Assembly (NCBI GenBank): GCA_963924565.1
Contig: OZ004612.1
Coordinates: 29,078,001 to 29,142,000, forward strand
DNA: 64,000 nucleotides
Reading direction: 5' to 3'
From: Ascidiella aspersa
Taxonomy: Eukaryota
Shown: positions 1 to 64,000 of the stretch, in pieces
Layout of the letters: the number at the start of each line of letters is the position of its first letter
Position numbering within the stretch: the stretch's first letter is position 1
Notes under the pieces: model-generated
What the model was told of the DNA's origin: nothing
Seen by the model: the letters and a program-made list of their open reading frames with translations, nothing else
The model's database searches: none
Made by a program: the position numbers and the translations under genes

Positions 1-120
1 ATGGGTTGTAGCTCCCACCGAAAAGTAACACAATACCAGGATTAATTACACAAACAAGACATGGATTAATAGTTTGCGGTAAAACAACCCTGCCCTTTAT
101 TTTTCGAGTCTACATCGTAC

Positions 121-3100
121 CTGTTGTACAAATCCAAGTGAGTCAAGTGGTCGTTTTCCGTTGGAGCTTCCCAATTGTTGTCTGTTGTATTTGAAAACGA
201 ATATTTATAAACTTGGTTGTTGGTTTTTAGTCGATAAATCCAAACTCGTTGAATATCTAAAGTTGTAAACATTGGTTGTTAGCCGGTGGGTAAACCCTCC
301 AAAAAGGTAACAATATCGGAGTTGATATCTGTTAACGCTAAATGGCATATACATGGGTGTCTAAAGTTTTATAATTTTTGAGTTTTAATTAACCGGAAAT
401 ACTAGGCCAGGGGTGTCCAACAAGCGGCACGCACAAATGTGGCACGCGACCTAATAAAAAATGGCACGCAAGCCCTCCCCAAAGATACTAAAATTGTTAT
501 TTAGCCAATTGTCAGAAAATACTAAGTTTGTTATACAGCCAATTTGTTTGTTCACAATATACCATTGTTTGACAATCGCGTCAATCACGACAACCAACAA
601 TTACTTTTGATATAGTAACATTATACTGTTTGGAGGCTAGCATTCACATATTTATATAGCTTGGTGTGAAGAAACAAAAGTCAGCTCATCGAGAGACACT
701 TTGATGTAGTGATGCGCATTTCTACTAGACAGTTTTTTTTTTCAAGTTTAAATAAACGTTCTTATTTTTGGTAAAATAAGCGCTTTTATGATTAAAAAGA
801 ATTGGTTCGGTTACGAAACTTTGGCACGGGAAGAAGTTGTAAGATAAAAATTGGCACGCCGGCATGTTTGAGTTGGACACCCCTGTACTAGGCCATTGTA
901 GTGCTGTTCATTTATTAATTGTCAGGGTTGTAAATATACAAGTGTTGTTTAAAAGGGAGAAGTATAGATCTATTAGTTTCATCTTCAGCGGAACGACATT
1001 AAAACGAAAATACCTTCAGTATATTGTTCGGAAAGTATTGGATAGACTTCTTTGTTTAGCGAAGTTTCGTTGAACGACGCAAGGGCGCCACCCAGTGACG
1101 AACAGTTGCTACTTGATTCTGTTGGGTCAGCAATTTCGTCAGACAATGATAACACTGAGTCACCCTGGCTTGTAAGGGTTGGACTACAATCTAGAAAAGT
1201 CGAAGATTAACGACTAGAGATCATTATTTTTGCGTAAGCGTTTCACATTTATATTATTGGTTTCTCGAATGTTTTCAAACCCTTCGCTTTAGCGCCTAAA
1301 GTAAGAAAGACAAACATTATAGCAAAGAAACAAACTCGTTTGTGCTTTACGTTTAATGAAAGACACACACACACATGTGTTTAATAACAACTGTGATCTA
1401 GCCAATGTGAAGCTGCTTGTACTAACAGAATGTGCATGTATTGGCGCATGGTTGTTTCTCGACTCGCTCCTCTCTGAGCCTGCATATCTCAGTTGGTAGA
1501 GCGACGGTCCCGTTATGGCCGGAGGTCGTGAGTTCGAACCTCACTGCATGCTAGTTGTTTTTCTGGCCTGCTCTGCTTGCATCATAGATCGACAGATTCG
1601 GCGAGTCTGCGATGGCTTTTCGGTGTACTATTGATACGGAAGCCGTAATCGTTGGTCATAAAGCAACTTTACGTTTACTTTGAAAGCGCATCAAATCGGA
1701 GTGGGACAGTCGGTTAATTTAACTTCGGTCGGACTTTTGACTTGCATAAGGACCACGTAAAACTACTAGAGTCCCGAGTCCGACGTGTGCATGCGCAGTA
1801 CAAATTTACAAGGTCACAACTTGTAAATTATAAAGGTGGAATAGAATATGTGGTTGAATATTTTTAACCACGTATTGTTAATGGATGAATTATACGCCCT
1901 TATAAGTGGGTGGCTTAATATCCACCCTATTTTAGTTACATAAATGGGTGAAATACAGGTTGTAGAGTCTGGGCCGGACTCATGACTTGATGAAATCGCA
2001 CATTTAGCTGGAGTGAGTCAGACTCGGGTTCAGGCTTCATTAATTTGTCCGGAGTCGGATTTTTTTAACCAACTCCGCAAACCTACGGACTTAACTTTCT
2101 TTGGACGAAGTCGTATATTATGTTGTTTTAAACCGACTTCATATTTCTTACCTGGCTGTACATTAAGGTTTGGTGCAATACATGTTCCAGCAACTGATCT
2201 TGTTAGAGTTGTTCCTTCACAGTTTGACGCACAAATCTACGTTAGCGATAAAATTTCGGTCGATATCGTTTTTTTAGCAATTTATAAAAGCTATATAAAC
2301 TCAACTAACAGCTGTTTAATAGTTGTTCTGTCTCAAACCAAATTTAAATACAAAAAACATTTTTTGACCAGAAATGCGCAAATTTCTATTTTTACTTTTT
2401 AAGAAACGTATTTTGCGATGTAGATTCTTGGCAAAGTCTTAGATTTCCTAATATTGTGGCTTTAAATAAACTCTATATACAAGTCATTAACCAGTATATG
2501 TTGTCGATCGTACTTCTCGTAGATCGTACTTCTCTTGTAGGTATACATATTATAACTATAAACATGATTAACGCCAGTGTTTACATATTTTTTTACACAC
2601 TTTTTAGATATTCTAATTCACATACGGTAAAACTTAGCTTTCCACTCCCAGTATAGTCGCTTAATTGTATTGGTATCATACAAATGTCCTGACTGCAATA
2701 TTCTCCATCGCTGGTGTGAGTAAAATTGTCCAGTCTCCCAGTGTCATTATGCACACTTATCTAAAAAAAAACAGAAAGCGCTTTATATATTGGTAATGCT
2801 TAGCCGGAAAGTATGTCCTTTCTGCAAATAATCTGTGTTTATATTATAGTATATAGGTTTTATAATTTAAGTTTTACTTGTTTAGCTGCGCAAACTTTTT
2901 TCGGCGATAATTAATTAAGGTAATGCCATGACGTTAAACAATAGACTAATATCGCTCTGGCAAAACTATAAAGTTAAAAAGCTAATTTTTCAAACCATGT
3001 TTAAACTTTATTCACCTAAATAGAAAGGATCTTTTATAAATAGAACTATTTATTTTGCCATTATTTCCTATTGGTGACAAAATAATATTGTAACCGCGTT

Positions 3101-6100
3101 AAAATGGAGTTAATATTTACAATTTCATTTTGGGTTTAGGTTTTGGAAATGAATTGTAAATTTATTATTTAACAAATCTCTGACAGTTTAGTTTTATAAA
3201 AATACACAAAATAAACCTTACGTCTAGGTCAAATTCTCCCATGGGTAGAGGATTGGCGGCTGTAACATTGCATTGACCACTTGATTTGATGACGTGTGCG
3301 TTGATGACGTCATTAGGTTGTCCCGGTGCGATCACGATTTTCTTATAGTACGTTATTTCTGGCAGATCCGTGCATCCGATATCCGCCCGTACCTGAAATA
3401 ACACAGGCTTAGTTAGAGCTGGTCGGGAACAACCATAGCACCATTGCTTGCTGCATCGTGTTTGTAAAGCTAGCCTGTAGTGAGTTTCGAACTCAAGACC
3501 TAGGCCATACCGGGACCATCGCTTTACAGCCTGAGCTACGCAAGCTCAGTGAAATCATGGTTGTGTAAAGATAAAATACTTACAGAAACCTCGTATTCTC
3601 CCAACCGTGTCAGGTCATGCACTGATATATAATCTCCGTTGATAACTTTGAATGTTTCAGTGTGGCTTGCATTTCGTAGTTCTATGACAACCTAAGAAGT
3701 ATATGACTGTAAATTTGGTGAATCAAATACCAAATGTATGCGTTAAAACATGTTTTTACCGTGAGATTCCGTGCGTAATAAGCTGTTAATCTCAGCAGAT
3801 TCCAACTGACAACAAGTGTGGTGGAGTTGCATTCGTTTGAGGTTTCAAAGTTGGCTGAAAGAATCAGTGATTGTATTCAGTTAAATGTAATTCGTTTATG
3901 TAAACTGCAGTTATTAGTGTTTAATAGAATGTGTTAGACTTGATACTTTGGCATTTACTCGCGCTTGTGCCTGTACTTTGTGTATTTTACTTGCTTTTAT
4001 TTCTAGTTTGAACTGATAAAGCACGGTTGTGTAAAAGTTGTACTTACACGCACAATTGATTTTAATAGCCATACAGAAGTATATAGCATTTTGAACATAT
4101 TAAAGCCTATACAGAAGTATGTAACATTTTTAAAGTACCAAATGATTTCCAGACTTAGTATTTATTACTAACCGTCAATCTGACACGAGTAGAAGGCCTG
4201 GCTTTGGTTACAATTCTTATTCAGTTCTTTTTCTTCGTAAATGTCCCAGACCTTTTGCTGGCAGACGGTGTAATTCACGTCTGTAAACTCTGTAGCGATT
4301 TCACCATCGCTCCATTTCCATTGGGTTGTATTGACGTCAAATCGAGCCCCGATAAAAACCTCGCTCACTAAACAAACGTTGTTTGGATATATTTTAAAAT
4401 AACAATAGAAAATTTACACCAACGGTAGATTTTAAACAGTTGTTTTTTATTTCTAATATCTACATCGCAACCTATTTTTTTTTTGAAGCAAAGTTCTACG
4501 ATTTAACATAAAAATAAAGACAAATGTTACAAGTTTGAATAAATTAGGTTCTATATATGTTACTGCTGAAAGATTCTGATTGGAACTTAACGGTTATATT
4601 GTCGGTCAAATGTACATCATTCGCAGTTAGAAAGGAAGCTTGGCGGTAAATTCTGTTATAATAGTATCTACAAATACTGGATAAATTGAGGATTTTATTA
4701 AAATCGCATGTTAGACCTTTCTGACTGCCACTAGGTATTTATAACATATACCATATCTAAAATTAAACCGTAAACACTTCGATATTTAAAGAATCTTTCA
4801 CATAGTAAAAATATTATAGAAATATTCATGCATCAAATCACAAATATTAAACCAAAATTGTTCATTTTATATAGGGAAATAAATATTTTGTCCATCTTAG
4901 AAAATAATGTCACTTACACCTAATTTTTATTAAGGAAACCCATAAACACTTAATCTACAAACATTAGCTAGATACTAACCTGGTGCGTAAAAGTCTCCCC
5001 TGAAATTTGTTGAAGTTCTGTATGTTTCATTGACGTCAGTTAACCTGTCGGAGTATCCAGGCCCGCCAAAAGTCAATATTTGTTTAAATCCTCTCGTCTC
5101 GTAAGCAGTTGCATACAAAGTAAAGGTGTTATTCCAACCTATACGATAAACCATACACGTTAAAGTTATGGCATTGCTAACTGTTGCACAATCATTACAT
5201 GTTTCGTCGAAATGGCATTATAAGTTCTGATAATTACTAGACGTGAATTTTTGAAAACTATATTTGCTGCTATAAAGTCTTTTTCGAATAACTCTTTTGA
5301 GTATGCTAATGTAAAACCTTCACAATTCTACCTACTTCTGCATGTGCTTGTGTGTACTACAACCTACAGTCATTATGTCACTCTTAAGACTTTTAAATAT
5401 TAAACAACTTGACCGCCTTGTTCAATTGTAAATATTTTGCATAGTGAACAAAGTGTATGACAAATCAAAACCTTTCCCCAATAAATTATGTAAGTGGATA
5501 GTTAAACCTAATTTATTTCCACGACAAAGTATTTGTTTTTCGTCCAAATGATATTATTGTATCCAGGTAATGAGTAGAGTATTATCCAAAATAACTTATT
5601 AGACATTAAAGCATAACTGACATCATGAATTTTAGCAACAGAAAACAATTTTATTTCATATCTTATTTTTTTTTTGTTTTATATCTTCAATTTTATTCAT
5701 ATCGCGTTATAAATTTGTGTTGAATAAGTGTGTCGAATAATGGTTATATACTGCAGTGCTCTTCAACCGGTGTGCTCGGTGTACCATAGGTTGCACCAAA
5801 ATATGCATGGGGTGCACCAGTACGGAAAGGTATCCAGGGATGTATCACAAACTTTTAATGACCATTTATAATTAAAAAAAAACCGTCATTAAATAGTCGT
5901 TTTGCTATTTTCCCAAGTTTGTTTGAATGCTCTTTGATGTAGTACTCGCCAGCAGCCTGTAGCCATAATCGAACTCTCACCGACAGTGTGTAAAACTTCG
6001 GCAGCTCCGCTCGGTTTAATTGACATAATGATATTGATATGCATAATGATTTTTTAGATCGCTTTTTACCTCAGTTTACCTTTTAAGTAAACACGGTGCA

Positions 6101-9026
6101 TGGGTTCGTCACAACAACTTTAAGGGTTCACCAAACTGAAAAAGGTTGAAGAGAACTGGTATACTGCATATACTTTACCAGGAGAACAACTGCCCGCGTA
6201 TGTTGTTGGGATCAACATTCATTTGTGTTGAAAAGCTAAGTGTCCAATAGTTATGTACTGTATACTTTACCAGGAGAACATGTGCCCCCGCCCAATTCCA
6301 AACTCCACTTTTCTGACGGACTGACGACAGCTTTGCAAAATATAAGGGCAGTTGAATCAACTATCGACGTGGAACTAAAAATATTATGAATTAGTGAACA
6401 AAACATATTTTAAAGTTGACATAGACAACATAACCCAATATATATATTAGGGTTGTTCAAAAAAACACTTTTTTGTCAAACATCAGTGATGACCCCCTGG
6501 AATTGTTAGGTTGCGTCTAAAAACCCCACAACTATGCACTTTTGGTTCAGTATTAACCGTGCTACATCAAGTTAAAAATTTAGATTTAGGCTAAAATTTT
6601 GAAAAAAATAATTTATCCTCCCCCAGAAAATTTTTAATTTTTTTTTTTTTTTAATTTATCCTCCCCCAGAAAATTTTGAAAAAAATATTTTATCCTCCCC
6701 CAGAAAAATTTTTTTTCAAATTTATCCGCATTGCTTTGCAATTGAATAGCTATAAATAAATCTGTTTTACAGTTTAAAAGTGAGTACTGAGTAGTCATTG
6801 TATAAATGTTTCACTTAAAATGTGACACAAAAGTGTTTTTTTGAACAACCCTAATATATATATATTAAACAAGTGAACAAACCAATGACAAATTAAAACA
6901 CCTATCGAGTAATAGTAAGTTGAAATGCATCTACCTATTCGGCAATTTTCCTGCAAATAAATGATCTGTAATAGACATTAAACACTCAAGCTGTTTTGTT
7001 TTTTAACATTCTAGCCAGATTTAATTGCGTAATTTACTTCGTAATCATACTGTAAGGTATTTTGAGTCTAGGCCTGAGATTTGTTTTTTTCAAAATTCAA
7101 AGCAACAAGTCCGATTTTCTATGGTTTATTTTTAAGGACGCCCTGTTATGACGTAATTCGTGACGTCATGTCTGAAAAGTGTTATGCCTAAAAAAAAAAA
7201 AAAAAACGTCGTTTCGGTAAAAATGTGTCCTTCTTTCACCCCTGATTTTTATCCCTACTGGTATTTTTTTGATAACTAATTTTTCTCTCGTTTTCCGAAT
7301 TGCTGCAAATTTTCAACCATTCTACGGAAAGGTAGGTTTAATAACTGCTCCACAAATCTACTTACGAGTTGTAAACGTTGAGGTACCACATTTGATCGAG
7401 ATGCTCGGGACTGGTCCAATGTAAAGGTTCAACGTTTGGCGTCAGCGAATACTTGTACAGATCCGATGGGTTGCCATCCAACTCTGGGTGCCTTGAATCG
7501 TAGAAGATCCAAAGACGCTGTGTGTCTTTCACTGCCAGTAAAAGTAAATCTAAATTGTGCTGTCCGCAATGAAGTGAATGTATGTGGTGTTCAAGTCGTT
7601 TTAGGGTTTATTTGTAGAAAATGCAGTAACCACATTCCTAACATCAGTAATTTTGCCTTTAGTTATCCCATGAGCTATCTACCTTCGTCCCTCATTAAAC
7701 AAAAGATGTTGCCGCGTTGTAACGTATTTAGCTTGCATTAAATGCTATTCCACCTGTAGTTTATCCGCTTTTGTTGCTTTTCATTGACCAAACGGAATAA
7801 CTAGTATTCAAGTGAAAAGTTAAGGTTATGTAATGAGGCATAAACGTGGGATGTACTACATCAAAAGCGATTGCAGACTCACCGAATCTGCCGATCAATG
7901 ATGCAAGCAAGGCGGACTAAACAACTAGCATGTAGTGAGGTTCGAACTCACGAGCTCCGGTCATGCTAGGACTTCTGAGCTACGCAGGTTCAGAGAGGAG
8001 CGAGTCGAGAAACAACCAAGACGCCATTGTTCTTGCTGTTTTATTGTTGTTGTTGCTTGCGTTGTGTACTAATGGTTATTTTCGTGATGAAAAGTTAATA
8101 TTCGGTGAATGTTACAACAATGGTTATTTCCTTTTACCTTACCAATTTACTATATTTCCGTTGTGTAATAAAGATTAGAGGTAAAATTCAATTGTTAATA
8201 GATGATGCGTGTGTATATAGTCTTTATTTTTACCTGCTGTGTATTTTAAAGCTGCTGCATCAGCCACTGTTTGGCTTGCTTGAGTTTCTCTGGTGATGGC
8301 CAAGCTTCCTCCTTGCTGTTTACAGCTTTCCTGTGCTTTATCGGCTACGCTGAGGTAATCCGACAACGTGAACACACTCTGGCCCACCAGAGATAAAGCA
8401 GGTACGCAATCTGTATGAAATATTATAAAAAAAATTAACAGCTGGTAGTTGGATTGGGATAATACTTTAAATAGCGTGTGCCGGTTGGTTTTATATATAT
8501 TTTCGCAAATGATAAGAAAAAAACAATAAGGGACTTAACTTTACAGGAAGTTTTTAAGTAAAAAAATGCGTTATGCATTTGTGAACAATGTAATTATTAT
8601 TTTGTCTAACATGAATTTTTCAGCTCTTTTAAAATCTCTTTTTTTATTATTCGTATAGACACGACATAAATGTGAAAGCCACGTGCAATTTATAAAAAAA
8701 TAAAAGTTTAATACAGCAAGTATAGATACGTTCATTCGCTTATATGGATATTTGAAAATTAAGAGGCTATATCGTCTACAGATTAAATTGTTGAACTAAC
8801 AGCAGATTTTTTTGAGCAATTTAATTATAGCAGAACGGCGCCTCAAAGGTTAAACAAATGTATTTGACACACAATCACTATATTACAACTTATATTAAAT
8901 TGGTCTTAACTAAGGTTAAACATGTAAGCATTTATTGCCAGAATACAAATATTATCACTAACCTGATGAATAAACGGGCTTCCAAAAAACAAAAATCAAC
9001 ACAAAGCAAGCAATATAAGTTTGCAT
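121..9026 (-). CDS. Receptor 3 (partial, continues beyond window start): signal peptide + split CTLD with ABC insert + 2 FN3-like domains + start of a second supermodule
   Basis: Phase-consistent GT-AG exons: 8963-9026 (MQTYIACFVLIFVFWKPVYSS, signal peptide), 8234-8410 (CTLD N-half, AQESCKQQGGSLAITRE), 7366-7531 (A), 6271-6374 (B), 4980-5138 (C), 4173-4367 (CTLD C-half, VFIGARF..WKWSDG..CQQKVW..C..FYSC), 3760-3854, 3584-3691, 3222-3392, 2626-2760, 2152-2236 (FN3-like pair), 1014-1190 (second CTLD N-half), 121-256 (second A exon). Exon phases match and sizes closely match receptor 2. Confidence 0.85.
408..885. mobile_element. Non-autonomous hAT element (MITE)
   Basis: 14-bp TIR caggggtgtccaac / gttggacacccctg; perfect 8-bp TSD tactaggc (400-407, 886-893); subterminal tggcacgc repeats. 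Confidence 0.9.
1376..1670 (+). mobile_element. tRNA-containing interspersed repeat (tRNA-like core 1478-1551 with conserved flanks)
   Basis: A-box-like ctcagttggtagagc and B-box gttcgaacc; 5' leader ggttgtttctcgact and 3' body (gcatcatagatcgacagattc...aagccgtaatcgttggtca) shared with other copies. Confidence 0.8.
3425..3550 (-). mobile_element. tRNA-like repeat copy
   Basis: ttcgaactcaagacc...gagctacgcaagctcag, preceded by a leader remnant aacaaccatagcacc. Confidence 0.7.
5754..6158. mobile_element. Non-autonomous hAT element (MITE)
   Basis: TIR cagtgctcttcaacc / ggttgaagagaactg; 8-bp TSD atatactg / gtatactg (7/8). Confidence 0.8.
6447..6854. mobile_element. TIR-bounded MITE inserted in (TA)n, with internal tandem repeat
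   Basis: TIR ttagggttgttcaaaaaaacactttt / aaaagtgtttttttgaacaaccctaa flanked by tatata on both sides; three internal copies of tttatcctcccccagaaa (~6612-6706). Confidence 0.85.
7866..8020 (-). mobile_element. tRNA-like repeat copy (internally deleted)
   Basis: gcagactcaccgaatctgccgatcaatgatgcaagc body, ggttcgaactcacga, and leader gagtcgagaaacaacca. Confidence 0.7.
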
Positions 9027-10117
9027 ATTGTCATCTAACCTTTACAATATTGGCAATCAATTAAAAATACAAAATATGTATTATTCTATCTTTAGTAATG
9101 TGTTTACCCATATAGCCTTATTTAAGCTAAACACTTATCACATTACATGGCTAAACAGCTAAAAATCACCCATATCTTTTCTAATTTAGTGGATCTTAAA
9201 CTGTTTTACCTGGCGTACATATCAGTTAAATAATTGGAAAGATATCAAAACGAAAGCTTAACTTCCCCATGGACCGCCAGGGATCTTGGTTTGAGACTGA
9301 CTGATTTATTTAACAAAACACCGGTGCATTGGATGTATTCCATCCAACTAATAGTTGTTTTTTGCCTGCTATCAGTACTTTATCCTGTCAAGTGAGTTAC
9401 CTAACGGCACGCCCAGAAATTCCAAAGCGTAGGACTAATTAACTGGGAAAGTGCGCAAACAACAGACGCAATAAACCTGTCGTGTTGGCAAATAATGCTT
9501 TCAACGCCCAGACGTCATGTATTTGTATCGAGATTATGTATTTTCCGGTACATGTCGTGTCCCTTTAGGCGTATAGTCAGTTCACGAATAGTCTAAAAAC
9601 GTTGTTTCCGATTATTTTCGATATAGGGCAGGTTGGAGTTTGCAACTTAAGTTGGGTCGGATTCGTTTAGTTCAGCAAACAATCAAAGTTTACCCACTCT
9701 TGAATGTCTTTATTTTATTCGGAGAGCCTTGGTTCTAGACGCCTAATCTATCTCATTCCAAGCCTGTTTTCTATGCGGAATTAACGACTGCAGTCTACTT
9801 TCGTCTAAATGTTTTTTTATAGATCTTGAAACACTAGTATTCTGTCGTATCACAAAGGACTATTATTCTTTATTAATTTACTGATTTATTAACACAAGAA
9901 AGAAAACGTGAAAGAATGAATAATATAACAGCTCCACATTTTCTATTGGATGTTGGGGTAGGGCACTATAGTGGATTTACCAATACCAGTTAAATTAGTA
10001 TAAAATATTACGTGGAATTCGTACGGGCCTGGAAGAATATACCGTGTGCTTATGGCAAAGCTGTTACCGACGTTAGTCGGCCTAAACAAGATTATCGTAC
10101 AAGCAAGAGTAGAAATA

Positions 10118-10380
10118 GTCTGCTGTAAGATTCGAACTCACGACCTCCGGCCAAACCTGGACAGTCGCTCTACCAACTGAACTACACAGACAAGAGAAAA
10201 TCGACAAACAACCATAACATCGTTGCCTACTGCATCCTGTTTATAAAACTAGGCTGCGGTGAGGTTCGAACTCACGACCTGCGGTCATACCGGGACCGTA
10301 GCCTTATCAACTGAGCTACACAAGCTCAGGGGGGAGCAAGTCGAGAAAGCACCAGTTGCCTGGTGCATCCTGTTTTATGT
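10118..10380 (-). mobile_element. Two tandem copies of the tRNA-like repeat
   Basis: Reverse-complement matches (ggttcgaactcacgacc...tcaactgagctacac) at ~10120-10190 and ~10250-10330, each with the leader sequence. Confidence 0.75.
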
Positions 10381-10889
10381 ACAACTTCATGTTAGAGTAC
10401 CAACAGTTCGGATCCAGCAAATGAGTCATGCTATCCACATTGGTATATACTGTGATCAGCACTGCTGGGGTAGTACTAAGCCACAATTACCCCACACTTC
10501 AAAAGAAGTTACATTGTACAGGCAATAATGAATAAAACACTTGAAATCAACACTTGTTGATTGCTAAATTATCCAAAAAAAGGAAATTAAAAAATAATAA
10601 TAAAAAAAATAATAAAAGTTTTTTGCACAACTAAAACACTTAATTATTCAATAAAATAAAAAAACAACACAAAAATCCTAACAAAATGAAAGGCTAGCAT
10701 AAATTAAAAATCTCTTCTATAAATACAATGTAACAATTTGAAAAGGTGTTTTAATAGTTAGTTCCTTTTAATATGTTTACACACCCTGCGTCAGATATAC
10801 CAAAAGTTAAAATGTCGCCTAATCTATTTAAATTTGTATTCGATTTTACTATTTCTTGTTTTATATTTCCACGGTTAGTGCTTTTTGTA

Positions 10890-13800
10890 CTAGAAGTGTT
10901 CAACAGTTGTAGTGGTTGCAGGTAATTCCAAAGATATTGCTCCTTTATTTCCAATCACTTCATATACTGGTTCGTCTAAACAGAAAATATTAAAAAAAAA
11001 GAGTTCCTTTAATAATTAAGTTCACAAGAGATAGAGGTTAAGGTTTTAGCCAGGGTGTTCTGAACCTTTTTAGTATGTTTTACCCTTTTAACAAAGATAA
11101 GAATCAGCGAGGTTACTTACTTTCTTTTGTGTCTTTTTCTTTTTTCTTTCTGCAACAAAAAATATTTTATTTTAGATTTTAATGGGAAGTGTAAAGGGTG
11201 GGGCGTCGTTTATAGTATGTGTTACAGGAATTATTCACACCCCTTATGACCGCGTTATATGTGAATTCCTATAAAAATAGATAACTTGAAAACACACTAC
11301 CAATATATGCTTGGGTTTTCAATCTTTCAGTTTTATTGTTTATATAAGAGTCAGCGGACTGTCAACAGCGGATTCCATAAGTATACACCCTTTCATACAT
11401 CATTTTAAAAGGCCTACGACGCAAGCAGAAATTAAGTATTACGCGCTGGTCATCAAACGTCATTACCCATTCCTGTCTATTTACTGGTAAACGAGTATCA
11501 CTATTAGGAAAATGTGTTTCGCGAAACAAGGAGAAATAAGAAACGTAAATAAGATTGGCGCAAAACGCGAAAAATTATTAGGCCTGGTGAGCAGGGTTTC
11601 AAACGGAAATAGTTAGGTTTGACACTTTATTAAATGATGCTGATTCCCCCACAGTGGGCCTAATATGACCGGTTTCAGTCGTCTCTTTGTAATACCAAAT
11701 TCGTTCAGTCACTTGTAAATTAATTACTTACCGTCCGCAGCAGTAGCATACTCCAACCAGCAAACCTATGGCAGCCAGACCCCCGCAAATTGAACCCACA
11801 ACTACTGCAGTGGGGAATGGTTCCGGGCCTTCCACTGCAAAGGTAACATAAAACATTGAAAGATAAATTGGTTTAAAAACGATTGATTTTTAAGAAAGTA
11901 ACTTATAGAATTTAAATATAATTGGTTTAAAATATATTGATGTTTTTGTAGAACAAACTTCGAAGCGTTGAAGGGTTGCATAGGTATGGAGGGCAATTTA
12001 CTATTAAATAAACCGACTATTTTATGAAAGTAACTTACATAATTGAAGACAATTACTTTAAAATACATTAATTACCAAACTTAAAAGCTACCAAACTTAA
12101 AAGCGTTGAAGAAAAAGTGGCTTAAAATAAATTGTTTTTCATAAAACAAACTTAAAGCAGCGAAATAAAATTAGCTCAAAAATGTAATTAGTTTTAAGAG
12201 GGTTGCATAAGGCATTGAAAGCAATTTAATATCAAATAACTTGTTTTTTATGAAAAAAAAATACCCTTTTAAAGCAATCAAAGCAAACTAGGGCAATTTA
12301 GGCTAATCAATGATCTTTACTTTAGCCTACCCATGCAATATCCCGGTACTTCTGTCCATTCGTTTGTTCCTTCACAAGTTGTGGCACGAATCTAAATGTT
12401 CAAAACGTAATTATTTGGCCAAAAAAATTCTTTCGTAGTCAGGAAATTTTTTAGAACTTTTCAAATTAAAACAAAATTTTTTTAACATTTTAAACCGAAA
12501 ATCAATGGCCAGCAATTTTTTCGGATTAGTGACCATAATGATAGCGTGCGAACTGGACCTTTTTTCAGTATACATTTTTTATGAATATTTATTTTATGTC
12601 ATAACAGCAGTTTTCCATTTAATTCAACGCAAAAGATTATCAGATGATTGTAATTCCCCGGTGCGTAGTATATAGAGAGTACATACATTAAAATTAAATA
12701 CAGATTTAAAATTAAATCAGTGAGTTTTTTATTTTTGTTGAGTCAACTTGCTGCCAAAATTTGAAATTACTATAGTTTATTGTCTATCTTATCGTTTTTC
12801 GATAACTAAGGTTCATATTTCGGCGAAATATTTACTTTTTTAGCCGACTGATATAATTTGAATTGTCCGTTAAAATATAGGAGTTTTTTCGTTTGCTAAT
12901 ATTTGCAAAAATACTTTATGTTTCGCATATTGTTTTCTAGTCACCCTGAGGTTTATTCTCGTGTCTATTCCATGATACTCCATTGAAATGTTCATTCTGT
13001 GATACATTCCTGGTTCGTGAACTGTCAGATCGTAATCCTGGTAGGTTGAGTTGTTTTCACTCACGGAATTAACCTGAAATGTTTATTAAATAACTTTAAA
13101 ACTCTTGGACTAAGTGTAATAGTTATATTTGTTGCTTAATGTATATTTAAAAGGCAAATAGGTGGCGGTTTTGACACTGCTGCCTTTTAGTGTGGCTGTT
13201 AGCTGTGATGGGATTCAGCCGGTTCCAACCTTTCGCTGGAACCTGGGGTTGCATCCTGTTATTGCAATTACTTTCATTATTTGCCGAAAAATAGGACTTT
13301 TGTGATAGAATTTTAATACTGCCAAGTCAAGTGAATGACTCGCGCTTTCAAATGATGTAACTTGACCTAATTCTTTTGCGCAAAGACTTAACACTCGACT
13401 CAAGTCTTTGGGCATGATTACTAAAATGACTTGTTTACAAAGTGTTTACAGCACTGGTGCTTTGTCATTTTGTGTTAGAGCCACTTTGGCCGAATGAAGC
13501 AAGGTTGTGCGAAAATGTGTCCATATCCAAATCAACTATTTACTTCATGAAAGCAAGCGTCCGTTATCGAAAGGTTTTGTTCAGTTTTGTTTCCAGTAAT
13601 CTGTAGTCCGTATGCTTGAATGATTGACTAGCAGGACTGTGAACTTGGTTTATGTCGCTAAATGTGGACTCTGGACTCGAGTCAAAGGCTAACTGAGCCC
13701 GACGTTACCAAATGGGAAACCAATAAGGCCGTAAACTGTACATGTCGAATAACGTATGGTAAAATATTTTCCAACCATGTATTATAGCTGTATGTACATT

Positions 13801-16800
13801 AAGAATTAAATATCCAGACACAAAAATCTGTATTTCGTTAATAGGCCAAAAATACAAAAATTATTAAATCATAAACCACAGACAGTTCAAGGAACTTGGT
13901 ACCACCCTGGGACTTCGCATGCGCGCCGTTTCGACAATTATCCGCACAGCTGCGCCACATGACACATTGAAAAACCCAATAAACACATTTTTTTGCGCTT
14001 CGCGCGATTAGACTACATTTCAGTTCTGTCTGACTACAAATAAATGTTACAACAACTCTTTTTTTCTTAAATTCAGGTTCGGGTTCACAACACACAGCCA
14101 CCACCCTGAATTGGATGAACTGCCAATACGCTGACCCACTCTGTCAAAGCTCTGACTATGACTTAGCGTTCTAACGTCATCTCTAAAAATTTCGCTGGCG
14201 GTCGTGAGATCAAACTAGATGCGGCCGTCAACAGCTAAAAGGTTGGGCACCCTTGCGTTGGCGGGTAAAATACAGACTGTGGAGTAGACTCGAAATCGGT
14301 AAATAGACTTGTGAGTCAGACTAGCTTATTTAAACCGACTTGGCAGTCTTGGTGGTTGTCGAAAACACTAAAAAGGCGATTTTAACGCATGTTTGACCGG
14401 CAAGCTACACAGGTTTATTTGATCAAAACCTAAAATATTTTTTCTATGTTTTGTGCATAAACGGGCATTTGCCATATTTTGTCTGTCGAAAGGCTACTGC
14501 ATAAAACCCATTGTTTAAACTTTAAAATTGAATGTTAAATCGGCTGTTGAATTTATTTGACAATATTTGAAATTCAAACCCACTGTGAATAGCTCAACAG
14601 CTTTTTGGACGGTTAGCTATGTTATGTTATTTTGATTAGAACTTAAACTAATAATTTCATGTAAACGGACTTAAATAGCTTTTTGCCACATTTTGGGTTT
14701 ATTAGAACGTTAAATATTTATTTTAAAATATTAGAAACTTAAACCCACTGTGTAGCTTAGTAGGTTTCCGCTTTCATCAGGCGGCATTACAATTGTACAA
14801 GTAGTGGTAGGATTTTCAATCTTTGTATCTTTAACAGGATCAGCTAATCCGTAACTGGTATCGCCTACAAGATTGGTGGAAACTGGATCACTGAAGCAGC
14901 CTTCGAAAACCACTTCTACCTGTAAGCGAAAAAAAAATGAATATATAGGCAGATTGTGAATAACAAGGGGGTGGTTGCCACGTATGGACAAACCTAACGA
15001 TTTTAATTTTTTCTGATGCTGTGCTGGGATACTTAAGCAGGATTTTTTCTGCAGCGTTGCTCGTGCGCTCGAAAATCATTGTTCAGAAAAGAATGTATTA
15101 AGAGTTATTCAGAACGTTTAAACCATGCCACTTACTACTTTATGGGCTTTGATACTCATTCGAAGTTAAACTACAACCTCCGGCCATTATAAGATTCATT
15201 CCAACCCGCCATAAGATTTATTCCAAATACTACATACGGTACTTCTGTATGGGCTTTTTTAGTTATTCCTCGTTCAACTACAACATCCAGCTATTATGTA
15301 AAGAAAATGTGTATATTTCCTTTTGCTGGGCTCCTCGCAAGTCCAACAAACCACTGACGTATACGTTACTAAACGAACTCCGTACAAATAAGTAAAATAG
15401 TTGGGCAGTTAACGAAAAGAGCTCGTGCCTTGTTAAATCACGAAATAAACACTTACCTGCATTTCAACTTGTGCCCGTTGCGGAAAATCATATATGCTCA
15501 CACTAAGCTCACTGTATTGTGCTTCGATTTTATTGAAGAAATTCTGGTAATCGTTTCGTATAACAACCTGAGCAGATATTGAAAGATTGTTTTACTCACG
15601 ATTCGGTAAAACCCAGGAAAATGCAGGCTTGGTTTCACACAAAAGTACCAGTAACCTGCTGTTAAGTTGTAAATGTGAAATGCTAATTTTGTTCGAGGAG
15701 AACTTTTACGTTTAAAAGAAAAAAACGGAAATCGTTGATACATTATTAACCCTTTTTGTGTCTCTATTTTCGTGGTTAAGGTGAAGCATGTAAACGCACT
15801 GACAAATCATACTTTATATGCGTGGAATAATAGAATTCTAGGTGCATTAACATCCCAGTTAAGTTTGTAAACCATGATCGCAAAATATAGATTCAACTTT
15901 TTTCGCCATTTATTGATATATTTACAAAAAAACAAACATGTACATGGAAGGTATTGGTATCATCAAAATATAACAGTGCGAAAAAAGCACGGTACACAAC
16001 ATGGATGAAAAATCAGTTGACGCATCTTATACTATTTTTTGCTGTAAACTTCCAAAACCACCTATGACTTGATTTTCGCTGAAATTGTCCGAAGGAACAT
16101 TTTCGCGTACGCGCCCTAATTTATATAATTATGTATAATATACATTGTATAGATACGAGGTCAAAACTGAAGATCCATAATATGCGCAAATGTTTGAAAA
16201 GATTTAAACAAATTTATTTATACACACAGGGTACTGAATATAATGTTTGAACAGTTACATCTTCTGGTGTAAAACTTGTATTAAAACAATAAATATGCTG
16301 TTGCTACCAGGCATAGTATAATGAAAATAAGTTCTTCTGGTATATTTGTTAAACCAACTTTTATTAAAACGCTTACCTTTATTACGGTCAGACCCGGAAT
16401 GTTCGTTTGCAAACCCGAAAGATTGTCTTCCCAACTTACAATTAAAACGCTCGAGTTGCAAGCAATAGGTTCAACTTTCGTTAAAACTGATAGAAACAAA
16501 AATACCTCGTTTATTTCACGAACAAAATACTGTAGGATTCTTAAGGACGATTACTGATACTACCCCTTTAGGTGCCTTAAGCATTTGCAAGATTTTGCCC
16601 AATTCCATAATATATACTTAAGTGAACATAAGGTAAACAAAAGTGTATTTTTTTAATTGAAGCAATAATGGCGGTGGTTTTAAGTTGTCCCATAATCCGA
16701 TTTTGCATTTCGTTATAATGGTAAATATAGTATACATTTTGATTTGTTTTTCACATTAACATATACATTTTCGTTTTTTCTGTTAATAATTTTCACTTTT

Positions 16801-19800
16801 TTACCACTCAAAACCTTATTTTAAAAAATATTTTAGGTGAGTAATATATCCGATGTATATGCGGCACAAAAACTTTGCTCGTGCCTATTGTTGTACGTGC
16901 ACGATACTAATATTTTTGAATGACAAAAACTTGTACTAAATCACATGGTGAACATTTTTGAGAGGTCTCACATGGAATAGAACAAGCGTAATAGGCAGGG
17001 TCGTCCGTGCAATTTGTAAGTGTTGTCCAACTGTCTTGATATTGAACTGTTGGACACAAAGGATCTGCGCTTGTTATCTCTCCTGTGTGGACGTGAATGT
17101 CTGAAAACACACAACGTTTTTTTAGCATCAAAAGTTTTTGGAATAGTTTGAAGTGCTAACAGGTTAACTTTCACAAACGAGGTGTTTTCTATTGTCAATG
17201 AGGTTTTATGAGACACTGCTTATTGGTCGCCTAAAAATCTAGTTAAAGCAAACACGGTCTAATACTGTGGTTAACTCGACCATGCACAATATTTTATACA
17301 ACACCGTTTAACACACCGTTTGGAAAATAATGCAATAGTTAGAAAATATGATGACAATGTTGCCGTTGGATTGTTTCTATCGACAAAAATACCTTTGAAG
17401 ACAAATTTACTTCCTAAGAACTGAAACGTTCATATACACAATATGTATTCTGTGGCAAAGCCCTTTTCGAATCGTGCTGACAAATGATGAATAAAACAAG
17501 ATACTTTCGGTAGGGCTTACCGAAATTGGCCAGCCTAATCAGGATTAACGTTTAAAGTGATTAAAGTAAGACCCAGCTGGAAAAACAACCAGCCTGCGGT
17601 AAGGTTCGAACTCACGACCTCGGTCATACCAGGATTAGGTTAGGTATTACTAAAATTTGCTGAAATAGTTACTTGATAGTCTACATAGAATACCTGGGAC
17701 ATAAAACTCTCCAATGTTGGTAAAACCCGGTTCTTCGCTGTCGCTGCTTTTAAGCTTTACAGATCGCGTGGAATCCGAAACGAACAACCAGATCTTCTTG
17801 AATCCATCAGCGGCTGTTAATTTGCCGTAAAGCGAAAATCGAAGCTGCCAATCTACAAAACAAATTTATAATTGCAAAATGAAATAAGCTTGCAATATCA
17901 AACCTTAAGTTGGTGTACAGATCTAGATCAAAAGTAGGTCATTTCAAATAACTGACGCCAACTTTTGAAAGTAGGCTATCTTACTTTAACAAATGTAGTG
18001 AAACTTAGCTTCGTGCTTTTGTTTTTTTTAGACAAATTGTGCCATGGAAGAATCATTGGTTTATTATGAAAATCCATTCTATTGTCATTAACGATTGAAA
18101 TTTGCGTCTTTAAATTCGGGTATAGCATTATCAGGCCTAAATCAGTCGCCTATAGTTTGTAAATAGTCTAGTGTTGTAAAATCACCAACCACTTTCGTCG
18201 CAACTCGTTGTTCTCACTTCCCATTTTTCTGCGGTTCGTTTGGCAACGCAAAAGTATAGGAGATGCCGATCAGAAGTGTTCCTATCACATAAACGTACCT
18301 GAGTTATTGTGAGTTGGTGTAATGTTAAATAGTTTTTCTACAGCTTGTTTACTTTCCAAGGTTGCAACCTCTAGAAAAGTTGTATGCGGTGTTGATCTAT
18401 GTTTGTTTAATGAATAATCTAGACGTAGAATAAATATCAAAGCCCATACAGAAGTATAGCTAGCAGTTTGAAGGTTTCGTATAATTCTTTAATCATTTTA
18501 ATGGTTGAAAAATAAATAAAGAATTATTCGAAACGTTAAAAATACTACCTACTTTTGGGCCTTGATAATCATTCTACGTCTTCCAACTTTGAACCATTAT
18601 GCTCCAAAATCTATATTTGTTTAACGATTTAAGGTTTGTGTATTGGTTGAAGAGTGCAAAAGCAAAGCAAATCGAAGTCTCTTTTTATTGTTGGTTTTTA
18701 GAATTTGCTTTTAGACTTGTTAGAAAATACCTTGTGAAAAACATGTTCTGCAATAGAGAGACATTGCAACAAACTATGAAGGATGGGTGCTAGGCATACG
18801 GTTGTTTTATTTACTTATAATTAAATTTTATTAAAGTAAACGTTTTAGTGGTATTGCTTAAGTTTGTCCCATGTATTTCTTTGAACATTAAAAAGCTGCG
18901 GTTTACTTGCTGGCAACGTATAAGCCCAAGAAAAAATTTAAACCATGCCTGTTGTATAAATCGACGTAAGCAAGATGATCGCTTTCCGTTGGCGCTTCCC
19001 AATCTTCTTCTGGTGTGTCCGAGAAAGAATACTTGTACGTTTGGTTGTCGCTTTTCATGCGGTAAATCCACACTCGCTGGATGTCTGCAAAGTGGAAATG
19101 AATGAAGAAGGTTGGGTTCTATATTTGTGGTTCAACTTGAGCTAATGCTGTCGTTTAAAGACTGCACTGTGCGTAGAAGCAAAATTGTACTCGAAACGAA
19201 GGGATGTAACTGACTTTAATGAAATGTGAAATCAATTGAATTTAAAAATACAAAGCTTAAATCAATCTGCAAAGCTGTAGCCTACTAGAAAAGTATCTGA
19301 ATTTTATTTGAAACGGTTTACGTTTCAAAGTTTCATCAAAACAACGTATAGTACCCTAAACACGTAAAGTTCACAAAATATTAAATCCATTACACCTACA
19401 AAGATTTCTTGAGTCTTAACAAAACTAACGTCCATGAATACGTAAAATGATAAGAGTACACAATTTTTTTTTCTCTCTTTTTGACAACAAAGGCGTTTTA
19501 AATTAACATGCTTTTATATTGAAATACACACGACAGTTATATATAAGTGAAATGTATTTCTCCGTTGGGTCTTTTCATGGTTGTGTTAAAAAAATAAGCT
19601 TGTCATTTTATTAGTAGCGTTTTAATTTTCTCTGCTTATAACACAGTCATGTATATATTAAATAAATACATGCAGTTGCTGCCACGCGCAATATACTAAA
19701 AAGAAACTTTTCACCGGTACCTAGTTATATTTCTCCAACGTTTCGGCTACCGATACAGGATTTATTGGTAGCCGAACGTTGGAGCTACTAAATAAGCACC

Positions 19801-22800
19801 GGAAGACATTCTTTTTAGTGTCTAAGGTATCTTACTTGTATTTTCTTAAAACATTTATTTACCAAATAAATACTTGTCGGTTATATCTGAATAAAGCTCC
19901 CTGGAAAGCTGGCTTTCGTTGAAGCGTGCAAGAGCGCCACCCAGCGACAAGCAGGTACTTGCGGCCGCAGCTGGGGAAGCGAGCGAATCGGAAAGCGAAA
20001 TGATCGAGTCGCCCCGACTTTGAAGCGACGGCTGGCAAGCTGTGAGTATAGAATGTTTTGATTACACGTAACTTAACATTTACAGTGGTGCAGCAAAACT
20101 GTTCTACGTGAGCTGCGGTTTGAGTTACAGGATAGTTTTGCGTCAGTAAATACATACAGGGCCAAATAACCGCAGACGCAAGTACGTTCCGGGATGGTTG
20201 TTTACAATGGGGCAGAGATACCAGTTGTTTGGACAGTATAGCCTGGCGACTCGTCTGCGGAAATTGGATTTGAAAGCAATAAACCAGCCTAGCCATTGGC
20301 TAACTAAATACATGAGAGAAGGTAGTGCAAAGCACTCGGCGGACGGAACGAACTAACCTGGGTGAACTTGGCGCGCCGAGATTTGATATTTATACTTTAC
20401 CGGACCCTACTTTTGCGGCGGCACTGAAAACCTGCTTAGTACTATGATCAAGGTGTAAAGTCGTTAACGTATCAAGCGTGAGTATCATATAGTTCGCAAA
20501 ACTACGAAAACATAATGTTGAAATGCAAGTTTTAATGCTTTGGTCGAGGTCATGATTTCAAATCTTATGAAAGGTTGTTACAAGGAATAAGATGCACCTT
20601 GTAACTATCTTATTATTGGGTCTTTTACTGGATTTATTACCGAGCCTATGACTTGTATAGATTAAGAACATAACTAGGTTAAAGAGGTTAACATGAATCA
20701 ATGCAAATACCCTGTATCGGAAACGTTGAGGAGATTAACCGAGTAAGGCGACCAATTACGAATTTTCGTGCTAGCATTGGCAATATGTTCGTTTCTTGAC
20801 TTGCTCCCCTCTTGAGCGTGTATTGCTCAGTTGGTAGAGCGACCGTCCTGGTATGACCGAGGTCGTGAGTTCAAATTTAACTGCAGGCTAGTTTGTTTAG
20901 CCTTACCTTATTTGGACTACAACCTCTATTATACTGTTTCGGTAATGGCCATGCCAAACGTCAACATATCAACCCTTTACCTTTTGGTGGGGCGGGGTTA
21001 ATGCAGTTGCCGGCCACTTTGTAATTTTCTGTACTTCCTTCGCAGTTGAAAGCGATTATCTGTGCATTAAAAAAAGTATCAAAAAACCTACAGATAAGAA
21101 ACTACTTTCAGGCATAACAAGTTTGTCTATCTATTTAATCTCTTTCCTAAATAATTCTTCGCTATTTTTTAGGAATTTTCTTTTGGCATTTTACTTCTCG
21201 AACACTTTTCTATTTTCTCAATACTAACTAATATTTAAATGGTATGAATAAAAGCAATAGGAAAGCAAAATACGTGTAAACCTCATTTGTCATATTGTTA
21301 TAAAAACATTCGTAGAAAGCGGCGGTTTTTAACCTTTCGGAAATCGTTAAATGGATTTCAACAAAGCCATTTTAAGTTATAACCTACAATTATCCAAAAA
21401 ATATACAGCACTAAAACGGCATAATTCACAGTCAAATATACAGTAAAAACTTAAACAAAATAAAGGCTTTGGAGCATAATGGTTGGAGGTTGTAGTAAGA
21501 CGTAATAAGAATATCAAAGCCCATACAGAAGTAGGTATCATTTTGGACGTTTCGAATGACTCTTTATTCATTTTCAACATGAATAAAGAACGTCCAAAAA
21601 TGATACCTACTTCTGTATGGGCTTTGATATTCTTATAAAATAAAGGCTGATATAATGTTTTATGCTATTTTACCTGCGGTCAACGATAGCATGCGATATC
21701 GTTATCCAAATTACCCTCTTAAAATTGTAAAATTTTATCACTGCTGACAATTACCAACCAGGTATGAACCACTGGTCTAAACAGTAAGCAAGTTTTTAGA
21801 CGTAGTCTTACTCCGGGAATATTTAGCACGTCAAAAAAAGGTATCCAAATACTACAATGTGCCAGAAACATATGTTTTAACGATAATGTGCATGTTTTTG
21901 ACTAAATTGAATGTATAAGGTTTAGGTATAAATTAGTAAAATTTAAAAAATAACTCGTATACTTGTCACACCGCAAACTGAACAAAATGAGCCATCCTAT
22001 GCTGCACTAAATTATGGTCTAAGTCAGAATTTCCTTTTAACAGATATGGGAAGTAAATATGTTAAAGCAACCAACTAAAGGGTGGATAATTTTTAATCAC
22101 TGTATTTTAATTTATTGTTCCTTTTTTTTAAATATCTACAGACTATATCGTTTACATTATATTCAAAAAGTATAATGTGCGCCATTTTATTACGAAAGTT
22201 GATTTTATTAAAAGAAAAATATTAAGCAAAATGACAAACTAATGTTTAACATGGCTGCTATTTTAAAGTGGAAAGAGCCTTATTATTTAAACAAGTGTTC
22301 CTCTTTGTTTAGTGACAACACAAGACTAATTGTAAGTAAAACAACAACGTTTTTGGTACCCCGAACTTTTTATAATCTTAAAGTAGCAAAACACAGAAAA
22401 AACAGCATTAGTAACTTCAAATTTAATATTATAAGCCATGTATTACTAATACTTTCACAATTTGTTTATTTTAGTCGAAATCTTGCTCCGAATCAATCTT
22501 ATTAAATCTACCCATATAAAACTAATGCAGTCACCCAACGAAATCGAACGAAAAACGACCACACCCAATGTTTAAATGCAGCCCATGAATTGAGAAAAAT
22601 AAATTTAAACAAATATACAACATGCATACTCGATGAGTGTGCAATGGCTATCAGTGTACTAATGATATGTAAGCCGTAATCGTTGGTCAAAAAGCAGCTT
22701 CAGAAGGGCTAGATTCTAGTTTTTAACATACATATGTGTGTACATATGTTTCATTGAATATACAGCATATGATAAATTCTATGTACTTACCGCAAAACGC

Positions 22801-25800
22801 AGCTCCCCTAATCCAACAAATTCGCTCATATTAATTGGAAGTTGGCAAAAACTATCGTCGCAATATTCGCTTGTAGTATTGTATTCCAATATCTTTCCAG
22901 TTATGGCTCTTATGCCAACCTACAGTGAAAAAAAACGTTTTAATCCCGCATTATTTAAGTTAAAAAAACGTGCAATTCTCGTTGTAGTTTTAATAAGTTT
23001 AAATTTAAGAATAGCTGGGCCAAACGCCTTTATCAGTGAATATGCTTCTATCTTCGAAGTGCTTCCTTAACTAAACTCCTTAAATCTAAAATATTTTGTT
23101 TTGTTAAATTTTGGTAACCTTAAAAAATGCCTGGGCATTTCAAATTATCTATTTATAAAGTTTTGGCCACGATAATGACGTAATTTGGTATCAGATCGGA
23201 TCGCCGTTATTTCTGTTAAAAATATATAAATTAATTAAAGAATTCTCTTACGTCAAAGTTAAACTGCTCTCCCGGTAGCGGATTCATAAAGTTCATTTGG
23301 CAACTTTCGCCCGATTTGATGACGTGAGAGTTGATGATCTCATCAGGTATTCCCGGTCCCATTTGAACCTGTTGTAGTGACGTAACGTTGGTGATGTCAT
23401 CACAACCCAAACTCGCAGTCACCTGAAAAGTAAGTTTGTGTCTGCTTTGTTCTTCATATTCAGAAATGTAACGTATATGGCTACAGGAAAAGATACACTC
23501 CTTTAAAAAGGGTTGCCATCATTTATCGATAAAGTTTATACTAATTTAGAAGGTATTTACCCTAATCTCTAAAATTTATCTAATTCATTGGTAATACCAA
23601 TCTATTTTTATAATTTCAAGTAATTGTTCTTTTTGAAATGTTATAGTTGTTTTAGATGTGCCCTGTTTTTTGTTTTTTTCAAAATGTATCCAAATTTTTC
23701 AATTTGACAAAACGTAGGTTTTAAAAAAGGACATGCTCAGTAGGCTAGTGATGAATGTTTCCTGGGCACAAGGACTTAATACTTCAAGTTGCACTTTTGT
23801 TGTGAGTTTCACCGTTACACTGTACTCGAGACGAGGTGTGAGCCCGCTTAGTATCGTCGAATTCTTGTCAGTTACAGTCAGGGTTGTTGGACTGACAGCA
23901 TCGTTCGTAGCTACAATGTGAACCTAAAAATAATAAAAAAAGTTAAAATCTGAGGATTCCCATACTGCGTTGTGGGGCATGAGGTAAGTCTGTAGAGTTA
24001 AGCAGTCTTGCCTTAGGACAGGGGCGTTTGCTTAAAGACAGGGGTCCAAAACTACGGCCATGGGGCCAGACCAACCCGCTTGATTAGTTAATCAAGCCCG
24101 CGGCATATTTCCTAAATAAAGGCGAAGTACAGTTGAAATGTTGCCGGATCCAATTAGAAAAATTTTAAACTTAGCGACAGCTATCTAAGACTTACTGCAG
24201 TTATTGTTGCATATAGTTATTTATATTTCCTTTATACTTTATAATATAAGTTTGCTGACCCCTTCTGCGGGATACATAAATAACGTGATTGGATTCCAAT
24301 ATATAACCTCTTAACATAAAAAACAAAGGAATTATAAGCAAAGCAAGTTGTTTAAACATGCTATTATCGTACACTATAAAAGATCTACCGTTAGTGTCTT
24401 GCTGAATTTATTGGCAAGTGGCATCATATTCCATCTAATATCCAGTGAAGTCGAATTGCATTCGAACTTCGTAACGTTGAAAAAGACTGCAGGAAAAAAA
24501 TGAAAGTTAGCCATTGTCCGATCGCAGTTCTAATAAAACGGTTGACCATTAATAGGTTCACGGTGCACTAAGTTTTACGGAAAGCTTATCCAAATCAAAC
24601 CGCCGTAAAATTTAAATAGCATCTATTAATAGTGCCCATCAATTTCGCAGATTTCTTACATTTGGAAATCAGTTGGAACTGCCAACTGGAAAGTTGTATT
24701 ATATTAATGTTGACAAGCTTTGGCACAGCCGTGCTTGATCAGTTTAAAATAATATAAAGCACGGTCGTGCGAAAGCTTCATTTCAACGCAATTATATTTA
24801 CAGTAAATTTGTCGTTCAACAGTGCCACCTGATTTCTAAAATTAGAACTAGACACAAACAGCTATCAACAAAACTTACCTATCGCTTATCAAGAGTAGAG
24901 ATGCTGTTAAAATTTTATATAGTGCCACATAATTTCCAAAATTTGAGAATATCATCAAAAACTTACATTTTGTTTGGCAAGAGTAGAACGACTTGGTTTG
25001 GTTGCAGTTTGTGGTCAACTCCTCGTTAACCAAGTGGCTCCATACTTTCTGCTGACAAGTAGAGAAACCCCGGTCTGTGAATTCAGGGGCTACAACCCCG
25101 TCATTCCAGTACCACTGGTTCTCCATGGGGTTAAACCGAGCTCCGATGAGAACGTCGGTTACTGAAAAGAATAATAGGAATAAGGAGGATTTTCAGGTGG
25201 TGTAAATAGGCTACGTTATTTTATGTTTCATGACTGATGCATATTTTCAGTCCCAGGACTGCCGCCTAATTGTGGTTAGACCAGTAACGATAAAGTAGTT
25301 GCGAAATGACTCTAATACAGCCTTTCTTAACCTAGGGTAAATTTTCTTTTTTTAGGAGGTAAATGAGCTATCAATCAAAGTATCCACATCAGTTGACTGG
25401 TCAGAAAAATTGTGCCAGCTATGGGTGTTGGTAGCCTACTTTCCTAGTTTATATCAACTGCTAATTCGAAGCTAGCCAATAGCTTATTTATTCTTTGTCA
25501 TCTAGCGTCGGTAATGGTATGCATCGCTACTGGTTACTTCTTTTAGTTTATTGGCAACATCCTTATCTCTCAGTTGCTTCATTTGTCGTTGCCAAAAAGT
25601 ATGGGCAGCTGTTGAATATAACTGCTGTAATTTGTTAAATTAGTTTTTTAATTATTGAGCACCATTTTATATGTTGGGGGTAAATCTAATATTCATCTTT
25701 GTTGAAAAGGTAAAACATAAAAAAAGGAACCCGGCTCGAATAGAATAATCAGTATTCTATCGCAGAACACGCCGACGCCCAGGCGTTTTTTTAAATCTTA

Positions 25801-28800
25801 GCTAATCATGTGCATGTGTAGATTGGTTTCAAGGATGACCTTCTTAAATGAATAACCCAATTAAAAACTGGTTCACAACGATATGATTTTTTTATTCCCG
25901 CTTCTGTAATCTGGTGACCTTGTTTATATCACATGAAACTATATTTTTGCTTTTTATGATACAAATGTGCGACTGTTTAACATACAAAGTAAATAAGCAC
26001 ATAAGGGGGTAAACAAAGCATATTATTTTCAAACAAAACTATAACTGGAGTAGTAAAACAAAATGTTACAACGTAAATCAAAATACCTGGGGCTTGAATA
26101 ACACTTATCAACTTCGGTCAGATATTATCGGACCTCCCTAGGCCATAGCTAATTATTTTGAGACAAACTTAATATAGGACTAGTAAAACAAAATGAATAT
26201 TTTGTTGCAGCTAATTAGTCATTGTATCAATGGTAAAACTGTTTTTCCGGCAATTTTTATATAACCTATGCAGGAAAAACGAAATAATTAATATAGGACC
26301 AGTAAAGCAACATGTTACAACGTAAATCAAAATACCTGGGGCACGAAATTGTCCCCTTTTCAAGATGGAAGTTCTGTAAGGCTCGTCGACCGCAGTTAGG
26401 CGATCGGTGATCGGAGGTGATGGCGAGTAGTATTTGTATATTTCTTTAAATCGTGGGTCGGTTGGTGAGTAGGTGGTGTAGAACTTGAAAACTAGATGCC
26501 AACCTGCAGTAGATATTATGTATTGGTCAAAATCAGTATTCTATGTTACACCTGCCCTAAAACTTTACCGGGAGAGAGAGAGATAGCTGATCTGCAGAGA
26601 TTGTACTTTGACCTAATGAAACACATTTATGCTAAAGCTTGAGAATCAATACAATTTGTTTTTATGTAATGGCACCTAATTATCCTATTTAGAATTAGAC
26701 AAATACTGCCATTTGCAAAGATTGGTCAATATAAGTTGATGTACCTTGATTATGTTTATAGGATTTGTATTGGGCAATTACCCGATACAAAATGGTAGTA
26801 TCAGTACCAAATGAAACATATTGGAACGAAAATTGGATTCTCAAAAAACAAATTTGGATAATTCTTAGTTTATTATCTGTTTGTAATAACTTTGTTTGCC
26901 TTAAGATTTTCCGTTGAAGACAGTAGCCTATGTCACGATTATGGATATCCGATATTTGACGTTTTATTCCGATACTTTGGGTATCGAGATTCGATCAAAT
27001 ACCAAATGACCTCATCGTTATGCTAAAACAAGAAAAATAGATAAAAAATCAACGGTATTTTTCCAGGTGATTAGGTCAAAATTTCGGTTATCTTTAAGAA
27101 GTTTATTTATACTTCCAGATGCAACTACGATTTGTGATTAAACGCAGCGATTTCTATTTTGAAACTTAACTTATTCAAAAATACGACGTAAGCGACTAGA
27201 GATAACTAAACTTGAAAGCTGAAAAAAAAAACTTTTAAAGGTTTTAATTTCATCTATTTTGTTTGTTTATTTGGTATCAGCTTTTTGTCCAAAACATCGG
27301 TATCGGAGTAGTGTGTCAAGTATCGGATAACCGTGATATGCTGTTTTTGACTAAAAGGCAAATTTTAGGGCAAAATAAGTTATTACAAACAGATAGTAAA
27401 CTAATAATTATCCGATTTTAATTATTTGACAATTCGATTTACGTCCCAAGATGTTTTAGTTATATATTGAATATATCAAATTATGAATTATATTTTAGAT
27501 ATGCTTTCCTAGACGTTTGCTGTTAACTCGTTTAATTTTAACTAAAAGTCGTATTTCGTTTACATAAAAATGATAGCCCAAACTATTTCGTCTTAAAAAA
27601 CTTTTAGTATAAATAATTATAGTCGAAGAGGTGCTAGCGTAAAAGAGCGATCAGGGTAAATAGCCACTTCCATTAAATATACGTAACGTGCAATTTGAAA
27701 AGCCTGTCTACACAATCTGTACCTGGGCTACATGTAACTCCACTGTCTTCAACCAACCACGTTTCAAATGTAACGTTATATCTGCAAAAGCTGATTGGAT
27801 TGTTCGATGTATTGGAAGAGCTGTGTGAAAAACATACATGTAAGTAGCAATGTCCGATAAAAAGGTATCGGGGACGGATTTAGAGACGTGGGCACATGAC
27901 CACACTTTGTTGAGGTATGACGTAACATTGTGATGTCACTTTATGACGTCATGTATTACGTAACTCTGTAACATCACGTAATTACATAACTTCGTGATTT
28001 CTATGCATCACGTTTCGACGACATTATGACGTAACTTTTTGTGACGTCGCGTATTACGCAACTTTACAACGTCGCGTAATGACCTAACCTAGTATTTTTC
28101 CTAAACAAAGGTTCGCGCCTGAATGATAATATTCGATAATATCGGGTCGTTGCCGGGACCAAGTGACAAGTATCGATACTCGTCCCACACCAGGGTTGTA
28201 TCGGTGCCGATGCGATACCAAATTAACATAGAGATTATTGCCTTTAAATTTACCTATGAACGTTTCAAGTTAAATGTTTTGATTCTTTGTGCATTGATTT
28301 TTTTAATTACGTCATGTGGTATCGGATTGTTACGGTACTACGTTCTGGAAAAAACATGGTGTATCGGTATTGGAATCACTGAAATAAGTTTTGAATAACC
28401 AAAGCTTTGACCTTTCAGATCGTAACTTGTGTATTAAGTAACGCTCATCAAAATTAGCTAGCCCTCCCAAGGAGTTTATGCAAGAATCGGAATACTTAAA
28501 CATGCCGGCGAACAGTATGATTTAAATTACGTTGTTTGTCACAACTTCTTAATTTTAGATGGTTCTTATGCTGATTTATCAATTCGGTTTATATTATGTT
28601 GTTACTCATTGTGTTATAGTCTGGTTAGGCTTACATTAATAAATTAGCTGGGCATTTTAGGTGTTAACTATTTATGCTTATTACTCGCCTGTTGTAAAGA
28701 TCGATATACCACGTCTGGCCGAGAACTTGAGTGCTGAACCATTTGGATTCATTGTTTTCTGGTGATAGTGTGTATTGATAGAGATCTGTGCCATTCGGGT

Positions 28801-30170
28801 GTTCTGAGTCGTAGTATATCCAAATTCTCTGCAAATCTAAGACCAACAAGATTGGTAAAAACGTCATTTTTTTCTAGAACATATATAAAAGGGCGTATCT
28901 TCATAGAATCCAAAACCATTGGCAGAAGGTTTCTGCTTTTCGATCACTGTTTCGCTGACGCGTATATTAACAATAAAACTCAAAGTTGAATACCCCGAGT
29001 TAACCAGGTTCACACATTTCAAAATATGTATATATAAATTTCGCCTATACTGGCATCGTCACTTCCTTACTTCGAATGAATGAATTCCCTTTGAGTTTTA
29101 TTGTTTATTGTCATACAGTTTCACTGTTGATACGCTAGATTCTCTGCGAATCTATAAAGGAACGAAATAGGTACGAAATGTCAGTTTTTAGTAAAACAGT
29201 TTCACTGTTGATAATCTAGCAAACCTGCAAATTTGAGAGCAACAAAATAGGTACCAAATGTCAGTTTTTATTAATACAGTTTCTCTGTAGATACTCTAAA
29301 AAATATAATTTTTTAGCCATACACCTTTTCTGTTGACACTAACCTCCAGAATACTTTGATTTGGCTCCGTCGGTAACGATTTGCTTGACATCTGCTTCTC
29401 TGGTGACAGACAAATATCCACCTAGCTCTTCGCATCTTTCCTCTGCCGTATACGCATCGCTCAACTCATCCGATAAAGTGATCACGCTGTGTCCGTCCGA
29501 TAAGAGATCGGGTTGGCAAACTGTTGAATTAGATTTTCTTACTTTTTTTAAACTGTTTTTGGTGCTACATAGCCTACTATCGGTGCAATGACTTAAGTAC
29601 ACGTTTTTTTCATTTACTTGAATGAAGTCTTAAAGTATAAAATGGCTAGACGTGGACTTAAATCATTTGTCTTGGACCTAAGTTATTACAAAGTACAACA
29701 GCGCTACGCACATTATAAAAGCGAAAGATTTATACAAACGTGATCAACAACTGTGATCTAGCCCTTATTGGAAACGACCTAGATTAAAATCAGATGTTTT
29801 AAATGAATACTATTTTGATAAAGTTGGGTTATTTACTTCATTTTTTGACTCTACTTGTTATTTTTTGCGAATTACTGGACTTGGTCGTAAGTCGTAATAA
29901 GAATAACTAGTTTTCAACAATTTTCTAGCCTTGCATCATAATTAATCGACAGTATCGATTAGTCTGCCATTAATTGTATTCGGTGTCTTAATGATACACA
30001 AGCCTTTATCGTTGGTCACAAAACAGCTTCAGGAGGGATATATCTCAGTTAATAAACTCATATATGTATGTATCTTTCATTTACAACAACGCTACGTACT
30101 TACCTAATCCCATTAAGGGCTGGAAACTATACAACAGAAATAACCAGAAAACAGCACATTTTTTATTCAT
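10890..30170 (-). CDS. Receptor 2: type I membrane protein, 2x[split CTLD + ABC insert + 2 FN3-like] + TM + short tyrosine-motif tail (~977 aa)
   Basis: 24 phase-consistent exons: 30104-30170 (signal peptide MNKKCAVFWLFLLYSFQPLMGL), 29344-29520, 28689-28836, 27723-27820, 26336-26503, 24967-25161, 24389-24486, 23813-23923, 23252-23422, 22791-22919, 20981-21059, 19863-20039, 18949-19084, 18190-18281, 17694-17852, 16972-17100, 16377-16486, 15457-15567, 14749-14919, 12945-13073, 12331-12391, 11732-11834 (TM AVVVGSICGGLAAIGLLVGVCYCCG), 11121-11149, 10890-10975 (TAG stop). Total 2934 nt, open frame; two introns need GC donors. Confidence 0.85.
19696..19819. repeat. Short hairpin element
   Basis: actaaaaagaa...ctccaacgtttcggctacc / ggtagccgaacgttggag...ttctttttagt. 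Confidence 0.65.
20790..20900 (+). mobile_element. tRNA-like repeat copy
   Basis: gctcagttggtagagcgaccgtcctggtatgaccgaggtcgtgagttc. Confidence 0.75.
21472..21636. mobile_element. Palindromic foldback/MITE family (aagaatatcaaagcccatacagaagtagg arms)
   Basis: Near-perfect inverted arms aagaatatcaaagcccatacagaagtaggtatcatttt / aaaatgatacctacttctgtatgggctttgatattctt. Other copies at ~15095-15300, 18420-18605, 30746-30915, 31895-32072, 33300-33372, 40859-41030, 51765-51930, 59825-60020. Confidence 0.85.
25318..25734. mobile_element. Degenerate hAT-like MITE
   Basis: Begins cagcctttcttaacc; flanked by ctctaata / ctcgaata (7/8); right TIR decayed. Confidence 0.45.
26820..27450. repeat. Long imperfect inverted repeat (~150-bp arms), foldback-like
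   Basis: ggataattcttagtttattatctgtttgtaataac...tccgatatttgac (~26856-26960) versus gtcaagtatcgga...gttattacaaacagatagtaaactaataattatcc (~27315-27413). Confidence 0.7.
29116..29300. repeat. ~80-bp tandem repeat (~2.3 copies)
   Basis: acagtttcactgttgata...aaataggtac-aaatgtcagttttta repeated. Confidence 0.7.
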
Positions 30171-32589
30171 CCCTATCTCCTGTAGTACTGTAACTGATTC
30201 AAAACACACACTGTTCCTACTGAATAAAACACAGGCTATTCATATCGCAAGGCTCTGTAAACTACGATTTACATCCAGTTAACTTACAAACGTTATATTT
30301 TATTGCTAAAACTTTTATGAACAGTTGTACGTAGCTTACACAACGCTTGTTAAAGCCAACCACACAACTAGCTGGCATTTTACTAGTTGGCAGTGTGGGT
30401 TCGCAAACAGTTGATCCAGACGTCGATCGACTGGCAAACAATGTCGGACAGCTCGCATTTTGGTAAACATTGCAATTAACTATGCAAACAACAAGCTAAT
30501 GTTTTCAGTTCAAGGATTCCTGATTTATTTTTCAAAGGGAAGCTGAACAAAGTTATTTCTAAATCCAGCTGGAAAATATAGACCAAATAATGTGGAATAT
30601 ACATTATTACAGTAATAAATACAAGCACCTTTTCCTTTTAAAACCAAGCACTCTGTTTAGGATTTAAGTACATTAATTTGTCAAATTGTTGGCAGTTGTC
30701 GATATTACATTGTTTATCAGTTGCGAAAGATATTTTTGTTTTAGGGCATAATGGTTGGAGGTTGTAGTAAGACGTAGAAACAAATATCAAAGCCCATAAA
30801 GTAGATAGCATTTTGAACGTTCAGGGTGCCTTCACAATGTTGAAAATGAATAAAGGGATATTCGAAACGTTCAAAATGAAATCTATTTCTGTATGGGCTT
30901 TGAGATTCTTAGTACATATTTTTATTTTATTTTTGCATTTGTCTTTTGGAGGGTCAAAATACCCCCTCCCTTATCCCTCAAATCTGCTGGTATCAGTTTT
31001 GCAGTTGTACCGAATTCGGAATAATCATTTGCCGCCTTAACATGAATCATTTTCTTCTTATACTTCGCTGCTCTGATGAAATAACATTTGGTCGCCTTAT
31101 TGCTTAACTAACAATTTTATCTTTACTGTAACAGCTGCTTCTTCCCGTCCAAGTTTAAAATTGGCTTACATTTAATGACAACCAATTACGTTGATCACAA
31201 TAAGTATATTTCACTAAAAAATTAGACGGCTCTCAAACCAGTATTGGTATTAACAGTTAAAAACGTTCACCTATAGTGCGTAAGGCTTGCCGAAATAGTC
31301 TTACCAACTTGATCACAGAATATACATTGTATTTATAAACGCATCAGTGCGCTAGCGGGATGATACCAAAATAATGCAATGCTTCCATTAGGCCTACATT
31401 ATATTACCATATTTAATCGAAAATTATGTTTTTTTGACACTTTTGTTTTATCGCGAGTTATCGATAAACAAACAAGCAAACGATACAGTGTACTTTGTCG
31501 CAGAAGGTAAATATCCACTTAAATATTGCGATTACGTGTTGTATAAGACAGCCGGATAAGTACATTTAAAACTCAACACTGTTCAATTGACGGACAATTT
31601 ACAATCACGTACTATATAACCGCCTCATTGGAAACTTAAAATTGACCAGTTTGAAACCAAATTTTTATAAATATTTTAGCTTTGATACTGCGGTAATCAT
31701 CCATGTTAATCTTGTTCGAGTAAAAGTCGAACTCACACCCTAAGGTATATATATTTACTCCTCTAACTAGATTTGTTATTGTTAACTGCGTTGTTGACTT
31801 TAAACTAATAATACAGAATAAACACGATTTTAAAGTGGTCTATTTTAGGCCGAAAGCTACACCGTTTTAACATAAAAGCATTTAAAGCCGTATTAAGAAT
31901 ATAAAAGCCTATTCAGAAGTAGGTATCATTATGAACATTCCGAAATCTCTTTATTAATTTTCAAAAAATTATTCGGAACGTTTAAAAGGCTTTCGACCTT
32001 TGCATGGGCTTTGATATTCGTCATACGTCTTACGTCTTACATTCTTAAAACAACCTCCAACCATCATGCTCCAGCATTTGAATGCGTTTTCGTCTGATAT
32101 TTTACAACAGATTACGATCTTCAATTAAAGAAACAGCTCTACCACAAAAAAATATCGATGAGCCAATTAGTGTAACTTATTGTGATTTACAGCAAAGCTC
32201 AGTGCGTTCAACTGAGAAGATTTACAGTCGATAAGAAAATACACACACCATTTTGCGATGAGACGAACAACGCACTTCGCCTTACGTTCTGTGTACAAAG
32301 CGCAAACAATTAATTTATCTTAAAATAAATAGGAGCAGGAAACCAGTGATTAGCCTTAACGATGTCACTATTTTTATCTTAATTGGAATTGACTGCGCAA
32401 ATAATTTTCGATACCTCACGAAGTTAGTAATATAGCATTTTTACAATTGTTTTACATTTTTTTGTCATTTTGATTAAAAAATGAACGATTTAACATCTAC
32501 AGTACAATTGATTTTATTACAGCTGTGAACACGTAAGGTTAATAATATTAGTAATACTTAAAAGCGTTTTTACAACTGTCTAACTGCAC

Positions 32590-35500
32590 TTAATTAACAG
32601 ATACGCAGTAAGCGTTCTCCTCGTTTGTAATCGCGATCGGAACACTCGTCACTTCCGGTTCCGCTTCCGGTTCTACTTCCGGTTCCGGTTCGTCTTCCTG
32701 AAAGTTTTGATTGACATATTGGTGGAGTAGAACGGGCGGATCCATAGCTGCCACGTAGCATTCGATGTAGCGTTCCTGAAAAGGTAAGCATTTTTTCTTG
32801 TGATATCTTTAAAATGAAGTCCGAATACTTTGACTACGAAAAAAAATCCAACAAATAAATTTTTCTTTTGATAACAGAAATAAATATTACTATATGAACT
32901 GTTGCTACCAGGCATAATATTAATCATAAATAGCTCTTTAACTTTTATATCTGATAGATTTTAGCTGTGAGTAATGAAATTCGTTATACGAAAACCATCG
33001 AATTTGCTTTTTTCAAACAAATTCTACAATCACCCAAAACGCATAAAGGTGTCATCTCTTTAGTATATTTTTTACCGGAGAGTCCACCATGTTTGGTCTC
33101 ATATCTCGTAGATCTTTAACAATGCGGAAAACGTCCACCGTGTCATTGGACTTTAAACATTCCAGAATGTTCACCAGGGCAATGAAAGTTCCAGTTTTTC
33201 CACAGCCGTTCCTGAATACAGCAAAGTGTAGTGTTTTTTTAAATCATGGCATTAATTATTGATTTGATATAGCTAACAAACTATAAGATAGGCGTAGTAG
33301 GGAATATTAAAGCCCGTAAACAAGTAGGTAGCATTTTAAACGTTTCGAATAACTCTTTAATTTTTTTCAACATAGTGAGAAGCCACTGATTCTAAGTATA
33401 TATATACTGCCGAGGCAAAATATCATATAATATGATGTGTGTAAGTTAATTTGTCTACAATTAAAAGCATAGACGCCCAGTTTTCATAGTGGGCTTTTTA
33501 GCCTGAAAGCGAGTCTTTTTAACATTAAATAGAAACACGATGTTTACATAAACCAGCAGTTTAAAGATTTTGTTTTCTGAAGCATACTCACTTGCAGCAA
33601 ACTACAACGTATTTTCCACCATTGCGTGCGTTGATTTCCTGCATTTGTGCGATCAGTTTAATGAAATCGTAAGCCATGGGAGGTTTGTCTTTCCAATCGT
33701 TTGCTTGAATAACGCAAACATCACAAGATTCCTAATCAAGTAAGATTTTAACATACTTTTAACATGTTATTTGTATTAAAAGGATGCAGCAGGCAACCGT
33801 GCTATAGTTGTTTGTCGACTTGCTTTCCTCGGAGCCTGTGTAGCTCAGTTGGTAGAGCAACGGTCCCGGTATGATCGAGGTCGAGAGTTCGAACCTCACC
33901 ACAGGCAAGTTTTACGAACAAGATGCAGCAGGCAAAGGAGCTATGGTTGTTCTCGAATTCGCCCCCCCCCCCCCCCCTCTGAGCCTGTGTAGCTCGATCT
34001 TCGCGGTAGAGCGATGGTCCCAGTATGGCCGATCGTGAGTTTCAAAGTTCTCCACAGGCGAGTTGTTTTTCTAGCTTACCTTGCTTTCGACTGTTTTGGT
34101 AAATTTGTCGAAGGCTTTCGTTGTAGAAGTACATTGAACATTTATACATGCAAACTGTACAGAATGCGTAATCTTATCATTCAGGAGTCGCCCGTTTGAT
34201 TAACGATAATGTTGTACCAATATGTCTATGATTGTTTTAGTGACTTGATAGGGTACAATAAAACCCATTCAATCTGAAGTGGTTTGTACAAATAGGTGTT
34301 ACAGTTGGCTTTTGATGAGTGATTCACCTTTAAACTGGTTACCTCAGTCCGGCGATCGATGTTCATTATATGACTAAGGTAGTGCGTTCGAACCTCGCCA
34401 CAGGCTAACTTCGATTGCACGCAATCACTTATGACATAGCACATATTAAGAGTATATTACCTGGTTAGTTGTAGAGATAGAAACGTCGTGGATTCTGGCA
34501 AATGGAAGTTTCGCTGTGTTGGCTACTGCTAAACTTATGCCGCCGTACTGTTTCATTTTTGCCTTGAATAGCTTCTTCTGTAAATTAAAGAGCTGTCTTC
34601 GAGATTTGGTAAAGTTGTCTGCTTGATATTACCAGTGATTTTTAATTGTTAAACTGGAAGGCGATTCAAATTTGCAAACAAAAAAAACGTACAATAAGTA
34701 AAATTCACATTTTAAAGACAGTAACGAGACACATATACTGTATGGAATATGTCAATTGATTTACCGTAGTAAATAAATAAGAATGATAGCATTATTTTTC
34801 ATCAAAAATTCGACTCAAAACTTTGCGGTCACTGCACTCCAGTTTGACAAACACTGATATAGACACACTAACTTACGGTTTCATCAAGACACACAAGAAC
34901 GCTGACGTTTTTGGCCAGTAACATTTTCCAAAATTCTTCCTCTTTTCCCGCTACTGGACACTGGGTGGCGATAAAGTGTCCGCCAAACCGGTTCTGTAAA
35001 GCATACGGCTTTAAATTTACCAAAATGCAAACTTAATACAATAGGTAACCTTTTTTATATGGCTGACCCCTTTTGCTTTTTAACATGATAGCGTGTCCCA
35101 TTCCTTTTAAACCAAATAATTCTTTTATCTAACCCTACAATAATTAATTACTCTCCGAATACTACTCCAGCAAGCTAAACTTTGTGAACACAAGCTGAGA
35201 TGCTTTATTATCATTAACATTTAAGTAATATGTAATGACAATAATGCCCTTTAGCTAATATAATGTAAATCAAATCACTTAAAAGATGTTACGTGGGCCC
35301 TTAAAACTTCTAAATAAAATCCAGGTTGAGGAACATTACTTTAGAGAAACCTGTCCCTTAAATAATTACCTCAATGTATGAAGCATTCGTTTTTATCTCC
35401 ATTTGTTCTGTTTCAGACCATATCTTGACTGCGTTGCTGTTATCTATATATTGAAGTATTTATTGTTTATAATTTAACTGAAACATCAAGTAAATAGCCA

Positions 35501-38500
35501 GCAAAACCTACAGCAAGTTAGAGACGAATTCCCAGGCACCCATTCCGCTCCATAATTCCATTCGTCCAAAATTTTGAATTCTTCTTTCGCGATATGGACT
35601 CTATATAAAATGATTCTCACGTAATAATGTATGGCAAAAAGGGGTGCCTTTTCAAAGGCCTACAGCAACTAGTTATAAGTGCAAGGTTTGAACTAGTCTT
35701 TGGCGAGGTTCGAACTCACGACCACAGCATAACATTTTTTTATTGTATTATTATTATTATTGCTAGTCAGGATATGTTTAAGGTTTTATATCACAGATGT
35801 ATACAAGAACATTACGATTTGTAAGGTAACTAGTTTAGTTCAACACTTAACTGCCGTACATTTGTTCTCTCGTCATTTGCTGCAACTTGTCGGCGTTGTA
35901 ATCTGTGTCGGGTAGGGACAGGTGTTCCAACAGCAATCTTCGAATAAATGAATATTGCTCCTGAAAGAAAACAACATTATACAGCATGACTAAAGTAGTT
36001 TATTAAAGTCGTTGTTATTTTTCTTAAAGCAGGATGTGGTATGATACACAGATTTTCGTAGAAATTTCTATAAAAACTATAAAATCTAACATAGGGATGT
36101 CCCCAACTTTACATTATATATACTAATACATTTAAAAAACAAAAAAAATTGCTTTAGAATAAGAACTTTACATCAGTTGTTACGTGCTTTGATAAATTTA
36201 CTTTTAAAGGTTGCGATGCACCGGTATATTTTTCTTTGCGAACGTTTCGTCAATAATTCTTGCCATCGCAGTGTGAAATAATTTAAAATGAAAACGCAAT
36301 AATCGACAAAACACACGGTAATCGGCAGAGTAAGCTCATTTTACACACCGACGATGACATGAGATGTTGCCGATACGTTTGTAAACACAAATATATGTCG
36401 ATTTTATCGAAACGTCTTGTATTTCATAGATGTTATAGTTTTTATAAACACTGTGTGTATCTTACCCAGTCTTGGACCAACTGAGATTTATGTTGTTTCA
36501 ACTTTACAACCGTATTATTTAAATCCACATTTCCTTTGGTATCTGCCTCATCGAAAGCAGTGTCCATTGCAATGTAAACACCAGTCAGTTCTTTAGAGGC
36601 ACTGAAATTATAAAATAAATTATTTTTGCACGCTAAGAAATTTTATTTTCTGTTGGGGATCCAACTTGAAAAACATTATTTCAAATTTCTAACTTTAAAA
36701 TTGCTTAGCGTTTTCTTTTAGCCTACTTGTCAGACAAACTTTCCTTTAGATTAGAAAGCCGGTAGTATTTTTTCAGAAAAGAGCACTTTCATTAAGATAA
36801 ACGAATATTGATGCTTTGTATGGTAAATATTGTACCTTCGCACCTTTGAAACGGCTCACATTTGTTCATTTCACTCTAATAAGTCACAGTTACCTGCAAT
36901 GAACGGTAATTGGATTCCTTCTGTCGTGACTTTCTTCGACCATTTTTCGCAAGTGAATCAAGCTAGTTGTAGTAACAGGTGTTCCGTGGTCAGGCCAGCC
37001 AATGAAGTGGAACTGAGTGACAGGGCGTTGTTCCTGGTACTAAATATACACACACAAAAAAAGCTTGTCATTTCCCTAACACTGCTTCGTGTCCCAGTGG
37101 CCGAAGGCTTAGTTTAAGAACTCTCTTCTGGTGTAAACGAACTTATAAAGCGACGTTTTGGCAGCAGACACTAGCTAACCACAGGTATATAACTTCGTTT
37201 ACACCAGAAGAGCGATTTCTATCTATTGATACTTTATTCAGGTTTAAGTTTTAATTTTACACAAATTTGAATAACAAGTAATTACTTCGATTGTCCCAAG
37301 TTCAAGCTTCCTTTGGATTATGTTTCCAAACCGCTTTTCCTCTAATGAATTTATCCTGAACCTTCCGTGTGTTGAAGTTGACAATAATTGCGGCCAATAT
37401 CGTACTGGTTTGGTCTGATATAAGATTCAGATTTAAACGTGAATGGCAAATTAAAACGGTTTATTTCAAGGACGGTTACCTTGGCTTGTTTTTCGCTTAT
37501 CATCACAATGGTTGAGCAGTTCTGTTGCCAAATCAATTTCCAGAATTCGTGAATCGTTGTCGATTTGGGATCCCGCGTGGATATGAATTTAGACTCGTTG
37601 TTGTAACCCTATTTTCAATTTAGTATGAATTTAAGCAAACGTTGTTTGTGCAATAAAAAAGAAAGAAAGATTAGAATACTTTGTGTAAAATAACACAAAG
37701 ATTTTGTTAACCTAGCTTACCGGTATGTAAGGAACGTTGTAGTAGTCCCTTCCCGCTCTTGTTCTTGCTTTAAAATTTTTACAAAATTTAATTGACGCTA
37801 CATCATTCATTTTCCAATAGTGTTATTGGTAGTCATTTGTACTTACTTGAATATAAGTTTTTCGATTTGTACCTCGAAGCATTGCGTTTGTTCAACGTTG
37901 CAGTCAGAATGCTATTAATTCCTAGACTTGAACGCAACCCCTATAAAAATGTATTTTACTTAGGAAAAACAAAACAAGAGTCTTGATAATTTACCACTCA
38001 GTGGCGCACAGTCAATGTAGTGCACAAAAAATATAATGTATTTCTCTGATGTTTTGGTTTGGCCGATCGGTAAAACACACTACTCTATTTTTAAAAGCGT
38101 GGCAGTGTTTTCAAAGAGTAATTTAAACCTTGCAATTGGATATTGACTTCCATATTCTAGTTCGATCCTCGTAATTGTTCTTAAACGGAAAAAAGGGACT
38201 TTTTAATATTCTACATAGCCACCGCCGGAAACCAACTTACATTGAACTGGTCTTGGCAGTCTTTAAAGTTGTTTTGTGAGCTCAGCAGATAGTTGTTGTA
38301 TAAGTCAGATTTTAATCTGAGTCTTTTAGCCTTGGGATCATTTTCGTCGAAACTAGTATCTGTAACATCAACTAAAAGAATTGTTAAATAAAAAGTCGCA
38401 TTATAGTTGGTAACTCTTTGCAAACACTTTCTTACCATCTGGAAAGCTCCACTTGCGCTCGGAGTCCACCTCTCCACCTCTGTACGTTTAAAATGAAAAA

Positions 38501-41500
38501 AGGTTATAAAAAAGCTACATAGCTTAGTCAGTTTATGGTTAATGTAGCTCGAAATTACTGAATAAGGTTGTTTTATAACGTTGGAACATAATTGACCTTA
38601 GCGAACATGCTGTTTGGGATAAAAATTGGCGCTATGGCAGTATAAATGAATTTTACGAAATCGGAATTAATCCTGCACGATTTTGAAAGTGCTCAATCAG
38701 CACTCGTGTCTAATATTATTATCTATGGTTCAGTCACAATACCTTACCTTTTACAATAGCAGCAGCAAGCAACGCACAAAGCAATAATAAGCAAGATCGT
38801 TATGATGAGCAGAATTAGTGTGATACTGGCCATTCCTAAATAGAAGAAAAGTTTGATATATTTGCTATGGTTTATTTTAGCTGCACACGAAAAGTTACTT
38901 TTTGCTGATTTGCAAAATCCATCCACTGCCACCCATTCATTTGGACCTTCGCATGTTGTAGCTCTAATCTGTGTTAAAATTATTATGTGTTGTGTTTTTG
39001 TAAACGTGTTACAATTATAGCAAGTTTACCTGCGCAGTTATGCGAGTTTTATTTCCGTGTCCTTGAAGAGAAATGTTCATTCGATGTTCCGCGTTAGGTT
39101 CTGTTCTTGTCAAATCGTATTCTTGGAACGTTGTGTTTGATGAACTGATGACTTTAACCTGAAATGTCATCCCTGTTGTTGAGATTTTCGTTGGTTTAAC
39201 TTTTAACGGTTTTCTAAAGACCGGGAAAATTATTTTTACGAGAAATTGATATCGATTTAAAAAACAATGTTTAATCCTTTTTGTTTATTTTGCAATGTGC
39301 TCGTATCTATTGGTTCCTAAAGCATTTACATTTTAGTGACTTGTCGCTTAAATCATAGGCGTAGCCAAGGGGGGCTGAGGGGCCATGGCCCCCCCAAAAT
39401 TTATAAATATTTTACTCTTAATAATTTGTTTTTTTAGCATTTTTGAGCAGTACCACAACATTTGATCACAGGCATGCCACACTTTCAATTCTCATGTACT
39501 GTTACGTCACAAACGATGTAGTTAATATAACATTTACTATACATTAATGTAGTTTTACTACTTTCAGACAGTTTTTGCTCTTGGACTATTTTTTTAGTAT
39601 TGCGTTAACACTAATTCAGTTGCTGCTCGAAACGGTTTGCTAGCATTGTGATGTGTGTTCGTTGCGGCAGTTAATACAATGGTAAAAGCTAAACGAAAAA
39701 TTCCAACTTTTTGGCCCCCCAAAATTTTCGGCTGGCTACGCCACTGGCTTAAATGCACCCTACGTTGAAACAAAGTGTGCCTGAAAGTACAGAAAGGTTT
39801 GAGGAATACAAATAAAAGTTGATTTGTTTAAATAACGTTGTTTGACCCTGGCATTGTTTCATGTTTTAACTTTTTTTAATAATTACCTCTGCCACATTTT
39901 AAAGCTTAACAATGCACAATTGTTGCAATTAATTTCCCAAAAAACACACAAAATTTCTCCGTTGTCGGTATCACCAAGAAAAAGTACTTTCATTTAACTT
40001 ACTGTGTAGCTGAGAATATTTCCGCTCTCATCTGACGGCATAACGACTGTGCAAACCTTTACGGTTGATTCTATCCTGGCTTTTGTAACGGGTTCGGCCA
40101 AACCGTAGCTTGTGTTAGCTGATAAGGTTGAATGCACAGACCCGCTGAAGCAACGACCAAATAATGCAGCCACCTTTAAACAATACACACTGTAAACACG
40201 AGTTTATTTGATATGGAATTTGCTACTTTAGATTAGGTTTGCAACCGTAATATCCTTGCATCAATATAGTGCTGTATATCCTCGAAAAAACGTTTATCGG
40301 GTGGGCAATAAAGAATTAATCTGCCTTGTATTTCGAGGCTACCATTTTCAAATGGTTACACTTTTGTTGGTAATTGGCTTGATAGATAGCATTAGTAAAT
40401 AAATCTTGTGGACTCTATAGATAAATGGGGCCTAATTGTTGCATGGTTTGCTATTTATTAACTCGCAATTGTTATGTATGGAATTACTTCTGCTTGGCAT
40501 TATATATTATTAGAAAACGTGCTTTAATTCGCAGTAGATAGAAACATGGAGATTAAGAGTCTTACCTTAAAGGTGTATTTTGTACGTTTTGTTAGATTCC
40601 CAATGGTCGTAGTGAGATCTTTATAGTCAACACGTTTGTCGGTGATGTTTTTACCGCTTATTACCACCTGCTTAATACATTGCGTTGATAATATAAAATG
40701 ATAATTCATGCTCAGCTAAAACATCGCGAAAAATCAAAACAAATTATATGTTAAACACAATATCCAGTACCTCTTAACTAGGCCGCAGCGAATTTTAAAA
40801 TATAGAAATTTTCGGTGAATTACCGTGATATTTACCGCATTTTAAAAACATTCGTTGATGTAGTAAGAATATCAAAAATAAAGCAGAAGAAAGAAGCATT
40901 TTGAAATTTTTCAATATTTCTTTATTCATTTCAAAAAAATAATATTTAAAACGTTCACAAAATGCTACCTACTTCTGTATGGGCTTTGATATTCATTCCA
41001 CGTTTAACTACAACCTCCAGCCATTATCCTTTAAAAACATGCTGATGTTATTAAAATAATAAGTATAAAAGTGGACGTTACCGTTATATTCGAGCAGTTA
41101 TATTTGTCTTGTAACTTCAGCAAGTTGTCTTTCCAACTGACTTTAAGTTGTGTGGAATTGCAAGTAACCGGCTCCAATTTTGGTTCAACTGCATATCAGA
41201 TGAAACATTAACGTGCAATAGTTCGTTGTAAAAGCTTTGTTTTAATTCATTGACAACGAAACGCCTTCATGCTCCTTACGTATTGCCTTGAATTGTATTA
41301 AAAACGATTGAAAAGTTATGAATATATTGTTTTGTAAAAAGTGTGCGACTAGTTTTTAAGTTTATTAGAGTGTGAGAAGCAAAAAAAGAAGTTTTAGATC
41401 ACTGCCCTATATTCTAATTAAGCTGACCTTTACAGGCAATTGAATATTTCTTTAATTTAAAGATGTTCATAAAACCGTGAGTAAAAATGTAGTAATTTGG

Positions 41501-44500
41501 AACATTTCTTTAAATTTTTCGTCATTACTAATGTTTGAATACTATTGCCAATGTTTGTTAAATTGATCAGAAATTTGTATCATTGTCATACTTACACTTT
41601 ACTAGGCAAGAGTAGTAAGTGTCACTATCTTTACAAGCCTTGTTAAGAATTTGATTACTATCAAAGTCCCAAACTTTCTGCTGGCAAGTTGTGTGACCAA
41701 CATCTGTGAACTCTGTAGCATTTTCACCATCGCTCCATTTCCATTGTTGGTTTGACTCATTGAATCGAGCCCCGATGAAAACTTTAGAGTGTAAATCTAC
41801 ATAATAATGAAGTCTATCAAAAACGTGAGGCTAAGGTCAGTTTCATGACACACATGGAGCACATGGCCATAAAGTCCCCAAAATATTTTTTGCTTGTTTT
41901 AACTACAAAAATTAGAAAATTTAACTCTGCGCAGGATCTGATTTATCTTTCTAGCATGTTTTTATTATACCACTTTAATACAATCGTTTTAGCTCAAAGG
42001 CATCTTACGTCGTTTTACACGCCCCCAAAGAAAAGTGTGATAACTTAAAATGCATAAAGCGCGAATCGAAAACATCTTCTCATAAAGCTGTTGAATTAAA
42101 AGCAACACCTCTCCAACCTAAAACTTTAACGATATAAACCAGCTGTGTAGGGATCTTATGGTTATTTCTTTATGTTGTCACGTTTCGATAAAACTTTATG
42201 ACATCATATTTGTATGTAACTTTATGACATCATATTTGTATGTAACTTTATGACATCATATTTGTATGTAACTTTATGACGCGTCGTTGTTGTGACTTTG
42301 TAATGTCCAGGTGTGAAGTACCTTTATGACCTTATCCCTGAAAAAAAATTACTGCCAAACAACAAATTCTAAATGCGCTCCTAGAATTTGGCTATGAGAT
42401 GTTAAAGTAATATGCTAATGATTTGTTTGGTATTTTTAACTTTTTTATATTGTATATATTGCACCAGATATGTTGCTATCGCACAAAGCGTAGAATCTCC
42501 CCTTTTCGTTCATGAAGTCTAGATAGCTGTCGTCTTTTACATCTGTAAGTCTCATTGACCATGGCTCCCCAGAATTGTCGTATGAGTAGATCTCCTTGGA
42601 ACCCGGCTCATGCGTACTTTGCCCGTATAAAAGGAACATTTCATTCCAATCTTAAAGCGAATAAAGAATATTTTTTAAGCGAAGGGTAAAATTTCTTGCT
42701 GTATCGATTGTTTGGAGTTTTTAGAAGCTGGTGATGTTTTATAGTAGTGAAATACATCTGATCAAGTTGACTATACGGGCGTTAATGTTTCAAAATTGGT
42801 CAGATCCTTATAGTATTCAATTAAACAAAAAGTTGCAACTAAAAATAAGAGTTAAATGTTTCTCTAACTTACAGTCTCATTATAACAAAGCCTTATAAAA
42901 CGATATTATTGTGTTGTGTAGAGTAACTTAGCTTCAATATGTTCATCATGGGTATATTCAATTTTGGTCAATATACCCTCAAGGGTTCAGACTTAGCTCT
43001 AAGAAGTCAGAACAATTCTTTAATTTGTATATACTCGGGTTTAGCCTTATCTGATTGGGCATAGCAATTTTCTTTATAGTGATTTGTTTACCTCGATGGC
43101 AGGTTCTATCCACCGAAACCAACCACTTTTCCACTTCGCTTTTTGACTCACAAAACCGTATGGGGATTGTTGACGGCGAATTGTCGCTTCTGTGACGAAA
43201 CAGTAACAGTCATTTAAATTCCCCCGTATATGATAAGGTCAACGCGGAGAGGTTTTCAAAATGTGCTTCGCGACGCCATTGTGCGTCGTTTCAATTTTCA
43301 AGTGCCACACACATTAATTATAATGTATCGTATCTTAACTCCATTGTGGTAACAAAATGTTCACAGAATTTATTACCTACTGACGTGAACAATATTGGTA
43401 CTCTAGATCCCCTTTAATATAAAGTTGCTTGTACTAGCATAATGTAACAAGCACTTACATATAGTTGTTTCTCGACTTGTTCCTGTCTGAGCCTGCATAG
43501 CTCAGTCGGTAGAGCGACGGTTCCGGTTAGGCCGGAGGTCGTGAGTTCAAACCCCATCCTAGCCTATATTTAATTTTCTAGCCTGCATTATTAAACGATA
43601 TATTTGGTAAGCCTGTGATAGCTTTCTGTGTACTACTAACATATGCATACGAGTTTATTGTTACTATAAATACTACAGTCCAACTTGCTGTAATTACTAG
43701 AGTTCAACAAAATTTAAAGGGAAGTAGGTTAATACAAAGTACTCACGAGTTGTAAAGATCAATGTACCACAAATGTCCGAGATGTTGGGGACTAACCCAA
43801 GGTGAAGACTCGTTTGAAAATAACGAATATTTGTAAATACTCGTTTTGCTCTTGTTGTAATAGATCCAAACTCGTGTAATATCTTAAGTGACAAAAGGTA
43901 TTTATGAGTTCTAAGCAACAATATATCTTAGCATCTTCTGATCGGCGTTAACGTTATTGGACTTTGACATATTGTTAAATCTTAAATAAGTTTTTTCAAT
44001 TTATATCGTTAAAATATAGCAGAAACCCTAACCAAACGTTACATTATTTAGGGTACGAAACGTCAGTACATGTAAAAGGTAAAAGTGCGTAAGAATGCTG
44101 CCTTTTATTCAGTATATTCATCATACAGTGTTTCAAGCGTTGCTACCTGGTACGTAGAAGGTTTCCCGCAGTTCGACGAAACCTTGGTAAAAATCGTCTT
44201 TCACATTGGTGAGTCTCATCAAAGTTGAATTATCTTCGTGACTGTAGGAGTAGATTGCTTGGTAGCCCGGCAACTGTTTGCTGCTTCCGTATAACTTAAA
44301 TTCTTCCGTCCAATCTACGATAAAAAGCCACACAATTTTGAATAACTGGCTGTATTATTGTTATTACCGTAGCTCGATCGATAGAGCGACGGTTGCGGTA
44401 TGCCCCGAGGTCTAGAGAAGTGGTTCTCAACCGCGGCTCCGAGAGTATTTTAGCGGCTCCCATTAGGGTGAAAGCAATAAAATGAGGTTAAAAAAATAAA

Positions 44501-47175
44501 TATAGGGTTCAAAAAATTATCAGAAGCATATTTGCACACGAGTTTGCTCGACAACAGCAGGTATTTTTAGATTAATTGTCTGATTTCGTAAATTTATGAC
44601 GTCATACCTGAAAATTGTTATGCCCCCTAAACAAAAACACTGGATCCACCCCTGCGCATAACATACCGCGATGCAAAAGCAACTTTCTAAGGAATCTTTT
44701 TTTTTAGAAAGAAAATAGGACGTTTCAGAGTAAATTGAAAGAGAAACATTTGCCGTTTCTTCGATGTCTTTTGTTGTTATTATTTTTAATAAAATGCTTA
44801 AAGTTTTGGCGGCTCTGTTTTAAAATCGAGTATTCAAATTTGGCTCCGATGCTGACAAAGGTTGAGAATCACTGGTCTAGAATGTGAAGTCTGAATCGAG
44901 CCAAAAAAGTGAACTCGAGTCTGAGTCAAATAAAAAAATTAACCCGATTTTATCTCTGACCAAGTTCGCCTATTACGTCGAGTCCGACTCCGACTCAAAA
45001 CTATAAAAGGTTAATGTCCACCAATCCACTCATAGGAGTGTCATATAATTCAGTTCTTCGCAATAAGTGGTTGGCAATTATTTTGCAATATGCTATTCAA
45101 TTCCTGCAATTTACTTTTTTCTGCCTTCGCAATTTGCTACTGCGCAGGCGCACGTCTGACTCGGGACTCCGATAGTCTTACGGAGTCTCACTCGACTCCA
45201 AAATCCAACTGCGCAGTCTTGGTCCCAACTGCTTCTTATTAACTGGACAAATATATATATATATATTTCCAACATCTTTCACTGGTCTACTTACGGGATT
45301 GACAGGGTTCGGTAATCACCACCCAACTTCTTGTAGTTTTGTCGGAGCAGAAATACAATGATATTGGCGAGTCTGGTACCAACGAACTGCACACAAAAAT
45401 ATAGCTGTTTTAGGGCCTGCTACATCCAAAATGTTTTGTTGCACCGGTGCAGGGGTCCCTGAACTACGGCCTTACGGTTAAATTTTTCGGGCCCGCGACA
45501 TATTTTCCTAATGGTTCTGAAATACAGGCATCAAAACTTTGTTAGTCAAACAGTTTGTCGGATGTCCAACTACTAGGCTAAGTGTTGACGAAATTCAAAG
45601 CTAAGCAAAGCTTCCAAAACCTTTGTAAAAAATAAATATTGTTCAATAGTGAAAGCGGTAGGAGTTGCTTTATCTTTGAACGCTCAATTACGATAAATAG
45701 TAATAGCCTTTTCTTTATTAATAACGTTTTAACGTTCATTCAAAGCAATAATATTAACTACTAGGCTAAATGTTGACGAAATTTAATGCTAAGCAAAGCT
45801 TCCCAAACCTTTGTGAAAAATAAATATTGTTCTATTATGTTTTTAATTTTGGTTATCCGGACCTTTATGACCGTTGTGCAATCGAATTTTACACTCTTAT
45901 TTGTGAGTTAGGCTTATTTATTGGGTTGTAGTTGATTCACACTTAAACTTGCATAATTATTCTAACCCACGCTCCCTATTCAGTCACGTAGGTTTTTTTG
46001 AAGCAAATCAGTAATAAATATTTTGCCGCCCTTTGTTTTATTTTTTTAGTATATGCCGCAAGCTGAAAAATGCACTGGACGCCCATTATAAACATTAATT
46101 GTTATATTGCAATTTAAAAGTTATACAGAAGTTTCTTTAAATATTTTCATCAGCGTAACCTCTTTAGTCATATGTGTTATATTCATTATAACTTACGTGT
46201 CATTATACAGATTAAAGTACCACATATCACCGAGATCTTCGACACTTTTCCATGTCTTACTATCAGTGGTTGGATGTAGAGAATACTTGTAGATCTTCGT
46301 TGTTTGGTTTTCGTAGAATATCCAAATACGAACCGTTCCTAGAACAGGTTCAAAGATTGCTGGTTAAGCCAATTTATTGTTTACAAGGTGTTTTTTTCTC
46401 GCAAGTTATGTTAAAATATTGATTTAGTTCCTAATCGTCGGGTAATGAAACTCCAATAGGGTATTATGACAACTTGGAAGGAGTAATAGTGAAAGCGGTA
46501 GGAGTTGCTTTATCTTTGAACGCTCAATATCGATAAGTAGTAATAGCCTTTCCGTTATTAATAACGTTTTAACGTTCATTCAAAGCAATATTAGGTTTTT
46601 ATTAAGTTGTTTTTGTAGTTTGTTTTTTCTTATGTAGTATGTTCTTTTCTATGATCACAGGTCACTGTTTTATTGTTTTTTAAAAAGTTGTAGCATTCTT
46701 TTAAAAGAGGTAAAAGAAATAGTTTAGGAATACGGAATATTCAAATGACTCTCTTCAGTCTTTTTAAATTAGAATTTTAGAAAAATTTTAATTTCTTAAA
46801 GTAAATTTGTTTTGCATTTTTTCAACCAAATATTTTAATTTTGAAAACAAACTTGACCTGGTGCATATTTTAGGCTTGCTGCTTTCGTAAAATTTTGATT
46901 GACATCTGCTTCTCTGGTGACAACCAAATATCCACCTAGCTCTTCGCATCTTTTCTCTGCCGTATACGCATCGCTCAACTCATCCGATAAAGTGATCACG
47001 CTGTCGCCAACCGACGATAGATCAGGTGCGCAAACTACTAAAAACATTTTGTAAAACCTGGTCGACAGGAATTCGACAAGTGTAATTGTTTAAACGCATT
47101 TGCATACTTACCCACCCCGGAAGTCAGGTAACATCTACTTATCAGCAAAATACTTGTTAGAAATATCTCATTCAT
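32590..47175 (-). CDS. Receptor 1: receptor-type protein tyrosine phosphatase-like protein (split CTLD + 2 ABC inserts + 2 FN3-like + TM + tandem PTP D1/D2, both catalytically degenerate; ~1248 aa)
   Basis: 31 phase-consistent exons: 47112-47175, 46858-47034, 46197-46338, 45295-45386, 44147-44314, 43747-43882, 43092-43189, 42465-42650, 41596-41796, 41082-41188, 40566-40667, 40003-40173, 39030-39158, 38899-38968, 38748-38835 (TM), 38436-38479, 38241-38371, 37847-37940, 37721-37767, 37480-37608, 37286-37414, 36894-37039, 36466-36601, 35860-35960, 35512-35600, 35370-35443, 34877-34993, 34461-34577, 33592-33731, 33076-33211, 32590-32775 (TAA). PTP motifs: DYYNVPYI, EFWKLIWQQNCSTIVM, RYWP, QFHFIGWPDHGTP, PITVHCS, LVQDWEQYSF; D2 NASYI, FIATQCP, EFWKM, VDVFRIVKDLRDMRPNMV. 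Confidence 0.9.
32700..35600 (-). other. PTP domain D2 region of receptor 1 (P-loop VCCKNGCGKTG, no WPD)
   Basis: EEFKIL, NASYIE, HFIATQCP, EEFWKM, GKTGTFIAL, VDVFRIVKDLRDMRPNMVDSPERYIECY. Confidence 0.85.
33783..34075 (+). mobile_element. Two tandem copies of the tRNA-like repeat (best cloverleaf 33834-33907)
   Basis: GCCTGTG...CACAGGC acceptor stem, tagctcagttggtagagc, cggtc-ccggtat-gatcg arm (GGT in loop), gttcgaacc; second copy ~33982-34060. Confidence 0.8.
35860..38371 (-). other. PTP domain D1 region of receptor 1 (WPD loop intact, P-loop HCSASKELTG)
   Basis: Exons 17-24 translate to the recognisable PTP motif series; a phase-2 intron falls inside HCS|A, the position typical of classical PTP genes. 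Confidence 0.85.
39354..39746. mobile_element. Non-autonomous hAT element (MITE)
   Basis: Ends cataggcgtagcc / ggctacgccactg; perfect 8-bp TSD gcttaaat (39346-39353, 39747-39754); ggccccc-caaaat subterminal motifs. Confidence 0.85.
42192..42280. repeat. 26-bp minisatellite (aactttatgacatcatatttgtatgt, ~3.4 copies)
   Basis: Three exact units plus a partial unit. Confidence 0.9.
43460..43640 (+). mobile_element. tRNA-like repeat copy
   Basis: gagcctgcatagctcagtcggtagagcgacggttccggttaggccggaggtcgtgagttcaaacc with leader and body. Confidence 0.75.
44418..44874. mobile_element. hAT MITE inserted into a tRNA-like repeat copy
   Basis: TIR aagtggttctcaacc / ggttgagaatcactg; TSD gtctagag / gtctagaa; gcggctc subterminal repeats; left flank 44369-44417 is the 5' part of the tRNA-like repeat. 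Confidence 0.8.
44890..45215 (-). repeat. Interspersed repeat, inverted counterpart of ~1695-2080
   Basis: actgcgcaggcgcacgtctgactcgggactc (45139-45169) closely matches the reverse complement of gagtcccgagtccgacgtgtgcatgcgcagt (1769-1799); gagtc-rich ends. Confidence 0.6.
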
Positions 47176-48769
47176 GTCGAATATTTCCTCCACCAGACTA
47201 TGTTAACTTCTACTTATTTAATTACAGCTATGCACATTTTGTCTACCTAAACGTTAATGTGACTTCTACAGAATTGATCAAAATATTTTGTATAAAAAAA
47301 TTGTTAGATCAAAGCTAAGGTACAACGTATCGCCAAATGAGATCTTGCGTTCGGATTTCACAGCAGAAAGGCCTTTTTTAGCCTTGCCTATCGTGCATAA
47401 AAATTATAGACTGCTGCATTCCTACACTAACCATTTTAAAAACACCCAAAGTACCAATATATTACTGCCTTGACTAATATAGTATTTTAAATACCTCACA
47501 TATGGCTTTAGAGAAAACAAAGTTGGCCTAAATACAAATTATAATATAATCCCGTCGATTAATTTTGTAGCGCTATATATGTATGGTATATAAATACACT
47601 GCAGCAGTGCTTTTCTGCTGACCTTTTTAATAATCGCGGTTAAATTAAGGGTGACCATTTTGTTATTATTTACTGTTACGCTCATAAGGCCGACTTTTAT
47701 TCAATAGGCAATTGCACTTTAAATAGCCCTAAACTTTTATATCCGGTAATAGTTTTAACCCTTTGCCGCCCTTCTTCATAAATTAAACTGCATAATTAAT
47801 CGGGATACCATTTGGGCGATAACAAAACATACATTGAGAAGAAGTAACTGGCAAACGGCGACATTTTGTTATAAAACGCCAGGTTTTTATTTTTCACAAT
47901 TACAATATATAGCAAAATATTTCAACTTAACAAATCGACATTATATTTTCTACATTTAATCAATATCCGTGCTTTACTAAAAAATGCATTTAAATATGAT
48001 TAAACTTAATTTTAACGTACCGCATTACTTTTTTCGCCTTTTTATAGAATAGTAAGTTCTAATGCCAATACTCAAATTAAAGGGAAAGGTTAGTTAAAGA
48101 ATAAAATATACACACTTTTACATACAATTAAGTATAACACTGCTTGAGAAACAAATACATATATGCAGGATTCAACTTGTTAGCTAAATTTTATAAAACG
48201 TGTATTTAAAAGTTTATTGTGGATTTACATGTCATTAAATGACAATAACATTTCATTCGCCACTAACAAAACCATAGAGCACAGAGGTATCACTAAAATC
48301 AAATATAAAACGCCTTTTCAAACCATTAAGGCAAGTTTTGGCATGTTGAAATGCATCTTTAAAACTAAAATAAAAAATTTGCATATTTAGAAACGCCTAA
48401 CTAACACCATAATCTAACTTTCACTCAATTAAAAATGCTTAAATAATAACCTACAAAAGCTAAATTACTCTTAACATTTATCCAGTTATGTGGCCAAGAC
48501 GCCGGTAAAACTGCAAAAAACACATTAAAATAACATTTACAAAATAACATTTACATGGCGTACAACTTTTTAGTGAATCTGTAGTTAAAAGTGGTGTCGA
48601 ATAGCCAAAAGTTACACGTTGTGGTATATGTCAGAAAATATCCTCGCTTCGTGTCGGTTAAATATTTTGACTGTTAAATATACTTTTGCTGAAACGCCTT
48701 TAGATCGCTTAAAACGCGACCGAATATGCTACAAACATGGTGACGAAGTAAAACGTGGTTGATCTTCTA

Positions 48770-51700
48770 TCAGGGTTGCATTTCAACCAAACTGTTCGAC
48801 TCTGGGCTGCTGGAACTTTCACCGCTCAAGTCCGTCATTTCCTTGTCGGGTGAAAAGTGCATTCGCTTGCGTTGTAACTGAAACGATAAAGTTTTTTAGG
48901 GAACACACAATAAGAACTATACAAGGCAACGATGTCGAAAGCAGAATAGTCTATAACACCATAGTATTAAGACCAACGACACTATAAAGCCAAATACACA
49001 GTAATAACCACGACAGATCTAAATCGTCTAAATGGACCTAAACCTGTCAGAATAAGTTCTAATTTCGCCGGAATAAGACCTAAATAGCCAAAATAACACC
49101 GGAAAGTGTCGTGAGAGGGTATGGGACGATCAGGGGCCATAGGTCTGGCATCGGTTGTTTTGATGTCGCGTTAGGACGCCCTAGGTCGGCGCCGTTAGTG
49201 CGCTGTTGTTTTAGCACCAGATTGTTTTACCCTGTTCGGAGTTATTAGGGGATAATAGTAGGGGTTATAAATTGGGTTACGGTAAAATTATTAGGGAAGT
49301 TAGTAATCTAGGTACACAGAAAAGCCATCGCAGGCTGAATCTGTCGATCAATGACGAAAGCAAGGTTAGCAAAACAACTAGTCTGAAGTGAGGTTCGAAC
49401 TCGCAACCTCCAGCCCTACCGGGCTAGATCACTGTTGTTGAACACATAGGTGTATGTTTTTTTTATTGATATTTTTTCATTGAATGGAGACTACTTATAA
49501 CAGCTGAATTGTTTCTCACCTTCTAATTTGATTTGATTGTTCACATTGCTTGTTAATTGTGTCGCTAATTACTTACAGCTCGTAACTTAAAAGAGGGATA
49601 AGTTCGGTCTCCCCCACCCAAAAATAAGTCTGAATCAATATTTGACCAAAATAATGATCTTTTGGTGTTTGGTATTGAATCGAATGGTCTTACGTTTACT
49701 TAAATAACGGAATGAAATACGAAGTATCGCACATTCCTACTTACCGCTACAAATCCACTGTCGTAACTGTAACCGTTCATCCACGTCTTGAAGATCTTGT
49801 AAACGGCAAATCCAGGTATCATGAGCACGGAGCTTAGACTCATGAGGAAGGCCACTCCCTGCGCCCAACCAGGGTACTCGTAATCTTGGTAGGTGAGAGG
49901 CTGGTGGACGGCAACGTAGTAAAGAGCCATCAGCTGTTAAAGGGGAGAATGCGATTAAATGTGTACTATAAAGCTAGCAGCTGTGAATAGAAAGAATATG
50001 GTTAGAGGTGTATTTTCTTGAAAGTGGTAAATGGAATTTTATCGATGGTAGCAGCATTTAATAAAGAGCCATCAGCTGTAAAGGGAACAATATGCTTAGA
50101 GGTGTATTTCTTTTCCTTGCAAACTGTCACAAAAACTTAACTCACCTCACAAAATGTGGGTGAACTTCGAAGAGAGAATAATTAATCTACATTTTAAACT
50201 TTTCTAGACCTGGCAAATAAGCAAGGCATATATTGCCCCCATGAAGTATTTTACCCACACCCATCGAAATGTAGATTGTAAAGCTTTGAAATTCCGGCAA
50301 ATAGGAAAGTTTTGTGTCATCTCTGCAAATACCTGTACCCTCACCTATCACTTACAGTGTTATTTTAGAACACTTGTTAGTTACTCCCATGAACTTCAAA
50401 GAGTGCTTAATCTGCATTCTAAGTTCTCTAGTTCCGGCAAATAGACAGGGCATAGAATGTTCCCCTTTATCCACACCTATCGCTTATAGTGTATTTTCAG
50501 CACACATGTTGCTTACTCTACAAAAATGGGGTCCCACTAACTTCGAAGAGAGCATAATACACTTTCTAAACTTTCAAAATCCGTCAAATAGGCACGTTTT
50601 ATAATATTCCCGTGGAAATTTCTTTACCCACAAGTTTCGCTTGTGGAGTTTTCTCAGATCAAACATTATTCACTTCACAAAAACGTAACTAAGAGATCAT
50701 AATCTGCATTCTAAATTTTTTAATTCCGGCAAATAGGAATGCATAGAATGTCCACGTTTACCTACACCTATCGCTTATGGTGTTTTTGGTACACACGTAA
50801 CTTACTCTACAAAAAGTAAACCCTGCGGACAAGAGAGCATAATCAACATTTTAAATTTTCTAAGTCCGGTTCTTCCAAGGTAGCCTATTTAATGTCTCCC
50901 CGGAAATATCCACACATATCCCTTCTAGTGTTTTTCATACAAAAATTTTACTCACTCCACAAAAGGTAGGTCCCACGAACTTCCAAGACACCATTATCCA
51001 CGTTCTTCCCCATCTATCTCCAATCATGTCCTTCATTTCCTCCCAGTACCTGTCGAATCCGTAGAACCAGGCGATGGCCACGAACTCACAAGCCACGATG
51101 AAGAACATTGACCAACCGGCAACCCCGTAGTTGTTGTAGATCTCGAACACGTACACGCCTCCCTGTAAGTAAAGTAGTTCCGTACAGTATTTTGGCTTAT
51201 TTAGGGACATACAGCTGCATACAGAGAACTTAGAAGTACCAAAGTGCTTTATTATTGCAGTTTAGTTATGCTTTAGAGCAGTGGTCGGCAACTTTTTTTT
51301 GAAATACTCTTTCCCAAAATACTCTTTCCAGAACACGCCTCCCTGGAAGTAAAGTAGTTGTGTTACTTTTTTGACAGTTTTTTTTACTTTTCTAGGGACA
51401 TACATCTGCATACAGAGAACTTAGAAGTACCAAAGTGCTTTATTATTGCAGTTTAGCTATGTTTTAGAGCAGTGGTCGGCAACTTTTCCCGCGGCCCAAA
51501 ATACTCTTTTCAAAGCTAAGGCCCACTACGTAAAACCACTACGACAACAGAGACGAATCGAGGATTTTTGTCAGGCCTGGGGACATGCAATTTTTTAACA
51601 TGACGTTAGAAAGTTACGCCTCACGCACTAATTTCTAAAAGATAGTACAATACATGTACGGTTATCCATCACGCGGCCCACAAATACATGATAAAACCTA

Positions 51701-54700
51701 TTAAAAAATGGCTCTGCGACCTAAATTTGGGTAGTGGCCCTCAGTTTGCCGACCACTATTTTAGAGCATAATGCCTGGAGGTTATAGTAAGATGTGGTAA
51801 GAATATTTTTAAGCCCATACAGAAGTACACCATGTTAAAAAATAAATCATCTATGTTGAAAAAGTATGTTGAAAGTGTTCCAAACGTTCAAAATGCTACC
51901 TTCTTCTGTATGGGCTTTGATATTCTTACTAGTTTCGTTTTAGTTTCATGAAGTGCTTTAAACTGTGTACTAAATATGCTGCATGCGTATTGTTGACCAT
52001 AAAAGCCAGCAACAGACAATTTTTACATAGAATTCCTGGGTATTTTTTTATAAAAAATCCGAATCGCCACACTGTTATATTTAAGACATGTTCCGCAAGT
52101 TGTGCCACTTTAAAAAACGAGCTTATAGCAATTTAGACTGACAATGTGCGTTTGTCAGCATTAGAAATCCTACTATCAAATATAAGCAGGTTTATAACAA
52201 TGATTTTGCGTTGGTTCAATGAAGGCAACCATTTTATATTAATTATTTAAAGAAAAAATTAAAATGAGGTCGTTATAACCCCAACCAGGTGTTTGCAAAT
52301 TTAAATACATGTGATTTTTTGACTTATTTTGTGACATGCAGTTACATACAAACAACTTGGAAGTGTCAAAGTGCTTTATTATTGTTGTTTAGTTGTGTTT
52401 TAGTTTCATGAAGTGTTTTTTTATTTGAATACAGAATGTGCTGTATGCTTTTTGTTGGTCGTAAAAGCCAGTAGCAGAGAATATTTTATTTGGGCTTGCG
52501 GAGTATTTTTTTATATAAAGTCGCATGGTCACACCTTTAAATTCTAGTAGTTAAAAAACGACTAAAAATGAATAAACGACTTGGTATTCTAGCGAATATT
52601 TTACCTCAGTGGTCATTGAGAGTCCAATACACATAAGAAGGAAGCAAAACACTGCTTGGGTTAATTCCCTTCGTTTGCGAAATATCGGAAAGTTGTCGAA
52701 GATAATTCCCATCATCGTTTCTTGGCACACAAACTGAAAATTAAAAAAAAAATGTTTTGGAAAAATTAAATGGAATCGTTAGTATTACAGCGATGACTTT
52801 CGGTGATAGCTTTCAGTGCAGAAATACGTGGACAGAAAGCAGGTTCTGAAGAGTTAGGACTAGACCACAGTTGTTGAACATATATATGTGTGTGTATCTC
52901 GCTCCACTCTGAGCCTGCGTCGCTTACTTTATAGGGCGACGCTCCCGGTATGACGGGGGTCGTGAGTTCGAACCTTACCACATACTAAATGTTTTTCTAG
53001 CCTGCCTTACATCATTGATCGACAGATTCTGTTAGTCTGCGAAGGCTTCCGATGTATTGAACCTATCGTTGTTATGCACACAATTATATAAGCTTTGTTG
53101 GATTTCTTGCACCCCAAATAATTAAATGAATGTAAGTATAAGAATCAAGTATATTATGTTGTTATCAAATACGATTGGTCTAACTCCTATTCCACTATAT
53201 GGCTTATAATTCAACTCTAGGATTTAAATCAAAATTTTCTTCTGTCGAAACCTTGAAACTCACCTCTGAGTCGAATCCAAGGAATAGGATCATTAGAAAG
53301 AAGACGACACACCAGAACTGTGGAAGAGGGAGTAAGGAGAGGGTCTGGGGGTAAGCTATGAAGGCGAGGCCGGGTCCGGACGAAGCTACCTCCGCCACTG
53401 TAGTGTTCTGTAAGTCGGTATATAACACAGGTTAGTAATGTTCAGTTTGGTATATGTTGACTTGATGTTGGACTCGTACGGAGTAAATTGTCCGAAATAT
53501 AGGTAGTATTTATTCCCATATGGATATTGGTGAAGAAATGAAACAGAAGTCCTGATTTAAGTCATGATTTAACACACGTAATGAAAATGTTAAGCCAAAC
53601 CGTCACAAACGTCACTACTAATAACAAATAATTTTAAAAACACCTTTTTGTTGAGTGTATCCGTTTTCAAATTGCAGATAAAATGCAGAACTTTTAATTC
53701 ATATATAAGAGATGCATTAGAAACATGTTCATATTATTCAAAGTAACGGCCTTTATATTCTAATTTTTACGAGACACATGGGTCAACATGCATAGTATGT
53801 AACGCTTTTTGGCTGATTATTATATTTCTTTAAAACGGACAAAAAATAGTAAAAAACAGGTAGATGTCAGAGCAAAGTGCTGAGATATTCATATTTACAT
53901 GGCAAAAGCTGCCAAAAATATAGTTTTTTTGTCGGTCGCCCCTAAAGTTATGTATACTGTGAATACAGGTTTACCTGTACTGTACATATGAATGAGAATG
54001 GAAAACAATGGTACTGATGTGATCCCAATCATACCTGGTAGTTAGCCATGAATCCGAGTGTGGAAAAAACAGCGATGCCACTTGCAAAACTGGCAAGAGA
54101 GTTGAAACCGGCGATCAAAAATGAGTCCCTAGAAAAATGGTAGAATGTACTGTGAAATATAGCCCATATATACAAATAATTGCTTACAATATATCAGTAT
54201 ACTACTGGCCGATATTAAACTGATTGTATTTGTAACCTTGTAGTACTACAAAGCAAATGTTCCCATAAAATAACCTGAATTTTTCATGACTGACAAAGGC
54301 AGGTATAGATTATAATCATGACGAAAATGTGTTAAACGTTTTTAATATAAACCTAAAAATTTTTGTCTATTAACACAAACACCTCATTATTTGCCACAGT
54401 TTTTTGCTCTTATTGCAAAACCTTCGGCCCTCGTATTACGCCCCCAACCTAACAACCCTACCATGTCAGAACCCACCTCCAAAAGTCGTGCGTGTATTTG
54501 TTGTAACTTCCCAGGGTCGCTATAGCGCCGCAAGCGGTGGCGTACGAGTAGAGAACTTGGGTGGCTGCGGCAATCCAAACCTAAGTAAGGATGTTATATG
54601 TTACTATATAAGACAATGCACTTTGTTTAAGTGTAAGTATTAAGAACCTTATTCGTACTGTGAGCTATTCCTGTAACACGAGTTTCAGGTGTAAATTTTC

Positions 54701-57700
54701 GGTGGAATGTATACTTTCAACGTTTTGCGTTTTCAAATTGCTGACGCGGCTGTCGCGGATAAATAACTCTCAAGTAGGTTAAACCAACACGAAACTAACG
54801 CTCATATTAGAACGCGTGCAGAATGTGCACAATGCGTGACATGCGTTCTAGTCAAAAGACAAGATACATACCTCTTCTACTACGTGGTTTTTCTGCGGCT
54901 AATTCGAGTTGTGTGACTGCCTATTCTTCGGAGCCTATTAGGTCGTTACTGACTGCGACTAATTCTTCCTTAGCTATGTCCTTATAGTTTACCGACCTTG
55001 TTTTATGGCAGTGTTGTAAATGACTTGTATATCGGAAAGTCTCATAATATGTCGCAAAAATAAATAAATGTCTAATTTTCGCTTTAGGAAAAAAGCATTG
55101 TACGTAAAACCGTTGTAAACCTTAACCAGGCATTTTTACTTACTTGTATATCAGAAAGTCTCACAATATCCGGGATGAGATAATACCTCAGTCCGTCTCC
55201 AGCGCCCTCTAGTGTTACACCCCTCACTAGAATGATGCCGATCAAAAGAAAGGGAGCTGTAGCTGTGACGTAGATTACCTATGACGAAACAATAGACAAA
55301 CAAAGGTAAGATTCATTTTAAAATACAAAAAGGTAATTTTAAACAAAGCGAAGATAGCTGCGAGAGTATAATTTTTTTCTCGTTAGCATTGTAATTTAAT
55401 GATATATATTTAAAAAAAAAATTATAAAATGTTATATAAATCTAGGCAACAATTGAATTCTGTTTTAACTTATTTTTGCGAAATATTTTTTCATAAAAGT
55501 GATAAATTTAACCAACACTAATCGTGCACAGACCAACAAAAAGTAAGGAAAGATGCAATAATATTTATATAAGATTAAATAAACTGTTTATTAGTCGCCT
55601 GAATGGCCAACACAGTAAAAAAATATTTAAAAACATAAATAGCTATCGAGAAAAAGCCTTGAGCAAAGAAAGGTAAAACGTTTCACCTTGGCCGACCACT
55701 TAATGCCCTTGAAAGTGCACAAGTAAATCCAGACCCACAGAATAAGAAGATAGAGTGCTAAATCCCACCTCATATTTCCCGGTTTGTCGAGGCCCGAGGA
55801 AACGTTGAGAACTTCTCTCCTAAAAATAAAAATGATATAACTGAGGTCCTACGCAAAACCAATTTTTTTCCAACCAAAAAGAACCGATACCCATTGCCTA
55901 GTGGTAATACTAATTTGATATATTTAGATTTGAAGCAACAACCGACACTCGTGTAGCCAGTTTTGTAAACAAGTCATTTTGAAATAAATTCCTCGTCAAG
56001 TCTTAAAAAACAACTTGAACACAAGTCAATTATTTTACAAATATAAAATAAAATTGTTATGAGGGCAACTCAACTTCTTGACTTGAACGACTGATAACTT
56101 GGACTCGGACTTGACTTTTTTTTAGAAGACTTATACTCACGTCATTTCACAAATGACTTACAAAATGTCAGCATTACACAACTGACTCACATCCAATACT
56201 CAGTGGCAGAAGATACAGTCCCGTTTGGGTACAGGGTTTCATTCTTCCACGTTTTGTTGCCAATTCCTTCAGGTGTGATGCAGCGTGCTGTGTTCCAGTC
56301 GTTGTCACAGGTGGACCAGGGTAGGGTGCTCCGAAAGCTGTTAACAAAGTACTTGAGAGCCCACACCAGGATGATGGGGTAGCTCACGTTGGAGTGAAAC
56401 ACAACCATAGTTTGCGCGAAGGCGATTCCTGCAAATCATAAACGGGTTTTTATTAAATTGGTTAATGTTATAAATTAAAGCGCTTTTTAAGAGCATAATT
56501 CGGACGTCGTGCCCTTACGGAGTTAAGATAATTATGTAAAAATGCAGTTTCATGGCCGATTTAAAAAGGGGAACTGAAATACACATGGTATAATTGTGAA
56601 TAATTTGTAAAGCTATGAATGCCCAAGTTTTGACTATAGCTGGTAGTAGTGGGAATAAGTGATGGTGGAATATAAGTGTAATTTGTTTAAAAAAATATTC
56701 TAAAATTATAAATGTTTTATATAAAGTAATCCGCGCGCCGTTTAAATTGCTTTGTTTGACCAGGTCTGATCTAAAGCAATTTGTAAAAACATAAAATATT
56801 TGAGTGTCCAACAGGTTACCTTTGAATATTGGCACGGTGGCCCAGCTCTGCACGATTCCCTTGCGCACTTTTTGACCGATCGAAGTTTCCAGAATAACCA
56901 CAGGAATTGCGATCGTGACCGCGAAAAAGAAGTAGGGAACAAGAAAGGCTCCTGGAAAAAGGTAAAGAATGTGCTAAATGTTTTGAATAAATCGATACAA
57001 GCTGGAGGTTGTAGTTAGACGTATTTATATTTATAGTCAACAAGGTTAAGAAAACAATGGTCAAATATCACTAAATAATGCCCTTCCTGTTTTTGTTTAA
57101 TTAGTGTAAAGGCTTAAAGGTAATATCCCCTTGTTTAGGACAGCGATTTTCAAATGAAGTTCCCTGATCGTCTATAGAGTTCCCCAATAGCCCAAATTTA
57201 TTAAAAATCTGAAGTAAAGGGCATATAGCTATCTAATGCCGTCAAAAAAGCTTGCTGAAACCAATCAGATCAGAATTAAAATGCAAGAACAGCCACGTTC
57301 GTTAGAGAAACAACCTGCGGTGAGGTTCGAACTCACGACCTACGGACAAGCCTACAAGTTCATTATTTCTAGAAATTAAAAAATTGTCGCAGCGTAATAT
57401 TTCTAGGTTCTGATCAACACACACAGCGCAATAGGCGAGAAAATGACTAGTTAGTTCTACCTATAGTCAGTCCTCAACAACATGCAATGGTAGGTTAAAT
57501 CAAGGAGCCAACATCTATTTTGTTAGGGTATATTGTCAAGGCTTTATTTTACTTGTCGTTTGGAAGTACCAATTAGTCGTTATAAATTGAGCAAGGTATC
57601 GAATAAAATCGGCGTTAAGCGTATTTTCCTATTAAAAACACACCACGATTAGAAAGCTACAGTTGTGTGTGGGGTATAGTATCAATCAAGCGGCTTTCGA

Positions 57701-58184
57701 TTATTACATGAGTGTTATTATAGATGGTCTGCTCCATGGTCACTTTAAAAATAGAGTTAGCTCCACCAGGGAACATATCAATAGATACAAATCGCTCTTC
57801 TGGTGTAAACGAAGTATAAACCGACGTTTCGGCAGCAGATACCAGCTGACCTCACCAGGGTTAATAATGGGATTAACTGTAGATTTTACACGTTAATTAT
57901 TAACCCTAATGAGGTCAGCTGGTATCTGCTGCCGAAACGTCGGTTTTTAAATCGTTTACACCAGAAAAGCGATTTGTATCCATGGTCACTTTGTACCATT
58001 TGTATGCTATATGTAATTCACCTCCACCGTTCTTGAAGCAGAGATACGGGAATCTCCACACATTTCCCAACCCAACCGACATGCCAACTGTGGCAAATAG
58101 AAAGTCGAAGGATTTGGTCCATTTCTGCCTGTCCACGTGTTCATCCTTCACAGCCACGAAATCTTCGCCTTCAGGTTTGCCCAT
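48770..58184 (-). CDS. SLC6 (NSS) sodium- and chloride-dependent transporter, GABA/betaine/taurine/creatine-like branch (~591 aa, 12 coding exons)
   Basis: Exons 58022-58184, 56820-56951, 56191-56428, 55687-55819, 55144-55278, 54477-54580, 54035-54128, 53264-53407, 52605-52733, 50956-51162, 49745-49933, 48770-48877 (TGA); 1776 nt open. Motifs [73 protein letters not shown]. Confidence 0.95.
49320..49446 (-). mobile_element. tRNA-like repeat copy joined to the terminal motif
   Basis: aatctgtcgatcaatga body, ggttcgaactcgc, then gggctagatcactgttgttgaacaca. Confidence 0.7.
50100..50900. repeat. Degenerate tandem repeat array in SLC6 intron
   Basis: Recurring aacttcgaagagagcataat / ttccggcaaatag / cacctatcgctta units. 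Confidence 0.65.
51470..51758. mobile_element. Non-autonomous hAT element (MITE)
   Basis: TIR cagtggtcggcaa / ttgccgaccacta; perfect TSD ttttagag; its left end is also copied at ~51279-51292. Confidence 0.85.
52855..53060 (+). mobile_element. tRNA-like repeat copy preceded by the terminal motif
   Basis: ggactagaccacagttgttgaaca, then ctctgagcctgcg...ggtcgtgagttcgaacc and body catcattgatcgacagattc. Confidence 0.7.
57784..57980. mobile_element. Hairpin MITE with ~70-bp inverted arms (shorter copy at 37121-37217)
   Basis: Arm gatacaaatcgctcttctggtgtaaacga...cagctgacctca pairs with arm tgaggtcagctg...tcgtttacaccagaaaagcgatttgtatc. Confidence 0.85.
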
Positions 58185-58244
58185 GGTTAATTAAGGCCCT
58201 AAGATTCCTAATGCAAAGGATAAGTAAAAGTCACAAAATAATGT

Positions 58245-58690
58245 ATCAAACGTTTTTTTTTTTTTTTTTACACCTAAATAAATATCACAGCATTTCTTTT
58301 TAACAGTTTTCGTTTATTTACACTAAAAGATATATCAAACATGTTTTAAATATATGTTTCCTAAACAAAAAAATATCACACATTTTTTTAACATTTGTTT
58401 TCAATTTTATTTTACACTAAAATATATATCAAACATTTTTCTTGACATTTGTATTTAATATATATTACACCAAACGATATAACGAACGTTTTTTTAAACA
58501 TTGTTAGTTATATTTTTCACACCAAAAGATGTGGCCTATTGAACGTTTTAGTAAAATTTTTGGTCAATTTTTAAGACACCAAAATATATTTTATTTATGC
58601 TTTTTGATATTTTTTTACACCAAATCACATATCAAACATTTTTTTTTAAATATTTTTACATCAAAATAGCCTATATATCAAACGTTTTTT
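58245..58690. repeat. Degenerate ~45-55-bp tandem repeat upstream of the first SLC6 coding exon
   Basis: Recurring ttttacac(c/t)aaa...atatcaaac(a/g)tttt units. Confidence 0.65.
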
Positions 58691-59824
58691 TAATGGCACA
58701 AATGCTTTTCAACAGCAGTTTAATACCTTCTTCTTTTTACTTGAAGCAGAAGCATTTCATTTAAAAGAGCTGGAATTAAAACGCCCTAAAACCACATTAT
58801 TACATTGAATAGAAATTCTTTTGAATTATCAGTTTTTTTTTTCGCAGAGCTTAATATTTTAATGCAAGTCGTCCAACGTAAAAATATTTCTAGATAACTG
58901 GTTTTAAATGATTAACTATAGTTTTAAATAATATAAATAAGTTCTTTGATTTAAAAAAAATATAATGAACCCAAGCTGTTGTAAACTTTCCCACAGATCT
59001 TTTATTTCAAACTAACTGAACGGAAATTCTTTCAGCTTACTCAAAATTATCGCAGAACGTGGGAATCTAAACAACTTCTCGTTTTAAACGCGCAGTTTGG
59101 CCCCTAATGTAAATATTTAACGGTTTGTGACCACACACCAAAACAATCACATTACCGTCTAAATCAGGGTTTTAAATTGGAGCCAGGTGACTAGTTGGCC
59201 AATGAATGCTTAGTCAAAATCTTATTGTATTATTTGAAAAAAAGAAAAAACAAATTTGAATAAATGTTTCAACATGAATTTGAAATAATTATTTCCAAAT
59301 AAAAAAGAATAAACCAAAAAACTTCCCCGCCTTATTTTGAAGGTATTTAAACTTTATTTCAGTTATATAGTTTGTCCAAAACAGTTACATGCCGACCCGG
59401 GTCCACGCAAACCAAAAAATGTTTTTAGAAGATCATCGTGAACCAAAAAACATTGATTATTTTTAGGGTCCACATTAAAATAATGCAAAATCCCCTGGTC
59501 CAAACGCAACTTGCATTTACGCAATTGCAAAAGATGAAGGATTTTTTGCCAAACTTTTGAAAACCATGCAGGGAACACTAAACTATAGGCTTTATTTCTG
59601 CTTTATACTAAGTTAACCTTCAACGTTTTTTGCTTAATATTTCCACTGCTCTACCTAGGTATACACAAAAACAGTTTAAAAACCCGGTAAAACCGGTTTA
59701 AAGGTTTATATTGGGCGTAATATGTTCTTTAATTCAAATAAATCGACTATAACTGCTTCGTGTAAGCTGGAGTTCATATGATACTCTCACAAAATAACTA
59801 AAATTCTACTATCAGATCTAGTTA

Positions 59825-60020
59825 GTATATCAAAGTCCATACAGAAGTAGGTAGAATTTTTAATAGTTTCGAATATCTCTCTATTCATTTTTAGCATAAA
59901 AAAGGTTGATTATGTTGAAAATAAGTAAATAGATATTCTGAACGTTTAAAAGCGCTTCCTACTTCTGTATGGGCTTTGATATTATTACTTGGTCGCACGA
60001 CAACCTCCAGCCATTATGTT
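59825..60020. mobile_element. Palindromic foldback/MITE family copy
   Basis: atatcaaagtccatacagaagtagg ... cctacttctgtatgggctttgatat, ending acaacctccagccattatg. Confidence 0.8.
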
Positions 60021-60157
60021 ACAAAAAATACTATCAGATAACTTTACATAAATAACCCTTATAGACATTTTCGTGGTCCTCAAACTTTCCAAAAAAAATT
60101 TTGCAATTCAATGAAATTGCAATAAAATTTTGCAATTCAATGAAAAAGCACCGCTGC

Positions 60158-60630
60158 AGTACCCGCACACCTCGGCTATACATAGAACGCTTTGTATGCA
60201 GAATTCTAAATGCATCAAGTGTAAGAAGTGTGCGACGGTATGCACTTCGGGTTACTTCAAATAGACGACTTTACCAAAATGCACTCTTTATAGACCTTTT
60301 AATAAACCTTTTTTTAAAACAAAGTTTTGCAATCCATCAGATTGCCTGGCGTACCCGTTCACCTCGGCTATATAGAGATAGCTCTGTAGAATTTTGAATG
60401 CACAGGTGTAGTAAGTGTGCAGCGGTAGTATGCACTTCGGGGCTACAAGCTTCAACAGTCGTCTTTATTGAATTGCACTCTTTGTAGACTTTTTCATAGG
60501 CCGTAAATAAAAAAAATACGTTTTTTAATCTATTAGACTGCCTTTTGTACCCGTACAACTAAATAAAGAAAGCTCTGCAGAATTTTCAAAGTGCAGCAAT
60601 AGTATGCACTCTGGGGTTACGAGCTTCACC
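60158..60630. repeat. ~190-bp direct repeats
   Basis: gtacccg...cacctcggctata...gtatgcacttcggg units at ~60159, ~60351 and a partial copy at ~60548. Confidence 0.65.
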
Positions 60631-62575
60631 AAGTTGCGACTAAAAACACACGCAGGCCACCGCAGCGAAAAGCTCTGCGTTTTTTCCCATTGCAAACCCA
60701 AAACGGCTGCACCTTTCGCGACAAAACTCGCTGTGTGGGAATTCGTGGATTCAGCAGAAAGTGGCCAGGCGTTTAAAGGAGCTGGAATTAGAAAGGGACT
60801 CGATGCATTCGGTCGCTATACCTGCACCATTTGACTGACGTCATTTCGCTGCTTTTTCGTTTTGTTATGACGTGACTGAGGGCGTTTTTTTTTTGATGAA
60901 GGAACAGCGTTTTCTGATCTTTGGTTCGCTGTATTTTAATATTTCGACCTTTGTAAAACAAAAATGACTAATTAGCTTACGGATAATGCACGACCTTGAA
61001 GAATTGTGGTAAACTGCTGGCAAATGTTTAGTAAAGAGCACGAAAAAAGTGTGTTAATTAGCAATTATCCTTTTACTCAACAAGACAAAAAGAGAACACA
61101 TTGACGGCAAATATTAAGTGAAAATCGACAGTTCACACTATAAAAATTTCGCCTTTTTCTTTCTGTGTGTATTTTCCCGAACTGTTTAGCTCTTTTAAAT
61201 TTAAATCAAGTATTTTGTGAGAAACTGCCCTTTGTCGTACATCAATTTAAAAAAGATTTAAAATACCTCTTGTTTAAGGGCCAGTTCAACTGAACCCTAT
61301 GTCGCAGGCAAAGCGGTCAAGGTTTTTGGTAATGTAGATACGATTCGATTCCGAACAAATTATATGGCATTTCAAACGTAAGTGGACAAGTTGACAAAGA
61401 AACCACTAGAAAAAGGCTTTAGTAGTAACCTAAAAAAACTATGTTTTTTTTTCATTAACTTTTTAAGACCTTCCAATGTCGTTAGGTATAGCGATGTAGG
61501 CCTACATTTTAAACCAGCGAAAATCCCAGTGCATATAGACTTTTTTAAATGCCGACATATACAACTACAAGAAGTAACTACTAATGCAAAACTGCTATTA
61601 TTTGTCTACTCTAATAGCAGATTGGCGTTTATAACCTATCTAGGTGTAACCGATGCTGGCTTTAAACCGTTGAAATGGCCTACTGTCGTGTTGCATAAAA
61701 CAAAGGCAATTTGAATATATATTGACTGCTTTTCGTGTGTAGGCTTTTGCATTTAAACCAAAAAGAGTCCCGTAAGTTTGTGTATCTTTGAAGCACAACC
61801 ACCCTGACTGCAGTTAATTTTTAGAAACCAGTGACCAACGCGAGATTTCTAATCAGAACCTGTCCTTATTTGACTTTTTTTGCGTTTCTGAAATTCTTTG
61901 GTGCCGAAAAAACGCACAAAACTTCGAAGCGGCAGATTTCGGAACTTTTCCATTATTTTCTGCTGACGCATTTTTTTCGGGCCGACGGACGTCTCGCACG
62001 ACTGTTGCGTCACAAAGCCGAGGAATGCTGACGCGGCAAGTCTTGCCTGGGTCAGTGAAGCTTGAGGGGAAATTTTTAAAGGGACCAATTTAAGTGCTTG
62101 TCTGTTCGATTCGAACCTCTGCTTTCAGTGGCTTACAAGCTGTTTAAATAAGCGCGGTATGGCTGGCTACACCAAAGGTCTTACACCTAAAACAATCCTT
62201 GTCTGATTCACAATCCCACGTGTGATAGAGGAATTAGGTTGCACTGTATAAAGACAATATGTATCGAGTTATCGACAAGCACAACGGTGCTACATTAGGT
62301 CAAAGTATAAATGATGACTATTAAAATTCACGAAGTAAAAAGCGATAAGAATGGTGACGCATAACAGATCCACAGGCACATGCTCGCAAAGACGTATGCA
62401 AGTGGCAAAAAGTTTTATGAAAATGTTTTATAAAGTCTTTGAAAAAATGTTTTAAACAAATATTTTGTCGTTATTTGGTCGACTCAGGCCTTATCCGACA
62501 TGTTTGGTCTTATTATGACCATTTTCGATCTTGTTCTGCTAGGTATACGTCTGCCTATTTGGCTTCATACTATAG

Positions 62576-62878
62576 CAGTGGCGCCCTGGTGTGCCATTTT
62601 TAAGCCGCGGCGCCCTGGTGTGCCATTTTTAATGCTCAAGGGTGCCTCGAGATATTTTGGAATCTTTAGGAATTTTAATTTTGCTATTCATACGAAGCCT
62701 CTTATTCTATGTGTATAATTATAATGTAATAAATCAGAATATAATTCCTACATTGCTCAGAGTTTATTTGTATTGTTCCAGTTTCGTTTAATTATAGTAA
62801 ACCACTAGACATTAAAGTGAGTTACTCTACAAAATTACTTTAGGGGTGCCACAACCCATAAAAGGTTGCGAACCACTG
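62576..62878. mobile_element. Non-autonomous hAT element (MITE)
   Basis: Ends cagtggcgc / gcgaaccactg; perfect TSD tactatag (62568-62575, 62879-62886); internal duplication of ggcgccctggtgtgccattttta. Confidence 0.8.
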
Positions 62879-64000
62879 TACTATAGTATTATAGATTATT
62901 CTGCTTTAGGTAATGTTGATTTCGAGGCCTTACTGTGTGTTCCTATATAGCTAATGACTAGCCAATATCAATCCGTGTATAACCTACATTGCGAATAGCA
63001 AACAAATGCTATCGCACTGCAACTATTATTCTGATAACAAAACATTTAGGAGCTTAACTGGTAACCTGGCGCCTATATAGAATATATATATTTTAACAAG
63101 GGAGCTTGGCCACCACTAACTGCCAATGTATTTCAAATTGCATACTGTCAGGTCGCTTATAGATTTATTGTAGTCTACTATCGAAAAAGTTGGCATAGCT
63201 TAGCTTTCATTAAAATAACTTACAGCGCAGTTAAAACACTTCTTGCCGGTAAGGCATGTATTTCGTTGTTTCCTGTATAGTAGAATTTATATAAAACTAA
63301 CGTCCAAGAAAAGCGAAGTGGTCAGTTAACGACCTCGGTAGGCTGGATGCAAACGGGAAAAAGAAATAGCCAGAACGATTTTAAGCAGACTTTTGGAGTA
63401 CACACGCGAAGCAAATATGAAAAAATTACCAATAGAGATACCTCTTTACAAACACATTAAGCAAATGGGTGGTTATTATTGTGTTTTTTCAGCATAAGCG
63501 GAATTAAATAACAAAGAAAATCAAAAAATCGACGAAAGAACTGAAAAGAAAGACAGCGTAAAATGCAACAGGTCCTGCTGTTTACCGTATGACAGTTGTT
63601 TGAACAGCATTTATAAAACGCTGCATTACTCATCCGTTTAATGACCGGACAGCAGAAAAAAGTATTTTTAACTTTTATCCCCCGACCCCCTAAGAGTACG
63701 CAGCTATAGAAAAATGTAAAAAAAAATGTATTACAAAAACAGTTCAAATTGAACATATAAGGAAGTTTTCTAATAAAATAACAGCCATAACTGCGATTTT
63801 TTGTACGAATAAGCCCCCATCAATAGATTATTTTAAGCTCATCAGAAAAACATAATTATCATCATAAATCATTAAATGTCTCTTCTGCTCTTTACTTCTT
63901 GTTTAAAAGTCGTCAACGTATATATGTGTAACTATCCAGTAAATGATTTATTATTTGTATATACCTTTTGTGTTTAGAAACGGTTGCGACAATACTGCGA

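Follow-up and report, generated by a model that had tools for sequence, protein, structure and literature searches.

Receptor tyrosine phosphatases (RPTPs) are usually few and conserved genes, whose ligands are poorly known. Non-catalytic or tail-less receptor versions do persist and modulate signalling, as in the IA-2/PTPRN pseudophosphatases, phosphacan (from PTPRZ) and TrkB.T1; most truncations of the phosphacan and TrkB.T1 type arise by alternative splicing of a single gene. KIR, Ly49, SIRP and Hydractinia Alr (PMC9546547) represent tandem families of single-pass receptors that differ in their cytoplasmic tails. The RPTP cluster SudRes1 of the snail Biomphalaria sudanica, with MEGF/galactose-binding domains, is associated with parasite resistance and its haplotypes differ by whole genes (PMC12297450).

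The window analysed here, a stretch of 64,000 nucleotides of the ascidian Ascidiella aspersa, carries three genes (R1, R2 and R3) arranged head-to-tail on the minus strand. It resembles SudRes1 in having clustered RPTP paralogues with carbohydrate-binding-type ectodomains and tandem phosphatase (PTP) domains, alongside neighbouring paralogues in which ectodomains of that type occur without a phosphatase; it differs in that SudRes1 belongs to a mollusc and its ectodomain consists of EGF repeats and a galactose-binding domain (PMC12297450). With KIR, Ly49, SIRP and Alr it shares the tandem arrangement and the variable tails, but the near-identical ectodomains, ITIM tails and charged transmembrane residues recruiting ITAM adaptors that characterise the KIR/Ly49/SIRP pairs are absent here. 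Unlike the IA-2, phosphacan and TrkB.T1 group, the forms found here are separate paralogues, and the ectodomain sequences are unrelated. On balance, we favour the view that the three window genes belong to a tandemly duplicated, ascidian-restricted RPTP family whose non-catalytic copies may act as partners or decoys.

32590..47175, minus strand: R1 (exon map); signal peptide, one lectin-like module with doubled insert cassette, two FN3-like domains, transmembrane helix, juxtamembrane region, two PTP-like domains
10890..30170, minus strand: R2 (exon map); signal peptide, two lectin-like modules each followed by FN3-like exons, transmembrane helix, short tail
1..8735, minus strand: in-window part of R3; signal peptide ATG at 8735, module 1 and the start of module 2
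46856-47032, 29342-29518, 19861-20037, 8232-8408 and 1012-1188, minus strand: the five type A exons (lectin N-half) of the window

Gene models were built from splice signals and paralogy, and domains were called per exon or on natural full-length Clavelina proteins. Self-comparison of open frames recovered the same exon types in all three genes, which bears out the initial annotation of three tandem minus-strand genes made from one exon kit. The exon sizes it had read (177, 171 and 129/135 nt) recur: the type A exon is exactly 177 nt in all five window copies, as in every family copy in a genome exon-profile survey, and exons of 171 nt (14919→14749) and 135 nt (2760→2626) were found. R1 has one lectin module and R2 and R3 have two each; with this difference, and identity of about 50-75% per exon, the earlier notion of one shared ectodomain does not hold.

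R1 comprises the following features.

47175, minus strand: start ATG, signal peptide MNEIFLTSILL...
46856..47032, minus strand: type A lectin N-half exon, 177 nt (A-exon profile)
42484..46333, minus strand: insert cassette, twice (exon paralogy): B 46196-46333, D 44145-44312, B 43746-43877, D 42484-42648
41594..41782, minus strand: type C lectin C-half exon, FIGARF...WKWSDG...C...YSC
39018..41195, minus strand: FN3-like exons G, x, E and F (paralogy; FN3 only through the ESM Atlas model of the Clavelina homologue)
38747..39025, minus strand: pre-transmembrane and transmembrane exon, ending AG/GTAAGG
36445..37608, minus strand: PTP D1, exons 37354-37608, 36893-37039 and 36445-36642 (Pfam E 9e-11, 7e-11 and 2e-4)
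33055..35032, minus strand: PTP D2, exons 34871-35032 and 33055-33243 (Pfam E 3.7e-6 and 2.3e-11)
after open frame 32593-32808, minus strand: stop

Five R1 exons score above the Pfam Y_phosphatase (PF00102) cut-off and fall into two colinear sets, D1 and D2, so that the tandem PTP-like ending originally described stands; with its transmembrane exon, R1 fits a receptor-type PTP. D1 retains the WPD loop (WPDHGTP), including its Asp, and FISTRDP replaces FIAAQGP. Its P-loop, read across the splice junction, is HCSASKELTG: the Cys is kept, Arg is replaced by Leu and the P-loop Gly is lost, so it does not match HCX5R. Lacking both P-loop residues, R1 D1 is therefore predicted to be a pseudophosphatase. 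The D2 P-loop is CCKNGCGKTG (Lys for Arg), a substitution common to D2 of all neighbours read.

R2 and R3 show no PTP exon between the transmembrane exon and the next gene. Their exons, with the part of R3 that lies left of the window, are as follows.

30170, minus strand: R2 start ATG
29518 to 22782, minus strand: R2 module 1; A 29342-29518, B 28688-28831, D 26334-26501, C 24965-25153, then I, x, H and J to 22782
20037 to 12873, minus strand: R2 module 2; A 19861-20037, B 18948-19079, D 17692-17850, C2 16970-17077, G 16362-16478, E 14749-14919, F 12873-13082
11733..11889, minus strand: R2 transmembrane exon, …VVVGSICGGLAAIGLLVGVCYCCG, donor CG/GTAAGT, phase 2
11121..11149, minus strand: R2 29-nt micro-exon KKKEKDTKE, acceptor TTTTTTGTTGCAG, donor GTAAGT
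10890..10975, minus strand: R2 terminal exon (N)EPVYEVIGNKGAISLELPATTTTVEHF, stop at 10890-10892
8408 to 2626, minus strand: R3 module 1; A 8232-8408, B 7365-7520, D 4978-5136, C 4171-4359, then I, x, H and J to 2626
1188 to 120, minus strand: in-window part of R3 module 2; A 1012-1188, B 120-251
-695 to about -5260 (window coordinates), left of the window: remainder of R3; D, C2, G, E, F, transmembrane exon, 26-nt micro-exon and terminal exon

We infer the join between R2 modules 1 and 2 from the equal exon order in other mapped multi-module genes. The phase-2 transmembrane donor had suggested that the R2 tyrosine tail is out of frame, an idea that was dropped once the 29-nt micro-exon, which brings the terminal exon back into frame, was found. 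The R2 tail made by the two exons is 38 aa with a single Tyr, in EPVYEVI, close to the tail of about 39 aa with one tyrosine motif that had been proposed. The R3 tail, correctly placed outside the window by the initial annotation, lies 5 kb to the left, is short, lacks PTP and has the same two-exon layout as that of R2. R4, just outside the window, follows suit: in R2, R3 and R4 a micro-exon of 26-29 nt and a terminal exon join at N-E to give tails of 30-38 aa, paralleling the 44-nt exon and juxtamembrane exon of R1. These three genes would thus be truncated after the juxtamembrane region, and the common, dedicated two-exon tail suggests a single truncation event that persisted through the duplications that followed. 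Tail sequences diverge strongly, and neither tblastn nor blastn found significant relatives of the tail exons. The tyrosine differs too (YEVI in R2, YKN within AVYKNE in R3, none in R4), which tells against the suggestion that these members are kinase substrates; given this divergence, the tails may carry no signal.

R1-R3 belong to a tandem subfamily of 22 units at C6:29.04-29.56 Mb (0.52 Mb), of which 240 kb was read as letters and 29.342-29.56 Mb was mapped by exon-profile matches alone. All 22 E exons found lie in this interval; it holds 15 D1 WPD-loop exons (all 102 candidates scored), hence seven of the units lack a phosphatase. The leftward extension and count that the initial annotation had advised thus gives 15 units with PTP and 7 without, and its paralogues with different tails are seen as active-type, dead and absent phosphatases adjoining each other. 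The whole family amounts to 146 A-exon matches, 145 of them on chromosome C6. The seven neighbouring genes read through the P-loop all have an intact D1 motif, HCSAGVGRTG or HCGAGVGRTG (HCX5R with the AGxGR glycines). Of the pseudophosphatase members earlier proposed, R1 D1 is a predicted example, but degeneracy is not a family trait. R6 D1 is also degenerate (VQC for VHC). A G-x3-G-x3-G transmembrane helix occurs in 7/8 of the other genes bearing a phosphatase, as well as in R3, R4 and R5; R6 has a single GxxxG motif, and R1 is without the GxxxG run seen elsewhere in the family. Every transmembrane exon, whether or not phosphatase exons follow it, ends in the same phase-2 GTAAG donor.

The non-canonical units of the left block are contiguous (R6, R5, R4, R3, R2, R1). 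One unit, between window coordinates -24.1 and -26.2 kb, is truncated at its 5' end and keeps only the E, F and transmembrane exons; additional A exons with stop codons are found at 29.411 and 29.463 Mb. At 29.37-29.51 Mb there are three more phosphatase-less genes, each followed by a phosphatase gene.

The tentative assignment of the N-half to C-type-lectin-like domains (CTLDs), weak at sequence level like that of FN3, draws on several searches. The A-exon profile gave 14 weak PDB hits, apparently all CTLDs (E 0.014-1.3), and Pfam Lectin_C matched the relative P0003 (E 0.0066). Residues 25-282 of a 592-aa Clavelina homologue, which UniRef names C-type lectin domain-containing, matched C-type lectin domain clusters in the ESM Atlas (TM 0.41-0.45). 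The C-half exon profile had no PDB hit. The three C-half exons that were aligned contain neither EPN/QPD nor WND, and "lectin-like" should therefore not be taken to mean sugar-binding. Residues 283-480 of the same homologue matched tandem FN3 proteins in the ESM Atlas (TM 0.58-0.66, feature scores 0.91-0.94); Pfam fn3 had no hit in the Clavelina 592-aa or 1090-aa protein, the half-domain E and G exon profiles had none in the PDB, and Pfam on single ectodomain exons returned nothing useful. An AlphaFold model of the 592-aa protein from a four-sequence alignment was unusable (pLDDT 31.7). Weak hits of the insert to DUF7023 were discarded, as a whole-genome scan with PF22894 was empty.

Homologues point to a narrow lineage. 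Only 31 proteins among 1.84 billion representatives match the C-half exon profile, and the full-length ones are all from Clavelina; none of the short database fragments matched comes from the R1-R3 locus. Searches with the Clavelina 1090-aa ectodomain and 592-aa protein likewise returned Clavelina proteins only. These counts agree with the lineage-specific family initially envisaged, and with its domain combination being found in no named protein, the full-length relatives being uncharacterised ("uncharacterized" or "C-type lectin domain-containing" in name). Clavelina lepadiformis has a full form (LOC143463404, XP_076817985, 1090 aa, tandem phosphatase) and a short form (LOC143463089, XP_076817574 / CAK8679940, 592 aa, two predicted isoforms), with both genes on one 20.8-Mb contig. 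As here, they have in order a lectin N-half, insert, lectin C-half, two FN3-like domains and a GxxxG transmembrane helix; the R1 C exon is colinear with residues 198-265 of the 1090-aa protein. As in Ascidiella, one form carries a tandem phosphatase and the other stops past a juxtamembrane tyrosine motif, the short form retaining the ES-x-Y-x-NT of the long one. They differ in having about 28-42% identity in the best-conserved exon, a single lectin module and a D2 that keeps Arg.

Against solved structures, the phosphatase region of the 1090-aa protein is closest to RPTP alpha (6uzt, E 8e-110), then epsilon (2jjd, E 7e-103); together with the Pfam PTP exons of R1 this upholds the proposed RPTP origin. 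Vertebrate RPTP alpha and epsilon (R4 subtype) are likewise single-pass receptors with a tandem phosphatase, but they are single genes with very short glycosylated ectodomains lacking lectin or FN3, and in this family D2 has Lys for Arg and R1 D1 is predicted dead.

In a canonical member, a signal peptide would precede between one and three lectin-like modules, a tandem-GxxxG transmembrane helix, a juxtamembrane stretch and a tandem phosphatase. Each module is probably a C-type-lectin-like domain interrupted by a beta-rich insert whose copy number varies; the first and membrane-proximal modules would each be followed by two FN3-like domains, and the middle module of three-module genes appears incomplete. 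The canonical D1 would carry an intact HC(S/G)AGVGRTG and D2 Lys for the catalytic Arg, with the Clavelina homologue closest to RPTP alpha/epsilon. R1 would be a derived member, with one module, a different transmembrane helix and a predicted pseudophosphatase D1. The non-catalytic copies may be membrane-anchored partners or decoys that tune signalling by catalytic paralogues, either by binding the same ligand class or by pairing through the ectodomain and the conserved GxxxG helix. Purely by analogy, glycans carried by microbes, other individuals or gametes are plausible targets of recognition.

Divergence is much greater in ectodomain exons (E about 50% identity) than in PTP exons (D2c 77-100%). 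Identity among R1, R2 and R3 is 49-74% in exon A and 52-62% in exon C, and 55% in exon F (R1-R2), with the phosphatase-less genes ranking among the most divergent. Such identities speak against a true paired-receptor system, in which phosphatase (inhibitory-type) and short-tailed (tyrosine-phosphorylated, activating-type) members would share a polymorphic ligand as in KIR/Ly49/SIRP; such a system would call for near-identical ectodomains, and module number also differs between R1 and R2/R3. What recommends it is the tandem cluster with both tail types (15 with and 7 without phosphatase in 0.52 Mb), the gene couples at 29.37-29.51 Mb, the Y-x-x-I and Y-x-N of the R2 and R3 tails, and the same dimorphism in Clavelina, where the short form keeps ES-x-Y-x-NT. 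Yet neither ITIM nor ITAM is present, the transmembrane helices contain no internal Asp, Glu, Lys or Arg, the R4 tail lacks Tyr, and dN/dS is below 1 in all ectodomain exons, at 0.13-0.73 pairwise; over all exon comparisons just two D2a pairs, with dS of about 0.05, exceed 1. We regard this explanation as quite improbable. The paired-receptor-like system of the initial annotation survives as to tandem clustering of both tail types, not as to near-identical ectodomains, ITIM/ITAM or a charged transmembrane residue; for R1-R3, "paired receptor" is only an analogy.

R1 and the phosphatase-less copies could instead be by-products of unequal crossing-over in a fast-duplicating array, silent or decaying and without a function of their own. 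The RNA check proposed at the outset yielded no exon read or splice junction for R2/R3: in one run of unstated tissue, about 6% of it read, there were zero reads on the R2 F, transmembrane and micro-exons and on the R3 signal-peptide, A and B exons, and zero junctions. The 5'-truncated unit, the stop-carrying A exons, the diverged tails and the grouping of R6-R1 fit the same account. Against it, every exon core is open, with no stop codon inside the conserved cores, and the three short-tailed genes keep their splice signals, micro-exon and in-frame stop; in Clavelina the short form is annotated, with two isoforms predicted. Among R2, R3 and R4 dN/dS is 0.14-0.52, and 6/6 listed variants in the R3 A and B exons are synonymous. 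With intact exons and these values, the phosphatase-less copies look maintained, and we consider their being by-products unlikely. The uniform phase-2 GTAAG donor would also allow a protocadherin-like arrangement, with phosphatase-less units serving as alternative variable 5' parts whose transmembrane exon skips the units downstream and joins the phosphatase exons of a further gene. Each such unit, though, owns a signal peptide and a nearby micro-exon and stop-bearing terminal exon, and the good acceptors of many downstream exons would capture the donor, making this very unlikely indeed.

Returning to the partner or decoy reading, one tunicate chromosome holds a very large and fast-diverging RPTP array whose lectin-like ectodomain is in no named protein, with active, dead and missing phosphatase tails, as judged by sequence, side by side in one 0.5-Mb block. 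If expressed, it would be a natural experiment on the contribution of the phosphatase tail to receptor function and a candidate recognition family of an invertebrate chordate, comparable with the RPTP cluster of the snail linked to parasite resistance; if the tail-less copies are silent, it would be an ordinary, unusually large lineage-specific gene expansion. A bolder and rather doubtful proposal is that the 146 A-exon matches (145 on C6) mark a system of the chordate lineage that recognises pathogens, allogeneic tissue or gametes. Sets of catalytic, pseudo-catalytic and tail-less RPTPs with rapidly diverging lectin-like ectodomains would act together in it, as the phosphatase-based equivalent of paired receptors that use kinases and ITIMs, and the two-gene units at 29.37-29.51 Mb would be its functional modules.

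Two minor observations concern the surroundings of the R2 tail. Across 7301-13300 the RNA reads of the one run are only repeat-derived and partly matching, and a few minus-sense reads, without junction, lie at 10301-10900. DNA-run variants at 10957 and 10966 would turn PVYEVI of R2 into PEYEEI (amino-acid effect derived by hand).

The window holds, as far as sequence can tell, non-canonical members of an undescribed, lineage-restricted receptor phosphatase expansion: one predicted pseudophosphatase (R1) and two tail-less genes (R2 and R3). It lies at C6:29078001-29142000 in a 308.6-Mb assembly, is AT-rich (GC 0.30-0.39 per 2-kb bin) and has no N. All open frames of at least 35 aa were translated and compared against one another, which revealed exon sets repeated on the minus strand. 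The exon for the lectin N-half (type A) occurs five times, each copy exactly 177 nt. Insert exons are present as six type B and five type D copies, the lectin C-half exon (type C) as three copies and one diverged form, C2, and beta-rich types (G/I, x, E/H, F/J) come after the lectin exons. Signal-peptide exons precede just three of the A exons, those at 47.0, 29.5 and 8.4 kb, and the repeated sets resolve into three genes; the initial annotation was right to build three minus-strand genes from common exon types. An unrelated SLC6 sodium:neurotransmitter symporter gene (49000-58200, minus strand) sits between R1 and a plus-strand receptor block, where gene orientation flips.

Genes and profile matches in the window
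47175→32590, minus strand: R1, exons A B D B D C, G x E F, TM, PTP, PTP
30170→10890, minus strand: R2, exons A B D C I x H J, then A B D C2 G x E F, TM, tail
8735→beyond window, minus strand: R3, exon order as in R2
57918-58184, minus strand: SLC6 gene, Pfam SNF match, profile positions 1-44
50938-51210, minus strand: SLC6 gene, Pfam SNF match, profile positions 403-474

Searched singly against Pfam, the ectodomain exons gave no match. C-type lectin domains are the sole PDB matches of the A-exon profile, all weak, and ESM Atlas leads on a Clavelina homologue fit a split lectin domain at residues 25-282 and a pair of FN3 domains at residues 283-480. EPN/QPD and WND motifs are absent from the lectin C-half exons, so sugar binding is not implied. 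Among 1.84 billion representatives the C-exon profile matched no more than 31 proteins, the two full-length ones both from Clavelina lepadiformis, in keeping with the lineage-specific family first supposed. Both share the ectodomain and have a TM helix. P0021 carries an active-looking first phosphatase domain, D1 (HCSAGSGRSG), and a second, D2; the nearest relatives of its phosphatase region are RPTP alpha and epsilon. P0015 has a 75-aa tail that reaches no phosphatase, stopping just past ESMYQNT, which aligns to ESVYVNT in the juxtamembrane region of P0021. The first ~25 lectin N-half residues (about 40-65) of the short-tailed P0015 are identical to those of P0040, a phosphatase-bearing Clavelina paralogue, while overall identity is only 49%; gene conversion may account for this stretch. 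The literature search brought up no study of lectin-type receptor phosphatases in ascidians. Among described systems the closest is the Biomphalaria SudRes1 cluster, linked to schistosome resistance, which like the present family combines RPTPs (there MEGF/galactose-binding) with phosphatase-less paralogues (PMC12297450).

Five R1 exons exceed the Pfam Y_phosphatase cut-off, and these form two colinear sets. Read across splice junctions, the D1 P-loop is HCSASKELTG, with the WPD loop retained and FISTRDP where FIAAQGP is expected; the D2 P-loop is CCKNGCGKTG. The TM exon of R2 ends CG|GTAAGT in phase 2, a donor that could have left the tyrosine-bearing terminal exon out of frame. This was ruled out by a 29-nt micro-exon (11149→11121), flanked by a strong acceptor and a perfect donor, which sets the terminal exon in frame. 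The R2 tail is R-KKKEKDTKE-N-EPVYEVIGNKGAISLELPATTTTVEHF, with its stop at 10890-10892, and the short tyrosine-bearing tail stands as originally modelled. Left of the window, R3 finishes with a TM exon, then a micro-exon of 26 nt and a terminal exon, giving the tail R-KPSKAVYK-N-ETKLPSPEDNQSENVKASPL; R4, the next gene leftwards, has the same layout and a tail without Tyr (R-KTKKVTLK-N-EIEPLLTTTTLTEDSPAQIF). In R1 the positions of these short-tail exons are taken by an exon of 44 nt and a juxtamembrane exon, which argues that the short tail arose once, by truncation of the juxtamembrane region. A DNA read run (X1) has two listed differences in the R2 terminal exon, 10957 and 10966, both in Val codons flanking the Tyr; by hand reading each is Val→Glu, turning PVYEVI into PEYEEI. 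The resulting YEEI matches the textbook motif for Src-family SH2 domains, and its appearance here may be chance.

The proposal of a paired-receptor-like system was not borne out, and the term is only an analogy. The A exons of R1, R2 and R3 are 49-74% identical and their C exons 52-62%, while F is 55% identical between R1 and R2; the phosphatase-less genes rank among the most divergent members. No ITIM or ITAM is present, no TM helix read contains a charged residue and the tail Tyr is not conserved. The single ectodomain said to be common to all survives as a common set of exon types, but R1 is short of one whole module relative to R2 and R3. A G-x3-G-x3-G pattern is kept in the TM helices of 7/8 phosphatase-bearing genes other than R1, and in those of R3, R4 and R5 (R6 has one motif, R1 none). 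Such motifs can support helix-helix pairing, and the conserved helix could pair in this way. Divergence is much more rapid in the ectodomain than in the phosphatase exons (identity about 50% for E vs 77-100% for D2c), yet exon-level dN/dS in the ectodomain stays <1.

Flanks of 240 kb were fetched and every exon type mapped across 304 kb. Leftwards from R3 lie R4, a 5'-truncated unit (R5) and R6, which has PTP exons with VQC where VHC is expected. R6 (window coordinates -29800 to -39940, piece L004) fits its whole two-module ectodomain within about 8 kb, with introns of tens of bases only (44 nt from C to I, for instance) and three copies of the insert cassette; its paralogues are far less compact. 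To the right are seven genes of two or three modules, all with HCSAGVGRTG or HCGAGVGRTG in D1 and NGCDKTG or a close variant in D2 (NDCDKTG in the neighbour M3), always Lys for Arg. A lone plus-strand D2-type PTP exon (window 63970-64000 plus L005:1-119; NGCDNTATFIAL...), 74% identical to that of R1, is probably a relic fragment; no other family exon was detected upstream of it on that strand.

The two tail-less window genes appear, from their coding sequence, to be maintained. Stops within mapped exon matches all fall in intronic flanks, none in exon cores. Pairwise dN/dS among R2, R3 and R4 is 0.14-0.52 (0.14-0.23 for D1 exons of R1 vs R6), and the listed X1 differences in the R3 A and B exons are 6/6 synonymous. 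An RNA run of unspecified tissue (X3, about 6% read) gave no reads on R2/R3 coding exons and no junction. A short interspersed repeat at 7700-8100 and 10100-10330 (about 30-50 copies of the latter within the 304 kb) has very high X1 depth and draws partly matching RNA reads.

Whole-genome scans with exon profiles placed 145/146 A-exon matches on C6. All 22 E exons lie at C6:29.04-29.56 Mb, all open, against 15 D1 WPD-loop exons there (every candidate scored), so 7/22 units have no phosphatase. These are R2-R5 and three units near 29.37, 29.42 and 29.47 Mb, and after each of the latter three comes a gene that does carry one. The A:D1 ratio is not constant in other parts of C6 either: it is even at 7.2-7.3 Mb (7:7) and stands at 5:1 at 8.02-8.08 Mb and 10:2 at 5.0-5.2 Mb. 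Exon-profile matches at C6:29.366-29.513 Mb form three successive repeats about 47-53 kb apart, each one phosphatase-less gene and then one phosphatase gene, in what looks like segmental duplication of a two-gene module; 2/3 repeats have an extra stop-bearing A exon about 3-4 kb upstream.

Follow-up and report, generated by a model that had tools for sequence, protein, structure and literature searches.

A three-exon cassette inside a split C-type lectin domain of expanded ascidian receptors, with a likely DUF5648-type three-blade fold

Described receptor families and accessory domains

Among the vertebrates, paired receptors are represented by Ly49 and KIR. In animals, tyrosine phosphatase genes usually number a few dozen and have fixed roles, and the receptor-type enzymes normally bind protein ligands. 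The tandem receptor tyrosine phosphatases, such as PTPalpha/epsilon, LAR/sigma and CD45, share a transmembrane segment followed by the phosphatase domains D1 and D2 with members of the receptor family described here from the ascidian Ascidiella aspersa, but the ascidian ectodomain consists of a split lectin domain with an insert, and the genes form tandem arrays of dozens of paralogs whose heads vary, including dead and phosphatase-less forms. Fester and the fester co-receptors of Botryllus, according to the available part of the source, are expanded and clustered receptors with similar heads and differing signalling tails, features which they share with the Ascidiella receptors (PMC12065747). 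However, the heads of fester, Ly49 and KIR are of the Ig/sushi or plain lectin type, and their ITIM/ITAM tails recruit a phosphatase, which is built into the receptors of the new family.

The insert itself, encoded by three exons (A, B and C), is best compared with DUF5648 (PF18885), which represents the C-terminal domain of the BSAP-2/-3 cluster and is known as the "(beta3 alpha)3" domain of GH70 enzymes. The accessible parts of the respective papers attribute to DUF5648 a three-bladed beta-alpha architecture, as opposed to a prism or trefoil, and propose by inference that glycans bind in the grooves between the blades. Both domains are accessory extracellular modules thought to bind surfaces, both appear to consist of three units of about 45 amino acids (135 residues in the ABC module, 134 in DUF5648), and they have aromatic strands and their top structural neighbours in common. 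They differ in that the ABC module gives no match to the DUF5648 HMM, its repeats have diverged nearly past detection, the confident part of its model contains no helix, repeat 2 would carry a disulfide, and the coding sequence is distributed over three exons within an animal lectin domain.

Gene structure and distribution of the cassette

The window analysed here, a 64-kb stretch of DNA, contains five complete ABC modules and one lone exon A cut by the window edge, in agreement with the five full copies and one partial copy noted in a previous sequence-only reading, with A, B and C lying at exact splice limits. The module under study extends from 28836 to 26336 on the minus strand, limits which coincide exactly with the splice limits of one A+B+C module. 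All of its exons lie on this strand: exon A (28689..28836; phase 1 in, phase 2 out, GC donor) encodes repeat 1, exon B (27723..27820; phase 2-1) the Cys pair and strands 1 and 2 of repeat 2, and exon C (26336..26503; phase 1-1) the final strand of repeat 2 together with repeat 3. Exons and thirds are out of register, with repeat 2 starting in B and ending at the start of C, and the intron phases across the module read 1-A-2-B-1-C-1. The five modules join in frame without stop codons to 128-140 amino acids and show pairwise identities of 28-46%; two of the A exons require a GC donor. Among the loci read, the cassette of about 135 amino acids is symmetric (phase 1-1) and occurs in one to three copies per head; one open frame spanning B and C was seen there, and an intronless copy was absent. 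Stranded RNA reads fall on exons of the family, including reads on one strand at 26362 within exon C, and none of the RNA joints listed is an A-B or B-C splice joint.

In the loci read, the cassette separates the N- and C-terminal halves of a C-type lectin domain. Around the module under study, the N-terminal half is located at 29344..29520 and the C-terminal half at 24967..25161, both on the minus strand, as are all further features given here. The N-half comprises a strand, helix 1 and helix 2, and the top profile matches are lectin domains (best E 3e-7); of the 12 matches of the C-half, which shows a WIG-type strand and the Cys pattern, 11 are lectin-fold chains, each of them weak (best E 0.048). 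The Ca2+/sugar-site motifs EPN/QPD and WND are absent from all 68 C-half exons of the family inspected, including that at 24967..25161. None of 100 N-half matches is directly followed by a C-half, while 84 are followed by an exon A.

As seen in the loci read, the head is followed by FN3, a transmembrane segment, and either a tandem tyrosine phosphatase or a short Tyr tail. Behind the first head of the gene under study, FN3-like exons are found at 23234..23923 (fn3 E 0.029), and a second head follows at 17694..20039 (lectin half 19863-20039, A 18949-19084, B 18190-18281, C 17694-17852), which probably belongs to the same gene, as judged from the layout of the paralogs. A transmembrane exon frame (11731..11889) and a probable last exon (10893..10979) coding for a short tail with the acidic Tyr motif PVYEVI complete the gene, and no phosphatase exons were found ahead of the next gene. 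The upstream gene contains a head at 41596..47034 with two ABC modules (46338-44147 and 43882-about 42480, the 3' end of the latter being uncertain) between the lectin halves, FN3-like exons and a transmembrane exon at 38747..40715, and D1, D2 and an acidic tail at 32593..37608; its exon A2 is covered by stranded RNA reads. The downstream gene has a first head at 4173..8410 (lectin half 8234-8410, A 7366-7525, B 6271-6374, C 4980-5138, lectin half 4173-4367) and a second one at 121..1190 (lectin half 1014-1190, A 121-256), whose B and C exons fall outside the window.

Genome-wide, 150 matches to exon A, 131 to exon C and 115 to the lectin C-half were obtained, of which 147, 130 and 114, respectively, are located on one contig (C6); the family resides almost wholly in tandem clusters on one chromosome. 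The matches on C3, C4 and C5 are isolated exon fragments. The same exon order and phases are present in a second animal (41% GC). The loose sequence patterns proposed earlier for A, B and C hold throughout the family, since each of six is found in 79-84 of 84 modules, and the Cys pair of exon B is kept in 81 of 84. The module profile and the variability of its segments likewise bear out the claim that the aromatic strands and the Cys pair are conserved while the loops diverge.

The domain was rightly regarded as uncharacterised: no Pfam family fits the 97 exons searched, each matching at most one of the 56 C exons and one of the 41 A exons, and a description of the family was not found in the literature searched. 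Word-based searches with the C- and A-exon alignments revealed no longer relatives among 989 and 4047 candidates, which is weak evidence. A profile search of 1.84 billion representatives yielded 12 matches, four of which are single exon-like ORFs from metagenome contigs. The other eight are summed propeller repeats (FG-GAP, PD40) and were rejected because the same 17-38 positions match many times over.

Internal repeats and the likely fold

Sequence profiles and partial models point to a likely DUF5648-type fold of three similar beta blades for the domain. Each repeat of about 45 residues would consist of strand 1, a hairpin loop, strand 2, a connector and strand 3; the helix which DUF5648 has in the connector would be missing, with a disulfide-tied loop in its place in repeat 2. 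The strand-loop-strand-connector-strand pattern recurs three times at a spacing of about 45. In sequence, the proposed three-fold repeat is only faint and near chance: self-comparison of the profile gives an off-diagonal P of 0.069, and the thirds compared in their best register give P=0.0035 for repeats 1 and 3 (over one strand; reached by 0 of 30 shuffles), 0.11 for repeats 1 and 2 and 0.41 for repeats 2 and 3, compared to 1e-34 for the self-repeats of DUF5648. Note that this register was chosen after the first one, starting at the second strand of A, had failed.

The suggested relation to DUF5648 is retained weakly by sequence and indirectly by fold, while PF18885 itself matches neither the genome, searched by single exons, nor any of the 97 exons. 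A DUF5648 profile of 15 sequences reaches at best 11 bits on the 84 spliced modules. In the reverse direction, the profile of the 84 modules scores the 15 real DUF5648 sequences with P=0.0045, better than every one of the 60 shuffles, but the signal is confined to 23 columns of exon C, and the end-to-end alignment was down-weighted because permutation of the exon order left the score unchanged. Sequence searches of the PDB with the A, C or DUF5648 profiles gave nothing convincing, no match at E 0.001 came from the viral fold library, and the Atlas had none for exon C. The A profile also matches designed propellers (E 6e-4), with no stretch passing alone.

The available fold model covers B, a retained intron and C, about two thirds of the domain, with a pLDDT of about 90 in exon C and below 50 in B and the intron. 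Among 48,161 PDB chains, the best neighbour of this fragment is 9uj0_A 349-435 (81 aligned residues, rmsd 3.9) with a Z of 4.1, which falls under the tool's own trust level, followed by 9k1g_B 385-477 (Z 3.5). For the independent DUF5648 model (pLDDT 96.5), the best neighbour is again 9uj0_A (354-482; Z 8.8), and 9k1g_B 385-477 comes third with a Z of 3.2, so both models share the top chain and region. The C-terminal domains of 9uj0, which is titled "Aegerolysin-L pore" and for which no paper was found in the literature searched, and of the GH174 fucanases (9k1g, 8jd7) are the best neighbours of both models over the same ranges, albeit with weak fragment scores (Z 3.1-4.1) and identities of 7-12%. 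A helix between strands 2 and 3 of each repeat characterises DUF5648, whose model contains three helices; the third repeat in the fragment model, with a pLDDT of about 90, has none. On the basis of the two thirds of the domain that were folded, with confidence in exon C alone, the shared top match favours a helix-poor, DUF5648-like three-blade fold with putative three-fold symmetry over an MABP-type beta-prism or beta-trefoil.

The three aromatic repeats of about 45 residues would speak for the MABP-type beta-prism or beta-trefoil suggested by the sequence-only reading, which is very improbable, with no such Pfam match in the 97 exons and none among the 47 chains at Z of at least 2 for the fragment model. 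A different, non-repeating beta fold, for instance a sandwich like the second domain of the phage protein Mtd, would render the likeness to DUF5648 a chance match of one short motif. The weak internal repeats and the restriction of the DUF5648 signal to so few columns would fit such a fold, as would Atlas feature matches of the B+C frame to clusters of PF21916 (mtd_2nd; 0.90-0.91). However, the Atlas query contained the intron and its recognition value of 1601 is in the weak range, fold searches returned no Mtd chain, and both the recurrence of the strand pattern and the agreement between the two models argue against this explanation, which is considered unlikely. All in all, the ABC module, an extracellular domain of about 135 residues present one to three times in the split lectin domain of a receptor family of more than 100 copies, somewhat more probably than otherwise has the DUF5648-type three-blade fold, with the three variable loops as its binding face.

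Variable loops, tails and a possible recognition system

When 16 segments are ranked by variability, the three hairpin loops take the first three places in two of three subfamilies and three of the first four places in the third. The dN/dS values from pairwise counts are 0.21-0.79 for the ABC exons and about as relaxed for the lectin halves (0.30-0.58), with far stronger constraint on the phosphatase exons (0.09-0.28). For the loops, pairwise counts give pN/pS values of 0.8-1.3, about neutral, none being significantly above 1, and thus lend no support to positive selection. The variable loops may nevertheless serve in ligand discrimination.

The transmembrane segment is followed by D1 and D2 in part of the family, which are missing from other members, including the gene under study. 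The catalytic D1 signature (WPD, HCSAGVGR) is degenerate in the phosphatase gene of the window, where WPD is retained, but the P-loop reads HC-SASKELTG and lacks the Arg. At the exon level, D1 is intact in 12 of 14 paralogs of the 29 Mb cluster, as judged from the P-loop, which is also intact in 4 of 4 cases at 31.6 Mb. Between 31.57 and 31.71 Mb, D1 is intact in all three readable class-a genes, whereas none of the five class-b genes has a phosphatase and three carry a YENV exon; head similarity is 0.76-0.77 between the classes compared to 0.76-0.83 within them. The closest named protein is from Phallusia mammillata (77% over one D2 exon), and in a ranking by similarity this relative scores best with PTPalpha/epsilon, followed by LAR/sigma and CD45.

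With these features, the receptors may be pictured as follows. Both termini of the inserted domain would return to the lectin domain, which would act as a pedestal devoid of a sugar site, and the three hairpin loops would together form the ligand-binding face, which would differ in its targets between copies; signals would pass through the attached phosphatase or, in its absence, through the short tail. Duplication of the phase 1-1 cassette and of entire genes would build a repertoire of heads for surface molecules of non-self origin, among which glycans are the most plausible. Heads that are nearly equal but carried on different tails would act like paired receptors, in which the phosphatase-bearing members damp tyrosine signalling and the dead or short-tailed ones serve as decoys or activators.

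The same cassette and fold might alternatively belong to a spacer or general adhesion module whose loops vary by relaxed drift, the family being a by-product of a duplication-prone chromosome. The near-neutral loops and the presence of fragments and a few stop-bearing copies agree with this explanation, but purifying selection acts strongly on the strands (many columns below 0.25), in each of three subfamilies it is the corresponding loop of every repeat that varies, the phosphatase exons are kept far tighter, and the tails alternate between classes; drift as the whole explanation appears improbable. Still less expected is that the heads recognise polymorphic proteins of the animal itself, in allorecognition, gamete self-incompatibility or homophilic sorting like the Botryllus fester and co-receptor families, instead of microbial glycans. 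Such a role would be in keeping with the protein ligands usual for receptor phosphatases and with a lectin domain without a sugar site, and ascidian allorecognition does employ expanded paired receptor families, as stated in the available part of PMC12065747. The closest fold neighbours speak against it: these are accessory domains, found in a glycosidase, in a pore-forming protein and in bacterial proteins that target glycans.

It is proposed, tentatively and as a possibility short of the probable, that these genes constitute an undescribed ascidian recognition system of more than 100 receptor genes, in which a bacterial-type, glycan-binding three-blade fold is set as a movable exon cassette into a disarmed C-type lectin domain and exposes three CDR-like loops, with a built-in receptor tyrosine phosphatase and dead or phosphatase-less partners. 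Such genes would make up a repertoire of paired innate receptors that carry their own inhibitory enzyme. If this is true, a chromosome with dozens of variable-headed receptor phosphatases and their dead or tail-less partners would show that the invertebrates most closely related to vertebrates have solved the problem of diversified recognition in a new way. A fold met chiefly in predicted domains of bacteria would thereby gain a testable animal home, with 84 natural variants of one small scaffold that vary in three loops.

The exon cassette and its host gene

The module under study lies on the minus strand and is encoded by exon A (28836-28689), exon B (27820-27723) and exon C (26503-26336), whose splice limits coincide with the coordinates noted in the sequence-only reading. 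Motif and frame scans also bore out its count of five full copies and one partial, as five complete A-B-C sets and one edge-cut A exon. Scripted splicing of the window modules yielded stop-free sequences of 128-140 residues with identities of 28-46%, the 3' end of one C exon being uncertain. The same A-B intron requires a GC donor in two window A exons (28688 and 18948, minus strand), such donors occurring in 2/121 A exons overall. The intron phases around A, B and C are 1, 2, 1 and 1, so that the cassette is symmetric and its duplication preserves the reading frame.

The cassette is inserted into a split C-type lectin domain, with which it forms a head. An exon of 177 bases preceding A encodes the N-half (the profile of which finds lectin domains, best E 3e-7), and an exon of 195-201 bases following C encodes the C-half, whose profile matches lectin-fold chains in 11 of 12 cases, each weakly. 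Neither EPN/QPD nor WND is present in any of 68 C-half exons, and the usual sugar site of the lectin is therefore gone. Downstream of the head follow FN3-like exons and a TM exon, to which the upstream gene adds two phosphatase domains, D1 and D2; for a D2 exon, Phallusia mammillata supplies the nearest named protein (77% identity; two matches among three candidates). The layout of its paralogs suggests that the module at 28836-26336 would share one gene with a second head and be the first of the pair. This gene would end with a TM exon followed by a short tail carrying an acidic tyrosine motif, and no phosphatase exons were found for it before the next gene.

In the window (about 17100-16965) as well as in paralogs at 29 Mb, second heads of two-headed genes have a shortened lectin C-half without the WIG-type strand and the long loop. 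Transporter exons also lie inside the receptor cluster (58190-49700, minus strand), with paralogs extending to both sides; by its motifs, we take this gene to be of the SLC6 type (neurotransmitter:sodium symporter-like). The window introns contain two abundant short repeat families (e.g., 1448-1543, 33804-33912 and 43461-43556; 21468-21580 and 30740-30914), one tRNA-like in look and the other of very high copy number and transcribed from both strands.

In the 6% of one RNA run covered, the exons of the gene under study received 3-4 reads on one strand, an A exon of the upstream gene 41-42 reads on one strand, with paralog letters present, and a phosphatase intron joint nine reads; no A-B-C splice joint was among the joints listed.

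Size of the family and diversity of its tails

The family is real and larger than the window alone reveals. Across the genome, exon A gave at least 150 matches among 163 candidates (single-exon search, E up to 10), exon C at least 131 among 133 (single-exon search) and the lectin C-half at least 115 among 122 (E up to 0.001), all lower bounds, of which 147, 130 and 114, respectively, lie on a single contig, C6, grouped around 5.1, 7.3, 8.0, 27.9, 29.0-29.6, 30.1 and 31.3-32.6 Mb. In the about 1.2 Mb of C6 used for exon order, which represents part of these clusters, the lectin N-half is followed by A in 84/100 cases and by the C-half in none, while C is followed by the lectin C-half in 82/128 and by another A in 27/128. 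There are one to three cassettes per head. The 84 spliceable modules, comprising only cases with A, B and C inside one 10-kb locus, have a median of 135 residues (range 104-148); their freedom from stops is partly by construction, because the splice picker discarded exon limits with stops. Inverted and partial head duplications occur in the 31.6 Mb cluster (L062 9074-9289; L066 1612-1827 and 3758-5154). Contigs C3, C4 and C5 carry lone exon fragments with no surrounding gene, which look as if carried by mobile DNA; such lone fragments are A or lectin C-half pieces of the 29 Mb type (loci L118 5300-5460, L119 5480-5620, L120 5440-5560 and L222 7599-7886).

The P-loop exons of D1 in the 29 Mb cluster are canonical in 12/14 cases, and the remaining two, including the window's copy, have lost the arginine and are predicted to be inactive. 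A degenerate P-loop (..ELTG) without arginine is common to C6 29037549-29037812 and window 36445-36642. Within 140 kb at 31.57-31.71 Mb, TM class a is followed by intact D1 and D2 in all three genes with downstream DNA read, class b by phosphatase in 0/5 and by a YENV exon in 3/5, and class c occurs with or without phosphatase. The YENV sequence agrees with the pYxN consensus of Grb2. Head identity is 76-77% between and 76-83% within TM classes (14 modules, one class call uncertain), and such like heads on unlike tails are the layout of paired receptors.

A search of 1.84 billion representatives with the exon C profile returned 12 matches, eight of which were rejected as summed propeller repeats; the other four are full-length single exon-like ORFs on metagenome contigs. 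One of these ORFs belongs to a second animal, in which its DNA surroundings (four near-identical loci, 41% GC) contain lectin half, A, B, C and lectin half in the order and phases of A. aspersa. At L121 in this animal, a Ser/Thr-rich, mucin-like frame (17812-18339) stands behind the head and an FN3-like exon.

The family is apparently new to the literature: no description was found in a survey judged by listings and the openings of abstracts and largely confined to papers outside subscription journals. In the parts of the sources available, R3 phosphatases are treated including a few Ciona genes (PMC5336234), Botryllus receptors are covered (PMC12065747), and the main text of the ascidian genome paper contains no occurrence of phosphatase, lectin or fibronectin (PMC13746493).

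Fold of the cassette

No Pfam family was matched by more than 1/56 C exons or 1/41 A exons, and PF18885 (DUF5648) had zero matches in the genome. A first division of ABC into repeats failed in profile self-comparison. Profile scans then matched strand 1 of A both to the KAIY strand of C and to strand 1 of the DUF5648 repeat. In this later register, ABC divides exactly into three units, namely A, then B together with the beginning of C, then the remainder of C, and every unit has the pattern strand-loop-strand-connector-strand. Among these thirds, r1 and r3 are the only pair to beat shuffles (P=0.0035 over 11 columns, reached by 0/30), in a register chosen post hoc. The 84-module profile scored P=0.0045 against 15 real DUF5648 sequences, drawn from 12 of 903 genomes searched, above 60/60 shuffles; the signal is confined to 23 columns of exon C and unchanged under any exon order, and lectin, A and B profiles gave P values of 0.15-0.42.

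The sole foldable natural frame, B+intron+C of a paralog, gave a model in which exon C has a pLDDT of about 90 with all strands and the rest is below 50. Against 48,161 chains, its best matches were 9uj0_A 349-435 (entry titled 'Aegerolysin-L pore'; Z 4.1) and 9k1g_B 385-477 (a GH174 fucanase; Z 3.5), and Foldseek also placed 9uj0 first (E 2.3). A DUF5648 model (pLDDT 96.5) found just eight chains at Z >=2, four of them also in the fragment's list, with 9uj0_A 354-482 first (Z 8.8) and 9k1g_B 385-477 third. The fragment's Z and E scores are not strong, yet chance would hardly produce the shared first rank and region. We consider a DUF5648-like three-blade fold of ABC rather likely. Of the earlier fold guess, the three-fold, DUF5648-like kind probably holds, while beta-prism and trefoil are unsupported. 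DUF5648 contains a helix that is seemingly absent from ABC, and the latter is therefore not filed as a member. Although the DUF5648 profile finds no match among PDB sequences, the DUF5648 model fits the solved segment 9uj0_A 354-482 (Z 8.8), which may thereby be the earliest experimental structure for this fold; the accessible part of the GH174 paper has nothing on the C-terminal domain (PMC11943901).

Loop variation and a possible mode of action

When the modules are split into 16 segments delimited by strand motifs, variability in each repeat peaks in the loop that joins strands 1 and 2: the three loops are the top three segments in the 17 modules at 31.6 Mb and in the 19 modules at 27.9/30 Mb, and are among the top four in the 30 modules of the 29 Mb group. 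By analogy with the DUF5648 topology, as far as described, they would be expected at the end opposite the termini, and therefore away from the lectin. Over whole exons, A, B and C have dN/dS ratios of 0.21-0.79, the lectin halves 0.30-0.58 and the phosphatase exons 0.09-0.28. Loop pN/pS values of 0.99, 1.31 and 1.17 are not significantly above 1 in any loop (29-48 disjoint nearest pairs per exon); the loops thus appear free to vary, and selection for difference is unsupported.

Most likely, the cassette would carry out recognition and the lectin would serve it as a pedestal, many heads being supplied by gene and cassette duplication. The ligand class and an immune role are both presumed. On binding a ligand, the receptor would become clustered or change position and thereby alter tyrosine phosphorylation through D1, and the dead and short-tailed partners may serve as decoys or activators.

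Follow-up and report, generated by a model that had tools for sequence, protein, structure and literature searches.

A predicted catalytically dead receptor-type tyrosine phosphatase beside active tandem paralogs in the ascidian Ascidiella aspersa

The window analysed here, a stretch of 64,000 nucleotides of Ascidiella aspersa contig OZ004612.1 (positions 29,078,001 to 29,142,000), contains a receptor-type protein tyrosine phosphatase (PTP) gene, hereafter gene A, which runs on the minus strand from 47175 to 32590 and encodes 1237 amino acids in 31 exons, with the terminal stop as its only one. Its layout is that of the tandem receptor-type PTPs: a signal peptide, an ectodomain, a single transmembrane (TM) helix and two phosphatase domains, D1 and D2, both of which match PF00102. 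Exon boundaries were set by hand and then compared with those of paralogs. In the cytoplasmic part, exon sizes and phases equal those of the paralogs except in exons 18–20, 22, 27, 28 and 31, where the differences are of whole codons. The features, in window coordinates, are as follows.

32590..47175, minus strand: gene A, with a signal peptide, a split C-type lectin-like domain carrying two inserted repeats, an FN3-like stalk (recognised by eye, without a Pfam match), TM, D1, D2 and an acidic tail with one Tyr
46858..47037, minus strand: exon 2, N-terminal half of the lectin-like domain; 89–92% nucleotide identity to active and dead paralogs, silent difference 0.14–0.21
43747..43882, minus strand: exon 6, an inserted-repeat exon; best paralog copy 83–90% identical in nucleotides, silent difference 0.10–0.31, 130 genome matches
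41596..41796, minus strand: exon 9, C-terminal half of the lectin-like domain; weak Lectin_C match (E 0.049, below the Pfam cut-off)
38748..38835, minus strand: exon 15, TM helix, about residues 603–624
37847..37940, minus strand: exon 18, degenerate phosphotyrosine-recognition loop, Tyr to Ser
37721..37767, minus strand: exon 19, 47 nt (65–71 nt in paralogs); DxxRV motif gone, DYINAS changed to DYYNVP
37480..37608, minus strand: exon 20, IAxQGP replaced by ISTRDP; shorter by two codons, a feature shared with gene F
37286..37414, minus strand: exon 21, Cys of KCxxYWP changed to Pro (backdoor position by spacing)
36894..37039, minus strand: exon 22, intact WPD loop and the P-loop His-Cys; 80–87% amino acid identity to active paralogs
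36466..36601, minus strand: exon 23, rest of the P-loop, ASKELTG (Arg to Leu, Gly to Glu), and Q-loop
33076..35600, minus strand: exons 25–30, D2 domain, with the loop CCKNGCGKTG
32590..32775, minus strand: last exon, acidic and Pro-rich tail with a single Tyr close to the C-terminus
11400..29700 (ends approximate), minus strand: adjacent paralog that has two lectin-like units and, at about 11800, a TM exon, and lacks detectable PTP exons
1..8500, minus strand: ectodomain of a second neighbouring paralog, cut by the left edge of the window; no TM identified, and no PTP exons ahead of the next gene

A model with four PTP-less genes in the window was rejected in favour of two multi-unit genes. 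The gene directly upstream of gene A, on the minus strand at about 49700–58200, is SLC6-like (sodium:neurotransmitter symporter), judging by eye from its translated motifs. Contig depth in the DNA runs marks very high-copy intronic repeats, a tRNA-like SINE and others, at 33100–34200, 37040–37250, 39200–39750, 40950–41030 and 43440–43570.

All 30 introns of gene A have GT-AG ends and no exon contains an internal stop, which bears out the open frame over 31 exons claimed in a sequence-only reading of this DNA. The P-loop is split by an intron at the 36894|36601 junction, where exon 37039–36894 ends CATTGC AG|gt and exon 36601–36466 begins ag|T GCC, giving VHCSASKELTG. The splice junction thus upholds the P-loop HCSASKELTG of that reading, with Cys kept, Arg replaced by Leu and two Gly gone. 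The junction has canonical splice sites in the DNA but was unseen in RNA, in about 6% of the reads of run X4. An alternative exon supplying AGVGRTG was rejected, since all six frames of the window lack a canonical P-loop exon. Assembly error was rejected as well: a contig from DNA run X1 spans 35847–36960 and differs by five substitutions and one gap, all intronic. A longer exon 19, suggested by an upstream NDVASIKF that resembles DHARVKL, was rejected because no AG acceptor is present there.

The motif losses of D1 extend well beyond the P-loop. Where active classical PTPs have the CX5R Arg and the KNRY Tyr, gene A has Leu and, in the alignment, Ser; the KNRY loop described earlier as degenerate aligns as RYKSKNLYS. 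ISTRDP in place of IATQGP and the WPDHG motif read as stated before, while the Q-loop, which had been called intact, keeps both Gln but has two preceding Arg changed to Lys and one Met to Leu. Three lesions had been missed: the loss of DxxRV, the change of DYINAS to DYYNVP and the loss of the KCxxYWP Cys. In the alignment with paralogs, D1 retains the catalytic Cys, the WPD Asp and both Q-loop Gln. Of the D1 columns, 69 do not vary across 18 Arg-bearing paralogs, and gene A departs from them at 25 and gene F at 16; when each of the 18 paralogs was left out in turn, just 0–5 invariant columns were changed, and the losses of gene A are therefore not ascribed to chance. In D2, Lys occupies the Arg position of the P-loop in gene A and in all 12 paralogs aligned.

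Mutation of the P-loop Arg leaves PTP1B and YopH with almost no activity and makes them poor substrate traps. The P-loop Arg binds and positions the substrate phosphate and stabilises the intermediate, according to an excerpt of PMC4322731. Gene A is predicted to be catalytically dead in both D1 and D2, and the case for a pseudophosphatase is stronger than first put forward, with most classical motifs altered and the D2 Arg also missing. From established PTP chemistry we infer no catalysis and, because the Arg and the recognition Tyr are both gone, poor trapping of phosphotyrosine.

Matches to the WPD exon numbered 81 in the genome, some of them distant ones from other PTP families; 57 lie on the contig of the window and 15 in a 0.53-Mb cluster around it. 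The P-loop Arg is kept in 75 of the 81, ELTG is found in two (genes A and F), one match is D2-like, and in three the P-loop exon is absent from the DNA fetched. The sequence-only reading had asked whether paralogs elsewhere keep an active D1; nearly all matches keep the Arg. The cluster consists of two dead copies beside 13 close Arg-bearing siblings, and every one of the 16 D1 domains found in Phallusia, Clavelina, Styela and Ciona, the other ascidians compared, likewise has the Arg.

Gene F lies about 40 kb to the left of the window on the minus strand (L013:5211-9800; G000:C6 about 29035200-29048200). Its P-loop reads VQCSGNNELTG, its KNRY and QGP motifs are lost too, its WPD loop reads WPDQG, and its tail carries the motifs YVEM and EPIY. 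An in-frame 3-nt indel allele of its exon 21 is present in runs X1 and X3. The interval separating A from F holds three paralogs in which ectodomain exons but no PTP exons could be detected; a clear TM exon is present in two of them.

A P-loop with Glu-Leu was found only in genes A and F. In the D1 tree the two genes form a clade (support 100/99) nested among active copies, and the clade recurs with support 100 in a further D1 tree; both are long branches. Thirteen residues are common to A and F and occur in none of 18 other paralogs, compared with 0–1 when A is paired with each of five active copies. In D1 they share only 50% amino acid identity, with a silent difference of 0.68 (near saturation). 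The Leu of Glu-Leu is encoded by CTG in A and TTA in F, two silent changes, and the three preceding residues vary freely. Given the A+F clade, the 13 unique shared residues and the shared exon 20 shorter by two codons, the Arg was lost once in this lineage, from an active ancestor, before A and F split. In the D2 tree A and F are not grouped, and the genes are thus mosaic. Proteins of Phallusia branch as the sister group of the local cluster (91/88), and the named relatives of gene A are all ascidian (Phallusia, Clavelina, Styela and Ciona).

To evaluate selection on the dead copies, we used our own codon model on nine of the cluster's 15 genes, with D2 exons 28 and 31 omitted. On the two dead branches omega was 0.198, against a background of 0.16. 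Neutrality (omega=1) was rejected for both dead branches (p=4e-16), for A alone (p=5e-7) and when exon 22 was left out (p=7e-14). By maximum likelihood on these nine genes, the dead-branch omega did not differ from the background (p=0.39); four-fold sites instead point to an approximately twofold relaxation. At similar four-fold distances, the second-position distance is 0.33 for the dead copies, compared with 0.11–0.14 among active copies, and in this four-fold-site check the dead-copy proteins evolve about 2–2.5 times faster than active ones. Because silent sites are near-saturated and second-position change is 2–2.5 times faster, we place the dead-copy omega at about 0.2–0.35, which suggests relaxed yet persisting constraint. 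The constraint is uneven: exons 18–19 are indistinguishable from neutral (p=0.11, codon model), and the WPD exon and C-terminal half of D1 in gene A have an omega of 0.11–0.20. Even 0.1 neutral substitutions per site should have left gene A with about 20 stops, and none is present; the cytoplasmic frame of gene F is open over 584 amino acids. Since both frames are open and dN/dS is about 0.2–0.35 with neutrality rejected, gene A appears to be intact and conserved and not a fresh pseudogene. The selection for a non-catalytic role that had been suggested from the open frame is supported by a dN/dS well under 1 on the two diverged dead copies; the decoy and scaffold roles named in the same reading are plausible.

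RNA evidence came from one run (X4) carrying the same species label, of which about 6% of reads were used. In this sample the D1 exons of gene A had a depth of about zero, while F and other paralogs were detected. Reads on the ectodomain exons of gene A were rejected as evidence of its expression and, on account of fixed differences, were taken as paralog reads. Gene F is transcribed at low depth: stranded reads of at least 95% identity cover its exons 17, 21 and 22 and its P-loop exon (bin depth 1.6–3.6), and four spliced reads join exons 30 and 31; its P-loop junction is absent from the spliced joints seen in this sample. Gene A may be silent in the RNA sample or everywhere.

The ectodomain of gene A was called lectin-like from the weak Pfam match and from a Ciona homolog, LOC100184609, which aligns to it with E 3e-21. 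In the Atlas the Ciona protein matches Lectin_C, in an alignment that takes in about 120 residues between positions 26 and 280; its single-sequence folding reached a pLDDT of 36. Gene A has one lectin-like unit, and its paralogs have two or three. A repeat of about 135 amino acids is inserted in the C-type lectin-like domain (43092–46338) and has 130 genome matches; it has no Pfam or Atlas match, and its sole named match is a Ciona protein.

Two of the eight ectodomain exons compared are 70–88% identical in amino acids to active copies, and the rest 39–75%. Between A and the set of F and five active paralogs, the silent difference is 0.10–0.31 in exons 2 and 6 and 0.74–1.11 in exons 3, 5 and 8, and the nucleotide similarity of exons 2 and 6 stops at the exon edges. 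An excerpt of PMC6288428 describes shared ectodomains of paired Siglecs as maintained by gene conversion. The exon-limited similarity seen here would fit repeated conversion of that kind, which may be neutral, or an unusual silent-site constraint.

Homogenisation also appears inside the cell. D2 exon 30 of the cluster genes (e.g., L013:5431-5566) is 96–100% identical in amino acids, with a silent difference of 0.07–0.17, in all compared pairs without gene A. This exon, which carries the D2 P-loop, thus appears strongly homogenised across the compared cluster genes other than A; gene A lies outside, with a silent difference of 0.42–0.52. L013 and L019 both miss the intron between D2 exons 26 and 27 and are similar in exon 27, yet are not sisters in D1, a likely sign of gene conversion or exon exchange. 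The sequence-only reading had missed that gene A is one of two dead members of a large tandem family, whose intracellular modules differ between active, dead and PTP-less members.

Taken together, we propose that gene A is a non-enzymatic counter-receptor that shares ligands and partners with the active tandem paralogs and passes on no dephosphorylation; we put the probability of this at about one half. The observed base of the proposal is the open frame, the motif losses, the single loss in A+F, the later purifying selection and the near-identical ectodomain exons. Gene A would be expressed at the cell surface, where its ectodomain would bind the same outside ligands as the active paralogs. 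Inside the cell it would dock partners and leave them phosphorylated, and local phosphotyrosine would rise. The active paralogs would be dampened through heterodimers, or because gene A would compete with them for ligand or for substrate docking that needs no phosphorylation. Such phospho-independent competition has precedents: PTPRU binds substrates of the active PTPRK without catalysis (PMC7320164), and the D2 of PTPRK recruits substrate independently of phosphorylation (PMC9640194). Against the counter-receptor stand the missing RNA reads on the D1 exons of gene A in the 6% sample and the homogenisation of only two of the eight ectodomain exons; with a single lectin-like unit in A as well, ligand sharing is not assured.

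Several other explanations were weighed against the counter-receptor. Gene A could be an independent scaffold or adaptor receptor, whose dead D1–D2 and Tyr-bearing tail would recruit partners of its own for a signal unrelated to the active paralogs. The strong constraint on its WPD exon and C-terminal D1 half would suit this role, as would the Tyr motifs in the tails of A and F and the departure of its D2 exon 30 from homogenisation, which suggests partners of its own. We consider a pure scaffold possible though unlikely: it leaves the near-identity of exons 2 and 6 to active copies unexplained, and Tyr tails occur in active paralogs too, which makes the tail no distinguishing mark of the dead genes. 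Recent silencing or slow decay of gene A as a duplicate, with its conservation a remnant of past function, is improbable. Its D1 exons lack reads in the RNA sample, exon 19 is truncated, the N-terminal D1 motifs are eroded and broken paralogs (L022, L031) exist, but the frame stays open through all 31 exons, the splice sites are canonical, omega=1 is rejected on the A branch, and the loss is older than the split from F, which is transcribed.

The kept Cys, WPD Asp and Q-loop Gln would also be expected of a residual or altered enzyme, or of a STYX-like phosphotyrosine trap. This is very improbable with the phosphate-positioning Arg changed to Leu, an acidic Glu adjacent to it and the recognition Tyr gone, and gene A shows the opposite of the STYX-type pattern, in which Cys is lost and Arg kept (excerpt of PMC9464862). 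Least probable of all is a redox sensor like PTPRU, in which the kept Cys, present at the catalytic position in both A and F, would form a reversible disulphide. This suggestion of the sequence-only reading is weakened by the loss of the backdoor Cys in both genes: the Cys found at a spacing of 87 residues in PTPRU and 86 in the active L026 has given way to Pro in A and to Glu in F, the position having been assigned by motif and spacing. D1 of gene A has one other Cys only, which F does not share. The Arg residues that lower the pKa of the Cys are lost. Moreover, the Cys codon adjoins a splice donor, which may help to hold it.

Known systems offer partial parallels. To our knowledge, PTPRU is the only human receptor PTP described with two dead domains. 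This R2B member (PMC7320164) resembles gene A in its tandem D1–D2, both inactive, its retained catalytic Cys, its degenerate phosphotyrosine-recognition loop, the absence of an otherwise conserved Arg close to the active site and the presence of active paralogs with which it could compete. Unlike gene A, it keeps a canonical HCX5R motif (excerpt of PMC8269279) and has a WPE loop and a backdoor Cys, whereas gene A keeps WPD and lacks the P-loop Arg and backdoor Cys. Gene A also has a lectin-like ectodomain, arose in an ascidian tandem array and is no orthologue of PTPRU. Receptor PTPs dead in both domains thus have a known example, and gene A is an independent case with a different lesion. The best structure matches of the WPD exon are R4/R2A receptor PTPs such as PTP-alpha, PTP-epsilon and LAR (6uzt, E 5.5e-14; 2jjd; 1lar), which share the tandem domains and a C-terminal Tyr but have an active D1 and a different ectodomain. 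These receptors have few copies in vertebrates. Related proteins occur among ascidian proteins annotated as uncharacterised or generic PTPs: Phallusia A0A6F9DQP0 and Clavelina LOC143463404 have the same D2 signature exon as gene A, the latter also shares its ectodomain (E 4e-30 to 2e-34), and Ciona LOC100184609 shares the ectodomain and has no PTP domain. The 16 D1 domains found in other ascidians differ from that of gene A in keeping the Arg. No description of this ascidian family was found in the literature searched, whose coverage left out most subscription papers.

The paired Siglecs (Siglec-5/14, Siglec-11/16; PMC6288428) resemble the array in their tandem genes, homogenised extracellular exons and unlike intracellular modules. 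They contrast ITIM with adaptor-coupled signalling, where the ascidian array contrasts active, dead and absent phosphatases; the array further differs in that homogenisation affects some exons only, and its putative immune role is suggested by architecture only. A broader reading, which we hold to be speculative and rather unlikely, is an ascidian paired-receptor system of receptor phosphatases, a tandem array of lectin-like receptors with conversion-homogenised recognition exons and one of three cytoplasmic states: active phosphatase, conserved dead phosphatase or none. When such a system recognises pathogens or tells self from non-self, its dead members would act as counterparts that either activate or dampen the response.

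A dead copy within an expanded family is not by itself rare. What sets this locus apart is an independent origin through loss of the P-loop Arg, with diverged dead copies beside active siblings, which offers a natural experiment on the PTP-domain surfaces that remain constrained once catalysis is lost. If the decoy reading is true, phosphatase-based paired receptors exist in the closest invertebrate relatives of vertebrates.

Further irregularities were observed in the family. In L035 and L045 the search over about 14 kb downstream gave no P-loop exon. The WPD exon of L022 is broken, and the P-loop exon of L031 is apparently frameshifted. More tandem PTP clusters lie at 30.0–30.2, 31.6–32.6, 7.2–7.3 and 5.0 Mb of G000:C6 and at 8.2–8.5 and 24.2–24.5 Mb of C8. 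L021–L025 (G000:C6 29.24–29.35 Mb) form a five-gene subclade in which the Arg is kept, KNRS or KNRC replaces KNRY, and HCG replaces HCS in four of the five genes, a possible second, partial loss or a change of specificity.

What the first reader, a model, noticed from the sequence alone, without database searches (positions are those of the whole stretch)
41596..47034. C-type lectin domain split in two by an inserted ~130-aa domain
Seen: the CTLD N-half exon (A...C...GG.L..TRE, helices 1-2) is separated from the C-half exon (VFIGARF, WKWSDG, C..C..YYSC) by three A/B/C exons, or six in receptor 1. This holds in all four complete modules (8410-4173, 29520-24967, 20039-16972, 47034-41596). Known: the alpha1 Cys pairs with the final Cys of a CTLD, so the fold must close around the insert. 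No EPN/QPD or WND motif is present, so Ca2+-dependent sugar binding is unlikely. Inference: the CTLD serves as a scaffold presenting the insert as the ligand-binding head. Such a split domain could be missed by standard domain scans.
Basis: partly seen in the sequence, partly recalled or inferred. Interest (0 to 1): 0.85.

Follow-up and report, generated by a model that had tools for sequence, protein, structure and literature searches.

The report
Lectin fold split by nested domain
A sea-squirt membrane-receptor gene encodes a C-type-lectin-like domain cut in two by one to three copies of an unclassified ~135-residue beta-rich module. The two lectin halves are still predicted to close into one normal fold, and the build recurs in well over 100 gene modules, but it has not been seen in a transcript from end to end.

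Summary
On the minus strand, 47034-41596 carries eight AG/GT-bounded exons that join into 399 codons without a stop. They are a lectin N-half, two three-exon cassettes (134 and 140 codons) and a lectin C-half.

[quoted passage not shown] Profiles of each half hit almost only CTLD chains in the PDB, and the two halves map to complementary parts of those chains.
- **The halves close on each other.** Folded as two chains they score ipSAE 0.87 (best control 0.02). The tightest contact is the alpha1 Cys against the last Cys, the canonical CTLD disulfide.
- **No sugar-site motifs.** EPN/QPD and the beta4 WND are absent.
- **The build is conserved.** Splice sites and phases match in every copy examined. 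23 of 24 sampled modules are split, and a different organism (metagenome contigs) has the same order. One unsplit copy has a phase-1 intron at exactly the insertion site.
- **The insert is unclassified.** It has no Pfam or PDB sequence match.

The scan found this build before on other DNA of this genome (s1-790818). Verdict: a real new variant of a known fold, function unknown.

The parts
46858..47034 (-). CTLD N-half exon (beta1, alpha1 with the C1 cysteine, GG.L strand, alpha2); 177 nt, intron phase 1 on both sides
   Evidence: AG/GT sites. The acceptor at 47034 coincides with an RNA-read loose end at 47033, from paralogue reads. The family profile hits the N-terminal halves of CTLD chains in the PDB.
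46197..46338 (-). Insert cassette 1, exon A (phase 1 to 2)
   Evidence: HMM E 1e-27; AG/GT; acceptor and donor position conserved in 17 paralogue exons.
45295..45386 (-). Insert cassette 1, middle exon with two cysteines (phase 2 to 1)
   Evidence: Weak HMM hit (E 0.8-2.5), but AG/GT sites in the required phases and the family pattern ..FC....W.V....C.
44147..44314 (-). Insert cassette 1, exon B (phase 1 to 1)
   Evidence: HMM E 1e-28; conserved AG|..TGG acceptor and CCAG|GT donor.
43747..43882 (-). Insert cassette 2, exon A (phase 1 to 2)
   Evidence: HMM E 4e-26. An RNA loose end lies exactly at 43747 and continues into a middle-exon-like sequence in a paralogue transcript.
43092..43189 (-). 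Insert cassette 2, middle exon with two cysteines (phase 2 to 1)
   Evidence: HMM E 2e-19; AG/GT.
42465..42650 (-). Insert cassette 2, exon B (phase 1 to 1)
   Evidence: HMM E 3e-29; AG/GT.
41596..41796 (-). CTLD C-half exon (VFIGARF = beta2 'WIGL' strand, WKWSDG, C2, C3, YYSC = beta5 with C4); phase 1 on both sides
   Evidence: HMM E 2e-35. The family profile hits the C-terminal halves of CTLD chains. It co-folds with the N-half at ipSAE 0.87 against 0.02 for the best control.
33055..39025 (-). Downstream context on the same strand: a transmembrane-like stretch (about 38800) and exons of two tyrosine-phosphatase domains. Probably the same receptor gene, but the link was not tested.
   Evidence: Hydrophobic segment in the open frame 39025-38747. 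Pfam Y_phosphatase hits on five exon frames, E 2e-11 to 2e-4.

Best explanation
The exons at 47034-41596 encode the membrane-distal part of a type I receptor in a sea squirt. Its phosphatase domains lie downstream on the same strand. A compact C-type-lectin-like domain without a Ca2+ site is interrupted in the loop between helix alpha2 and strand beta2 (just before the 'WIGL'-type strand VFIGARF). The interruption is two tandem copies of an unclassified, beta-rich module of about 135 residues with an internal cysteine pair.

Each module is a three-exon cassette with phase-1 introns on both sides. It sits in what is a plain phase-1 intron in the one unsplit family member. The cassette can therefore be duplicated or lost without breaking the frame, and one to three copies are seen.

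After translation the two lectin halves pack into one normal CTLD. Beta1 pairs with beta5, and the alpha1 Cys lies beside the last Cys. The module or modules then protrude from that loop.

Shown here: the exon structure, its conservation, the CTLD identity of the halves, and their predicted mutual fit. Inferred: that all eight exons are joined in one mRNA, that the modules fold on their own with their ends close together, and (weakest, about 1 in 3) that the modules rather than the lectin surface contact the ligand.
For: - Eight AG/GT exons join into 399 codons with no stop.
- Acceptor and donor positions and phases are the same in 15-17 paralogue exons of each type and in another organism's contig.
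- Nonsynonymous divergence is below synonymous in all twelve exon pairs; dN/dS, computable for seven, is 0.13-0.52.
- The N-half profile hits only CTLD chains, in their N-terminal parts (22 of 22). 11 of 14 C-half hits are CTLD chains, most aligned over their C-terminal parts.
- The co-fold of the two halves scores ipSAE 0.87, best of three controls 0.02. That mark was reached by 51 of 78 solved complexes and 2 of 108 mismatched pairs. The runs agree in at least 99% of contacts, and partner pLDDT is 92. The best contact is Cys29 of the N-half with Cys69 of the C-half, and beta1 residues 13-16 touch residues 66-69. With an unrelated partner each half drops to pLDDT 37-58.
- Cys spacing C3-C4 is 8-9 residues, as in canonical CTLDs.
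- 23 of 24 sampled modules, from every cluster sampled on contig C6, are split.
- The unsplit copy L008 has a 228-nt phase-1 intron at the same site. It nests among split copies in the N+C tree with support 93/88.
- Metagenome contigs L015/L016 from another organism carry N-A-B-C.
- RNA reads of paralogues end at the predicted N acceptor. At the A2 donor they continue into a middle-exon-like sequence.
Against: - No read or transcript shows the N-to-A or B-to-C joints. The one RNA run laid gave 35 reads, all from paralogues.
- The symmetric phase means a transcript that skips the cassettes would also be in frame.
- No full-length fold was made, so the position and independence of the modules are unverified.
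- Pfam does not recognise either half, and the PDB E-values are individually marginal (5e-4 to 0.03).
- The co-fold test is calibrated for separate proteins. A pass may simply reflect memory of the CTLD fold: it shows likeness, not folding in the cell.
- No protein containing the module was found in 1.8 billion representative proteins, apart from exon-sized ORFs.
Confidence: 0.78

Rival explanations
1. The three-exon cassettes are alternative (cassette) exons. The main product is an ordinary unsplit CTLD made by N-to-C splicing, and the split form is a minor or regulated isoform.
For: All introns flanking the cassettes are phase 1, so N+C, or N+one cassette+C, stays in frame. An unsplit family member exists and keeps the intron. 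No RNA joint N-to-A or B-to-C was seen.
Against: Cassette exons are under purifying selection and keep their splice sites in all copies examined and in a second organism, so they are translated. A paralogue transcript shows A joined to a middle exon. This rival does not exclude the main reading; it concerns proportions.
Confidence: 0.12
2. The halves close in trans. The N-half of one chain pairs with the C-half of another chain (a domain-swapped dimer), with the insert acting as a long hinge.
For: The co-fold shows only that an N-half and a C-half fit, not that they come from one chain. Many CTLD receptors act as dimers (general knowledge).
Against: There is no evidence for it. The unsplit copy joins the two halves through a short loop, which shows that closure within one chain is the native geometry of the family.
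Confidence: 0.06
3. The A/mid/B exons are not part of the receptor: a nested gene, or transposon-derived pseudo-exons inside a CTLD intron.
For: They lie in long introns that also hold repeated elements. Neither Pfam nor PDB sequence search names them.
Against: They are on the same strand and have no start codon or stop of their own. Their phases fit the flanking halves exactly. Order and sites are conserved across copies about 35% identical and across organisms, with pN below pS.
Confidence: 0.03
4. The two 'halves' are unrelated short domains that only resemble CTLD motifs by chance.
For: No Pfam hit on either half; marginal single E-values.
Against: Nearly all PDB hits are CTLDs, with the halves mapping to complementary regions. 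The co-fold scores 0.87 against 0.02 with canonical Cys and strand pairings, and each half is poorly folded without the other.
Confidence: 0.02

Closest known systems
C-type lectin-like domains without a Ca2+ site, as in NK-cell and myeloid receptors (CD94, KLRG1, KLRB1, CLEC9A, CLEC6A; Pfam PF00059 superfamily)
   Same: The best PDB profile hits are these proteins. Shared features are the alpha1 Cys to last Cys pairing, the C2-C3 pair, a WIGL-type strand, a WxWxDG motif, a short long-loop region, and no EPN/QPD/WND. Both are membrane receptors with tyrosine-based signalling tails (context: and earlier notes).
   Different: The domain is interrupted between alpha2 and beta2 by one to three whole modules of about 135 residues. 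It is a type I receptor, with the tail downstream of the lectin domain, and here carries phosphatase domains. Pfam does not detect it.
Sea-squirt intelectin with a nested 238-residue domain
   Same: A lectin fold in the same genome is interrupted by a whole extra domain carried on exons flanked by phase-1 introns.
   Different: The host fold (fibrinogen-like intelectin) and the insert are different, it is a single gene rather than a family of over 100 modules, and that insert has bacterial relatives. I did not re-test that note.
C-type-lectin-fold variable proteins of diversity-generating retroelements (Mtd, TvpA) and formylglycine-generating-enzyme-type CLec folds (from my own knowledge)
   Same: They show that the CTLD fold tolerates sizeable insertions while keeping its core.
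   Different: Those inserts are extra segments of the same domain in phage and bacterial proteins, not an autonomous, duplicable exon cassette. There is no sequence relation (the weak Mtd rows are noise level).
Receptor-type protein tyrosine phosphatases with a non-Ig N-terminal recognition domain (for example PTPRZ/PTPRG with a carbonic-anhydrase-like domain, PTPRM/K with MAM; from my own knowledge)
   Same: A membrane-distal recognition domain lies upstream of a transmembrane segment and two phosphatase domains.
   Different: No known vertebrate receptor phosphatase has a CTLD head, split or not. Whether the M4 exons and the phosphatase exons share one transcript was not tested.

Membership tests
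[quoted passage not shown] | Significant match to the curated family model (Pfam Lectin_C) | tested here: not met
   Each half scanned alone gives no Lectin_C hit even at E 10. That is expected for half-domains. The joined N+C sequence could not be submitted, so the proper test is still open.
[quoted passage not shown] | Sequence relation to solved CTLDs, covering the whole domain | tested here: met
   The N-half profile gives 22 of 22 hits to CTLD proteins, in their N-terminal parts (for example CLEC6A residues 17-69 of 147). The C-half profile gives 11 of 14 hits to CTLDs, most in their C-terminal parts (for example agglucetin 78-125 of 126, KLRG1 62-110 of 112). E-values are 5e-4 to 0.2. 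The halves abut, with nothing missing.
[quoted passage not shown] | Canonical cysteines: alpha1 Cys paired with the beta5 Cys (C1-C4), plus the C2-C3 pair | tested here: met
   Cys29 (N-half) and Cys69 (C-half) form the closest predicted contact, with 0.3 A expected error. C2-C3 spacing is 17-19 and C3-C4 is 8-9 residues in the family. This is a prediction, not chemistry.
[quoted passage not shown] | Fold closure by pairing of the first and last strands, with the WIGL strand in the core | tested here: met
   N-half residues 13-16 touch C-half residues 66-69, and C-half residues 12-14 (F-I-G) touch N-half residues 22, 25 and 36-37. ipSAE is 0.87 against 0.02 for the best control. This comes from a two-chain model only.
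Ca2+-dependent carbohydrate-binding C-type lectins (sensu stricto) | EPN or QPD motif in the long loop and WND in beta4 | tested here: not met
   None is present in nine family C-halves. The stretch from WxWxDG to C2 is only 12-14 residues. So this is CTLD-like, not a classical sugar-binding C-type lectin.
Beta-propeller repeats (PD40 / LDL-receptor class B) as the identity of the insert | Significant match of the insert exons to the repeat models, and repeat units related to one another | tested here: not met
   No Pfam hit for any A or B exon. The B profile reaches PD40 proteins only by adding up 3-7 partial matches (E 3e-5 to 4e-4). The A exon has language-model likeness 0.90-0.91 to Ldl_recept_b clusters, a level that 4-10% of shuffled sequences reach. 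A against B by hhalign gives probability 1%. Lead only.
Receptor-type protein tyrosine phosphatase | Tyrosine-phosphatase catalytic domains downstream of a transmembrane segment in the same gene | tested here: inconclusive
   Y_phosphatase hits on five same-strand exon frames at 37608-33055 and a hydrophobic stretch near 38800. Continuity with the lectin exons in one mRNA is not shown.

The most novel reading that the evidence does not exclude
The nested ~135-residue module is a domain family of its own, with no Pfam or PDB sequence relative. It serves as the variable, copy-number-adjustable ligand-contacting part of a very large sea-squirt receptor family (over 130 modules), carried on a sugar-blind CTLD scaffold. 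The receptors are wired to either phosphatase or tyrosine-motif tails, making this a lineage-specific self/non-self or microbe recognition system built in a way not described for any lectin receptor.
Probability: 0.3. Interest if true: 0.8.

Novelty: new variant of a known kind. Interest (0 to 1): 0.62.

Why it matters
The CTLD is one of the most studied recognition folds in animals, and I found no report of a whole autonomous domain nested inside it. Four full-text searches found none, which is limited evidence.

Here the nested build is the rule in a family of well over 100 modules, and it is shared with at least one other organism. It shows three things. The alpha2-beta2 loop is a permissive site. 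A phase-1 intron inside a domain can serve as a docking site for a symmetric exon cassette whose copy number then changes freely. And domain scanners miss such genes entirely, so lectin-receptor repertoires of tunicates are probably under-counted.

If the module is the ligand-binding part, this is a new kind of invertebrate-chordate recognition receptor.

Tried and rejected

- Pfam Lectin_C on the joined N+C.

**Searches that gave nothing useful**
- Pfam on the six exon frames, and on 6 A and 13 B exons: nothing.
- PDB sequence profiles of A and B exons: nothing below E 0.8.
- Representative-protein search with the B profile: ten hits. Four are exon-sized ORFs from metagenomes, five are PD40 propeller proteins and one is a bacterial Ig-like/ankyrin protein; these six larger hits match only by summed partial repeats. 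No full-length or transcript-derived protein appeared.
- ESM Atlas: B exon no usable hit; A exon weak Ldl_recept_b likeness.

**Ideas set aside**
- The insert as a half-propeller. Most modules have one cassette, whose ends must meet within one CTLD loop, and no repeat relation between A and B was found.

**Exon-only folds**
- AlphaFold2 on exon A alone (pLDDT 94; four short strands and a helical turn) and on exon B alone (pLDDT 78; three strands). These show only that the insert is beta-rich.

This gene was not seen expressed in the 6% of the run that was read.
Full report
**Setting.** The window is AT-rich eukaryotic DNA (GC about 0.35). It is G000:C6:29078001-29142000 of a 308-Mb assembly. 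Earlier notes of this scan call the organism a sea squirt, and I took that from them. All features below are on the minus strand.

**The observation**
- Stop-free frames and self-comparison gave the exon candidates. Reading the DNA at each border fixed them:
  - N-half 47034-46858
  - A1 46338-46197
  - mid1 45386-45295
  - B1 44314-44147
  - A2 43882-43747
  - mid2 43189-43092
  - B2 42650-42465
  - C-half 41796-41596
- Every exon has AG before it and GT after it.
- Intron phases are 1 after N, then 2 and 1 inside each cassette, and 1 after each B and after C.
- The two cassettes are 402 and 420 nt. The joined frame is 399 codons with no stop.
- The other modules in the window have the same order: N 29518, A 28846, mid 27825, B 26507, C 25174; N 20037, A 19094, mid 18259, B 17856, C 17116; N 8408, A 7535, mid about 6340, B 5142, C 4386. 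A fifth module starts at 1188 and runs off the window.
- The C-half of the 20039-16972 module is divergent.

**Are the two halves one CTLD?**
- Pfam finds nothing on either half.
- Profiles built from 10 N-halves and 9 C-halves were searched against all PDB sequences.
  - The N-half profile hit only CTLD proteins, in their N-terminal parts: PLA2 receptor, DEC-205, CLEC6A 17-69 of 147, surfactant protein A 30-80 of 148.
  - The C-half profile hit CTLDs in 11 of 14 rows, most of them in their C-terminal parts: agglucetin 78-125 of 126, KLRG1 62-110 of 112, CD94 57-117 of 121, CLEC9A 71-124 of 132.
  - Single E-values are marginal (5e-4 to 0.2). The pattern is not: the halves abut and nothing of the fold is missing.
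- I could not submit the joined sequence, so I gave the two exon products as two chains to the complex predictor.
  - The score was 0.87, against 0.02 for the best of three controls. That mark was reached by 51 of 78 solved complexes and 2 of 108 mismatched pairs.
  - The runs agree in at least 99% of contacts, and partner pLDDT is 92.
- The closest contact is Cys29 of the N-half with Cys69 of the C-half.
  - N-half residues 13-16 touch C-half residues 66-69 (first and last strands). The F-I-G of VFIGARF sits against the GG.L strand and helix 1.
  - With an unrelated partner each half falls to pLDDT 37-58, so neither half is predicted to fold alone.
  - A pass here may reflect the model's memory of the CTLD fold. 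Likeness to that fold is the point at issue, but it is not proof of folding in the cell.
- Cysteine spacing fits canonical CTLDs: C2-C3 is 17-19 and C3-C4 is 8-9 residues. EPN, QPD and the beta4 WND are absent, and the long-loop region is short.
- The host is therefore a compact, sugar-blind CTLD of the NK-receptor type.

**Is the insert really part of the protein?**
- *Splice sites.* In 15-17 paralogue exons of each type, the acceptor and donor fall at the same aligned residue and in the same phase. The set covers 35-80% identity and includes a contig from another organism.
  - AG + 2 nt + TGC at the start of N.
  - G|GT after N.
  - AG|AT or AG|AC before the D.QRVW of A.
  - ..|GTAAGT after DLYN.
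  - AG|..TGG before B.
  - CCAG|GT after B.
  - .|GTAAG after C.
- *Selection.* Nonsynonymous divergence is below synonymous in all twelve exon pairs. dN/dS could be computed for seven pairs: N 0.37-0.52, A 0.21-0.39, C 0.13-0.14. The mid exon, the B exons and one C pair are saturated at synonymous sites.
- *Spread.* The genome has at least 150 N, 139 A, 48 B (single-sequence query) and 130 C exon matches. Nearly all are on contig C6, in clusters from 5 to 32.6 Mb.
  - I fetched 20 further stretches of the genome from those clusters and scanned them with the exon HMMs. Together with the window, 23 of 24 modules carry A/mid/B between N and C.
  - L007 has three cassettes in front of its C-half.
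- *The exception.* L008 (C7:31034429-31035028) has N and C separated by a 228-nt intron. Its donor and acceptor are phase 1 at the very position where the cassettes sit elsewhere, and it is in frame.
  - In a tree of N+C (19 modules, midpoint root) L008 nests inside a clade of split copies, with support 93/88 and 85/80, on a long branch.
  - It is therefore more likely a copy that lost its cassette than a relic of the ancestral state. The root is not secured.
- *Another organism.* An exon-sized ORF found with the B profile (P0002) lies on four metagenome contigs of 41% GC. These carry N, A, B and C in the same order over 6.5 kb.
- *RNA.* The only RNA run offered gave 35 reads at 95-99% identity, with fixed differences, so they come from paralogues.
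  - They stop at 47033, the predicted N acceptor.
  - Three reads pass the A2 donor at 43747 into a sequence that reads, in phase 2, like a middle exon (..S-I-P-I-W..).
  - That shows family members are expressed and that A is spliced to a middle exon.
  - The N-to-A and B-to-C joints were not seen, and this gene itself was not detected in the 6% of the run that was read.

**What is the insert?**
- About 135 residues: exon A 45-56, middle exon about 30 with two conserved cysteines (..FC....W.V....C), exon B 55-62.
- It has no Pfam family and no PDB sequence relative.
- Among 1.8 billion representative proteins, only exon-sized ORFs contain it.
- AlphaFold2 on exon A alone is confident (pLDDT 94, mostly strands). 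On exon B alone it is fair (pLDDT 78, three strands). So the insert is beta-rich, but fragment searches find no fold.
- Two weak leads point to propeller-blade-like hairpins. The B profile reaches PD40 repeat proteins by summed partial matches. The A exon resembles LDL-receptor class B clusters at 0.90-0.91.
  - I do not accept these leads. The levels are near noise, A and B are not related to each other, and a single cassette must bring its two ends together within one CTLD loop, which an open three-blade arc would not do.
- The fold remains unknown, and three-fold symmetry is not supported by sequence.

**Context**
- Downstream on the same strand lie a hydrophobic transmembrane-like stretch and exons of two tyrosine-phosphatase domains.
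- Upstream (58.2-49.7 kb) is a sodium:neurotransmitter symporter gene.
- The receptor therefore probably starts between 49.7 and 47.1 kb. I did not find its signal-peptide exon.

**Mechanism and rivals**
- The best reading is a nested-domain receptor head. The CTLD closes around a phase-1 intron site into which a symmetric cassette was placed, and that cassette has since been duplicated (1-3 copies) and, once, lost.
- The functional claim that the insert is the ligand-binding head is untested. Exon B is slightly less conserved than the C-half (0.35 against 0.42 mean identity), but the N-half is just as variable.
- The main rival, not exclusive, is that the cassettes are skipped in some or most transcripts.
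- Domain-swapped closure, a nested foreign gene, and chance likeness are unlikely for the reasons given under the rival explanations.

**Known or new?**
- Domain insertion as such is common: 20% of multidomain proteins according to the abstract of PMC13114784, a paper that does not mention lectins.
- Four full-text searches found no description of a CTLD interrupted by a whole domain, or of a tunicate CTLD receptor phosphatase family.
- The scan itself has met the same build before, at about 5.1 Mb of this contig. Note s1-790818 reports at least 150 copies, with no transcript or fold checked.
- I rate it a new variant of a known kind, of solid but not extreme interest, until the insert's fold and role are known.

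Noticed in passing
G000:C7:31034429-31035028 (locus L008:3429-4031, + strand): The only unsplit family member found. N-half and C-half are separated by a 228-nt phase-1 intron at the exact insertion site. It has a long branch and nests among split copies in the tree.
   Followed up: partly
window 43370-43566 (also a similar translation at 34041-33805): An intronic element with about 58,000-fold word depth in both DNA-like runs. Its frame reads ..GTVALPTEL.RLR.., which looks like a very high-copy SINE or tRNA-derived repeat.
   Followed up: no
window 46579-46427 and 45739-45581, minus strand: Two copies of a short repeated element (frames starting MNVKTLLI..RLLL..IERSKIKQLLPLSLL) inside the intron between exon A1 and the first middle exon. 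Probably a MITE-like repeat.
   Followed up: no
window 17116-16973, minus strand: The C-half of the second-position module (20039-16972) is shortened and lacks the WIGL-type strand motif and WxWSDG. The module starting at 1188 and the one at L007:8177 have N and A exons of the same subtype, and each follows another module on the same strand. This suggests two-module receptors with a degenerate second CTLD.
   Followed up: partly
window 58190-49703, minus strand: Exons of a sodium:neurotransmitter symporter (SLC6/SNF) gene lie directly upstream of the receptor (Pfam SNF, E 2e-17 on the first exon frame).
   Followed up: partly
window 37608-33055, minus strand: Exons of two tyrosine-phosphatase domains downstream of a transmembrane-like stretch near 38800. 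The frame at 36642-36445 reads ..SASKELTG.. where the catalytic loop continues, as another first-reader note says (pseudophosphatase idea, not examined here).
   Followed up: partly
locus L006:4801-5122 (G000:C7:5908301-5908622): An isolated middle exon and a B exon only 60 nt apart, the B exon broken by a frameshift, on another contig. Probably a decayed fragment of the family.
   Followed up: no
window 42465-42650 (exon B2): Exon B2 carries an extra cysteine (..ALCDS..) that other B exons lack. With the first Cys of the N-half, that leaves two cysteines in the 399-residue model without an obvious partner.
   Followed up: no
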